A stretch of 64,000 bases of DNA from NCBI GenBank assembly GCA_951406725.2, contig OX597817.1, positions 32,674,001 through 32,738,000 of the forward strand, in the 5' to 3' direction. Below are positions 1 through 64,000 of this stretch, piece by piece. This DNA is from Octopus vulgaris. Taxonomy: Eukaryota. The notes beneath the pieces are model-generated. The model had not been told where the DNA came from and ran no database searches. It saw nothing but the letters and a program-made list of their open reading frames with translations. Both the position numbers and the translations under genes were made by a program. Within the stretch, counting starts at the first letter, position 1, and each line of letters begins with the position of its first letter.

Positions 1-409
1 TTTTATTTATATTTTTCTTTTCTTTTTTTTTTTTGTTTTCAAAAAGAAAAGCCCTACTTTGTAATTTGTCCCCTCTGTGTTCAGCTCTGTGTGGCTAATA
101 AAGAAACATAAATCTTTCGATATGTTTGAACCATAATTTATTGCTACTGATTGCAAATGTTTAGTTTTTTTTTCAATGTAATGCACAACTTTGGTATAGA
201 GTAGTTTGGGTGAAGCATTGGATGATATTAAATAAAAATAAAAAACTTGTTAAGGCCAAAATAATGTGAAATTTAACACGAAAGTGAAGATTGAACAACA
301 TGAAGTTATACCTTGTATTTCTTTATCAAAGAAATATGAAGAAATACAAAGTAAAACTACAGCTTTATTAGTGATATTGAAAGACAAGACATATCCATAT
401 ACACATATA

Positions 410-571
410 GGCGCATAGTGGCTGTGTGGTAAGTAACTTGCTTACCAACCACATGGTTCCAGGTTCAGTCCCACTGCATGGCACTTTGGGCAAATGTCTT
501 CTACTGTAGCCTTGGGCTGACCAAAGCCTTGTGAGTGGATTTAGTAGATGGAAACTGAAAGAAGCCTGTCG

Positions 572-634
<63 letters not shown>

Positions 635-764
635 ATGTGTTTGTATGTCTGTGTCTGTTCCCTCAACATCACTTGACAACCGATGCTGGTGTGTTTATGT
701 CCCTGTAACTTAGCGGTTCGGCAAAAGAGACTGATAGAATACGTACTAGGCTTACAAAGAATAA
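410..764 (+). mobile_element. tRNA-derived SINE family A (octopus OR/OK-type, CORE-like domain), 3'-truncated
   Basis: Head GGCGCATAGTGGCTGTGTGGTAAG with B box GGTTCAGTCCC, then CORE-like TTTGGGCAAATGTCTT and an internal (TA)n(TG)n tract; near-identical copies recur across the window. Confidence 0.9.
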
Positions 765-821
765 AATATAATGTGAATATATGTGTTGCCAGATTTGATT
801 GAATTTTTTGGTATTTAATTA

Positions 822-1223
822 CTTTTACTCTTTTACTTGTTTCAGTCATTTTGACTGCGGCCATGCTAGAGCACCGCCTTTAGTCGAGCAACTCGACCCC
901 GGGACTTATTCTTTGTAAGCCCAGTACTTATTCTATCGGTATCTTTTGCCGAACCGCTAAGTGACGGGGACATAAACGCTCCAGCATTGGTTGTCAAGCA
1001 ATGCTTGGGGGACAAACACAGACACATATACATGCACACACACACATATATATACATATATACAGCGGGCTTCTTTCAGTTTCCGTCTACCAAATCCACT
1101 CACAAGGCTTTGGTCGGCCCGAGGCTATATTAGAAGACACTTGCCCAAGGTGCCATGCAGTAGGCCTGAACCAGGAACCATGTTGTTGGTAAGCAAGCTA
1201 CTTACCACACAGCCACTCCTGCA
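822..1223 (-). mobile_element. SINE family A, full length
   Basis: Reverse complement of family A from the (GAGTAAAA)-type tail to the head (CACAGCCACTCCTGC on +). Confidence 0.92.
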
Positions 1224-3384
1224 TCTTTTTATGTTTTGACTTCAAATCATGCATTTCATCCTTCTGAGTGAATTAAATTGGTACCATGTGTTATACAAGA
1301 ATCAATCCACTTGGCTGTTTCTTCCCACATTTTCTGATTTTACGTCTATTTTACAAATCAATATTTAAGTATTTGCGTCACAGTTGTTATTTTAAAATAT
1401 TTATATTTTTTTTATTGAACAAAAAAATAATGATATATATATATATTTAGTTGCTAATTCAAACCATGATCTCCTATGGCATGACAATAATGGACTTAAT
1501 ACTTAGCTGCAATCAACCCACCCAACTTCTGATATATTCTACTTCTATTTCTGTTCAGTATATATACTGGTTGCTTGTCTAGCATATAATGGTTGCCAGG
1601 CCATTTTGCTGTCCAGTTTGTGTATAAAAATAAATATAGCTTTCACATTATTTTATAGTTAATCTACATTACCTTGTGTTGAAGTATGATGTATCTTCAA
1701 GCCTCTTTATAAGATAGTACAGAGGTAATTTTTATTTGTGGAGATTAATCAAAATGTAAAAATGATATGTTTTACATATGTATAATTATTCTACAATAAT
1801 TCTTGGGAGGATTTTGTGTATATTTTATCTGTAGAATTGTTTTTCAATTATGTTTGTTTAAACATTATATTGCAATATAAAAGTTGATTGAAAGCTAACT
1901 ATATTTTCTTTAAAAAGTACAGGAATAAATTTGAAATCAATGACTAAAATAGGTTTGTTTTGATTTTGTGGATAAATATTTATTATATTTGGTAATTAGT
2001 AAATAACTTGAATTAAAATATTATGAAAATGTTCAAAATATAATATTTTGTGTTTGAACTTATTTGAAAACTTCTATTTCTGAATAAATACTTGATGGAA
2101 TTAATATTCATATGTAGTATTTTTTACGAGAAAATCTTTATTTTCTTTTCTGTTTTCACCTTCTTAGATTTAGTAGTTATCTTTTTCTTCCTAGTATGAG
2201 ACAAATGAATATTGTTTGGCATAATTTATGTAATTGACATAAGTACCCAATCATGTTTCAACAAATTTAATTAAATTTTTAATGAAACTTGTTATAATCT
2301 CAATAACAATTAATTAAAGAATTAAAAATAGCCAGTTTATGAATATTTCAAAATACAAATTCCCTTTTCAGCGTAAGGAATGTTTGGTTGATGTTATATG
2401 TAAAGTAAGTGTGATGTATTGTGTATATTCAAATGATAGTAAAATTGCTTCTATGTTCTATAGAATTTAGTTTAATCTTTCAAAATTTAGACCGCAAAAG
2501 GGCAATGTTCATAATCCTTCCAAGCCATCTCAAACTGGTGATCTTGGTGCAGTTTGTTTAGTTTGAACTCCTGCAGGTTGGTGCCAGTATGGAAAATATT
2601 GACAGCAAATAGTTCTAGAGGTTTATGGTTATTGGGATACAGAATAGATAAAGTATCTACTTTATTTGATGGCACATAAGATGCACTTTCTTCCAAGAAC
2701 ATGTCTCCTTGGGTCCTATATATGAAGTAGCTTTAAATATTACATGCTTTAATGCACTAAAACCTCTTTTTTTTAATATATATTCCTGAATATGCACTGC
2801 TGAAATTTGGGTGTGTCTAAAATGCCTGTGTGTCTTTTATGCAATCAAATATGGTATTATGATATTTGAAGGGTGAGATGTATTAGGGATAAACATAAAA
2901 GAACAGGCAAGTATTTTGGGTGTTGTTCAGCTTGCTAATTAAAAGGGAGCAGGAATTATTTTGGTTATAAAAATATCTTAGAAGAGACAACACATCTGTA
3001 GAATAATGGTTGCAGTGTGTTGGTGAGTGAAGGATTGTTTATCAGTTAGACAGGGCCCTTATTCTGGATAGAGTCAAAAAGTTTATGTAGAAGCCGTGCT
3101 ATTTTGGATATGTGAATTGAAGTGTGAAGTGCTATACTCTTGTACATCTGTGGAAGGTCAGAAACTATTCAAATTTATAGTAATTTTTTTTTTTTGGGGG
3201 GGGTTTAGTAAATAATTTTAGCCCTTAAGATGCAGTTCTGGCAGCCTTGAAAAGTTAGAAATTATGAAATGTACTATTAGAATAGTGGAGATTTTAACTG
3301 TTTGCTATTTATATGTAGGAAAGAAAAGTAAATATGTTGCCCATTTTATGTGTGTGTGCGAATGCGCGTGCATGTGTGCTTTTT

Positions 3385-3640
3385 AAGCACCTGGCACAGG
3401 TGCTTTTTATGTGACACTGACACCTGAAAGGACAAGCCTGTATGTGTGGAAGACAGTGATTTTACTTAGTTTGATATGCCTTATCAAGTACAGCAAATTG
3501 CCAAATCTCCCGGACCCTTGTCATTTCTTCAGTGAGGCCTCGCATCTGAAGATCCTATCTCACCACTTCATCCAATGTCTTCCTGAGTTTATCCCTTCTA
3601 CAGGTGCCCTCCACAATTAGAGCTCAGCACTTCTTTACGG
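3385..3640 (-). mobile_element. RTE-clade LINE 3' fragment (family D), degenerate
   Basis: Minus-strand translation VKKC*ALIVEGTCRRDKLRKTLDEVVR*DLQMRGLTEEMTRVREIWQFAV matches the RTE ORF C-terminus also seen near 37480-37720. Confidence 0.75.
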
Positions 3641-3869
3641 TGAATGACTGAAATGTGGTTCTCATGTTTCCTAGTGGGGGTTGTTTTCAAGGTCTTGTAG
3701 AAGCATTTATGTCGATGACTGTACTAAATGTTAAGACTAAGTTAGGCATGATAGTATCTGCATAGGAGTATGTGTGATTAGAATTGCCTGTGAACAAGTC
3801 ATTGATGTTTACAAAAAAATGTATAGGTGTCATAACCAAACTTTGAAGTACCCTAAAGCTTATAGAATA

Positions 3870-4192
3870 GGAGCACTCCGTTGGTTATGACGATGAGGGT
3901 CCCAGCTGATATGATCAACGGAACAGCTTGCTCGTGAAATTAACGTGCAAGTGACTGAGCAATCCACAGACACGTGTACCACTAACGTAGTTCTCAGGGA
4001 GATTCAGCATGACACAGAGTGTGACAAGGCAGGCTCTTTGAAATACAGATACTACTCATTTTTGCTAGCTGAGTGAACTGGAGCAACGGGAAATAAAGTG
4101 TCTTGCTCAAGGACACAATGCGTCGCTGGGAATTGAACTCACGATCGTAAGGTCGTGAACCAAATGCCCTAACCACTAAGCCACGTGCCTCC
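3870..4192 (-). mobile_element. tRNA-derived SINE family B
   Basis: A/B-box head on the minus strand and CORE-like GTGTCCTTGAGCAAGACAC; perfect 15-bp TSD AAAGCTTATAGAATA at 3855-3869 and 4193-4207. Confidence 0.92.
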
Positions 4193-5049
4193 AAAGCTTA
4201 TAGAATAAAGACCAGAGAGAGGCATGTTACCATTCTGTAATGGAATAGTCTGGAGAGAACTTTCAACCTAAGTAATGAAGGATGGGCGAAGACCTTGCTC
4301 ATGTCATAGGCAATACAATTGGTTTTGCTAGTTTTTGGTGGAGTGGTGCTGGTGTGTCACTGGTATATCTAGTTCTATGGAAACTACTACTACTAGTTAT
4401 TGAACAGGAAAACATAGGGTCATTTACAAATAACTCTACCACTTTTGAGATGTGTTTCATTCATTCAATCATTTTATGAACTCTTGTGATTCATAAACCT
4501 CAGGCTGATGTTAGATTCTTAACAGACAAGGGTTAAGTCTCTTTTGGTTAGAAGATAAGAGTCTGTTTCATATTTTCCAGTTCCTTAAGTTCAGGCATGT
4601 GGATTATTAAGTTCATGTCAAAATACTGACAGCAGTGAAAGCTGGGACTCCAATACTTTTCCCTGCATACCATTTTGTGTCAGAGTCTGACAAAAATCAA
4701 AATGACATGAATCATTTATAACAGTGGTTATCTTATATCAGGTTTTTTATGTATTTGAGAACCATTCTGTGTGTGTGTGTGTGTGAGAGAGAGCAAGAGA
4801 GAGAGAGAGAGAGAGAGAGAGCAAGCAAGCAAGCAAGAGAGTGAGTTAAAATTCACAGATATTAATTTTACCAACCATAAAATTCAACCAAATTGTTAAA
4901 TGTACTTATATGTTCCTCTATTATTCTTACCTTTTCTATTTTGTGAGCCTTCAAACATTTTGTAGATAATCCTTCTTTTTTAAAAAAAAAAAAAATGGAA
5001 TAGACAATATAAAACCAGATAGAAAAGGAGACATGGAGAAGAACAGATA

Positions 5050-5092
5050 GTCGGTGAAGAGGTCACAGATTGTATACCGAAAGAACTCTGAC
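5050..5092 (+). ncRNA. Minimal type I hammerhead ribozyme-like motif (variant core)
   Basis: GTCG-GTGAAGA-GGTcACAgatTGTatACC-GAAA-GAAC-TC-TGAC: stem I GTCG/TGAC, paired stem II, 1-bp stem III with a 4-nt loop; C3 is replaced by G. Confidence 0.55.
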
Positions 5093-5527
5093 AAATAAAC
5101 TAATAAAAATAATAAAGCTAAAGTGACGATCCCCAAATATAACAATATTTATACCAGTACATGATTTCAAATCAAGAATCTTGCAAACCAAATACATAAA
5201 CATAATCTATAAAACTGTGTGTGTACGTACGTGCGCACATGTCTGAATATTATATAATGTTTATAAATTTTCTTACCAATGCACAAATGTAAAGTGTTTT
5301 TTATGTATTTATTAAACTAGAAGCAACTGGTTTAACTTGCAAAATATTCCTCCAGTATTTAAATAACCTTGTTAGTTGAGGTGAGAAAACAAAATAGTTC
5401 TTTAGGCTAAAATGGTGTTTCTTTCCTATGCTAAACTAGAATTTAGAATATCATTTAGTCTCTAAGAAGGTTAGCGGTCAGTTTTCTATGTGCTACTTTC
5501 TTTATATTATATTATACTATGTTTATA

Positions 5528-5700
5528 AGGTGAGCTGACAGAATTGTTAGCATGCTTAGCAAAATGCTTAGCAGTATTTCATCCATCTTTATGTTCTCTG
5601 AATTCAAATTCCTCCAAAGTCTACTTTGCCTTTCATCTTTTTGGTGTCAATAAAATAAGCACCAGTTGAGCACTAGGGGTTGATGTAGTTGATTTAACTG
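5528..5700 (+). mobile_element. SINE family E (Meta-domain-like), older copy
   Basis: GGTGAGCTGACAGAA head and TTTGCCTTTCATC core shared with copies at 9714, 15782 and 44500. Confidence 0.8.
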
Positions 5701-5954
5701 TTCCTGAGTATGAATATAAAAACTACATCCTTCTACCAAGCCATGTCAAACCAGTGTGGCAGAGTAGGCTCATGAGACCAATATGATCTCAAGCCATTCT
5801 TTGGTTGAGAGAACATCCTAAGTCATTTGTTCTGCAGTGAACTGAACACAAGCAATCCAATCGAATATGTGTCCATTGAAGCAGTACCATAGCTAACGAG
5901 GTAGGTCTAAAGCACAGTTGATCCTATTTCAATACATGCACACTTACATATATA

Positions 5955-6162
5955 CAGGGTGTCCCAGAAGTCGTGCACCAACCTGGTTTTTTAAAAGAAT
6001 ACACCCTTACTGATTTCAAAAACATGTTATTGAAATTAATCATGACAAATGCTCAAATTGAGCACCCTCTACAATAAAACATGCCGAAAAATATAATAAA
6101 ATAAAATGCTTTAATTATTTTAAATGAAAACCAGAATGGTGCGCAACTTCTGGGACACCCTG
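5955..6162. mobile_element. Tc1/mariner-type MITE
   Basis: 26-bp TIRs CAGGGTGTCCCAGAAGTCGTGCACCA / TGGTGCGCAACTTCTGGGACACCCTG (2 mismatches) flanked by TA on both sides. Confidence 0.93.
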
Positions 6163-6380
6163 TAGTTATGTGTATATATGTTATGTTAACATATATATTC
6201 ACCAGTTTTGTTGACATTTGAGATGCTGAATGAAATATAGTATTTTTAAAATTTAGATATAGCCATCATACATTACAATCAATTCTACCATTAGAAATTA
6301 CATACATTGTTGATGATGATGAAGCCAGTGATGGAGCTTCTGTATAGTCATTCAACCTGCCTCAGAATAGCAGGCATGTT

Positions 6381-6764
6381 CATTATTTACATTATTTATA
6401 TTATTTACATTTGACTGATATTTGTCCTCGTCTTCTTTGTTGTTAACACAATGTTTCGGCTGATGTACCCTCCAGCCTTCTTCAGGTGTCTTGGGGAAAT
6501 TTCGAACCTGGGTTCACATTCATAAGGTATTCTTCGATGTTATTATTATTATTATTATTATTGTTATTATTCAGGTCACTGCTTGGAATCGAACTCGGAA
6601 TCTTTGGGTTAGTAGCCTGCACTCTTAACCACTACGCCTTATGCCCGTGGGCAATTACGGAAGGAAACGTTGTGTTAACAACAAACAAGATGAGGACAAA
6701 TATCTGTCGAATGTAAATAATGTAAATAATGTACATAATTTCTCATCTCTTAAATATAGGACTG
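6381..6764 (-). mobile_element. tRNA-headed, hammerhead-containing retroelement with an inverted partial copy (retrozyme- or Penelope-like)
   Basis: 13-bp TSD TAGCAGGCATGTT (6368-6380, 6765-6777); A box (6629-6639) and B box (6585-6596) on minus; hammerhead at 6445-6490; 6381-6457 is an inverted repeat of 6664-6739. Confidence 0.85.
6445..6490 (-). ncRNA. Minimal type I hammerhead ribozyme motif
   Basis: Minus strand GACAC-CTGAAGA-A-GGCTG(gagggtacat)CAGCC-GAAA-CA-TT-GTGTT: 5-bp stem II, stem I GACAC/GTGTT; the inverted copy at 6664 has the palindromic GAAACGTT version. Confidence 0.75.
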
Positions 6765-7650
6765 TAGCAGGCATGTTGCCCTAAAATCATACAATACTTT
6801 GTTAAAAATGTAGCGATGCACTGGAAAATGTAGTCCAAAATGAACAAAAATCAAGATGATCGTGACTTGAATATTTCTGATTGTAAGTTTTCTCAATCAG
6901 AGCTGTCTTGGGGCTAAACAACAACTACAAAAACAGAGATCGTAAGATTTGTCATGAACCGGTGGTTAAATTTTAATATTAAACTGTTGCAGCATGAAGC
7001 TAAAATTATTGAAGATTACAGCAGTTTTTAGTCTGTTGTGAATAACTTGGATTGACAGCTGTCTGGGTTTTGCTATCTTAAGCTAACAAGTATACTTTCT
7101 TGATCATCATTTATGAATCCTAAATGTTAACAGAAGTGTTGTTTGAAAGTAGCCTGGCATGTTTGACAAGCTGAAATCAGTTTTTGGTTGATAGAAATAA
7201 GTTTTTCTTTTAATTATTTATTTACTTTTTAATCCACCATGCCATGACTTAGCAGAGATAATTTTCTGATGAGTGATCTATGAGTAATAAGTAATTGCTT
7301 TAAAAGGTAAGAGAAAGAACGAAAGAGAGAGAGAGCAAGAGAGAGAGAGAGAAATTTTATAAATATTCACTGAGTAACTACTGATTTCTACTGACAGGAG
7401 GTGTAAAAGAAACTTAAGTTCTTTGGTCATCCCTGATTATTTCTTATAGGTTAGGTCTTTATGACTGGCAGGAGTAAATTTAATACTTAAAGATCCTGAG
7501 TCTATAAATTCAGATTGCCTGTCTGTTTTATTTTCGATTTAGATTTTTACTGGTTTCAAACATTGGACTGCAGCCATGCTAAGGCACGATCTTGAAAGGT
7601 TTAGTTCAGAGGATCTCAACCATCTTTTATCTATGGATCCCTTTGATTAC

Positions 7651-7870
7651 AGTTTTATTTCTTTATTGCCCACAAGAGGCTAAACATAGAGGGGACAAAC
7701 AAGGACAGACAAAGGGATTAAGTCGATTATATCGACTCCAGTGCATAACTGGTACTTAATTTATGAAAGGCAAAGTTGACCTTGGTGGAATTTGAACTCA
7801 GAATGTAAAGACAGATGACGTACCTCTAAGCATTTCGCCCGGCATGCTAACATTTCTGCCAGCTTGCCGC
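7651..7870 (-). mobile_element. SINE family E (internal deletion)
   Basis: Matches family E; TSD CTTTGATTAC at 7641-7650 and 7871-7880. Confidence 0.88.
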
Positions 7871-9049
7871 CTTTGATTACTGCTTTATGCTGGTAGACCA
7901 CCATAGACATTTGATGTTTAAAAAAAGTTTTATAGAAACTTCTTTCAAGATCCCTATTATGTTTTTCACACATTAACTTGTGTAGGTTGAACTATATAAA
8001 GCATTAGAGAAAGAAACCTGTTTCCTGTAATACATACCAATACACACATCTGAAGCAAAATTTTTTCAGGGGCCCTTAAAATACTATTGTGGATCTCCAA
8101 TTTGCTATTTTGTTGTGTGGACCCTCAGGTACTTATTCTGTTGGTCTCAGTTTCTCAAACACTGAGTAACTAAAAACGAAAGATCGCTTGATCATGGAAG
8201 GGACAGAGTTTATTACTACAGCATGCTACTATAAAAGAACAAAAAAAAACTTACTCCTAAATATCCAGATTTGGGATTGGTTTTCATTTAGTAGAAGACT
8301 TGTAGGGGTTTGAAGCATGCTGGAGCAACAACCTGTAACCCTTCCATGGCCAAGTTATCTTTCACTTTTAATATCTTGATTTCATTATGTCTGTTGGTGT
8401 GACCTGTGTGAAACCTGTTGGTGTACTGTGTTGCTTTGTTTGTTGTCCTTGTTAGTGGAGAGTTTGTGCAGTCAGGACAGGCATAGTCTGTGGGGATCTA
8501 GTATATTGTTCATACATCATTGTCATTTCTGTTACTCATCTGCAGTATATCTTATTTCTTTAAGTATGCTTTGTGCATTGTTTTGCTTTATTTACTGTTT
8601 TCTGTATGTTGTGGAGAAGTTGTATGTACCTCTTTGTATTTTTATCCTTTGTTGTGTATGTGTGTGTGTGATATATTGTGAAATGTATGAGTTGGTTGTA
8701 TTTGATGTTTTGCGGCCTGGCTGGTGAGAAAGGAGACTGGATTTGTTAGGTCCTACTTCAAAATCTATTGTAAAGTTGAATTTCTTGATGATTTATTTAG
8801 GGTTAGAGTAGTTGTGCAGCAGTGTCTGGAGAGGAAAAAAGTGTGTGATGTTGTCTGTATGTTTGGTAGAAATGTGGGGATAAGTCATGTCTGGATAAGT
8901 TGAAAAGTACGAGAAGAAAGGACTGATTTCTATGGTACTTCACTTAGGAAAATACATGTTTTGGAAGTGTTGTTTCTGTCCATTACATTGGCTTCATAGC
9001 CAAGTGGTAGTCTGCTAGCAAGTATTTTGTGTTGTTCCTTACGATTCAT

Positions 9050-9254
9050 CCATCTAGTTATCTTCTCTGCTCACTATTCTTGGGAGGATCATGTGGGTAG
9101 TCCTCAGGCTCTTCTTCCATAGTATCCTATCAGAAGCAACCATCTTGGTTAAACTCTGAAGTATGATCAAATGAGAGTGGATATTATCCAGCTGTCTTAT
9201 TCTTGGTCTACTTCTTGGGCCTCCTGATGCTTGGTTCACCTCGAAGACTCTGTC
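9050..9254 (-). mobile_element. Degenerate RTE-like LINE 3' fragment
   Basis: Translation GGPRSRPRIRQLDNI...MVASDRILWKK resembles the RTE C-terminal GRPRxRWxDxI...AxDRxxW motif. Confidence 0.5.
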
Positions 9255-9258
9255 TTAA

Positions 9259-9566
9259 CCCCTTACCCGGCAGAAACGAATATATTCGTTTTGACCGAAA
9301 TCGTTTTTTTCTATCTCTGGCGAGTTAACTTGTCAAAAGATAGACTCACCAAAATCGACAGCAAACGAGTTCCTTCGTCTAAAAACGGGTTAACTCGTTT
9401 CTGCCCAAAGCGGTAATTTAAAATCAATATTATTGAATTAAAATTCATAATAAATAAGGTTTGAAATATACCTCGAAATCACCATTCAGAACGTAGTAAA
9501 ATAAAACAATTAAAAAATATGTCTGAAAAAATACATTTATTTTCAAAATAATTGTTGGGTAAGGGG
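9259..9566. mobile_element. piggyBac-type MITE (family P3)
   Basis: TIR CCCCTTACCC / GGGTAAGGGG with TTAA immediately on both sides. Confidence 0.9.
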
Positions 9567-9713
9567 TTAAGATGATATTGAATATTTTTAGTATGAGTAG
9601 AAAACAGGAAATATAGCTGAATGCTTTGCTAATGTTGACTCTAGTTAGAATGGTGCATTTTAGAATTTTTTTTGTTGTTGAAGCCATCCTATATTTTCTT
9701 TGCCAGGTTTGTG

Positions 9714-9892
9714 GGCGAGCTGGCAGAAACATTAGCACACCGGGCGCAATGCTTAGTGGTATTTTGTCTGCCGTTAAGTTCTGAGTTCAAATTCCGCCGA
9801 GGTCGACTTTGTCTTTCATCCTTTCGGGGTCGATAAATTAAGTACCAGTTACGCACTGGTGTGGATATAATTGACTTAACCTGTCCTCTCTA
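9714..9892 (+). mobile_element. SINE family E followed by (GAT)n
   Basis: GGCGAGCTGGCAGAA head, GAGTTCAAATTCC B box, Meta-like CTTTCATCCTTTCGGGGTCGATAAA. Confidence 0.88.
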
Positions 9893-9897
9893 TGATA

Positions 9898-9928
<31 letters not shown>

Positions 9929-10348
9929 GTGTTGTATTGCAGAATTTTTGTTTTGTTTTTCTTTCTGATCTATAGTCTTCAGTGTTAATTTAATACTGAA
10001 TATAATATGCATATTTAACTACTTTTGAATATGATAGGGAAGAAGATTTAGCTTCAATTTCTGTTATGTTGAGCTTCCTTGAATAACTTGTTAAGTTTTT
10101 TGACAGTGTTATTAGTGACAGAGAAAGAATTTCAGAATTTAGTTAGGTGGCTCAGCAATATGAAGTTCAATAATGTCTGAAATAACCTACAATAAAAGAT
10201 GCTTTTATCTATTTAGAAGTCTCTGGGTAATTACCTTTTAATTTACTGTATATGTCTTCTTTTCATTTTTATTTCTTTGTGTTCTTGTTTGCTGAAACTA
10301 TGAAGCAAAAATCCATCAGCTCTTGTCAAGATTCAAAAAGTCCAGATA

Positions 10349-10395
10349 CTTCTGGCTGATGAGCTACGACAGATTGAAACACCAGTGTTGTAGAA
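10349..10395 (+). ncRNA. Degenerate hammerhead-like motif
   Basis: TTCTGG-CTGATGA-(13 nt, weak stem II)-GAAAC-ACCAGT-GTT-GTAGAA; near-palindromic stem III, imperfect stem I. Confidence 0.4.
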
Positions 10396-10654
10396 TCCCT
10401 TGCACCAATTGCACAACTACGATTAATATATTTGCATTAAAATCTGCCAAAACATATTTAGAACAAACATGCAACTCATTGTTTCAGATCTCAATGTTAA
10501 CAGTACAAACAACTACTTAATGTTCTTAGATTTCTTTGTACAGTTTAAAATTATATTGATTAAGCAAATTATAAATATTTGTTAAATTTGATAAATCTGT
10601 ATATTGATATAATTTAAATATGTGATTTATGATTTCTAATTTTGAAGGCATACT

Positions 10655-11034
10655 CTCTTTTACTCTCTTCAGTCATTTGACTGCGGCCATGCTTCGAATA
10701 AATCGACCCCAGGACTTATTATTTGTAAGCCTAGTACTTATTCTATCAGTCTCTTTTGCTGAACCGCTAAGTTACGGGGACGTAAACACACCAGCATCGG
10801 TTGTCAAGCAATGGTGGGGGGACAAACACGGACACACAAACATATACACACATACATATATATACATATATTTGATGGGCTTCTTCCAGTTTCTGTCTAC
10901 CAAATCCACTCACAAGGCTTTGGTCGGCCTGAGGCTATAGTAGAAGACACCTGTCCAAGGTGCCACATAGTGGGAATGAACCCGGAACCATGTGGTTGGT
11001 AAGCAAGCTACTTACCACACAGCCACTCCTGCGC
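10655..11034 (-). mobile_element. SINE family A
   Basis: High similarity to 822-1223. Confidence 0.92.
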
Positions 11035-11654
11035 ATGTTGTATAAATTTAAATTGTGAAGTCTTGTTTAAATCTTTTTCTTTTGGATATACATTTTTCTT
11101 CAGACAGAGCAAAAATATTAATTATTTATTAAATTAAATAACTCTGTCTTTGACAGCTTCTGAAATGAGTTTAAAAAATACTAAAAGATTACACTGCTAT
11201 TGTTACTATTATCTGTCTATATTTGTATCATTCTACCTTAGAAAGTTTATTAGATTATACTTAAGCATTAAGTAGCAGACTTTATAGTGCTCAATAGAAG
11301 GATATTACTGAAAGCTAATGGCTTCTCAAAATTGTTTTGACTTTTTCTATGGTAAAAAAGTCAGGGGAAACAGGATATTTGTGTTGGCAAAAAATATACA
11401 GTGACGTTTGTGAGTTTGGTTAAGTTTGTATGATGTGGTGAGAAAAAGAATCTAATCTTTCAGAACGGATCCTTTACCCGGATGGGTGGTGGGAAAAAGG
11501 AGAAAAATTAAATTTCAGTTACATAACCGGGATTTAATATGACAAAAGGAAAAAAAAAACCCCACAAAAAAAACAAACATCCTCCTTATTATTGGAATTT
11601 CTTTCTGAAACATTTCAGAAAAAATAGAAATTTTTTATGGTGTACAATGTAATA

Positions 11655-11677
11655 CATACATGTCCATGCACGCATGT

Positions 11678-11719
<42 letters not shown>

Positions 11720-12115
11720 TCTCTCTCTCACTCACACTCTCACAACCCATGGCCAGCAGGGAGCACGGATGTTAAATGGTTGTGATATGCACAAATGCAT
11801 AAACATACTCATGCATATGCATGCATGTGTTTACATATGTATATATATACACACACACACACACACATATACTCATATACATCTACACACAAACACATAC
11901 ACATATACATCTACACACAAACACATGTATACACACACAAACACATACATATACACATACACACAAACGTACATACACACACAAACACACATATACACAA
12001 ACACATGTATAAACATACTTATACACACTTATACATAAGCAAACTCATATATACACATTTATATATACACAGACATTCATACACCCACACACACTCTTGC
12101 ATGCACATAAACATA
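11655..12115. repeat. Compound CA/TA-rich low-complexity tract
   Basis: (CA)n, (CT)n and degenerate ACACAT units; source of the spurious His/Thr/Tyr ORFs. Confidence 0.95.
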
Positions 12116-12775
12116 CTGATAGATCCATTGGCTCGCATTAAATCCCTAAATGATAACTGGTTTGCCTTGTCCAAATTTATTATTAGAGCATGGAAGCATA
12201 ATTTCTAATAGTAAATTCTGCAAATATTTAAGAAAATGATGTAATTAAGTGAATCGAATCATTACATTATCCCACTTTCTGGCCTTTGAGAAATAAAAGG
12301 AAGGTCAACCCTAACAAATTTTGAACTTGGAATGTTTAAGTAGAAAGAAAAAAAAAAAACTAAATTCTTCAGGGTAACTTGTCCTGTGCATTACCATTTC
12401 TGTTATTCCACTGTTCCAAATTCTCCAAGAGTCTTGATGACATAAGTCTGATATTATAAAAAAAAAAGTATATATTAAGACCAAAAATCTTATTAAGGAT
12501 TTCATTATATATTCTTATATTCTTAATTGCTCGTAAATTTCACCCAAGACAGTATTAAAACCAAATAATATTTCTGTAATATAGTATATTCACTTAAAAA
12601 AAAAATCATTTTTAAATTAATAGGCCAAACCAACACAGCAAATCTGGATTTAATTTGACAAAAAAATTTCCAAATTTTTTTCTTTCTTTCTTTCTTAAGG
12701 AATGTTTGTCTGAGACATTGAAAGAAATGTTCATAACACTATGCAATGTAATACATACTGATATATGTGTGTGTT

Positions 12776-12828
<53 letters not shown>

Positions 12829-13310
12829 TCACATACATATATGCATACAGACACACTTATAAAAAAAAAGGGCATGTGTATATTTACATATATATATAAT
12901 TTTATACTTATACACATCTATATACATATGTTCATGAGCATTGAAGAATACACTGTTGAATTAAACGAAAGTTTTATGAATCTTGGAATAAACTGTGACT
13001 TTCTTTTTCTTTACTTTGAACGAAGGCAAGTGTATTAGGAAACATGGCAGAATGATAAATTTCTTTGCAAAGATAAATTTTTTCCTATTCTAATTGAATT
13101 AAGTATTTATTGAAATAACATGTAGAGTAAATAGTAATTTTTTAGAACTGATTAAATTACATAAAATAGGCGGTGGGGGAAATTTTAAATGTAAAAAATT
13201 GCACTATTAAATACATATTAGTTCAGCCATTTGTCACTTGTGAGTGAGTTTAGCTTGGTAACATGGACCATGGTTTTGCTAATTGTTTTAGGTGGCAATG
13301 TAGTTGAGGG

Positions 13311-13568
13311 TGCAGAGGTTTGTGGCTTAGTGGTTAAGGTGTTGCGCTCATTATTATAAGATTGTGGTTTCTATTCCTAACTGGGTGATACGTTGTGTTC
13401 TTGAGCAAAACTCTTCATTTTACATTGCTCCAATTCACTCAGCTGTCAAAAATGAGTAGTCCTGCAATGAACTGGTGCCACATCCAGTGGGGAAGCATGT
13501 ACACACAGAAGCTGGGAAATTGGTCTTTTGAGCCTATGCCTTGGGAAGGACCTTTGATCCTGTTTTTG
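13311..13568 (+). mobile_element. tRNA-derived SINE with B-type head and V-like tail
   Basis: 11-bp TSD GTAGTTGAGGG (13300-13310, 13569-13579); head like family B, tail like 16852-17180. Confidence 0.8.
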
Positions 13569-14100
13569 GTAGTTGAGGGCAGACATAAACATTCTTTTGT
13601 CCTTAACCTGGCTGATCATCCAGGATGCAATATGTGATAGCTGGGTGGAGAGAGATTTGTACCACCAGCATCTTGACCAGTTTTCATTATAGCTAAATAG
13701 ACTGGAGTGACATGAAGTAAAGAACCTTATTCCAGGAAATAACACATCACCTAGTCTAGGAATTGAATCCACAACCTAATGATCATGAGTCAAACAACCT
13801 TAACCACTAGGCCACTTAATAAATATATATTTTATAGACGTTTTTGAAGATACAACCAATGTTGGAATTAGGTCTACTATGAGTGAATGATATATGAATG
13901 CTTTTCTTTATTTAAAAAGAATGAAGCCTTTGGTGTTCTTATCATATAAACTTATTTCACAGTTAAAGATTGATATTTCTGTGATGAGATATAGATAGTG
14001 GATAGGAGCAAAGACTTCTGGAAATAGCTACTTTTATCTACCTACTTGCTTATATATAGCTCAGCATTACAAAAACTTAAAAATAGTTCCAAGACACATC

Positions 14101-14310
14101 TCACAGATGGTCTGGGATGCACCATTGGTGATGTTCCTGGGGTCTTAGGTGATTTGGGGTTGTTCAATATGAGGCTACCCCTTAGCCAGTTGGTCTAACC
14201 AGGGTTCATCAGGTCCCACATTGCATCCCAATAGCATCAAACTACTGCTCTATCCTCTTTATACAAAGCCACCTAGTGGCCTTCTCTGTAGCTTCAGTAA
14301 TGGAATTTAC
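14101..14310 (-). mobile_element. HERO-like (R2 group) non-LTR retrotransposon 3' remnant
   Basis: Minus translation ITEATEKATRWLCIKR resembles the HERO C-terminal EAAEKASRWLWIKR motif; followed by a UTR containing GACCCCAGGAACATCAC. Recognised from memory, not searched. Confidence 0.55.
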
Positions 14311-14906
14311 GGCCCTCCTATTTGCTGTGCCATATATTATATGGAGGAATCACTAAGAATATATTACAAATCACCAATTTCTAAATTGGTGATTTGTAAT
14401 TTTTTTGAAGTTTATGTTATCTCTGTTATGCTGTTGAGTACATTTTTTAAGTTATGGCTGAGTGGTTAAGAAATATGCTTCATAACCACATGGTTTTTAA
14501 GTTCAGTCCCACTGCACAGCACCTTGGACAAGTGATTTCTACTATACCCTTGGGTTGATCATAAGCTTGTGAATGGACGTAGTGGATGGAAACTGAAAGT
14601 ATCTTGTTATATATTTGTTTTTTTTTATGTCTGTTTTTCCATAGTAGCATGGGTTAGATGAGTATGTTATTGAGGTATTATTTTACAGCTGGATACCCCT
14701 CTTGTCATTAACTTTCACCTGTTTTTTCAAGTAAGGCATCTCTTATTGTGCACATCTTTGAAGGTGCAAAGCTACCAGATGGGAAATGGCAACATCGCCA
14801 CTGCATGGTGTGCAGTAGTTTTTGGAGAAACACAAATGTAAATAATTAGAAAGATACAATTATGTGCATGTGTGCATACATGTACACACACACACACACA
14901 CACACA

Positions 14907-14949
<43 letters not shown>

Positions 14950-15142
14950 GACAGGCTTCTTTCAGTTTTCCTCTATCAAATCCATTTACATGGATTTGCT
15001 TGGCCTGGAACTGTTGGAGAAGACAGATGCCCAAATTCCTGTGAATGACTGTGTCTTTTCATGTCTTGACATCACATACTAATTGTAAATAAATCTTTCA
15101 CCATCATACAAGCAATGCCATTCGTTTGCAGTTTTTCTCCAG

Positions 15143-15495
15143 AACATGATTCCGGGTTCAGTCCCACTGCATGGCACCTTGGACAAGTGTCTTCTACTAT
15201 AGCCTCGGGCCAACCAAAGCCTAGTGAGTGGATTTGGTAGATGGAAACTGAAAGAAGCCCGTCATATATATATATGTATGTTTGTGTGTCTGTGTTTGTC
15301 CCCCCCAGCATTGTTTGACAACTGATGCTGGTGTGTTTACATCTCCGTAACTTAGCGGTTTGGCAAAAGAGGCCGATAGAATAAATACTAGGCTTACAAA
15401 GAATAAAGCCTGGAGTCGATTTGCTCAACTAAAAGGCAGTGCTCCAGCATGGCCACAGTCAAGTGACTGAAACAAGTAAAAGAGTAAAAGAGAGT
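15143..15495 (+). mobile_element. SINE family A, 5'-truncated
   Basis: B box through the GAGTAAAA tail match family A. Confidence 0.9.
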
Positions 15496-15781
15496 AACCT
15501 GTCAGGGGATTCTGTTGTTTATGTTCAAAGAGTTAGGAGAAATATTACCTTGTTTGGAAACCAGTGAGGATTACTGACAGGGAGAGCATCTAGTTGTAGA
15601 AAAATTGCCTCCTTCAAGTTTGTTTGAATCATGCAAATATAGAGAAGTGGATGCCAAAACGATGATCAGCCATAGCTAGATGCAATGATGTATATTTTGA
15701 GGATTATATTTTAAAAAATAAGTTTTTGTTTAACTCCTGATCAACCCTGATGAAGTAGACCTATGATAAATGGCATTCTTA

Positions 15782-16000
15782 TTTCTTTACTGCACACAAG
15801 GGGACAAACAAGGACAGACAAATGGATTAAGTCGATTATGTCGACCCCAGTGCGTAACTGGTACTTATTTAATCGATCCCGAAAGGATGAAAGGCAAAGT
15901 CGACCTTGGCGGAATTTGAACTCAGAACGTAGCGGCAGATGAAATACCGCTAAGCATTTTGCCTGGCATGCTAATGATTCTGTCATCTCGCTGCCTTTTA
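15782..16000 (-). mobile_element. SINE family E
   Basis: Family E reverse complement; flanking direct repeat TATGATAAATGG(C/T)ATTCT near 15762 and 16003. Confidence 0.9.
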
Positions 16001-16851
16001 TATATGATAAATGGTATTCTATCCATGTCCATCACTTCTTATTTTCAGACATAGCATGCTTAAGATTCCAACATGGCCTTCCTTCTTTAAGGCAGACAGT
16101 AAGGTGGGATTTGAGGGTGATTTGGCTGCTATTTCTTGCAGGTTGAGCAATCCTGTGGATGCTTCACTCGTTAGCTCATTAAGAAAAAAAATTGTTTTCA
16201 TATATGGTTGTACATTCTAACAGCTTGACTCATGGCTATACATATGTTTTGTTGTTTGAACAAACAAATATTTGTTTACATTCTCTCTAACATTCTATAT
16301 CTTCCATATATATTCCGGTGGCGCATGGTAAATGTTGTCACAAGGTGTGCTACCATGCTGAATCTATGGTTCTGTTATAAAGTATTATACAAAAATAAAC
16401 AAATTTAAGGCCCTTTCTATACATAATACAACTGACTTAAATCTCTGTGAATGTGTATTAGTAGATCTGAAAACAAATGATGACCAGATTATTATATCAT
16501 GATACTGTAAAAACAAAGTTATTTTAAAGAAATGTTACTATCTTTGCACACCCAGAATATATTTCCTGGGAAACCTTACTTTTATAGATTTATTTTGTTA
16601 TAACCTGTTTCTTTATCATTGTCTTATTTTACTGTTAATGAGTAGTTCTTCCTTGCTATCATCTTCCTTCCTATTGTATACTTACTTAATCAAGCAACTT
16701 TAACCTAGTTTCTCTGTATTCTCTATTCATGAGTTTTGTGTCATAGTTTGCTTTTGGTAAATACTTAGAATTTAGGGTATGGAGATGACTGGTCTAGCCA
16801 TAGACATGTTAAAGATTTCTGTCACTGATTAACTATAATAAACATTGAAGA

Positions 16852-17180
16852 GTGGAGGCGCAATGGCCCAGTGGTTAGGGCAATGGACTCGTGGTCGGAG
16901 GATCGCGGTTTCGATTCTCAGACCGGGCGTTGTGTGTGTTTATTGAGCAAAAACACCTAAAAGCTCCACAAGGCTCTATCAGGGGGTGGTGGCGACCCCT
17001 GTTGTACTCTTTCGCCACAAGTTCCTCTCATTCTCTCTTCCTGATTATTGAGTAACGCTGCGATGCACTGGCGTCCCGTCCAGCCGGAGGGAACATATAC
17101 ACCACAGAAACCAGCAAACCAGGCCCATGAGCCTGGTTAGGCTTGAAAAGGGCAAAAAAAAAAAACAAAAAAACGAAAAC
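16852..17180 (+). mobile_element. tRNA-derived SINE family C with V-like domain and A-rich tail
   Basis: Head GGAGGCGCAATGGCCCAGTGG...GGTTTCGATTC; CTGCGATGCACTGGCGTCCCGTCCAG; TSD ACATTGAAGA at 16842-16851 and 17181-17190. Confidence 0.9.
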
Positions 17181-17711
17181 ACATTGAAGAATCAAGTCAA
17201 CTACATGCAAACCAAATTTACCTTTCATTCATCATTACTAGGCTGGAGTGTTCTCTGCATGACAAAATGTTGTGACATCATCTCAGATAAGACTAAGTAT
17301 GGTATATGCTTTGTGTGTTTGTTTGAGCAGGACTAGGTTATTTTAAGATTTTGCCTACCATGGCAGTCATTGGTGACTCCCTATAATATATTCTTAATAT
17401 ATCAAACGAAGGTGTTTTTTTTTTTTATGGATCCTCACATTACTGTAGTTCAAAATACATTACTAAAATTTTAGGAAATGTACAGAACATATTTCTTTGT
17501 CTTTCCGAGATGATTATAAAATTGAATCGATAATTGTGGAGACATGGAATTCTTCAGAAGATGAGGGACCAGGTTCAGTGTCAGAAAGGTACAAGTTGCT
17601 GTCATCTCCATCATTGCAGAACTGCCCTCCATAAAATAATCTTTGTGAAAAAGAAGTCATTTAGGCTTATAATATAACCTGAAATATAATCTGTTGAGAC
17701 AAATCATGAAT

Positions 17712-18128
17712 ATCATCATCATCATCATCATCATCATCATCGTTTAACGTCCACTTTCCATGGGTTGGACGATTTGACTGAGGTCTGGCGAACCAGATGG
17801 CTGCACCAGACTCCAATCTAATCTGGCAGAGTTTCTACAGCTGGATGCCCTTCCTAACGCCAACCACTCCAAGAGTGTAGTGGGTGCTTTTATGTGCCAC
17901 TGGCACGAGGGCCAGTTAGGTGGTACTGGCAATGGCCACGCTGAAATGGTGCTTTTTATGTGCCACCTGCACAGGAGCCAGTCCAGCGGCACTGGCAACG
18001 ACCTCGCTCGAATATTTTTTCGCGTGCCACCAGCACAAGTGTCAGTAAGGTGATGTAGGTAATGATCACACTCGAATGGTGCTTTTAACGTGCCATCGGC
18101 TTGGAGGCCAGCTTGTTGGTCTGGCAAT
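17712..18128 (-). mobile_element. Family D (RTE LINE 3' UTR fragment) with (GAT)n tail
   Basis: (CAT)n-CGTTTAACGTCC end plus internal repeated GGTGCTTTT...GTGCCAC modules. Confidence 0.88.
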
Positions 18129-18244
18129 GAAAAATTCATAAACGGAGGTATAATGACCATTTTAACCCTTTTTAACATGTACCACTGGCCACTCCTGCAG
18201 TACAGAAAGAATATTATATTCATTCTGATTTGTAGAAGTCACCA

Positions 18245-18955
18245 GTGTTACTCATGTTTATAAATCAATGTGGCAATTTATATAGTGAACTAGAGAGTAC
18301 ACAAGGAAAGTTGACAATAGATTGGCCAAAGCAAACATTGCATTTGATAGACTGTACATCTGAAGAAAGGGATCAAGCTCAGTGTATACAGAGTTTTTAT
18401 TCTGATCATCCTCTTGTATGGTTCAGACTTGTGGGTCATCTATCAATACCACCTACAACTCCTTGGGTAATTCCATCAATGCTGCCTATGTATCATCCCC
18501 AGTATCCACTGGAGTGACTTTGTCACCAATATCGAGGTCCAAGTACAAGCAGAGGTCATCAGCATTGAAGCAACTCTGCTTAAGCCATAAATATACTGAG
18601 CAGAACATGTCACCAGGAAGGAGAATCATCAAGTTCTCAAGATCATGTTGTGTGGTGAGCTCTCCTCTGGTCACTATTAGAGAAGAGCACCAAAGAAGGG
18701 GTATAAGGATTCTGTAAAGAAATCTCCTGGCACCTGCCTCATTAATCACCACCGGTGATCTGTTCTTGCTACTGAAGCCTGGCATCTTACAGTCCACCAA
18801 GCAACAGCCTCCTTTGAAGACATCTGCAGGACCATCTTTACTGAAGAGAAAAAGGATGAAAAACAAAGACATTACAACCAGTACCAATTAGCCTACCTTC
18901 TCATGCAGCTTCTGCGGTACTGCCTGTTTATCCCAAATCAAACTCCTTGGGCATC
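18245..18955 (+). mobile_element. Old RTE/BovB-clade (AviRTE-like) LINE ORF fragment, pseudogenised
   Basis: Plus-strand pieces translate to KVDNRLAKANIAFDRL, KLSVYRVFILIILLYGSDLW, IHWSDFVTNIEV, KIMLCGELSSGH, YKDSVKKS and a terminal TFSCSFCGTACLS zinc-finger-like motif, with stops and frameshifts. Confidence 0.85.
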
Positions 18956-20984
18956 TAATAATGTTTGTCTTTTGATGTTGCTACTGTTGACAGCATCTCT
19001 ACCTTATTTCTAATATCATTTACATCAATTCCCTTTTTCAATTAATTACATTACTTTTGAGCATTAACTGAGTGTTATCACCTGTTTTAAAAAATTTTTC
19101 TTTTACTCAACACTTATGATAGGATTCAACTAAAACCCTTAATAACACTTCAAGTCATTTTTAAATTAATGATTAAATATATATGCAATTACTAGTTTGC
19201 ATTGATTATCTTTGTTACTATAAAAGAAATCTTTTTGGTGACAGAAAACTGATATTGTGAAAAGCATCAGTTACATATGAAGTGGCTTTTTGATTCCTTG
19301 ATCTAATTTCAGTCCTTAGTCTCAACATTTCTGTATTATATTGGTGAATGCATGTCGAATATGAAATTTTACTCCTCTCCACTTACAAGGGTTTGGTCAG
19401 CACAGAGCTATAGAAGACACTTACTTTATGGCATCTTGCACAAGTGTCTTCTACAATAGCCACAAGCCACCCTAAGCCTTGTGAGTGGATTCGATAGATG
19501 GAAACTGGAAGAAGCCTGTTGTATGTATATGTGTGATTGTGAGTGTGTGTGTGTATATCATCATCATCATTTAATGTCTGTTTTCCATGCTGGTATGGGC
19601 TGGACATGTGTGTGTGTATGTGCATCTTTATTTTGACATTACATGATGGTTGTTAAATGAGCTTCACCATCATACAAGTGATGTGTTTTTCTTTTCAGTC
19701 TTCTGTACAAAGCATGTTTAGCCAAGGGGAAATATTTCCATGCTTGGAAATAGGTGCAGGTTGGCAACAGGAAGAGCAACCAACTGTAGAAAATTTGTCT
19801 CAATAAAAATTCCATTTGTGCCATGCAAGCATGGAAAAGTGAACATTAGACAATAACAATAAGTGTTCTTACTATATCTCATCTTCATTGTGAATATATC
19901 CTCCTAAAATTTAAAACATATCATGAAGTCCCATTTTAAAGATATTATGGAGTTTGTTAAAGAAAACTTAGTTCCTATTTTGAGTAGATCAAGTGACTAA
20001 ATAACTCTTTTACTAGCCCTAATAAAACACTTAGCTACTCTCCTTATGTATTGCATAATGATTTGACTTCTTAAAACTCATGTACAATATAAATAGTTTG
20101 TTTACTGTGTGTTTAAAATTCTTTATTTATGAATCCAAGTCAGCTTTGCATAAATGGCCAAAAGCTTTACAGCAGATTTTTTCTCTCTCTCTTGCTTTGC
20201 TTTCACTATCATAAAAGATAAGTTGAGTTTGTAGTTGTTGAGACCCAGAAAAAAAGAAGAGAAAAATTACAAGTCTGTTATTGATTTCCAAATTTCCAAA
20301 TACAATCTCATATGATTAAAGAAAAGGTATCAACAACATATCAGAAGTAATGATGGTGTTTATGTAAAAAGAAATGTTAGAATCTGGTTAATGTCTATGA
20401 CATAAGCATAATTATATATAATAAGTAGAAATTATAATGCAGGTAAAAAAGCCATATAATGGTTGAGTAGAGTACTGCTTAGTGGGCATGCTTAGAAATT
20501 ATTTTAATAGCGGATAAAGTCATACCATTTGCACATTACTTATCAGACATTTTATTTCTTGTAGATACTTTTTTTTCTAAATAAATATTTTCATTTTTTA
20601 TTGTTGTATTTTGGGACGGTCATTTTTTTGTTTTGTTTTTACCAAATAAACACACGCACTATATATTCATTCTTTCAATCCATTGTATTGTTATTCTCTA
20701 ACCCACTACCTGTTCCAGATCTTTTTCTGCTATAGGTAGAGATGGTATCACCCTATAGCCTGTAATACCATTCTGAAGAGGAACGGCTCTAATTAACAAG
20801 GATTAATTAATTTTGGGTTGCAAAAAAAAAAAAAAAAGGGTGTAGGTATTGCTGTATGGTTAAAAAGCTTGCTTCCCAACCATTTATTTTCAGGTTCAAT
20901 CCTATTGCATGGCAACTTGGGCAAGTGTCCTACTATAGTTCTGGGTTTATTAATGCCTTATAAATGAATTTGATTGACAGAAAC

Positions 20985-21380
20985 TGTGGTTGGGCCTCAT
21001 GGGGGCAAAGTGGCTGAGTTCCTTTTGAGTGTTGGGCTTCTTGGAGGCAATGACCTAGACCATTGGCATTATGTCGTGCTTGAGAAGAAGACGCATCAAG
21101 CTGAGCAAAATTGCGGTCGTGGCAGATACTGGCGTCATGCAAGTTGGCACCTGTGCTGGTGGCACGTAAATGCACCCCAGTGTCAAGCAAATGACACCTG
21201 TACTGGTGGCATGTAAAGGCACCCATTACACTCTTGGAGTGGTTGGCATTAGGAAGGGCAGTCAGCTGTAGAAAACCATGCCAAATCAGACTGGAGTCTG
21301 GTGCAGCCTTCCAGTATGCCAGCCTGGTCAAACTGTCAAACCCATGCCAGCATGGACAATGGACATTGAATGATGATGAT
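20985..21380 (+). mobile_element. Family D RTE 3' end inserted in a family A SINE
   Basis: RTE-like coding end plus UTR and TGATGATGAT tail; family A head at about 20840-20985 and family A tail at about 21440-21615. Confidence 0.8.
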
Positions 21381-21382
21381 TT

Positions 21383-21417
<35 letters not shown>

Positions 21418-21797
21418 GGGGGGGGGGTGTCTTTCTCTCTCTCTCTTTCTGTCTTTGTTCCTCCCCACCTCTTTTACAACCAGTGTTGGTTTGTTTACAT
21501 AACATACCAGGCATAAAAATAAGTAATGTCTGGTATGTTTGATTTGTTTGACTAAAATCCTTCAAGGTGGTGCTCCAGCATGGCTGCAGTCTAATGGCTG
21601 AAACAAATAAAAGATAAGCATTAATAATTGAGAAAAATAAGTGGAAATGTTATGAGTTGGAAGTTAATATTCTGAAGCAGAAAATATCTTGCATACTGAT
21701 TGCTGTGGGATTCAGAGATGTAGACAAAACTCATTTACATTACCGGAGAAAATACTGGATTCGTTAATGGTTATGTGATCATATGATTGACCAGACT

Positions 21798-22147
21798 TAG
21801 CTTATGATGAGGAGACCCACTTCGGCCATGAATGACCATGGGATTGCACCTAGAAAGTTACCCTCCGAGGCACAAGTCAGGGCAAGATTATTTGTGGAAG
21901 GCTAGCAGTCGCCCATGCATACCAATCTCCCCTCTCCAAGCCACTGATGTTATCCAAGAGAAAGGCAGAGGCCGACACAGCTTGGCACCAGTGATGTTGC
22001 AACTCATTTCTACAGCTGAGTTAACTGGAGCAATGTGAAATAAAGTGTCTTGCTCAAGAACACAACACACAGTCCGGCCCGGGAATCGAACTCACAACCT
22101 CACAATCGTAAGCTCTACACTCTAACCACTGAGCTATGCGCCTTCAC
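21798..22147 (-). mobile_element. tRNA-derived SINE family F nested in an older SINE (family G, about 21778-22434)
   Basis: 12-bp TSD ATTGACCAGACT (21786-21797, 22148-22159); the host SINE is flanked by AAT(G/A)GTTATGT. Confidence 0.88.
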
Positions 22148-22973
22148 ATTGACCAGACTATTAGATGCTATTATATATTGGTAGTTACAATACACTCTTG
22201 CATCATATTTAGCTTTTGGCTGATGCCATCCTGCTGGCTAAGCAAGCAGGCCAACATTCACCCTGATTGGAAGGTCAGTCTGTTGCAGGATTATCCATTT
22301 ACAGCTGAGAGGACTGGAGCAATGTGAAATGAAGTGTTTTGCTCAAAAATACAACACACCACTCAGCCTGGAAATTGAACTCACAATCGCTAGATTGTAA
22401 GTGTAACACTAACCACTGGGCTATGTGCCTTCACAATAGTTATGTAACCAACTAAATTTCCAATATACTAAATCGAAACATGATAAAGATTTTTTTTCTT
22501 CATAAATCATTATAGAAGAAAATATGCTTAGATGAACAGTCTTTGAAATAAAGTTAAATTATTGTCTCATTTTACCTATTTGCAAATGTTCTCTCCTTAA
22601 TCTAATTACTTTGTTGCTAAGATACTTTAATTAGCTGTCATTACAAAATCTGCTGCATTTTATGAGAGAGACAGAATTTTCAACTATGTTTATATAACTT
22701 ATTCTGATCTCAGAAACTGAATTATTGGTGGAATCTTTAATATTTTACTTGTTTCAGTCATTGGACTGTGACCATGTTAGGGGTTTAGTTGAATAAATCA
22801 ACCCCAGTACTTATTTTTTCTGAAGTTTGGTACTTATTTAACATCAGTTGCTTTTGCCAAACTGCTAAGTTTGCTTTCCAACCACCTGCTTCAGTCCCAC
22901 TGTATGGCACCATGGGCAAGTGTCATCTACTATAACTCCAGGCTGACCAAAGTCTTATGAGTGGATTTGTTAA

Positions 22974-23419
22974 CCCTTTCATTACTGTATTTATTTTGAG
23001 ATGCTCTGTGTTTCTTTCAATTACTTTAACCCTTTAGCATTTAAACCGGCCACATCCGGTCAAAAGTATTCTGCCTGTTCTATGTTCAAACTGGCCAGAT
23101 CTGGTCTCTCACACCAACCCTACAATATCGTTTTAAAAATTAACAGCTACCTCATCAAAATCTCATAGCTACAAGATAATGTATGATTAGTTCAAAACAA
23201 TGTGGATAAGAAAAGTATTAATTTTGGCAAAATAATGCGAACACTAAAGGCTTAAATATAACAAAGAATTTAGTAAAATAATTTAGTTATCATTCTGCTA
23301 GTGTTAGGAACATAAATTGTGACTAAGGTTTGGTGGAAGATTTTAATTCAAAACTTGTGAAAACAAAACATTTGTACTCAGAGCCAAAGTTGGTTTCAGC
23401 CGGGTTGGTAACGAAAGGG
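22974..23419. mobile_element. piggyBac-type MITE P1 carrying a nested MITE P2
   Basis: TTAA-CCCTTTC...GAAAGGG-TTAA, splitting a family A SINE at GGATTTG|TTAA|ACGGAAAC. Confidence 0.92.
23030..23251. mobile_element. piggyBac-type MITE P2
   Basis: TTAA-CCCTTTAG...CTAAAGGC-TTAA inserted at an internal TTAA of P1. Confidence 0.92.
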
Positions 23420-24770
23420 TTAAACGGAAACTGAAAGAAGCTTGTCGTGTACGTATAAAGTATGTGTGTGTGTGACTGGAGTCTAGTGACTGAAAGAAGT
23501 AAAACATAAAAGAAATATAGATACTCAATGGGCTTCTTTCAGTTTCCATCTTCCAAGTCCAGTCACAAGGTGCCACACAGAGGAACTGAACTTGGAACCA
23601 TATGGTTGAGAAGCAAACTTCTTACTACACAGCCATACCTGCATAACTTTAAAATGTGTCTCAGTAAATCTTTCCTATTCAGACATGAGAAAACATAGTT
23701 GTGGACAATGTTATATTGAAATCATAATTTTTTTTTTGGTGTTTTTACATAAAATGGTGACTGCAAGTCTTACAGGTTCTGGATTATCTCAGTTGTGTAT
23801 TGTGATTGGACAAGAGCATAACCTATTTTATTAGGCACCAAGATTACTTACTTCCTGATTGGGAAGACAGATTCACTTTATATAAGCATGCACAAACATA
23901 ATTTCAAGTGTTATACACAAAACTTGAAGTTTTTAAGTGTTTTCAGCTCCTCTCTTTCTCTCTCTCTCTCATTCACTCTCCCCCCTCTCTCTCTCTTGGA
24001 GTTGAAGCGTCAAGCAATAAATTGAGAGAAACTTCTACCTTGAGAAATGGAAAAAAACATTACTATAAGTAATGAGTAGTTTTCGTTTCTCATTTCAAGC
24101 CTAAATGCACACACATTCACATACTATCGTCGTCATCATCATCTTTATTTTATGTCTACTTTGTATTGGCTGGATGGGTTGTCAAAGTCCAAATTAGTTC
24201 TTATTTTGAGTTATTGCCTCATCCCAGATTGAGCAGACTTATGGCCATAAGTATTCCAGCTGTAATCATTCCATCTTCATTTGGAGCTATTATAGGATAC
24301 GTTATCTACTGCGTTCTTTGCTTGTTTAAGATGGTAGGATATGACACGAGGAAGACTTGGCTGCTATTTCTAGCAAGTTGAGTGACCACGTAGAAGCCCT
24401 GTCATTTCATCTTTGCACATCTTCTGCTGGTGGTTTCAATGGTTTCTGCTGAGAGTGGCTTGGTTGGATCACAACTGTTGCTGTTCACAGTTGTTGCTCT
24501 TCTCTCTACTTATATACATCATAGCCTAGTGTTTATGGATATTACTGTGCTGTAACAGCTATTTTTGTGTCAGAAGTACTTTTTTTTGTGTTTGTTTAGA
24601 CTGACTGTGAAGATAGTGTTCTTAAGATGGTATTTTGATACTTTCTAGGAGTGTTGTTAATGTGTCTGGGTATTTGAGAATTTGGTGGGGATTGTGTTAG
24701 TTGCAGAAACAAACTGTTCATAATGCATGATTAAATGATGTTTTGTTTTTAAGTACTTTTAGTAGTTTAA

Positions 24771-24990
24771 CCCTTTAGTATCTAAACAGGCCATATCCAG
24801 CCCAAATATGCTTCCTGCTTTATGCTCTAACTAGTCAGATCCAACCTATCACACCTACCCTTCAATGCCATTCTAGAAATATACAATCTCATCATGAAAA
24901 CTTTAAAGCTAAAAAATAAAGCTTGATTAATTATAAACAATGTCAATGAAAAAACATAACATTTGACAAAATAATCTGAATATGAAAGGA
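24771..24990. mobile_element. piggyBac-type MITE P2, diverged
   Basis: TTAA flanks, CCCTTT/AAAGGA ends, same length as and similar to 23030-23251. Confidence 0.85.
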
Positions 24991-25426
24991 TTAAGACTGA
25001 GTGTGTTGTGAGAAGGTCTGTACGTATGGCTTGTGAGGATGCAAAGTGCACTATATGGTGCTCTTTATGTAGTCTGTGTAGTTAAAAAGCTTGCTTTGCA
25101 ACCCTGTGGGTTTTGAGTTCAGTCTCACTGCATGGCATCTTCGGCAAGTGTCTTCTATTATAGCCTCGGACCGACCAATGCCATGTGAGTGAAATTGGTA
25201 GATGGAAACTGTGAGGAGAGCTGTTGTATGTGTGTGTGTGTGTGTGAGAGAGATATATATAATAGTAATAATAATAATGATAATAATAATAAGTACAACA
25301 CTAGTAGAACACTAAGTACAAAACCAAATATATGGCACCCATGAACTTCCAACTTGTTGTCTCTTGAGGTCTCTGGGTGGGACTTGGAGCCAGCTTGTGC
25401 AAATGTAAAGCAAAAGTCAAACATAG

Positions 25427-25624
25427 AATAATAATAATAACGAAATTATTGTATACACTGCTCCGGTGCACCACAACTTGTAAAAAGTGCATATAAAGCA
25501 TATGCAGTAATGTACAAATGTTTGGAAAGTGAACAGTGTATGAGTCAGATACATACTTGCGTGGGTATGGAGGGGAGAAAATCAGGTGTAGTGTTGGCGA
25601 ATCTCAGAAAGCATGTAAGTTTTG
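25427..25624 (-). mobile_element. CR1 LINE 3' end nested in a family A SINE (about 25070-25830)
   Basis: Reverse complement of 29448-29640 including the (TTA)n tail. Confidence 0.88.
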
Positions 25625-26228
25625 TGTTTGTTTTCCACCACCACCACTTGACAACTGGTGTTGGTTTGTTTACATCCCCATAACATAGTGGTTCAGCAAA
25701 AGTGTCTGATAGAACCAATACTAAACTTAAAAAATAAAAAGTACTGGGGTTGATTTGTTTGACTAACCCCTTCGAGGTAATGCCCCAACGTGGTCACAGT
25801 CCAAAGACTTAAACATGTGAAAATGAAAGATGCAGGTAGAACTTGCATAATCTATGATGAGCCCAAGGTGGAGCTTAGTTTCTGTATTAAGGTTGTTTTT
25901 TGAATGTTCTTTGTATGTTTGTGTGTCATTTTATTTCCTTTTATTTTTTTTTTATGTGCTATGAATGTTGTTGAGCTGTGAGTAATTCATAAGTTTTGTC
26001 TTCATAGTTTTTATATTTTCGATTGAGGGAAAGTTCCAGTTGTTTTTTTGATAATTAGAAATAATACAAGCTTAGGGAATAAATTAAGGGGTAATATACT
26101 GAAATGATATAAGTAAAAGATTCTCATTTGAAATTTCCCCAGAAAAAGAAAAAACAAAATCTAGTATTAATTCTGTTGTGTCTGGGGAGAGTCATTTTCC
26201 TTTTCTGCCCTTTTTTTTTTTTTTTTTA

Positions 26229-26581
26229 GAGCACTCCGTCGGTTACGACAATGAGGGTTCCGGTTGATCCGATCAACGGAACAGCCTGCTCGTGAAATTA
26301 ACGTGTAAGTGGCTGAGCACTCCACAGACATGTGTACCCTTAACGTAGTTCTCGGGGATATTCAGCGTGACACAGAGAGTACAACAGAAACAGGAAGTAA
26401 GAGTGAGAGAAAGTTGTGGTGAAAGAGTACAGCAGGGATCACCACCACCCCCTGCCGGAGCATCGTGGAGCTTTTTAGGTGTTTTCGCTCAATAAACACT
26501 CACAATGCTCGGTCTGGGAATCGAAACCGCGATCCTATGACCGCGAGTCTGCTGCCCTAACCACTGGGCCATTGCGCCTCC
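26229..26581 (-). mobile_element. SINE with family C head and family B tail
   Basis: Head matches 16852, tail matches 3870-4020; a poly(T) precedes it on +. Confidence 0.9.
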
Positions 26582-26914
26582 TTTTTGTGCCTTATAATGT
26601 AACACACTCACCTGTAAAATTTCCACTTTTTTCTTATTTTTATTTATTTTTTTTTTAAGCTAGTATTGTTACTGACTTTCAAAGTCAAGGGGAGATAAGT
26701 TTAAAAACTGTCTAACAAATATCAAATTTATTTGCATACTTAGGAGAAAATTCAATTTGTTGTTTTGGGTTTAGATAGTAAGAAGGGCAATGGTTGTTGT
26801 ATTTTAACTTCATTTCAACCCTAATTGATGAAACCAATGAATAAAGAGCTTCCACCGTTGATCACACTGTCATTTTTTAGTCATTATATTTCTAGGATCA
26901 CATCATCCAATGTG

Positions 26915-27528
26915 TTACTCTTTTACTTGTTTCAGTCATCTGACTGTGGCCGTGCTGGAGCACTGCCTTTAGATGAGCAAATCGACCCCGGGACTTATTC
27001 TTTGGAAGCCTAGTACTTATTCTCTCGGTCTCTTTTGCCGAACCACTAAGTTACAGGGACGTAAACACACCAGCATCGGTTGTCAAGCAATGTTGGGGCA
27101 ACAAACATAGACACACAAACATATACTCTTTTACTCTTTTAATTGTTTCAGTCAGTTGACTGCAGCCATGCTGGAGCACCGCCTTTAATCAAGCAACTCG
27201 ACCCCGGGACTTATTCTTTTGGAAGTCCAGTACTTATTCTATCGGTCTCTTTTGCCGAACCGCTAAGTTACGGGGACATAAACACACCAGCATCGGTTGT
27301 CAAGCAATGCTAGGGACAGACACACAAACACACATACATATATATACATATATATACATATATACGACAGGCTTCTTTTCACTTTCCGTCTACCAAATCC
27401 ACTCATAAGGCTTTGGTCGGCCCGAGGCTATAGTAGAAGACACTTGCACAAGGTGCTACGCAGTGGGACTGAACCTGGAACCATGTGGTTGGTTAGCAAG
27501 CTACTTACCACACAGCCACTCCTGTGCC
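26915..27528 (-). mobile_element. SINE family A, full copy plus tandem duplicated 3' half
   Basis: 26915-27122 repeats 27130-27340; head ends near 27528. Confidence 0.9.
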
Positions 27529-27901
27529 TATATGTTGTTAGCTGTATGAATTGAAGGTATTTTGGTTACTATTTCTCACAGATGTAGCAACCTCTTGTCG
27601 GTTTGGAGGAAGATGGTAAATTTGATAAGTGCTACTTTTTGTCTGTTGGATGGTGTGTTGCGCAGGTGGTTGTTGAAGTTGTGCAGCTGTATTTGAAGAA
27701 AGGTCAGGAGCAGTAACTGTCTGTGAGGCTCTACTGAGTGGGTTGTGAGAAGGTTATATAAGTGTTAGTTAAAAAGAGTTGCTGAGAAAATAGATTCTTG
27801 TACAGATTTTGAGAGACTACAGATTCCAGATATTTTGTTATTGAATTCTGTGTACTCTTGGAGGTCCAAGAGGTAGTTGCCAACCAGTATTTTGTGTTCT
27901 C

Positions 27902-28308
27902 TTTACTCTTTCTTTTTACTTGTTTCAGTCATTTGACTGTGGCCATGCTGGAGCACTGTCTTTAGTCGAGCAAATCGACCCCAGGACTTATTCTTTGTAA
28001 GCCTAGTACTTATTCTATTAGTCGCTTTTGCCGGACCGCTAAGTTACGGGGTTGTAAACACACCAGAATCGGTTGTCAAGCGATGTTGGGGGGATAAACA
28101 CATACATACATACATATATATATATACACACATACACACACACACACACATATATACGACGGGCTTCTTTCAGTTTCCGCCTGCCAAATTCACTCACAAG
28201 GCTTTGGTCGGCCCGAGGATACTTGCCCAAGGTATCACGCAGTGGGACTGAACCTGGAACTATGTGATTCATAAGCAAGCTACTTACCACACAGCTACTC
28301 CTACACCT
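27902..28308 (-). mobile_element. SINE family A
   Basis: Full tail-to-head match with a small internal deletion. Confidence 0.92.
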
Positions 28309-29147
28309 ATAGTTACATTGTGTGTTTTTTGTTGTTGTTGTTTCTGGGTGTTGTGTCTGGTGTGCCCGAATTTATCGTATGGGGTGTTTTTGTTATGTCT
28401 AATTGTGTGTGTGAAATGTGTTGAACATAATGGAGCTGCTTAGGTTTTTTTGTGTCATGTTTTGTTATGATCCAGGTTATGCTTTAGTGAATTTTAATTT
28501 CTTTGTTGTCTGTATGTGTGCTAGTTGTGTATGTATTATGAAAGAGACATTCATATCTTTTGAAAATGATACTTATATTTTCCTGTTTGGGACAGAGCTG
28601 AATTTAAAAGAAAATTTTTTTAACTGTGTTGATATGCATGCTGTGTTCTCTGTTAGTTCTTTACCTTCCCTTTGACATTCCAGCCAAGTTGTGACCATAA
28701 CTTCTTTTTTTTTTGGCATTATTTTAGGATTAAGTTATTCATGAATATGGTTTTTAGCCCTTTTTCTTTTTAAGTAGATGGTAGTAATTTTTTGCAGATG
28801 GGATAACTTATATAAAGGTTCCTTTGTTGGCTATGAGAATGTTGCTTTGCTGTGGAGAAGAGATATGTTAAGAGCCTATATGTTGTAATGCTAATTGATA
28901 GCATATCTTTTCTAACATCAAATTCATTATAACGATATGGATATAGAATGACTTAGATTAGTGGTTCTCATCAGGGGTCGATATATGGAAATCCATATCT
29001 GATTTTTTGAGCAGTCCTTGCAAGCAAAGTGGTAAGTTGGAGGCATCCATGATAATATTTTAAGTGTCCATGAAGATTTTTTTTACTTTACTTGTATTTA
29101 TTGCAAGAAACAACTAGGTTTCTTTCTCTAATGCTCAATGTAGGTTC

Positions 29148-29642
29148 AATACCCTTCATCAGGCATTTGCCATATTCTGAATGCCTTACTTCCCTGGGCA
29201 TGATACATTGAAACTCCGACGTCTGGCAACTGACTTGGCAGACACCCATAAAATTATTAACCAACTTACCAACAATAACTCTGAGCACCTTTTCATACTC
29301 CACCTGTCTAACACCCGTGGACATGTTTACAAAGTCAGAAAACGGCACAGCTCCCATGACTTTGGGAAACATTTTTTCACGCTAAGAGTCACTGAAGTAT
29401 GGAACAAACTGCTGGCATCAGTCGTTAGTTGTCGGAGTACTGCATCCTTCAAAACTTCCATGCTTCCTGAGATTCGTCAACACTACACCTGATTTTCTCC
29501 CCTCTGACTCATACAAACATGTATCTGACTCATACACTGTTCACTTTCCAGACATTTGTACATTACTGCATATGCTTTATATGCACTTTTGACAAGTTGT
29601 GGTGCACCTGAGCACTGTATACAATAATTTTATTACTATTAT
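29148..29642 (+). mobile_element. CR1-clade LINE 3' fragment
   Basis: ORF 29181-29492 contains LRRLATDL...NTRGHVYKV...FFTLRVTEVWNKL..SVV...S.ASFK, the typical CR1 ORF2 C-terminus, followed by a UTR and TTA-type tail. Confidence 0.92.
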
Positions 29643-29784
29643 AACATAGTTGTATGCAAACTCTTCCATTTCTACTTTTGAGTAAATGAATAGTGCAGTG
29701 ATATTTGTATTATTTTAAATTAGGTAAAGGTGGTGAGCTGAGGGAATCATAGAATGCTGGACAGAATACTTCACAGCATTTCTT

Positions 29785-30177
29785 ATTTCTTTACTACCCA
29801 CAAGGGGCTACACAAGGACAAACAAACAAATTAAGTCGATTATATCACCACAGTGCGTAACTGGTACTTATTTAATCGACCTCGAAAGGATGAAAGGCAA
29901 AGTCGACCTTGGCAGAATTTGAACTCAGAACGTAGTGGCAGACGAAATACCTATTTCTTTACTACCCACAAGGGGCTAAACACAGAGAGGACAAACAAGG
30001 ACAGACAAACGGATTAAGTCGATTATATCGACTCCGGTGCTTCACTGGTACTTATTTAATCGACCTCGAAAGGATGAAAGGCAAAGTCGACCTCGGCGGA
30101 ATTTGAACTCAGAACATAATGGCAGACGAAATGCCACTAAGCATTTCACCCTAATGTTTCTGCCAGCTCGCCACCTT
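29785..30177 (-). mobile_element. SINE family E dimer inserted antisense into an older E copy (29729-30350)
   Basis: 15-bp TSD TTCACAGCATTTCTT (29770-29784, 30178-30192); internal junction near 29951. Confidence 0.9.
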
Positions 30178-31544
30178 TTCACAGCATTTCTTCTAGCTCT
30201 TTATATTTTGAAGTCAATTACTGCCAAGGTCAACTTTGCCTTTTTGTTCTCTCGGGGTCGACAAAAAAGTAGGAGTTGAGTACTGGGGTTGATGTCATCA
30301 ACTAACTCCTTTCCCTGAAATTTCTGGCCTTGTGCCATTCTTAGTGGAAAGAATAATTTTAATTTCAGCATTTCAATATTAATATATTTCAAATTTAGCT
30401 TGAATCAAAACTTTTCATTATTTTGATTAAAACTACTTAATCTAAATTTTAAAGTGTCCTCATACAGAAGCACTTTAAATGTGGGCAGCTTATGTTTAAA
30501 TAAGAATGAAAAGGATGTAGTGGAAATTAATTAATTTCCAACATTTATCCAGGATGGGATTGAATACTGCTTAGACGAGATGAAAGTAAATGAAAAAAGC
30601 ATGCATACAATGCTTTCTTTCTTTTACTAGGTTGTCAACAGTCATTTGACCAAATCATTATTGCAGGAAAACACTTGAATTTGTTTGTCATCTTACATTG
30701 TAAACATAAATATATTTTTTGAGGGGAATAAGTAAAATAATCCTGTTAGAGAGATTTAAGTCTTTTGGCAGATTTCTTGCATTTGTAACATAAGTACTGA
30801 TTTACTGACCCAATTATTTTTTTTGTAATTCTAGTTAACTATACTTTTTCAACTAGGTCAGACACAGAAAGACATGGAATACTGTGAACTGTTGAAATAA
30901 AATTATTCCATTTCCTTTTGTTCAAAAACTATGAATATATTCATAGGCACAGCCATGTGTACAAATAACAACATGTACATAGATTTTTATCCTTACATTT
31001 TTATATAAAAAACACACACACACACACACATACACACACATGAATGAGGCATGGAGTAAATCTGGAACAGAGAACCATATGCAGCACATTCATATACATT
31101 AGTACTTGGAATAGATTTATCTCTAGTAGATCATATAGTCAAACATAATAGCTTTAAGATGGAGTGGTTACTTAGTCAGAACACATTTGTAGATGAGACA
31201 ATTCACTAATGGTTTTGATGCCTATAACTTTGATTTTAAATCTTTTCGTGTTTTCAAGGTGTCTGAGAAAATCTGTACTGGTGGCAGTTTGCAATAAAGT
31301 AAAGAGCTTTCTTGACCAGAGTTGTGTAAGGATATATATATATATATATAGTGAATAATTTTTTTAAATGATGCAAATGAGCTTCAGTGGTCTGGTGTGC
31401 ATACTTCAGACCTTCAGCTGACTGATGTCGGAATGGTTCAATCCTATCTTTCAGGTGACAGACTCCAAGGGTCCTACTCCTTTCCACTTACATCTGATTC
31501 TAGATATGGAAACATTACTCCTTGGTTAGCTTTGGTTTTTATAG

Positions 31545-31965
31545 ATGCAGGCATGGCTTACATGGTTAAGAAGTGTGCTTTACAACCATGTAGTTTTGGG
31601 TTCAGTCCCAGTACATGGCACCTTGGGTAAGTGCCTTTTACTATAGACTCAACCTGACCAGTGTCTTGTGAGTGAATTTGGTAGATGGAAACTGTGTGGA
31701 AGCCTCAAATATATATATATGTGTATCTTTGTGCTTGCCTCTCGCCATTGCTTGACAACCAGTGTTATTTGGTTTACTTCCTTGTAACTTAGCAATTTCA
31801 GCAAAAGGGAACTATAGAGTAAGTATCAGATAAGTAATAGGGTCAATTCTACTTTTCATCCTTTTGGGGTTGATAAAATAAATACTTCTAGAGCACTGGG
31901 GTTGATGTAATTGACTTACCCCACACCCCTGAACTTGCTGGCCTTGTGCCAAAATTTGAAACCAA
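31545..31965 (+). mobile_element. Older family A SINE fused to a family E 3' part
   Basis: Diverged A head and body to about 31845, then the Meta-like core and tail. Confidence 0.7.
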
Positions 31966-31999
31966 TATTACATGCAATTAAAGACAATTTTACTTTTAA

Positions 32000-32221
32000 T
32001 CCTTTTGTTACCATATTTCTGTTGAGATGCTCTGTATTTCTTTCAATTAAGTTTAAATATAACAAAGAATTAGTAAAATAATTTAGTTTATCATTAAGCT
32101 AGTGTTAGGAACATAAATTGTGACTAAGGTTTGGTGGGAGATTTTAATTCAGAACTTTTGAAAACAAGACATTTGTACAACAGAGCCAGAGGTGGTTTCA
32201 GGCGGGTTGGTATCAAAAGGG
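32000..32221. mobile_element. piggyBac-type MITE P1
   Basis: TTAA flanks; colinear with P1 at 22974 minus the nested P2. Confidence 0.9.
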
Positions 32222-32697
32222 TTAATTAGAGTAGTTTCTTAAGAAAACATCAGTATTTCATATGATAAAAACTTAGTGGAATTAGTTGCCCCTTCTATCA
32301 GCTCTGATGATATCTTGCCATGAATTTTAATGTAGATGAGTCAAATATTTAGATAAAAACATACTTGAACTTTGATGAACACTTATTTGTTTACCATTTG
32401 TTTTAATTTAATATCATACTTGGTGGACAAAAGTTACTGATTTCCTAACTGGTTAATCATTGGTTCATAGTATTTTTGACAGCAAGAATAGTAACAAAGG
32501 ATTGCTTGCACAAGTCAGCAAAACATGCAAAAAATAGTACAGAAGATTTTGATTTGAAAACTGGCTTTTCAGTTGTCTTGCTGAAATGTATCATTGAAAA
32601 GTTAGACACATGCATAACTATGAACTTTCTTCGCTAAATATAATCTTACTTTTGATCCATAGATAGCTTTTAGCTGTTGTACATTGAGATCTGTTAA

Positions 32698-32917
32698 CCC
32701 TTTCATTACCAACCCGGCTGAAACCGGCTCTAGCTCCATCCTACAAATGTCTTGTTTTCATAAGTTTTGAATTTATATTTCCACCAAACCTTAGTCACAA
32801 TTTATGTTCCTAACACTGGCTTAATGATAACTAAGTTATTTTACTAAATTTGTTGTTATATTTAAAGTAATTGAAAGAAACACAGAGCATCTCAAAATAA
32901 ATACAGTAACGAAAGGG
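32698..32917. mobile_element. piggyBac-type MITE P1, opposite orientation
   Basis: TTAA-CCCTTTC...GAAAGGG-TTAA; reverse complement of 32000-32221. Confidence 0.92.
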
Positions 32918-34859
32918 TTAACCATCTGATCACAGGAAGTTATGATCTGCTCACATATCAAATAGCGGTTTGCAATAGCTGAGTGTTGGTATTCTACAGA
33001 TAACTGATATTTCTCTTGTAAACGAGCAGACTTTATAAAAGCAGAGAATACTTGAGGTAGAGCTGGCCAAAGAAGAATTAAGATAAAGTTTTTGATTTAT
33101 AAATGAAATTATGCATGCATTTATTGTTAAATGGAAAGAATCAACATTGCTGACTCATTCATTCTTTGCTAACGAGGGAAAATAGACATTAAACTAAAGA
33201 GATGATATTTCATTTTGAATGTAGATGTGTAGCCTCTGCATTGTATACCTTTTAAATTTGTTATAATATTTAAATTGCTTTAATTATCTAGTCTACTGCA
33301 CTACACTTTGCTTTGTTGAAATTGAGAATGCTGCCTATTCACCATTCATTGAAGACAAAAGTCTCTTTATAATTTTGTTAATTAGATGCATACTAATCTC
33401 TATATCATTTTCACTAAAGCGTTTAGCATTTCAGCTACTATTCTTAAAAGTTTTGTAACTATCCTAATTTTTGTTTACTCACTTGCTTTCTAATAACAAT
33501 GATATTTCTAATTATATATAGTTGTCCTATAATCTAGCCTAGAGTAAGGTTTCTCTCATTCTCTTTACTACTACACACTGTTATCTTGATATATATATAT
33601 CAGCATAGATGCTAAAATACATACTTCATATTTAGAAAAGCTCCCGTTTTGTGAATGTATGTCAGTATTTTTATCATTGGGTTGAGTAAATATTTCTTAG
33701 TTGTAGACAAATTATACTTTTTGACAGATTTCTATTTTTCTATTCCTTTGCATTTTAGATGTGCTAGTCATGTTACCTTAGACTACGCTGTCTGTGAGGA
33801 TCTCTTTTCTACTCTTTTCTATTCTTCTCTCTTTGCTAAACTTCCCCCGCTTTTATTACTATCAGTTTACCTTGAAATTCCTCAACTCTTAGTTAACAAA
33901 ATGCAGCAAAACCTGAAATGGAAATTATTATATTACATCAAAAAGTATTTTTTTTGGTGGCGGAAGAGATTGGTTAGCAAATATAAAATTCATTTCTTCT
34001 CTCAATTTCTAGAATTATATTGTGCTTAGTATTATTTGTGATAGGTTTCTTACTATATTCTTCTAAGTTCCTATGAGACCTTTTCTCTGTTAACAAAGTA
34101 GCTGAGTGGTTGAAGACACATTCCTTGTTCTTTCTCTCCAATTTCAAGTGCTTTGTGTTTTCTTTGTACCTGTCAGTGAAAATACTAAGAGATGTTATGA
34201 TTTGAAAAGATACGGGGGGGAAATTAGGCCAAGAAAATTATCATTATCATAATTTATTCCTAAAAATTACAAATTTTCTTCAGTTTCTTAGAAGTTATAA
34301 TGTTTCTCTCTGAAGTCTACTAAGGAAATAATTTCTTTTTTCTGTTGAACACTTCTTGGTAAATGCATTTGGTTAGAAGTGTGGACACCCTTTATCAGCT
34401 GCCATTTCTCCACTGTTAGCTGAAAAGAAGGTGGTGCTCTACTGTTACCAGGAAGGTGCAGAAAATGTGTAGGTAGGAATTCTGTATTGCATACCAAATA
34501 TAAACTTTGGGTGCACAACTGATGCAGTGGGATCAGGTTCAAATACTTTATGTGCAGCAGATATGCAGGAGTAGCTGGCAGTAAGAGAACCCATGAAATA
34601 ACTTCTCCAGAGAATGTGATAGCTTCTGTTTCTGTTACCTACATAACCTAATAAGTACTGGAGGCAGGTGTCTTGAAAGCATAGTTGTAAGAACAAGTTG
34701 GAAAGAGTTCATGGAGTTGTTACCTCTGCTGGTGACAAGAAGATTCTCTTTTTCTCTTTCTGTCTCCCTTATCTCTCTGAATGGAGGATATTGTATGATG
34801 CATTTGTATAATGTATGATATTACCAACAACTGGAAGGGTTTTGTCCATTACTACAACA

Positions 34860-35684
34860 TATATTATATAAAATCCATTCTGTCTGTCTGTGTGTGTGTC
34901 TTCTAGGATCTCAGGCATCCTCCATCCGATTGTGCTCAAATTTGATATGTAGATACCGACTGTATCAGGGCGTGTATAAGTCTTGAAAAAATTACAGAAG
35001 TCGATTCCAGGTGAGAATGCGATCAATAAAGCCGTGGGAACGTGCATTTGTATGTGAAAGTACATCAGCTGTTGTGATCGATACTACGCGTACGCGAGAA
35101 AAATGTACATGCAGTTTGCACCAAAGAAGCCGGCTGGCTTGAAATAATGTCACAAAATGCAGTTTATTTAAGAGATCAAAAAAGTAAGATGCAAAAGAGA
35201 TATTTTCTTCAAACTTAGCATGAAGGAAGGAAAGACTATTTGGTTTCTCAAGAAGTTTTTTTTTTGCCTGAACTTCGTTTAACAAAACCAAAAGTTTTAT
35301 TGAAATAAAGGCATGCTTAATTATTTTTTAATGAAAAGAAAACACTGATTGCTTTTTATTCAGCAGATATGATTCAGTACTGTCCATTGGATGGGGGGGC
35401 GTTTTGCTCGTATATAGTATAGCCATTAGAAGACCAAAGGTTGCCTTTGTGTATTGCACAATCAACAAGCTTTCAACCTTGCAATCTGCCCACCATCACA
35501 TTAGTATCACTCCTGCTAAAGAAGCCTTCATATCTGCTGCTCAATTTACCTCCAACTTGACATTGCGCAAACTCAACAAAAATTACCCTAAACTCACCTT
35601 CTTATCTCCAGTTCACTGTCACACACACACAAAGTTACTATATGTGAAAATCCTTCAATTACTGCAACCCAATGAGGCGGCTAG
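34860..35684 (+). mobile_element. Non-autonomous Helitron-like element
   Basis: 5' TATATAAAA followed by (GTCT)n and ATCCGATT...AAATTTG, typical of short Helitrons; 3' end GGCGGCTAG|T. A clear 5' TC is not visible. Confidence 0.65.
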
Positions 35685-35690
35685 TTTTTT

Positions 35691-36074
35691 GGAAGCACTC
35701 TGTCGGTTACGACGATGAGGGTTCCGGTTGATCCGAATCAACGAAACAGCCTGCTCGTGAAATTAACGTGTAAGTGGCTGAGCACTCCACAGACACGTGC
35801 ACCCTTAACGTAGTTCTCGGGGATATTCAGCGTGGCACAGAGAGTGACAAGGCCGGCCCCTTGAAATACAGGTACAACAGAAACAGGAAGTAAAAGTGAG
35901 AGAAAGTTGTGGTGAAAGAGTACAGCAGGGATCACCAGCATCCCCTGCCAGAGCCTCGTGGAGCTTTTAGGTGTTTTTGCTCAATAAACACTCACAACGC
36001 CCGGTCTGGGAATCGAAACCGCGATCCTACGACCGCGAGTCCGCTGCCCTAACCACTGGGCCATTGCGCCTCCA
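35691..36074 (-). mobile_element. SINE with family C head and family B tail
   Basis: Near-identical to 26229-26581; TSD AGG(C/T)GGCTAGT at 35675-35685 and 36077-36087. Confidence 0.92.
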
Positions 36075-37060
36075 CAAGGTGGCTAGTATTATTGATACAG
36101 AAAGACGTTGAAACAACAACAACAACAAAAACAGATGCATTCATTTATGGCTGGTCTATATTATACAAGATGTTTTTTCCAGTTGTGATGCTGTTGTATA
36201 TGACAACTATTTTTGTTTGGAGTAAGAAAGAGTGAATGTTAGTTTCATTTTTATATCATGTGATGTTAATGTGATCATGCTGGCATATAATTCTGAAGTG
36301 TGAAGTTACTAAAAGAAAAGTAAAAAAAAGACAACAAAAATAAAAGCAAAACAAAAAACAAGAATGAATGAGCCAAAAATAGATTGTGCTGATTAAATCT
36401 ATAAATGCTTGCCAAAAGAATTGATTTTTTTTTTTAAAGAGTCTTGGGGAAGGAGAATAAACTTTCTACTATTGTTGTTATGAACATATCTATCAAATGA
36501 ACTGATCTCTCAACCAACATATCAAATGATTGTATATCAATATAATTAGAAGTTTCTTAAAAGAAAATTTACTTTATAGTTCAGCTATTTTAAGCTAAGA
36601 CATCTTTTTATCTGGGTAACTTGACCAGTTTCTATCAAATTACTAAGAGAATATTTGTGTTGGCAGTTTTATTATTGCATTCATTTTGTGTTGACACTGG
36701 AAAATTCTTTAGGAATTCTCTTCTTTTTCTTTTCTTTTCCTTTTCATTGAATTCTTTCCTTGTGTTGTAGTTAAGAATAGGCACTAACGTGGCTGTGTGG
36801 TTAAGCATTTTGTTTCACTACTGTGTGGTTTTGGTTTTGGGTTTGCTTCCCTGTGTGGCACTTTGGGTGTTTTCTATTGTAACTATGAGCTGACTGTTGC
36901 TATGTGAGGGAATTTGGTAGACAGAAACTGCAGGATACTTCTCATGTGTGTAAAATGTATGTGTATGTATATGTATATGTGAATGTGCATATATTTCTTG
37001 TCGGCATTACGACCGGCTGCTCTGCACTTTCAAAGACCTGTGGAATTTCCCTCCCTCCCC

Positions 37061-37091
<31 letters not shown>

Positions 37092-37092
37092 G

Positions 37093-37800
37093 ATCATCAT
37101 CATCATCTAATGTCCGTTGTCCAGGCTGGCATGGGTTGACCCGGGCTGGAAAGTTGTACCAGACTCCAGTCTGATTCAGCATGCTTTCTACAGCTGGATG
37201 CCCTTCCTAATGCCAGCCACTCTGAGAGTGTAATTGGTGCTTTTATGTGCCACTGGCACAGGTGTCATTTGTGTGACACCAGTACCTGCCACAGCTGCAA
37301 TTTTGCTTGGCTTGATGGGTCTTCTTCTCAAGCACGACATAATGCCAGAGGTCTCGGTCTTTGCCTCCAGGAGGCCCAACACTCGAAAGGAGCTCAACTA
37401 CTTTGCTTATGTACCACTGGCATTGGTGCCAGTTACATGACACCAGCATCAGCCATGACTGTGATTTCACTCAGCTTGACAGATCTTCTCAAGCACAACA
37501 TATTGCCAAAGGTCTCAGCCACTAGCCATTGCCCCTGTAAGGTTCAAAGTTCAAAGGTCATGCTTCACCACCTCGTCCCATGTCTCCCAGGGTCTACCTC
37601 TACCACAGGTTCCCTCCACAGTTAGAGGTTGGCACTTCTTTACACAGCTGTCCTCATCCATACACATCACATAACCATACCAGTGCAGTCATCTCTTTTG
37701 CACACCACATCTGATGCCTCATACACTCAACTTCTCTCTCAAGATGCTTACACTGTGTTGAATATGCACACTGACATTGCACATCCAGCGAAGCACCAAA
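37093..37800 (-). mobile_element. RTE LINE (family D) 3' fragment with coding remnant
   Basis: Minus translation LHWYGYVMCMDEDSCVKKCQPLTVEGTCGRGRPWETWDEVVKHDL joined to the D-type UTR and (GAT)n tail; the ORF end is internally duplicated. Confidence 0.88.
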
Positions 37801-37843
37801 CTTGGGATAGGTTAGATTGTAGAATATATATATATATGTTGTA

Positions 37844-37879
<36 letters not shown>

Positions 37880-38675
37880 CCAACTGAGTAGAATATTCTT
37901 TGTTGAAGAAGTCTAATAAGAGTGAAGCATGTCTATTGCTTTCATGAGTTAATTTTAAAGAATGATCCATTCCATGGATCTGCTGTTTCTGATGAGATCA
38001 TGGCATGAAAAGCAAATGATTCTATTTCATATTTATTGATCTAGAAAAAGCAAGTAGAGTAATGTCTTTTCTCTATGATAATAGCAGTGTTTGAATTCAT
38101 TATTTTGCTCTCAATCAGATTCATGTTTGTATGTGCAAATATAAGCTGCAGTGGACTGAGCCAACTGAACGCCAGTTTTACTGGTCAAAGAGTTGGCAGA
38201 ACATACTGTGTATTTAGTATTTCTTTATATTTCTCACAAAAACACTGAACTCTTAGTTCTCCAGTAATTCCAGCTGTAAATATTTATTACAGTAGGCCTA
38301 GTTCACTCACAATTATGAGCAACAGGACGACAGCATAATTGATTAACAAATGTATTTTTAACTTGCTTACTGAGCTCCAAATCCTCTTGTGAGTTTGGAG
38401 AATGCAAGGGGGATTCCTTACAGTGTACTTTCAAAAAGGTTTTAGTGGGGCTTCAGAAATCAGTAAATTATGGGTTATTATACTATGTATAAATACATAT
38501 TTCTGGTATACATATCAGTATAAGCGATGCTTCTTCAATAGTGAATAAAATATTTGTGATAATTTAATTAAATAAACCATGCCAAAGCTTTAATAAATTT
38601 ATGACTTGGCTCTGTAGATTTAATTTAATGTGGCGAGTCATCATAGCATTGCATAAAATGGAATGCAATATTAAT

Positions 38676-39119
38676 CCTTCGATCACCTCTGTCTACGCCG
38701 CATCCTTTGTGTCTGATGGCATCACTTTGTCTCCAACAATTCAGTGCGACACCAGTGCAAAATCACCTCCCTCTGACAAGTCATCTTAACGAGATGTCTG
38801 CATTGGCTGGGGTCATGCCCTCCGTCGTCAACCAGGAGAATTCATCTACAAAGCAATTGCCCCAGCTCCCCTTCAGGGTTCGCGAAAGCGATGTGGTGGA
38901 CAATGAATAACCTAGCTGATGACAGTCAAGGCTGATCTGGGACCCAACCTAGGCCCCCATATCTACGGCTTCGCCGCTGGAATAGGGAGTGGTTGGAGAT
39001 CATGCGGTTGTTAGCCTCAAATCGTCAGGCCTGATCGGCGTTTGTGAGAGATGCAGCATTGAGGATGAATGAAGCCAGCTCAACCCACCCCGGGTGAATG
39101 CTGTCTAAGACAAGAAGAA
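38676..39119 (+). mobile_element. RTE-clade LINE, 5'-truncated, second lineage
   Basis: 15-bp TSD GAATGCAATATTAAT (38661-38675, 39120-39134); FDHLCLRRIL...LHWLG/HALRR...RWNREWL; tail CAAGAAGAA. Confidence 0.92.
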
Positions 39120-39805
39120 GAATGCAATATTAATGGGTGAAAAAAATTTAGATAGCTGCCCCATATCCTAAACTTATGGAAGACTGGAAACAAACAACCT
39201 TGCTTGTATGACAATGATGCACATTAGCAACCATCATGTGATGTCTAGATAAGGGTAAACACATGCTTGCTTGCTTGCGCACACATGCACACACATGATG
39301 GGCTTCTTTCTGTTTCCTAATCCACTCAAAATGGTTTGGTTGGCATAGGTCTGTACAGTAGAAGGTACTCGCCCAAGATGCCATGTAGTGGAACTGAACC
39401 CAAGATAACATAGTTTTGGGAAACAAACCTCTCAACCACACAACCATGCCTGTACTCAGGGAGCCATTCTGTCTGCACTTAGCTGGGTAAATGATAAAGT
39501 TGAAATTCATTTTTCTTATTGAGGTACTCAACATGTTTTTTGTTGCTCTTTTTATAAACTTTTTTGGTGGATATCGTTTATAGTGTCTTCAGAATTCAAC
39601 AAAAATATCATACACTCACTCCAAAAGAAAAAACAAATCCTTGTTTATTACTCTATTCACTTTGGAAATGGTAAATTGAAAGAGATAAGGAAATTGACCA
39701 AACTAAAACCGTCCTGTTGAAAATTATGATGTTATTCCTAAGCGTGTACCACAAGCAGATCTGGAGATCAAGTTCTTTGGTATAAGTGACAGTGATAATA
39801 ATGCC

Positions 39806-39863
<58 letters not shown>

Positions 39864-40069
39864 AATAATAAAAGGGTAAAATTAATTAATTATTAATTAA
39901 TAATTTTACCAAGTAGTGTTCAGTATGTAAAAAGACCATTTATTTTTCTTATAGTAGAGGAAATAGGTAAAAATTTTTGGCTGCTATTTCTAAAAGTTCG
40001 GTGTGTGGTAAAGTAAATTATTTTACTGAACCCTAATTATATAATGTAATGTTTTATATATATATATAT

Positions 40070-40614
40070 CAGGGACATGCCACCTGGGTAGGCAAGGTAG
40101 GCAGTGCCTACTCTGAAAGAAATAGATTGATAGTAACATTTTCCTCTCATGGCAAAATATGCACCTAATTCAATAAAATTATGAAGGTTTCTCTGATTCA
40201 TCATCATCATCATCATCGTTTAGCGTCCGTTTTCCATGCTAGCATGGGTTGGACGGGTCAACTGGGGTCTGTGAAGCTGGAAGGCTTCGTCAGGCCCAGT
40301 CAGATCTGGCAGTGTTTCTACGGCTGGATGCCCTTCCTAACGCCAACATTATAAAATGAAAAATATATTATTTTGTAGATTAGGTAGGCATAATTCGTCC
40401 CTGCCTTTCAATCTCAGTATCAAAACTATGCATAGTACTGCTGTTGTACACGTTCTGCGTACATTCCTACGTTTTCTTTATGCCATATAAAGGCAGAAGT
40501 AAATCTGTCTCCAACCCAGTTGCATGCCTGTGTTTTGCTTATTTTTTTTGTGTGTTTTACTACATAAATGTCACCAACTGCCTACTCTGAGTAATTACTC
40601 ATGGCATGTGCCTG
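40070..40614. mobile_element. hAT-like MITE containing a family D fragment (40198-40347, minus)
   Basis: 13-bp TIR CAGGGACATGCCA / TGGCATGTGCCTG (1 mismatch) and repeated subterminal TGCCTACTCTGA; sits in a (TA)n tract. Superfamily assignment is tentative. Confidence 0.7.
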
Positions 40615-41053
40615 GTACCAGTGGCACATAAAAGGCACCATTCGAGTGTGATCGTTTCCAGCGTTGCCTTACTGGCACTTGAGCCCCGTGCTAGTAGGGT
40701 GCTAAGAGCACCCTCCGAGCATGATCGTTGCCAGAGCAGCTAACTGGCTTCCATGCCGGTGGCATGCAAAAGGCACCATTCAAGCGTGATTGTTACCAGT
40801 GTCGCCTTACTGGCACCTGTGCCGGTGGCATGTGTAAAAAGATTTGAGTGAGGTCGCTACTAGTACCACCTGACTGGCCCCCGTGCCGGTGGCACGTAAA
40901 AGCACCCACTACACTCTCGGAGTGGTTGGTGTTAAGAAGGGCATCCAGTTGTAGAAAATCTGCCAGTTCAAGATTGGAGCCTGGTGCAGCCATCTGGTCA
41001 AATCGTCGAACCCATGCTAGCATGGAAAGCGGACGTTAAACGATGATGATGAT
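40615..41053 (+). mobile_element. Family D RTE 3' UTR fragment
   Basis: Repeated GGTGGCA...AAAAGGCACC modules ending GGACGTTAAACGATGATGATGAT. Confidence 0.9.
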
Positions 41054-41140
41054 ATATATATATTTAAGTAGGTGAATGAATTATCCTAGCATGGAAAATT
41101 CGTTTGACCGATACCTGGGTAGCAAATTCACGTCAGAAAA

Positions 41141-41184
41141 CATGGTTGAAGAGACCTGTCAAGGGTAGAAACTCCGGGTTCTTG
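41141..41184 (+). ncRNA. Degenerate hammerhead-like motif
   Basis: CATGG-TTGAAGA-GACC(tgtcaag)GGTA-GAAAC-TCCGG-GTT; substitutions in the core and stem II. Confidence 0.4.
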
Positions 41185-41205
41185 TGTGGAAATTTATGTG
41201 TTTTT

Positions 41206-41317
41206 TATATGAATAAATGAAAGAATGGAGTCGAACGAAGATTTTAACAAAATTCCTTTTGTGTTTTGTGTTTTGTTAAAATCTTCGTTCGACTCCATTC
41301 TTTCATTTATTCATATA
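41206..41317. repeat. Perfect 47-bp inverted repeat with an 18-bp spacer
   Basis: 41206-41252 is the exact reverse complement of 41271-41317. Confidence 0.95.
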
Positions 41318-41788
41318 TATATATAAAACCTAATTAGTTTTGACTGTGACTTTATTTTGCCTCGTGACTTATTCAGTAAATGTTGATGATCTTGTTCTTA
41401 AAATTTGTCTTCAAATAACCCCCAAATTAACATTTACACTGGTACAGTTCCACACCATTTTCATTGATATACATTCATTCATCAGTATTCTTACACATTC
41501 ATACATAAATAATAACTATCATTTCATAAATCATTTCATTCATTCATTCATTCATTCACTGGTGTACTTACACATATACGTACATAAATGTTTATATATA
41601 CATGTTAATAGTATTATGATCATAATTTCATGCTCTTTGAGAATGTATATCCTCATTGGATCACACCTTAATATGAATAAAAGCTGGTGTACATTCAACT
41701 AAACATGTACTATATATATATATCTTTCAAAATGTGACTTCGTGTGTACCGTTGGCAATTTTTTTCCCTCTGTCTTCCCTTCTCCTAT

Positions 41789-41823
41789 GTTTCCGACGAA
41801 GAGCTCCGCTCGAAATGTTAAAC
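41789..41823 (+). ncRNA. Hammerhead motif in family J repeat (about 41724-41903), mutated copy
   Basis: GTTT-CCGACGA-A-GAGC(tcc)GCTC-GAAA-TG-TT-AAAC; homologous to 61541-61575. Confidence 0.6.
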
Positions 41824-41903
41824 CCTCCTTCTTTCCTGAGCGTCCAATAATACTATATTTGTTCCATGTCCTCGCGTTGTGTTTTTTTTGTGCTTTCTTG
41901 TTT

Positions 41904-42282
41904 TGGCTGTGTGGTAAGTAAATTGTTTACCAACCACATGGTTCCGGGTTCAGTCCTACTGTGTGGCACCTTGGGCAAGTGTCTTCTGCTATAGCCCCGG
42001 GCCGACCAAAGCCTTGTGAGTGGATTTGGTAGACGGAAACTGAAAGAAGCCAGTCGTATATATATGTATATATATGTATATGTATGTGTGTGTGTGTCTG
42101 TGTTTGTCCCCCTAGCATTGCTTGACAACCGATGCTGGTGTGTTTGCATCACTTAGCGGTTCGGCAAAAGAGACCGATAGAATAAGTACTGGGCTTACAA
42201 AAGAATAAGTCCCGGGGTCGAGTTGCTCGATTAAAGGCGGTGCTCCAGCATACAGTCAAATGACTGAAACAAGTAAAAGAGT
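41904..42282 (+). mobile_element. SINE family A adjoining or inserted in the family J repeat
   Basis: TGGCTGTGTGGTAAG head to AAACAAGTAAAAGAG tail. Confidence 0.92.
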
Positions 42283-43495
42283 ATATATATATATATATAT
42301 ATTATTTTATATATATATTTGTCTACCCTTGCACTCAATGTCACATACAATTCAGGAGTGTTAAAGTTTAGATGATATGACCATAAGTAACAGTTCCTGT
42401 TCTCTTTGCTTCATTTTCTGTTTCTCTTTTGATTTAACTGTTGTTTCTACCCTGCCTCTTTTCGAGAGGATGCTGGCCAGGGTATTTTTCAGTTGTAATG
42501 GTTCTTTTGTCTTTTTTTCCTTTTTGGTTTTACTTGATTTCTAGTCCTCACTTCCTCTACCTTTTATCATTGACTTAATTTTGTTTGACTTTTAATGATT
42601 CAGAGGTCGGCACTTAATTTTTTTTCCTCTTTGTTTTTTCCTTTTTCTTTTTTTAAACCTTAGGATTTTTGTGTATGTTCTTTTGACATATATGTTCTGT
42701 ATCATTGCTATGCTTTCTACCATATACTTAACCTTATCTAATGTTCTACTGCCCTGATAGAGGTTACAGTTATATTTGTATAAATCAACCATTGTATAAT
42801 GCTTACATTTACTGCTAGGTGAGGGGTATTTCCTTTTTATGACACATTGTTTATTTTTATGCATGTCTGACCTTAGAAAATCCTGTCTTGTTAAATAATG
42901 TTTACGAAAGCAATGATATTGTACTAAATATGAGTAAGTTAAATCTCAAGTTCTCCATTCATTTCATAGGGAACTGAATTTAAAGTTTCTGTTTTAAATT
43001 TCCTGTTTTATTTATAGAGAACTGAATTTAAATTTTCTGTTTCCCTGTGCCATGTGAAAAGCACTGGTTCTGGGGCCACATTCAAAGCACTAGTGCCACG
43101 TAAGAAGCACCCAGTACACTCAGTAAAGTGGTTGGTATTAGGAAGGCATCCAGCTGTGGAAACCAAGCCAAAACAGGCAATGGAACCTAGCATGGGCCCT
43201 GGCCTTGTCAGTTCCTGTCAAGCCATTCAATCCATACCAGCATGGAAAACAGATGTTAAATGATGATGATGATGATGATGATGAATGATAGGATAACAAG
43301 AATTGATGGGGAAAATATGTTTACATTGGTGCAGACATGGCTGTGTAGTCAAGAAGTTAACTGCACAACCATGTAATTTCTGGTTTAGTCCTACTGCAGT
43401 CCGCTTTGGGCAAGAATCATTTACTATAGCTGCAGGCCAACAAATGCTTCATGAATAAATTTATGTGGATAGGAACTGTACAGAGCCTATTGTGT

Positions 43496-43910
43496 ACTTA
43501 CTTACTTGTACTTGTGACGGCGTTCACCCAGTGCGGGTTGAGCTGGCTTCTTCTTTGGTCCTAACAGCATCACGAACCATGGCAGCCCACGCTCGACAGT
43601 CCTGTGTGAGGTCACTGGAGATAGCGAGCCATTCGCGGTTCCATCTGCGCAGACTGATCACCTGCGGACCTGATAGTTCGGAGAAGTCCTCCTTTATCGT
43701 CGTTGCCCAGGTCTTCAGCTGTCTGCCCATGCATTTGCACCAGCGTGGGAAGTGGAGGTGGGAGGAGGACATCGCAAATCAGCTCACCCTCTGGACGCTG
43801 GGCCGCATGACCGAACCACCTTAAGCACCGTTGTAAAAGCATCAAAGGGAGGGGCTGGAGATTCAGGCGATGACAAAGACCGGCTGTAGGAACCCAATCA
43901 ATGTGTCAGG
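43496..43910 (-). mobile_element. RTE-clade LINE, 5'-truncated, related to 38676-39119, nested in an A-type SINE
   Basis: 13-bp TSD GAGCCTATTGTGT (43483-43495, 43911-43923); LRWFGHAAQR...KTWATTIKEDF...RRWNREWL; (AAGT)n tail. Confidence 0.93.
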
Positions 43911-44499
43911 GAGCCTATTGTGTGTGTGTGTGTGTGTATATATGTGTGTGTGTGTGGGGGAGGTGCACGTCATCATCATCATTCTTTTACATCCGTTTTC
44001 CATACTGGCATGGCTTGGACAGTCTGACCACAACTGGCATGCAGGAAAGCTGCATCAGGATCCAGTCTATTTTGGTTTAGTTTCTATGGCTGGATGCCCT
44101 TCCTAATGCCAACTACTTTACAGAGTGTACTGGGTGCTTTTACTGTGGTATTAGCATGAATACTTATATGGTGTTGGCCCAGGTGCTTTTTAATTGGCAC
44201 TGGCACAAGGCCCTTACAGGTCAATCCTCTTCATTGGTAGGTGGCAGTGTTAACATTTCTGCTGTGAAGATATGTAAAAGTGCAGGCGTGGCTGTATGGC
44301 TATGAAGTTCACATCCCAACCATGTGTATGTGTGTGTTTGTATGTGCATCTCAACATGTCTTCTTCACATTGACACTGCTTGAGCAGTGGCAACATCTAT
44401 TTATGTCTCCTATAAGCAATATTCTTGGTAGCTTCATGGTTTGACATGCAGAGATGAGAGGCACTAACGGTATTACTTGAAAACTAATGGTTGTTGTTA

Positions 44500-45077
44500 G
44501 AGCTGGCAGAAACGTTAGCATGCCGGGCAAAATGCGTAGCCGTATTTCGTCTAACGTTATGTTCTGAGTTCAAATTTAGCCTAGGTTGACTTTGCCTTTC
44601 ATCCTTTTGGGGTCGATAAATTAAGTACCAGTTATGCACTGGGGCCAATATAATCGACTTAATCCCTTTGTCCTTGTTTGTCCTCTCTGTGTTTAGCCCC
44701 TTGTGGGTAGTAAAGAAATAGGTATTTCGTCCTGCCGCTATGTTCTGAGTTCAAATTCCGCTGAGGTTGACTTTGCCTTTCATCCTTTCAGGGTTGATTA
44801 AATAAGTACCAGTTACGCACTGGGGTCGATATAATCGACTTAATCCCTTTGTCCTCCTCTGTGTTTAGCCCCTTGTGGGTAGTAAAGAAATAGGTATTTC
44901 ATCTGCCGCTATGTTCTGAGTTCAAAATTCCGCCGAGGTCGACTTTGCCTTTCAACCTTTCGGGGTCGATAAATTAAGTACCAGTTACACACTGGGGTTG
45001 ATATAATCGACTTAATCCATTTGTCTGTCCTTGTTTGTCCTCTCTGTGTTTAGCTCCTTGTGGGCAGTAAAGAAATA
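44500..45077 (+). mobile_element. SINE family E head-to-tail trimer
   Basis: One head plus three units of about 172-185 bp (junctions at 44720/44721 and 44892/44893) inside a single TSD GGTTGTTGTTA (44489-44499, 45078-45088). Confidence 0.92.
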
Positions 45078-46353
45078 GGTTGTTGTTAAGAAGGGCATCC
45101 AGTCAAAGAATACCGTCTCAAAATGTCTGTTCATTCCATGCTAGTATGGAAAAATATATGTGAAGCAGTGGTGATTATCATTAAATGCTTTTGCCTTTAA
45201 ATCCTCCTTAAGTAGTGTATTTTTAGTAAGTCTTCATATAAAATTAGAGTTCTAAGAAATATGCTAATAAGATCTTTAAAAATAAATCCAATACCATTAG
45301 GATTGAGAATTAATTGCTTGCTGTTTATTCTTTCTTTCTGTACTATTCATGCAATTGGATTATTATTTTATTAGTTCCATTGGTAATGGCTTGGTTACAT
45401 ATGATCAATTATAGGGCAAAGATCATTATTTGATGACTGTTACAGCATTAACCATTCATTCATTCTCAGTGCTGTAGATCAACAAACTCAGCACTGTTGA
45501 TCAACAAAGTGCTGCTGTGTTTTTTTTTATTGCTTGCTTTATTGTCAAAGGGTTTAAGTCTCTTATGCTATTTAATAAGGCTCAAGCATGCACCTCATAT
45601 GAAATAATTATGCTTTATCCACTTAGCCATTTTGACTCATAATTATGAAATGTTCTTCATTAATGAGTTAATCAGTGGCTTAGATGATAGAATATCTAAT
45701 CTACCTTTTTCATTGATCTCACTTAAATCTGGTACTGGGATCACTTCAGGGTAGTAACTGGGTGCAAGAATTAAAATGCTCATCTGACTGATTGTTAAAT
45801 GTTTTTCTTCCCCCTGGCAAGTAATTTAATTCATTTCATGTTTAATTTTATCTGAGAATTTCTATTTGAAAAAATAAAAAAATGAAAAAAGAAAAAAATT
45901 ATATTGTATTTAAATTTATCATTGATATCTTTTGATCTAAATTGGATGAAATTTATTTGAGAACTATTTTATTTTCAAAGACCAAAATTTCAATTGAATT
46001 AGCTTAATCAAGTTGTTATGTAATTTATCTCTATTTAGCTTGCTTGAAAAGATGATTTTATTGTATCTGAAAATATTGCTATGCTTGTTGCTTAGTTACT
46101 AACTGATAAAGTTTCATCAAGTTATTCTTTTCTTCTTAATGATATTTCCTAACACATTATATTATGCATGGGCTGGAGATGTATTGAATATTGTAACATA
46201 TATACAGTGTTGTGTCAAAAGCTATTCTGATATATCTATTACTTCTGAGGCATAAAGCCAAGTTTTAAGAGACTATTACTGGTATTTATATTTATTGACG
46301 ATAAGAGGACTTGAACTCAGAACGAGGAGGAATGAAACTAAATACTAGTTTAA

Positions 46354-46891
46354 TCCTTTAGCATTTAAACTGGCCATATCCGGCCAGAAGTATTCTGCCT
46401 GTTTTATGTTCAAAGTGGCCAGATCTGGTCTCTCACACCAACCCTGCAATATCGTTTTAAAAATTAACAGCTACATCATCATCATCGTTTAGCATCCGCT
46501 TTCCATGCTGGCATGAGTTGGACGGTGCAACTGGGGTCTGGGAAGCCAGAAGGCTGCACCAGGCCCAGTTTGATCTGGCAATGTTTCTACGGCTGGATGC
46601 CCTTCCTAACGCCAACCACTCCATGAGTGTAGTGGGTGCTTTTTACGTGCCAGACAAGGCTGGCAAGCGGCTACGGTCGGATGGTGCTTTTTACGTGCCA
46701 CCGGCATGGAAGCCAGTCGGGGCGGCGCTGGCAACGGCCACGTTCGGATGGTTCTCTTATGTGCCACCGGCACTGGTATCACAGCTACAATTTCCATTCA
46801 TGTTGATCGATTTTGATTTTTTGATTTGTAGTTCAAAACAATGTAGATGAAGAAGCATTAATTTTGGCAGAATAATGTGAACACCGAAGGG
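46354..46891. mobile_element. piggyBac-type MITE P2 interrupted by a family D fragment (46475-46828, minus)
   Basis: TTAA flanks; both halves are colinear with 23030-23251. Confidence 0.88.
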
Positions 46892-46979
46892 TTAAAGTTC
46901 TACTACCTTGTGTATCTCCATTACCCTTATTCTTATGTTAAGTTTATTTCATTTGATTTTCTGTATTATTTCTCCACAG

Positions 46980-47043
46980 TCTTAGAGACTGTCTTAACCC
47001 ACTTGTTAGTCAAAATGTTCTTTTGGCAACCGTTTTCCTGCGT
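46980..47043 (+). other. Candidate 64-nt exon of an unidentified host gene
   Basis: Pyrimidine-rich acceptor TTATTTCTCCACAG, donor GTGAGT at 47044, open frame LETVLTHLLVKMFFWQPFSC with CAAAATG at 47011-47017. No homology recognised. Confidence 0.3.
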
Positions 47044-48540
47044 GTGAGTTAGAGCTATAACAGATGTGATGTTAACTGAAGAATGGGCACTGTTAACTAT
47101 TTGGGTGTGTATGTGAGAGAGAAAGAAATAGAAACGGGTAAAGCAGCTACATGTATGAATGCATAATGTCAGTAGAGTGGTTCAGTTTATTGTTTTTCCC
47201 TTTCAGACTTAAGGTGTTTGGTTTGAGTAACATTTAAGAAAGAAAACATTTGTTTTAAATTCCTGCAAGTTTGTAGTAAGTTTCTGGATGTAAATAAAGT
47301 TATGCAAGGTGACATCCTTTTTTGATTAGCCTTCATTCCAGTACATTATTCCATTGAAACCTGTCAACAGATATTAGGTTTATGGTTAATGTGTGTACTC
47401 ACCCCACACCTTGTTGATGAACAAAATTATGTGTCTTTTTTCTTTCTTTTTTTGGCTACATGTTCTTATATGTATGCATATGCACAAATATATAGATTTT
47501 ATTAAATACACTTGGTTACAATAATTACTGGGGACACAGATGGAGATAATTAAGATGGAATACAATTATTATTGATCACATTTTCTTATTAATGGAAAAC
47601 AAAATATTGTTGAGAAATATATGCAAGAAGTATATGTTCTCTTGCTACCATTAGAAATAGCTCCATATCTTGCATTTATTAATTATATTTAGCTGCAAAT
47701 TAGGAGAAGAAACCTCAGACTGTCATAAATTAAGCTGCATTTTCCATATTGATATATTCAATTAGTAGTTTTCTGTACTTCCTTATTTGTTTTTTAATCT
47801 AAAAATCTTCCACATAAACATTGCTAAGAATTGTTCACAAATATAAGGAGGTTACTATTGCTTTTAGTTTGACATCTTACTGTGAACCATTATTATTATT
47901 GCTGTCTTCTACAATCTAGAATCTTCATATAAACATGGTAGTTGATTGTCTCTATTGTTATATCCTGTGTTGTTTTTCAAGACAACTTCATTATGGCAGC
48001 TGAGTTCGATAGCTGTTGGCTGACTTTTTACTATCAATAGAATTCATATCTTAAATTAACTTGCGGTTGACATTGGAATCTGTTATTTTCAGACTGTAGT
48101 TATTGTTGTATGTATCAACAGTTAAGTAGGCAGACTTCTGATTGTTCTCTCTTCTTCAGTTTGTAGTAATATAGTAATCAGAAAAATATTTTTCTTGGCC
48201 CATTCATTTATATGAAAGATGGTGGGAGAGGAGGAAATCCAAGCAAGAAAGTTAATCACTTTATATAATAATTGAATAGAAATATTGAGCACTAGTTCAT
48301 CTGTGTCACCTACCATCATAAAAAGGTCTTCGCCAGTTCTTTTCATATTGCTGTTTTATCTCTGTGTTTGAATTAATGAAAGAAACCTCCATCAGAACAG
48401 AGAACTTGCTAGAAACAGCAATAAAATCTCCTGTCAAATCTTACTATGCTATCTTAAAAAATAGAAAGGACACTCCAAACAGTGTAGCCTATGATTAATT
48501 TTCTTTTCCAGTATATTACGATGTTAGAACTTTTGTCTTC

Positions 48541-48750
48541 AAGCTGGCAGAATCGTTAGCATGCTGGGCAAAATGCATAGCAGTATTTCGGCTGTCGCTA
48601 CGTTCTGAGTTCGAATTCCACCAAGGTTGACTTTGCCTTTCATCCTTTCAGGGTCAATAAATTAAGTACCAGTTGAATACTGGGTTCGATGTAATTGACA
48701 CTCCCTCTTCTTCCCAATTTCAGGCCTTGTGCCTATAGAAGAAAAGATTA
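48541..48750 (+). mobile_element. SINE family E
   Basis: AGCTGGCAGAATCGTTAGC head, B box and Meta-like core. Confidence 0.85.
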
Positions 48751-49408
48751 TTTTTGCTCAAATATTTCTCTGGGTATAATATGAAATTATTGTTTGAAAT
48801 ACATTTCTATTTCTTACTTTAAAATAATATAATTGTAATAGGATAGTACAACTATGTAAAAAGTACTGGCGATGGTATCCCACAAAAAGCACTGGTGATG
48901 GTGCTATGCAAGAAGCGCTAACGATGGTACCATGCAGAAAGCACTAGTGATGATGCCACACAAAAAGCACCCAATGCACTCTGTAAAGTGGTTGGTATTA
49001 GGAAGGGCATCCAACTGTACAAATATTTCCAAACAGACTATGAAACTTGGTCCGGCTCCTGGCCTTGCTACATCCTGTCAAACCATCTGACCCATGTCAG
49101 CATGGAAAACAAATATTAGATGATGATGATAGTGATGAATTAGAAATAGAATAGCATCATATATTATTTGTAAAAATGAATAGGAATGGTTTTTCTGATA
49201 ATTTTTTCCACTTTGATAATTAGATGTTTACAACATGTAATTATTAAAGTGGAAAAAAATATCTAATTATTAAAGTGGAAAAAGTTATCTGTAAAGCTAT
49301 TCCTATTAATTATTTTCAAATATATATATATATATATATATATAAACCAGCTTAGAGAAGAAGAAGAAACGAAACGAATCGAATCGATGCGAGGGCGCTC
49401 AGTCATAC

Positions 49409-49545
49409 AATAGTGTAATAAATAAAATATATGCATACATACAAACATATATGTACGTACCTACATCTACATGTATATATACATGTAGATGTAGGTACGT
49501 ACATATATGTTTGTATGTATGCATATATTTTATTTATTACACTAT

Positions 49546-49546
<1 letters not shown>
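49409..49546. repeat. Perfect 138-bp spacerless palindrome between (TA)n tracts
   Basis: Two 69-bp arms, exact reverse complements centred at 49477/49478; the arm resembles 61361-61430 of family J. Confidence 0.95.
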
Positions 49547-49576
<30 letters not shown>

Positions 49577-50204
49577 ATATAATATAATATAATTAATTAT
49601 GAATCTTATTGCTGTTGCCTTTTAAACCATCAAATAAGTCAAATCAACGTGACATATCTGTAACAAAGTTGGACATGTGACTTCTTTGCACTATCTATCT
49701 GATAAGCTTCCTCCAATCCACACAGTTTCTGCCTACCAAATTTTAATTCACATGTCTGTGGAATACTCAACCATTGGCATATCCATTTAACAAGTAGTTG
49801 AGGATTTCTCCTCTTTGAAATGATGAAGTTTTGATGAAGCATTTAGTTGTGCCTGTACATGGTATATATTAATAGATTTGCACATTGAGAGATAAATGAA
49901 TTGACCAGGGATAACAGCCCTCTGTTGGTGATATGATTTGAACTGGTAGCATTTTTCTTATTGATTATTGATTGATTTGTAACTGTTTTTTGTGAATCTG
50001 CTTGTGACAATTCTGTTTCTGGAACAGAAAGAGAATTATTACTTGATGGCTTCATAACGGATATACAAATACAACAATATTTCACTCAACAATCTTCTGC
50101 TTACTATGATGATATTGTTTTGAAATTATGAAAATAAAAATTAATACTTGTGCAAAATAAATGCTAATTTTATAATGATTACTGAAAAAGTTTACTAACC
50201 ACTA

Positions 50205-50482
50205 TCATCATCATCATCGTTTAACGTCCGCTTTCCATGCTAGCATGGATTGGACGATTTGACTGAGGACTGGCGAACCAGATGGCTGCACCAGGCTGCA
50301 ATCTTGATCTGGCAGAGTTTCTACAGCTGGATGCCCTTCCTAATGCTAACCACTCTGAGAGTGTAGTGGGTGCTTTTATGTGCCACCGGCACAGGGGCCA
50401 GTCTGGCGGTACTGGCAACGACCTCACTCAAATCTTTTTACACATGTCACCGGCACAGGTGCCAGTGAGGCGACGCTGGTAA
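50205..50482 (-). mobile_element. Family D RTE 3' UTR fragment
   Basis: (CAT)n-CGTTTAACGTCCGCTTTCCATGC end. Confidence 0.9.
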
Positions 50483-51429
50483 GTAAAGCTTGATATTATG
50501 TACATGACTGACTGTTTGTTCCTTCAGTCATTCAGTTAGTTTGCATATTGATGTTTGTGTGTGTTTACTGTTTCCACAATATCTCTGCTTCTGTTTTGTC
50601 TTAAAACTTTGGCATTATAACATTATAACAAAAATACCTGAAGGAGAAGGTCTAACAGTGGAAACACCTATTTGTTCTTTTATTCTTAAAGGATCTCAAC
50701 AAAGCTTTTTCACATAATTGATAAAGATTTTCAAGTCTCAGTAGTTGAATTTATAACAAAGTAGAAAAGTTACTGCTCATGTAAATATATCTGACCTCTG
50801 CTGACATGTAATTTATATTAAAGAAAGGGAAAGACTGTAATGGAAGTAAGGAACTCTAGATACATTTATAAAGAGAAATCTACTCCTATTCCAAGCGAAT
50901 CAAATAAGAATTGGCAAAGCCACATAGTGATGAATCCAAAACAAACAGCAGGAAAAAAAAAACATGATGTATGAAAAACAAAACAAACGCCAAATAAAAT
51001 CCCTAATAACTTGAGACTTTTGATTGTTTATTATTTGTAAATGATTTTATTTAATCAAATCATTGTTATATCTAAATTGTTTTATTGTTCAATATTTAAC
51101 ACCTAAAAATGTCATGTAGTGAAATGCATCTCAGATGTGGCTGCTTGAATAAGAAGGAGAGAAAAATGTCATGTCAAATATCCTTTACTAGAATGCAGCC
51201 ACTGTTTATAACATTATTTCTCTGTGAATTAGCGCTTCTCCCTTAACAACTTCTCATTTAATCATTGGTCATTTAGAACTAATTGAATTGTATTCCTGTA
51301 TTTATACATATCATAGTTACTCTTGCATAATGCTAACAATACAAAACAAAACATCAGTCAAAACTGGAGGAGGGACACATCATTCATAAATGTTAGAGAG
51401 AGAGAAGAGAGAAGATAATATTGATTTTT

Positions 51430-51788
51430 AGGTGCTCAAAAGTGGGACTGAGGTGCATTACATTTGCAACTGCACTGAATCTGAGTTCAGCATATCACAT
51501 GCTCGCCCAGACTACCAGATGTTATACATTACTGGTTGCAATGCGCTTTGCATCATTTTTAGCTTTCAAATAGTGCCATTTCACTGGCTAGGCAAGCAGC
51601 CTTACATTGCCCCTAATCAGAAAAGCCTGTCCATTACAGAATTGCTTATTTACAGCTAAGTGGATTGGCGCAACATGAACTGAAGTGTTTTGCTCGAGAA
51701 CATGATGCTTGGCTTAGTCTGGGAATCGAACCCATGATTTGATGATTGTGAGTGCAATACCCCTATCCACTAAGCCACACACTTTCAC
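51430..51788 (-). mobile_element. Older tRNA-derived SINE (family G)
   Basis: Similar to 22150-22434; GGGAATCGAACC B box on the reverse strand. Confidence 0.75.
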
Positions 51789-52009
51789 TAAATACAGTAT
51801 AGGCATTTATATTAAATACAGTATAGGTAAATAGCTTATAAACACCTTCCACGCTGCAATTGTTTTCGTCCCAGCACACGATCTCAGATCAGGTCAATTG
51901 CTATGCAAGTACATCTCTGTAACAGTATAGGTATTTATATTAAATACAGTATAGGCATTTATATTAAATACAGTATAGGCATTTATATTAAATACAGTAT
52001 AGGCATTTA
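51789..52009. repeat. 24-bp minisatellite interrupted by a 92-bp insertion
   Basis: Unit TAAATACAGTATAGGCATTTATAT, about 5 copies; insert 51830-51921 flanked by ACAGTATAGGTA. Confidence 0.9.
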
Positions 52010-53760
52010 GAAAATATTGAGATTTGTATTCCCACATTGTGATCATCTGTGATCATACATCTGTAAGAATGTATGTATATTCTCATAATATATTCAAATA
52101 ATATAGTTTCTGCAATTCTGTATGTTAGACTGATTAAAATTCAATCATATGCCTTTAAAACTATTATTTGCCAGTGTTGATGTTATAAGCTTTGGTGGTA
52201 GTAGTAGTAGTGATGATGATGATGTTGATGACATTGATGATGGAGATGGTAATGGGTATAGAAAGAGAAAGAAAGAGGAAAAGGCTTATATAAAAGTCTT
52301 TCAAGTAACGTTTCTGGATAATATTTGACACACTCTCTGCTCTGAATATCTAAAACATCTTCCCTTACAAAATTCTTTAAGAAGACAGAGTTACAAGAAT
52401 TTAGGAATTTTCTCAAAAGTCCTGAAGCAATTTATTCGACTCGCAGTTAAATAGTATGACTTGTTATTTGTTCTCTTCTATATTGCAATTGATAATACGA
52501 TTCTGACTTGGAAGATTTTGAAATAACCTTACGCATGTGTCTTTCTTTGAGAGTTGTTATTTAAATGGATACATTAAAGATATTGTAGTATTCCTGACCA
52601 CCCTCTCACCAAATACAAATATGTAACTGAAATTTGAAAAAATAATTATACTAAAATCACAAAACAAAAAAAACAAAAAAACTCTAAAAAAAAATGACCC
52701 AATCCATGCCAGCATGGAGGAGAGGATATTAAAAATGGCGATGATCATAAGGAAGATATTGGATGCAGAAAAAAATTTCTAATATTCTTTTCTAGAGGCA
52801 CTTGTTGTTAAGTTTCTTCTATTTTGGTGAATAATTTAAGGATTTTCATTTTGTTACAGATTACGGTTGGTTAAACTTCAAAGTGTTTTTTTTTTTTTTT
52901 TAACTACAGTTTTGGAGGGCAGATAGTCAAAAAGAAAAGAAAGAATGAGTTGTGTGTATGTGTGTGTGTGGGGTGGAAGGAATATTGAATATTTCTTTAG
53001 TTAGATTGCTATTGATTTTGTTCATTTCTATAATTGGTTTTGTCGCTTAATGCACAAAGAAATGAGAAAATGCTGTTTGATTCTGTCTGTGGATCTGAAA
53101 GATGCCATTATATTTTATGTATTACCTGAATTTGAGGAATTTTAAAATATTTATATGATACCTGAATCTGAGGAATGCTTTGCTGCAGTTAAGAGAATAG
53201 AAATATATTTGAGAAGCTTATTTTTCAGTCATAAACTTATCACACTATCACTATTTAATAATAACCGTGTGTGTGTGTGTTTTATTAGTTTTGGTTTTAT
53301 GTTTGAAGATCAAAATAAGATAATTCTAAAAAGCCACAGATTGATAAAGCTAATTCCTTCCCAGTTCTCCAGTAACTTAGGCTCTTGTGTATTTTACACA
53401 TACATAAAAGAAAATTCTATTCCTTATTGAGTTGAATACCTGCATATTGTAAAATAATTTTCCAGCTGTGCTGATGCATATTTTTCAATTATTTAAACAA
53501 ATACAATTAAAATAAAATATCTTCTACACAGACACTGATGTTTCTAGTAGAATATAGAATTTCAAACCTATTGGTGAATGATTTTGTATTTTATTCATTT
53601 GTTGAAATATAAACTTAAAAGTGAAAATGAAGCATTTGGGTCTATCTCATTTGGAAATATCTGATTGGAGTTCATAATCCTGTTGCAAGTCTGATTGTAT
53701 ACATGAAAATAATTGTATGTACGGATCAAAGGATGGGAAATTGCAATAAAGACAAGTATA

Positions 53761-54260
53761 CTGTAAATCCTTGAGTATAATCTGCATTTTCCCCCCAAAA
53801 TTTAAAGGTCAAAATCCCTAGTGCGTACTATATATGTCCGAGTCTCTATTTGCTGTCCGAGTCTCTATTTGCTGTCCGGCAATGTTTATTCAGACGCATA
53901 TTGTGATGTTGGGTGCGAAAATACCTTAAGCTAAGCCTGAAAGCAATAAAGTCATAAATCCATAACTTGCAGTAAGCAACATTTATTAAAATAAAAGTAT
54001 TCAGAACACAGAATAACATGTAACAGAAACATGTGCAAACATATTTACATTCCCATATAACAGTTAAGAACATCACCATTATTGTATTACGCATGCGCGG
54101 AAGTATTTGTTCAACTAGGTGCTGCTGGCTTAATTATGCATGACTCAAGTTTGAGAAGGGGTGCGTATTATACACAAAGTTTAGCTTTTTCAGAGGAACA
54201 GCCCCCTAAAAATCCCCTGCATATTATACTCAAGGGCAGACTATACTTGAGGATTTACAG
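53761..54260. mobile_element. pogo/Tc1-mariner-type MITE
   Basis: TIR CTGTAAATCCTTGAGTATA / TATACTTGAGGATTTACAG (2 mismatches) with TA on both sides. Confidence 0.9.
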
Positions 54261-54372
54261 TAAATTATTAGTTCCTTTGTATGTTTCACTATTGCAGTTA
54301 TTTGGAACTAATTGCAATGGATCATCAGGGGACCACTTTATTGCATTCTATCATAACTAGTAACACTATTAA

Positions 54373-54593
54373 CCCTTTTGTATTTAAACCGGCCTTATTC
54401 AGTCAAAATATTCTATCTATTTTTACGTCTAAACTTTGCCAGATCCAGCTTCTCACGCATATCCTACAGTGTTTTTCTAAAATTAACATTCACATCATCC
54501 CAATCTCAAGGCTCCAAGTTACTGTATTATTAAATCAAAACAATATGGATGAATAAGCCTCACATTCGATAAAGTAATCTGAATACTAAATGG
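54373..54593. mobile_element. piggyBac-type MITE P2, diverged
   Basis: TTAA flanks, about 220 bp, similar to the other P2 copies. Confidence 0.82.
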
Positions 54594-54692
54594 TTAAATA
54601 CAGTGGTAGACTAACTACTATACTGGAAGCTGACTGGATAATGATAGTCTGCTTGGAACTCTAACTCATACAGTAGTAGTCATACATCTATC

Positions 54693-55084
54693 TCTTTTAC
54701 TCTTTTACTTGTTTCAGTCATTTGACTGTGGCCATAATGGAGCACCGCCTTTAGTCGAGCAAATCGACCCCGGGACTTATTCTTTGTAAGCCCAGTACTT
54801 ATTCTATCGGTCTCTTTTGCTGAACCGCTAAGTTATGGGAACATAAACACACCAGCATCGGTTGTCAAGTGATGTTGAGGGGGACAAACACACACATACA
54901 CACACACACATATATGTGCATATACATATATTCGATGGGCTTCTTTTCAGTTTCCGCCTACCAAATCCACTCACAAGGCTTTGGTCGACCCAAAGCTATA
55001 GTAGAAGACACTTACCCAAGACACTGAACCCAGGACCATGTGGTTGGTAAGCAAGTTACTTACTACACAGCCACTCCTGCGCCT
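54693..55084 (-). mobile_element. SINE family A
   Basis: Tail-to-head match to family A. Confidence 0.92.
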
Positions 55085-55384
55085 ATCTGTATACACAGGA
55101 TATGTATTTATGTGTGTACATATATAATGTCATCATCATCATCATCATCTACCATCTATCTTCCATGCTGGCATGGGTTGGACAGTTCAGTAGGATCTTA
55201 TGACACAGAGGACTGCATAGTGTTCCAATGTCTGCCTTGGCTTGCTTTTTTTTTCTTTTACTGCTGGATGCCTTTCCTAACACAAACTACTTTACAAAAT
55301 ATACTGGGTCTATCAGGCCTGAGAAACTTGATATTTAACCATATACATTGTTAACTGTGTTGAATTTGTATGTCTTATGTAATA

Positions 55385-55762
55385 CTAGCACTATCGCCCA
55401 GCATTGCTCGGGTTTGTTTTGACCCTTTAGAATTGAAATTTTTGAAAAGTAAAAATTTTGCATTATGTAGCTTGTTATTCTCTTTAAGTGAACATTTTTC
55501 TGGTTGAAATACACTGAAAAATGGCGACACAGCAATAAAAAAATCGTTAAAAAATTGGGATTTTCGTAGAAAAAAAGCACCTTTTTGATGTAAATAAATT
55601 TTTGGTGTTAACATGGTCCAATTTGAATTTTTTCTTTAAGGGAAGGAAGAGCAAGTCTTCTATCATACTCTCAATTTTGGTCAACTCGGAGGAGATAGCG
55701 TTAGTTGAAGGCTAATAAACCTGCCATACACAGACAACTTCAGCTTTATATAGATAGAGAGA
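55385..55762 (-). mobile_element. Non-autonomous Helitron
   Basis: On minus: A|TC 5' end, subterminal hairpin CCCGAGCAATGCTGGG, CTAG|T 3' end, no TSD; homologous to 58906-59297. Confidence 0.88.
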
Positions 55763-55786
55763 TTAAGTTAGTAGGGATAACAGATG

Positions 55787-56195
55787 CTGGCATTCCTGTG
55801 TGGTTAAAAAGTTTGCTTTCTAACTACATGGTTTTGGATTCAGTCCCACTGTGTGGCACCTTGGACAAGTGTCTTCTATTATAGCTCAAAGCTGACCAAA
55901 GCCTTGAAGCTTTGTGAGTGGATTTGGTAAATGGAAACTAAAAGAAGTCTATTACATACACTCGCATGCATGCAAGCTTATATTTGCACTTCTCTGAATC
56001 TTTGAGCTACAAGCACGATGTTGTCCATTTTCCTGTAAACAAATCCTCTGCTGACTGTGCCTTTGAAGACATTTAAAATAAGGAATTCTTTAGTTGAAAA
56101 ATAAGTAAGGGTTAGTAATTGGAAGGGCATCTAGCTGTAAAACATTACATTAATATGTCTAACCCATGCTAGCATGGAAAAATGGACGTAAAAAC
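55787..56195 (+). mobile_element. Older SINE (family H): family A head with family D-like tail
   Basis: A-type head, then GGAAGGGCATCTAGCTG...CCCATGCTAGCATGGAAAAATGGACGTAAAA shared with family D. Confidence 0.75.
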
Positions 56196-56576
56196 AAGAA
56201 GGAAGGAATGGTAGCATTAAATTCTGTGTTATGTGAATTAAAAGTAAACAGGGTATTAAATTGTAAGTTGTTTGTTGTGTCAAACTAAATGAAAGAAATG
56301 GTGTCAAAACTGTTGGAAATTATAAACTAAACTGCATGTCCTAAACTTTATTTGGCATCAAAATGTGATAGTACGAAGCATTGAGCTGTGTAAAAAAACT
56401 ATATATGTGTCATGCTTACAGATGTGGGTCTGTGTCCCACAAGCAGCCTTCGACTGTTTCTATCCAAAGGATTTTTTTTAACCCCAAATTTACATGCTGT
56501 TATTTATAGCCTTATCATTTACTTTGAGCTCCACTGTTCCCCAACCCCAAAAAGTAAATATTTTTCCTAATATTAA

Positions 56577-56796
56577 CCCTTTTGTTACTGTATTTATTTT
56601 AAGATGCTCTGTGCTTCTTTCAATTACTTTAAATATAACAAAGAATTTAGCAAAATAACTTAGTTATCATTCAGCTAGTGTTAGGAACATAAATTGTGAC
56701 TAAGGTTTGGTGGAAGATTTTAATTCAAAACTTATGAAAACAAGACATTTGTACTCAGAACCAGAGCTGGTTTCTGCCAGGTTGGTAACAAAAGGG
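56577..56796. mobile_element. piggyBac-type MITE P1
   Basis: TTAA-CCCTTTTGTTAC...GTAACAAAAGGG-TTAA. Confidence 0.92.
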
Positions 56797-58905
56797 TTAA
56801 ACTATACTTGGTATTAATTTCTAGTATTAATCCTGAATCTTTTACTTGGTGCCATAGCTGCTTTATATGAGATGATCTACTAAACTGTACTAGATATTAG
56901 ATTGTTCATAGTTTTTTAAAACTGTACATGATATGTTACAAAAACCTGTTCCTAGTATGTGGTATCGTGTATTAAAAAGTATTTTGAATTTAGTCTAATA
57001 ATATCTATTGTGCTAAATTCTGTGATAGAAGTGAAAAGCAGATTTTCCTCTGGCTATTTTACAACTGAGATCAATGCCTCATCAGTTATTGATATCAGAA
57101 ACCATTTGGCATATGAGTGAAATTTAACTGTTTGTTCATTTGCACGCAACCTGCTAATGTATTTCACTCTTCTTCATCTCGTTTTTCATGTTGGTTGGCT
57201 TCTACTGTTGGATGCAGGCCTTACTTTCACCTCCACCTTCATCTCCTCCACACTCTCTCTCACTTTCTCAAGGATTTAGTAAGAAAATTCTTGGAATATG
57301 ATGAGGATAGAAACTATTGCATCATTTGACACCTGCCACTGGTGTAAAGGCTGAGACTGGAGCAGCTTTCTCTAGTCAGATTATTGGATATGCCTAGTTA
57401 ACAGAAACCTTCTTTCTAGTAAATCTCTTTTATTTTTTATATATATATTTTTTTAATTTCTTGCCAATAAATTTGGTTGTATTTTGATTCATTTTACTTC
57501 TTTTATACTGAATTTTTTGTAAATAATTGGAAAAAAAAAAAAAGGAAGGCTTATGTTACATATGTATATATTCCTAGTAAATATATGAATTAATTTATAT
57601 ATGTGAATGGAAATGACTTCAGGAGATAAAGAAAATTTTTCTTTCCATTTTCCTCTGAGTTTCATTTAAAACACTCACTGACACCTCACTTAGTCTCTCT
57701 CTCTCTCTTCCCTCCTCCTCATCATCATTGCCGCCGCTGCCATCACCACCACCAACACTACCACTACTTTTGTGCAATAGTAATAGTTTTGTTTTGTATT
57801 TAAATTGTTCTTAAATTCTGCATAACACTTGTTTTATTTCCTTCATTTTATTTTAAAGTAATCACCATATAAATATAGAGACATGACTTCAGGAAATTAT
57901 TTCTTACAAACTAAACCAATGTATATATGTAAACATTTCTCTTTTTCTCTCCTTCTGCTTGTAAGGTTTTCCACCTTTGCTTTCTATTCCTATTTTTACT
58001 CTTGTCTCTCTCTATAGTTATTTTACATGATTTTATTTCTCTGGGCTTCTCTCTATCTCACTACCCTTTCTTTTTATCGCCTCCCTTCTCAGTTTAGTTT
58101 CTATCCCCTTTGTTTTAAATTCCACTGCATCACTCATTCATATCACTTATCACTATTCTTTTAGGTTTATTTATTTAGGTTTGAAGTCTATCTGTTTATA
58201 TTGTATAATTAGAAAGGAACAACATCAAGGCTGTTCTCAAACACGTTTGCATTCCTGTTTATCGTGTTTTTAAAATTTATGGTATGTTTTTAAGCAGGGA
58301 AGAAATTAGACATTTTCCACAAGTGACATAAATCCAGTCTTGTTTACAGAGAATACAAATTATGCCTTAACAGGAGGAAAGATACTTTAAATTAGTTATT
58401 TTTACGATAATATTGGTTTAAATGGCTTATGTAGGATTCTAGGGTTTGTTTATCATTATGGCTTGTGACTTTACAATAATTATTTAATGCTCAGTTTTGA
58501 TTGTGGTTACACTTTCAATTAATTCAACAGCTTGATATTACAATGATTACTGAAGTAATTTTGCTAGTGTCTTCAAGTTGTGGTTCCTATGGATTTATTA
58601 GTAGGGGAATAGTAGTAGTGTTTTTATGTTTGTTATATTGTCACTGAATATTTTAAAGTTTTTTTCTGCCACAGGGGAATAGCTGCAGTCTTAAGTTTAA
58701 TATATTCTTGCTCTTATATTACCATGTGTATCTTGGTCTAGAATACAGATACTTTGTCCTTGCATGTCATGAGGGTTGACTAAAGAATTGGTGATAGGAA
58801 GAGCAGCCAGCTGTAAAGCAACATCTGAAGAGATTAATCCAACTTATACCAACATGATGTAACTGGATCAATTCATTGTGATTTGGGTCATCTAGGAACA
58901 TGAAA

Positions 58906-59297
58906 TCTCTCTCTATATAAAGCTGAAGTTGTCTGTGTATGGCAGGTTTGGTAGCCTTCAGCTAACAGTATCTCCTCCGAGACCCTGCGGTGCAAGTTGA
59001 CCAAAATTGAGAGTATGATAGAAGAAGGCTTGCTCTTTCTTCCGTAGAAGAAAAAATTCAAATCGGATCATGTTAACACCAAAAATTATTTACATCAAAA
59101 AGGTGCTTTTTTTTCTATGAAAATCCCTATTTTTTATGATTTTTTTAACTGCTGTGTCGCCATTTTTCGGTGTATTTCAACCAGAAAAATGTTCACTTAA
59201 AGAGAATAACAAGCTACAAATGCAGAAATTTTACTTTTCAAAAATTCCAATTCTAAAGGGTCGAAACATATCTGAGCAATGCCGGTGATACTGCTAG
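58906..59297 (+). mobile_element. Non-autonomous Helitron
   Basis: Inserted between A and T, begins TC, ends CTGCTAG; inverted homolog of 55385-55762. Confidence 0.9.
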
Positions 59298-60419
59298 TAT
59301 TATTATACAACGCTGAAGACCATTAATGAATAAACATAATTTGAAGCTGGTTGAAACTACTAAAAGAATAAATTGCTATATAATAATAATATTGATAACA
59401 TCTAAATGAGGATGCTTCTTTTTTCACCTTTGATGAATGTAGCTTTGACCAGGAGGAAATGATGTTATCAAATGTGACTCTGGACTGGAATATCCTCCTA
59501 TCAGTTGGTTAGTAGAGGTAGCTAAATCACTGATCATCATTGCCTTCTCATTCCCAGTTCAACTTCCCTCACTTGCTCCATAATGAGCAAGTGGCACTTT
59601 CTGCTGCCTCTCCGATCCTGCACATATCTTTCATCCACTCTTATTGAATCTAAAGCAAATTTTGTCAATGGAATTGGCACAAACAGTAGGGAGTCACAGT
59701 ATTTGTTGAGTAGTATCATATTTGGTGTCTTATGTTTGTGAGATTCCTCTGTCAAATCAATAAAATAGCAGTATATTGGAGTCAGGTCAATTGCTTCATT
59801 TCTGGAAAATAAGGAAAAGGAAAAGTAAAAAAAAAACAAACAAAAAAACCTAATTTTAAAACTTCTTCTTTATGCATCATTTCTCTCTTCCTTTTTATGT
59901 GTGTGTGTGTTTTCTTTCTCCGTAGTAATAACAGAAAACCTTAGTACTGAACATCATTATTCATACCTTAACACTTTTAGCTGTGCATATTAACGTCTGA
60001 GCAAGTTACTCAGGCTGCAAAACATCATGAAAAATTTAATATTTCACAATTGAATTTTTCAACTTTCGGAAAATAGTACAGCAATCAAAATTGCTTATTG
60101 ATAACTTTCCATCACTAGGCATATTTTCAATAAATCTTGTACTTAAAGGGGTTTATACTTATTGATCCAGAGAATGAATTTTTAATATTTTTACATTTAA
60201 TTTGGTGTTTTAATATAGAAATAGAAAAGTATTCTAGTATTGTCTCCTATAAGTAGGACAGGAATTAGAAACTGGTGGTTTTGCTTATCAGCATCCTTGC
60301 TCTTAATATATTTATATCATTGATTCAGTATCAGGTAGAATGGGAGCATGTACTAAACAAATTCAGCGCAGTCATTAAATTCACATATTCTAGTTACCTA
60401 TTCTTAGTAACTGAAACAC

Positions 60420-60601
60420 TATATATTTTGTATGTGTGTGTGTGTGTGTGTATGTATACATGTATATATATTCCTATATATATGAGTAAATAAATAAAAT
60501 ATATATTTTGTATGTGTGTGTATATATGTATATAAATATATATATGTATATATATATATAAATATATATATGTATCTATCTATCTATCTATCTATCTACC
60601 T

Positions 60602-60686
<85 letters not shown>

Positions 60687-60810
60687 CCTATATATATATT
60701 CTTATATATATATATATGACTAAATAAATAAAATATGTGAATTAGTGACTACACTGTATTTGTTCTCTCTCTCTTTCTCTCTCTCCCTCTCACATACACA
60801 CACACACAGG
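60420..60810. repeat. Compound microsatellite (TG/TA/TATC/TC/CA)
   Basis: Directly visible. Confidence 0.95.
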
Positions 60811-61150
60811 TGTATACGTATGTATAATACAGAGCTAAAGATAAATGTTTTTAAAATACAAAAGCAATGAACATTGAATGAATAAAGGACTTAACGCATG
60901 TATGAGATTGGATTGGGTTGCCCATGTTTAGTCCACTGCAGGATGAGGGCATCAGCATGTTCGCTTCACCAGAGAATGGCTTGAGATCATATTGGTTCGA
61001 TGAGCTTACTCTCCCACACTGGCTCAACATGGCTTGGCAGAGGGGTGCAGTTTTCATACCCATACTGACCCCAAATGGGTGAAGGGCAAAGTCGATCTTG
61101 GCAGAATTTGTACTAGCTAACTAGCTCATCACATTACGTAGTGAAGCATG

Positions 61151-61194
<44 letters not shown>

Positions 61195-61195
<1 letters not shown>

Positions 61196-61669
61196 GATGA
61201 AACAGGGACAATTGAAGATGGGGAATATTCCTTGTGTTGTATGTCTTGTACTCTGTTTTTTCGTTGTTTGAAAAAAAAAGTTCATTTCTATGTTTTGTTT
61301 TTATGCTTTCATTTCTCATTGTGTTCAACGTTTTTTTGGTGTCCTGTACCCATATATGCATGTATATATACATATAGATGTAGGTATGTACATATATGTA
61401 TGTATATATGCATATATTTATGTATTATTTATGTTATACACACATACACACACACCCACATCCACATTATGTGACCGCTTGTGTATCGTTGGCGATTTTC
61501 TTTCTCTGTCTTCCCTTTCTTGGACCTTTCCTTTTTCTCTGTTTCTGAAGAAGAGCTCTGCTCGAAACGTTAAATCCTCCATCTTTCTTTCCTTTCCTGA
61601 GCATCCAATAACACTATACTTGTTCCACGTCCTCATGTTGTTGTGTTTTCTCTTTGTTCATGTTTGGAG

Positions 61670-61673
<4 letters not shown>
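61195..61673 (+). mobile_element. Family J: (TA)n-flanked non-coding repeat with a hammerhead (Penelope-like or retrozyme)
   Basis: Both ends abut TA/TG tracts; 61470-61655 is homologous to 41735-41903 and 61361-61430 to the 49.4-kb palindrome. Confidence 0.75.
61541..61575 (+). ncRNA. Minimal type I hammerhead ribozyme motif
   Basis: GTTT-CTGAAGA-A-GAGC(tct)GCTC-GAAA-CG-TT-AAAT: intact core boxes, 4-bp stem II, palindromic AACGTT in place of stem III. Confidence 0.72.
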
Positions 61674-61741
<68 letters not shown>

Positions 61742-62356
61742 TACATGCGTGCGTGCGTGCATGCATTCATTCATTCATTCTCAATGTGATAAGTGTTTTG
61801 TTTTAATGTTGTACTTACTGTGTGTCCACTTTTCTATGCTTGTATGGACCTGATGGAATTTGATGAGGTAGATCTTTCCATGGTTGGATGCTCTTCCTGT
61901 CACCAACTCTTACTTTTTACAAGCAAGGTAATAATATTCCATGGAAGACTATAAGCAAACGACATTGCTTGTATGACAGTGATGCTCATTTACAATCATC
62001 ACATGTCAAGACTTGGGTGCACAAGCACACATGCTTCTTGCAGTTTCTATCTAATGAATCCACTGAAGGCTTTGGTCAGCCTAGGGCTATAGTAGAAGAC
62101 ATTTCTGCAAGGTGTCATGCCGTGGGATTGAACCTATCAGGTATTTATTTGGATTGATTTAATCAACTTTAAGCTTCTTTTAGAAATGTTTGACATTTTG
62201 ACAATGTAGGGAATTGTGAAGAAATTATGATTCAGGTGTGGCTGTGTGGTGAGAAGTTTGCTTCCTAACCACATGGTTTTGGGTTCAGTCCCACTGTGTG
62301 GTACCTTGGGCAAGTATCTTTTACTACAGCCTTGATATGTGTGTGTTTATACATTC

Positions 62357-62677
62357 ATTGCCTTACTGGCACTCGAACAAAACATTCGAATGAGGTCATT
62401 GCCAGTGCTGCTGGACTGACTCCTGTGCAGGTGGCACGTAAAAAACACCATTTCGAGCGTGGCCGTTGCCAGTAGAGCCAGACTGGCTCTCGTGCAGGTG
62501 GCACATAAAAGCACCCACTACACTCTCGGAGTGGTTGGCATTAGGAAGGGCATCCAGCTGTAGAAACTCTGCCAGATAAGATTGGAGCCTGGCACAGCCA
62601 TCTGGTTGGCCAGACCTCAGCCAAATCGTCCAACCTATGCTAGTATGGAAAGCGGACGTTAAACGATGATGATGATT
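62357..62677 (+). mobile_element. Family D fragment nested in a family H SINE (about 62233-62945)
   Basis: D modules and (GAT)n tail inside an A-head/D-tail element. Confidence 0.85.
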
Positions 62678-63048
62678 ATGTGTGTGATTGTGTGTATGTT
62701 TGTGTCCTTTGTCTTGACATCATGTGATATTTGTAAACAAGTGTCGCCCTCATACAAGCAGTGTCCTTCATTTGCAATATTCTATGAAAATATATCTGGG
62801 CATATTATCTGGAAATATTACCTTGCTTGGAAACAGGTGAGGGTTAGTAACAGGAAGGGCATCCAGCCATAGAAAGTCTGTCTCAATAAACTCTGTCCAA
62901 CCTGTGCAAGCATGAAAAAGTGGACATTAAATGATAATGAAGATATTTATTAACCATTGTCCTAAATATATACATTTTCATATATTCTTAAGTATGGTTA
63001 GGTTGAAAATAGTCCCTAAAAGTATGATTTGTATATATTACTTACTAG

Positions 63049-63170
63049 TCATCATCATCATCATCATCGTTTAACGTCCGCTTTCCATGCTAGCATGGGT
63101 TGGACGGTTCAACTGGGGTCTGGGAAGCCCGAAGGCTGCTCCAGGCCAGTCAGATCTGGCAGTGTTTCTA
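63049..63170 (-). mobile_element. Short family D 3' end
   Basis: (CAT)n tail; flanked by TACTAGT repeats. Confidence 0.85.
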
Positions 63171-63816
63171 CTAGTGATATATTTAAAAAAAACAACCTAT
63201 TAATTAAGGCAATGGTTAATTGATTGATTGTACAGTGCTTGAATAAATAAGTAGAGCACTATTTTAGACATAGATAGTAGTGGGGAAGTAGCTGTTTGTT
63301 GTTGGAGTAGAGTCCAGTCAACAAAGCCCTTGTTTGTACAGTACCTTTATTACCTGTACTGAAGGACTATTGTGTCTATCATATTGTGTTAGTTCTCTTC
63401 CAAGGGTACAGCTGTGATGATAGGAAAGAAGCCAATAACTTTTGCTTAGTGAGACAGCTCTAGCAAGTTGACCAGGTTTGGCTCTACAGCAATAGTTAAT
63501 AACAGAATCATAATCCACAGATAACCAAACTATAGGCTCTGATAACCTGTATTAAATCTTTATTTATTGATAGTAATCAATAAATATATGAAATGCTGGC
63601 TGTTTAATAATTGAGTAATGATAGCTTATTCAATAGAACTGTTACTAGTAGTGTTTGTTGCCTCTCTTTTAGATTTATAAGCTATCTGATTGTTTGTTTT
63701 AGCATAAAGTTTTCTTTATAGCTAACTTCATGATTAATATTTAGAACAGGTTGCTATGTTTTGCTTTTAAAACTTCTGAATTGCAATCACAGGTATCCAA
63801 GAAAATTGACTGATTT

Positions 63817-64000
63817 ACTCTTTACTATTTACTCTTTTACTTGTTTCAGTCGTTTGACTGTGGCCATTCTGGAGCACCGCCTTTAATCGAGCAAATCGAC
63901 CCCAGGACTTATTCTATGTAAGCCTAGTACTTATTCTGTCGGTCTCTTTTGCTGAACTACTAAGTTACGGGGACGTAAACACACCAGCATCGGTTGTCAA
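63817..64000 (-). mobile_element. SINE family A 3' half (cut by window end)
   Basis: (TTTTACTC)n tail and body match. Confidence 0.92.

What the first reader, a model, noticed from the sequence alone, without database searches (positions are those of the whole stretch)
5050..61575. Several different hammerhead-bearing repeat families within one 64-kb window
Seen: motifs with hammerhead architecture at 5050 (+), 6445 (-), 10349 (+), 41141 (+), 41789 (+) and 61541 (+), plus weaker ones near 20773 and 37900. Flanks and stems differ between loci except 41789/61541, while the NTGANGA...GAAA spacing and a short, near-palindromic stem III (ACGT, AGAACT, ACACCAGTGT, ACTCCGGGT) recur. I see no Penelope RT or GIY-YIG ORF here. 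Inference: a genome-wide radiation of non-autonomous ribozyme retroelements that repeat annotation may leave unclassified. If this is an intron, still-active sense copies could cut pre-mRNA.
Basis: partly seen in the sequence, partly recalled or inferred. Interest (0 to 1): 0.75.

Follow-up and report, generated by a model that had tools for sequence, protein, structure and literature searches.

The report
Penelope retroelement ends with hammerhead ribozymes
Most of these self-cutting-RNA motifs are real but ordinary: worn leftover ends of several Penelope-type jumping genes, plus one likely retrozyme, of which this animal genome carries an estimated hundred thousand; only one copy in the window still has every part in place, and cutting is untested.

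Summary
Mostly confirmed, and a known kind. Six of the eight named sites (5050, 6445, 10349, 37900, 41789, 61541) are copies of dispersed repeat families whose majority sequence is a type I hammerhead. 41141 is a look-alike: the family majority has C at core position 9, and its real hammerhead is on the other strand, cut off in this copy. 20773 is single-copy and unresolved. 10349 looks like an old ~330-bp non-LTR retrozyme; 37900 has no parent found. A 600-kb genome sample gave 23 descriptor hits against 0.8 in shuffles, about 10^5 genome-wide. Only 61541 passes the descriptor in the window. One side result: about half of the largest family spread with a U4C core change. No host gene was identified, so the intron idea is untested. 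The scan already reported this on other DNA of this genome (e1-8669779, e1-8663237).

The parts
4984..5131 (+). Family E remnant: 3' end of an old Penelope-like element; decayed hammerhead at about 5050-5095 (G at position 3)
   Evidence: 382 candidates; majority is a U3 hammerhead; decayed GIY-YIG end upstream in sense in L206 and L207; extent
6382..6666 (-). Family B remnant: 3' UTR and pLTR of a Penelope/Poseidon-like element; minimal hammerhead at 6445-6490 with broken stem III palindrome
   Evidence: 3515 candidates; B in sense downstream of RT in 20 of 29 RT loci; extent
6671..6749 (+). Inverted partial copy of the family B end, abutting the truncated 5' end (Penelope-type insertion mark)
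   Evidence: 13 of 29 other B loci have one
10287..10519 (+). Family C: single decayed monomer of a likely non-LTR retrozyme (about 330 bp, about 60 bp deleted here); canonical type I hammerhead at about 10350-10398
   Evidence: 30 candidates; majority has 6-bp stem I, 4-bp stem II, GUC site; tandem second copy in 4 of 29 loci
20711..20784 (+). Unresolved single-copy CUGAAGA with two interleaved 7-8 bp stems upstream and no GAAA; not a type I hammerhead
   Evidence: abuts the reversed 3' end of an E-related family at 20642-20695
37869..37944 (+). Family F remnant: old decayed hammerhead-bearing repeat, no coding parent found
   Evidence: 35 candidates; alignment of 20 copies; extent
41052..41259 (-).
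   Evidence: 2156 candidates; ORF, hammerhead and inverted pLTR in L201-L204
41271..41321 (+). Inverted partial copy of the family D end
   Evidence: 16 of 29 other D loci have one
41723..41903 (+). Family A, C4 subfamily: pLTR of a Neptune-like element; hammerhead 41789-41823 with U4C and broken palindrome
   Evidence: 5169 candidates; parent ORF
61465..61677 (+). Family A, U4 subfamily: pLTR remnant with an intact minimal hammerhead at 61541-61575, followed by (TA)n
   Evidence: 3485 candidates

Best explanation
Four of the six repeat families here (A, B, D, E) are 5'-truncated 3' ends of protein-coding Penelope-like retroelements with a type I hammerhead fold in the terminal repeat, family C is likely an old non-LTR retrozyme, and the window's copies are likely inert relics. 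Shown: family structure, hammerhead fold of the majorities, RT/GIY-YIG upstream in sense in longer copies, inverted partial ends, decay of most window copies. Inferred from the literature: in a tandem master element two hammerheads pair through the palindromic stem III and cut the transcript; the element's RT and GIY-YIG endonuclease then copy it from the 3' end, often into (TA)n, and stop early, so most insertions keep only the last 150-300 bases, which include the ribozyme. Selection keeps the core in the master lineages; inserted copies then decay.
For: A: 5 of 5 fetched loci with the family's GIY-YIG end have RT/EN upstream and A in sense 1.4-1.9 kb downstream. B: in sense downstream of RT in 20 of 29 loci, inverted at the truncated 5' end in 12 of 29. 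D: RT-GIY-YIG frames of 318-674 aa upstream of the D end in 4 of 4 long copies, with the hammerhead in sense or in the inverted pLTR in 3 of them. E: decayed GIY-YIG end upstream in 2 loci. Inverted second copies in 13, 16 and 11 of 29 loci for B, D, E. Genome sample 23 hits against 0.83. Core less changed than flanks in A, C, D, E. The genome holds an intact 781-aa RT-GIY-YIG family with 99-100% identical terminal repeats.
Against: No cleavage or RNA data. The 5 A parents were found with a query from one C4-type copy, so the U4 subfamily (61541) has no ORF-linked copy of its own; most A copies start at one preferred 5' point and show almost no inverted partners (0 and 2 of 29), which would also fit a short self-copying derivative. 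E rests on 2 loci; F has no parent. Core and flank change equally in B (5.5% against 5.8%, p 0.81) and not clearly differently in F (p 0.22). Clade names rest on motifs, not on a tree.
Confidence: 0.88

Rival explanations
1. The short copies are independent non-autonomous elements (SINE-like or retrozyme-like) that are copied as short RNAs by Penelope enzymes in trans.
For: True in all likelihood for C (tandem ~330-bp units, canonical hammerhead, no ORF). A has a sharp preferred 5' end in 29 of 29 top hits and few inverted partners. F has no parent.
Against: A, B, D and E all extend 5' into RT or GIY-YIG coding sequence in longer copies; D copies have one fixed end and one ragged end. The sharp A start follows a long (CA)n-rich UTR and the top hits were selected for matching the whole query.
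Confidence: 0.15
2. Some intact copies act on host transcripts: a sense copy in an intron cuts pre-mRNA, alone or by pairing with another copy.
For: About one descriptor-passing hammerhead per 26 kb; retrozymes are reported as under-represented in introns in Xenopus (bioRxiv 10.64898/2026.07.22.740005, passage seen).
Against: In the window 1 copy is intact; its stem III duplex is only -1.7 kcal/mol and the nearest A copy, 19.7 kb away, has a broken palindrome (+2.6). Single minimal hammerheads gave no cleavage in vitro (PMC4209133). No host gene was identified.
Confidence: 0.07
3. The motifs are chance matches in AT-rich, repeat-rich DNA.
For: Holds for the motif at 41141, perhaps for 20773; the window alone is not significant under the strict descriptor.
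Against: Genome sample 15 against 0.17 and 23 against 0.83, decoy cores 0; family majorities are better hammerheads than the window copies.
Confidence: 0.02

Closest known systems
Minimal type I hammerheads in the pLTRs of metazoan Penelope-like elements (Cervera and de la Pena 2014, PMC4209133; parts 1-2 of 4 read, supplements not seen)
   Same: Short stem I, extra base between A9 and 10.1, G10.1-C11.1, palindromic stem III, many families per genome, mostly single truncated copies, pairs on opposite strands 100-700 bp apart, U3-A8 variant (seen in other families here).
   Different: Estimated count about 10^5 against 2,000-9,000 for the genomes quoted in the parts read (different descriptors, so only roughly comparable); a high-copy U4C subfamily; D has a 12-bp stem II with a 30-nt loop.
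EN+ Penelope-like elements: Neptune, Penelope/Poseidon, Hydra (Craig et al. 2021, PMC8557442; passages and section 11 read)
   Same: RT followed by GIY-YIG, 5' truncation, inverted upstream partial copy, insertion into microsatellites, hammerhead in the pLTR; A has a CX4CxxC linker (Neptune-like), a D-like ORF has DKT (Hydra-like).
   Different: Clade placement not tested with a tree; the CxCX5C linker of Hydra was not recognised in the D ORF.
Metazoan non-LTR retrozymes (Cervera and de la Pena 2020, PMC7229834, passages; Li, Clavereau and Pollet 2026, bioRxiv 10.64898/2026.07.22.740005, part 1 of 5 and passages)
   Same: Family C: canonical type I hammerhead, about 330-bp unit, tandem dimers or trimers, low GC, no ORF.
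   Different: C is old (copies 72-87% identical to the window copy), mostly monomeric and decayed; no RNA circle shown.
Natural U4C hammerhead variant of a viroid (as cited in Perreault et al. 2011, PMC3088659; passages read)
   Same: Same core change; described as much slower in vitro yet sufficient in vivo.
   Different: Here it is fixed in a retroelement subfamily of an estimated tens of thousands of copies; activity unknown.

Membership tests
Type I hammerhead ribozyme | Core CUGANGA, GAAA and UH in type I order with stems I and II paired | tested here: met
   41141: C9 in the majority, GAAA absent in relative L200. 20773: no GAAA, no family.
Type I hammerhead ribozyme | Site-specific self-cleavage | not testable with these tools
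   Needs an in vitro assay.
Minimal PLE hammerhead (Cervera and de la Pena 2014) | Extra base after A9, G10.1-C11.1, stem I of 4-5 bp, palindromic stem III | tested here: met
   A and B (ACGU), E (extra G, AGAACU); D and F have the palindrome but no extra base.
Minimal PLE hammerhead (Cervera and de la Pena 2014) | Lies in the terminal repeat, in sense, downstream of an RT-GIY-YIG frame | tested here: met
   A 5 of 5, B 20 of 29, D in long copies L201-L204, E 2 loci.
Minimal PLE hammerhead (Cervera and de la Pena 2014) | Same test for families C and F | tested here: not met
   No PLE coding sequence next to the C or F unit in the loci examined; only 1.5 kb each side was seen for most, so F may still have a parent.
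EN+ Penelope-like element | RT with C-terminal GIY-YIG endonuclease | tested here: met
   A, B, D parents by tblastn and translation; Pfam GIY-YIG below cut-off for D (E 0.005); E only the endonuclease end.
EN+ Penelope-like element | 5' truncation with an inverted partial copy at the 5' end | tested here: met
   B 13, D 16, E 11 of 29 loci, and the window's B and D copies; rare in A (0 and 2 of 29).
PLE clades (Neptune for A, Penelope/Poseidon for B, Hydra for D) | Placement in an RT phylogeny | not tested
   Only motifs seen: CX4CxxC linker in A, none seen in B, DKT in a D-like ORF.
Non-LTR retrozyme (family C) | Canonical type I hammerhead in tandem units of about 200-400 bp without ORF | tested here: met
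   6-bp stem I, 4-bp stem II, units about 325-330 bp in L213 and L214; same-strand second copy in 4 of 29 loci.
Non-LTR retrozyme (family C) | Expressed as linear and circular monomer RNA | not testable with these tools
   No run on record as RNA was listed.

The most novel reading that the evidence does not exclude
A Penelope-like lineage has multiplied to tens of thousands of copies with a crippled (U4C) hammerhead core while its sister lineage kept U4, so either cutting is dispensable or tuned down for retrotransposition, or weak ribozymes are rescued by pairing in trans through a palindrome (ACGU) shared between families; with about 10^5 hammerheads the genome would also allow a direct test of whether intact sense copies are purged from introns.
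Probability: 0.2. Interest if true: 0.6.

Novelty: new member of a known kind. Interest (0 to 1): 0.3.

Why it matters
As it stands: it lets short 'SINE-like' or unknown repeats of this genome be filed as Penelope ends, and shows a very high hammerhead density. The role of the hammerhead in Penelope-like elements is still open (PMC8557442, passage seen); sister subfamilies with U4 and C4 cores, and tens of thousands of intact and dead copies, are ready material to test whether cleavage matters to the element or costs the host. The kind of system is known since 2014, and the scan has noted it before in this genome.

Tried and rejected
Rfam scan of the window at E up to 10: no hammerhead family among 86 matches, all below their gathering scores; Rfam models miss these minimal forms. 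Pfam on the 150 longest of 371 open frames of at least 50 codons in the window and on 133 unmasked frames in 180 kb of flanks: nothing over a cut-off, so no host gene and no strand for an intron test. Run search: no RNA holder listed. Contigs of 4 runs (RNA is a guess, one study) laid on 15000-27000 gave repeat pile-ups, low-depth unspliced pieces and no GT..AG joint among the 15 rows shown (386 not shown); no conclusion drawn. Two hammerheads of opposite polarity in D: rejected. 20773 as a rewired hammerhead: shape is rare (0 of 332 CTGANGA cores in the sample) but the test was built on this locus, GAAA is missing and no second copy exists; left open. A first rewired-hammerhead descriptor was too loose (197 hits) and was dropped for a tighter one. 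Cluster 11 maps to a common short repeat whose window copies lack the stems; dropped. The constrained fold of 10349 was one base out of register and is not used. Lunse et al. (dimer cleavage) is not held; seen only as a reference in a review.
Full report
Setting. The window is G000:C4:32674001-32738000 in a 2.8-Gb animal genome, rich in microsatellites and short repeats. It is probably an octopus: that rests on my recall of its repeats and on earlier scan notes, not on a test.

Observation. A type I hammerhead descriptor finds one site in the window, 61541; that alone is not beyond chance (1 to 14 of 40 shuffles reach it, by setting). Relaxing the core adds 5050 and 41789 and four microsatellite artefacts. 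Rfam finds none. The test that decides is the family. Each of 61541, 6445, 10349, 41141, 5050, 41789 and 37900 is a copy of a dispersed repeat (3485, 3515, 30, 2156, 382, 5169 and 35 first-look candidates). The majorities of 20-30 aligned copies repair the window's defects: A (41789/61541) and B (6445) are minimal type I hammerheads with an extra A after A9 and an ACGU palindrome; C (10349) is canonical, with 6-bp stem I and a GUC site; E (5050) is a U3 variant; F (37900) is an old, recognisable hammerhead. Two sites fail. At 41141 (family D) the majority has C at position 9, a 77%-identical relative lacks the GAAA, and the real hammerhead (12-bp stem II) lies on the other strand just beyond the point where the window copy breaks off. 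20773 has no GAAA and no second copy by DNA or pattern search.

Chance control. In 60 evenly spaced 10-kb stretches of contigs C1-C23 the descriptor gave 15 hits with a C3-G8 core (12 shuffles: mean 0.17) and 23 with U3 or A8 allowed (mean 0.83); five decoy cores gave 0 each. The 23 fall into 13 sequence clusters. Scaled up: about 107,000 descriptor-passing motifs (Poisson range 68,000-161,000, ignoring that inverted pairs cluster), and about 79,000 A, 42,000 B and 19,000 D copies, intact or not (17, 9 and 4 copies; a second collection gave 14 A copies). Non-CpG mismatch at core against flanking sites was 1.7 against 14.9% (A, U4 left out), 6.6 against 20.5% (C), 1.1 against 6.8% (D), 8.7 against 15.9% (E), but 5.5 against 5.8% (B) and 13.6 against 18.4% (F, p 0.22). 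Flank counts include gaps and subfamily differences, copies are related and BLAST-selected, so I read this as selection on master lineages, not on inserted copies; B, with one lineage, shows neutral decay.

What they are. The window holds no RT or GIY-YIG frame (the only tblastn hits were to translated 3' UTR of B). The genome does: 6136 GIY-YIG candidates, including an intact 781-aa RT-GIY-YIG family with near-identical terminal repeats and a U3-A8 hammerhead, which is not one of A-F. Following each family upstream gave its parent. B: an RT fragment beside one copy retrieved 29 further RT loci; B lies in sense about 1 kb downstream in 20 and inverted at the truncated 5' end in 12. D: four long copies carry RT-GIY-YIG frames of 318-674 aa, about 2.9 kb overall, some with an inverted pLTR. 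A: a few copies extend through a CA-rich UTR to an endonuclease end; 5 of 5 loci fetched, out of 40 scored, have RT/EN, then A in sense 1.4-1.9 kb on. E: two loci have a decayed GIY-YIG end upstream in sense. The window's B and D copies carry the inverted partial end typical of these elements (PMC8557442 passages). C instead forms 325-330 bp tandem units without ORF, as non-LTR retrozymes do (PMC7229834 passages). F has no parent in 20 loci.

How it likely works. Shown: anatomy and linkage above. From Cervera and de la Pena 2014 (parts 1-2 read) and a review (PMC6765202 passages): minimal hammerheads did not cleave as single motifs and cleaved weakly as dimers; the proposed role is to cut the element's RNA out of a longer transcript. 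Inferred: reverse transcription from the 3' end stops early, so the genome fills with the last few hundred bases, which hold the ribozyme. The window copies are likely inert: 61541 is intact but its stem III duplex is worth -1.7 kcal/mol, and the palindromes of 41789 and 6445 are broken (+2.6 and +3.4); 5050, 10349 and 37900 have broken cores or stems.

Side result. Family A splits into two subfamilies with 16 diagnostic columns; C at core position 4 goes with one set in 46 of 48 copies and U with the other in 36 of 42 (60 of the loci were fetched with the two window copies as queries). In the unbiased sample the split is 6 to 6, and the five ORF-linked copies are C4 type (found with a C4-type query). 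So U4C at 41789 is inherited, not decay. Perreault et al. 2011 (passages) cite a viroid U4C variant as slow in vitro but sufficient in vivo. I saw no report of it in a Penelope element, but ran only one search that included the term and could not see Lunse et al. or the supplements of the 2014 paper, which may list it.

Intron idea. No host gene was identified in the window or 180 kb of flanks, so orientation cannot be judged. All 5 descriptor hits in the 244-kb region are on the + strand, too few to weigh, and the window's B and D elements are on the minus strand.

Prior knowledge. The kind is published (PMC4209133; PMC8557442; PMC7229834). Searches for octopus or cephalopod with hammerhead gave no paper on these families; a 2026 octopus repeat annotation lists Penelope families and never uses the words ribozyme or hammerhead in its main text (PMC13282606, passages).

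Verdict. Real, well above chance, a new set of members of a known kind. Interest 0.3.

Noticed in passing
window 61195-61437 (+): 5'-truncated copy of a repeat family whose fuller copies (L324, L302, L276) carry hammerhead blocks in S-G-C order; only the last block and the tail remain here. Earlier scan notes describe this rewired form.
   Followed up: partly
L276:7733(-), L302:1026(+), L308:8088(+), L324, L335, L118, L370, L211: At least two families with S-G-C block order and paired stems I and III; 4 hits in the 600-kb sample against 0-1 in 10 shuffles.
   Followed up: partly
L181-L187 (e.g. L184:244-5460): Young intact Penelope-like family: upstream ORF plus 781-aa RT-GIY-YIG frame, terminal repeats 99-100% identical in L181, L183 and L184, U3-A8 hammerhead in many copies.
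   Followed up: partly
window 20642-20695 (-): Reversed 3' end shared by E and a related family (E2, intact hammerhead in L308 and L143), next to the unresolved 20773 motif.
   Followed up: partly
window 41066-41150 and L200:1695-1790: A stretch of about 50 bases near the 3' end of family D is nearly unchanged in a 77%-identical relative; possibly the signal read by the element's RT.
   Followed up: no
window 49431-49524: Perfect 94-bp palindrome of TA/CA-rich sequence; Rfam microRNA matches all below gathering score.
   Followed up: no
window 18089-19014: Single-copy, slightly GC-richer stretch with open frames of 84-133 codons and exact low-depth contigs in one run; no Pfam match; possible exon or UTR.
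   Followed up: partly
window 29181-29492 and 43459-43905: Fragments that read like the ends of CR1-type and RTE-type LINE proteins (recalled, no Pfam match).
   Followed up: no
L209:9015-9626: Immunoglobulin-domain exon about 2.4 kb from two same-strand A copies; a locus where an intron test could start.
   Followed up: no
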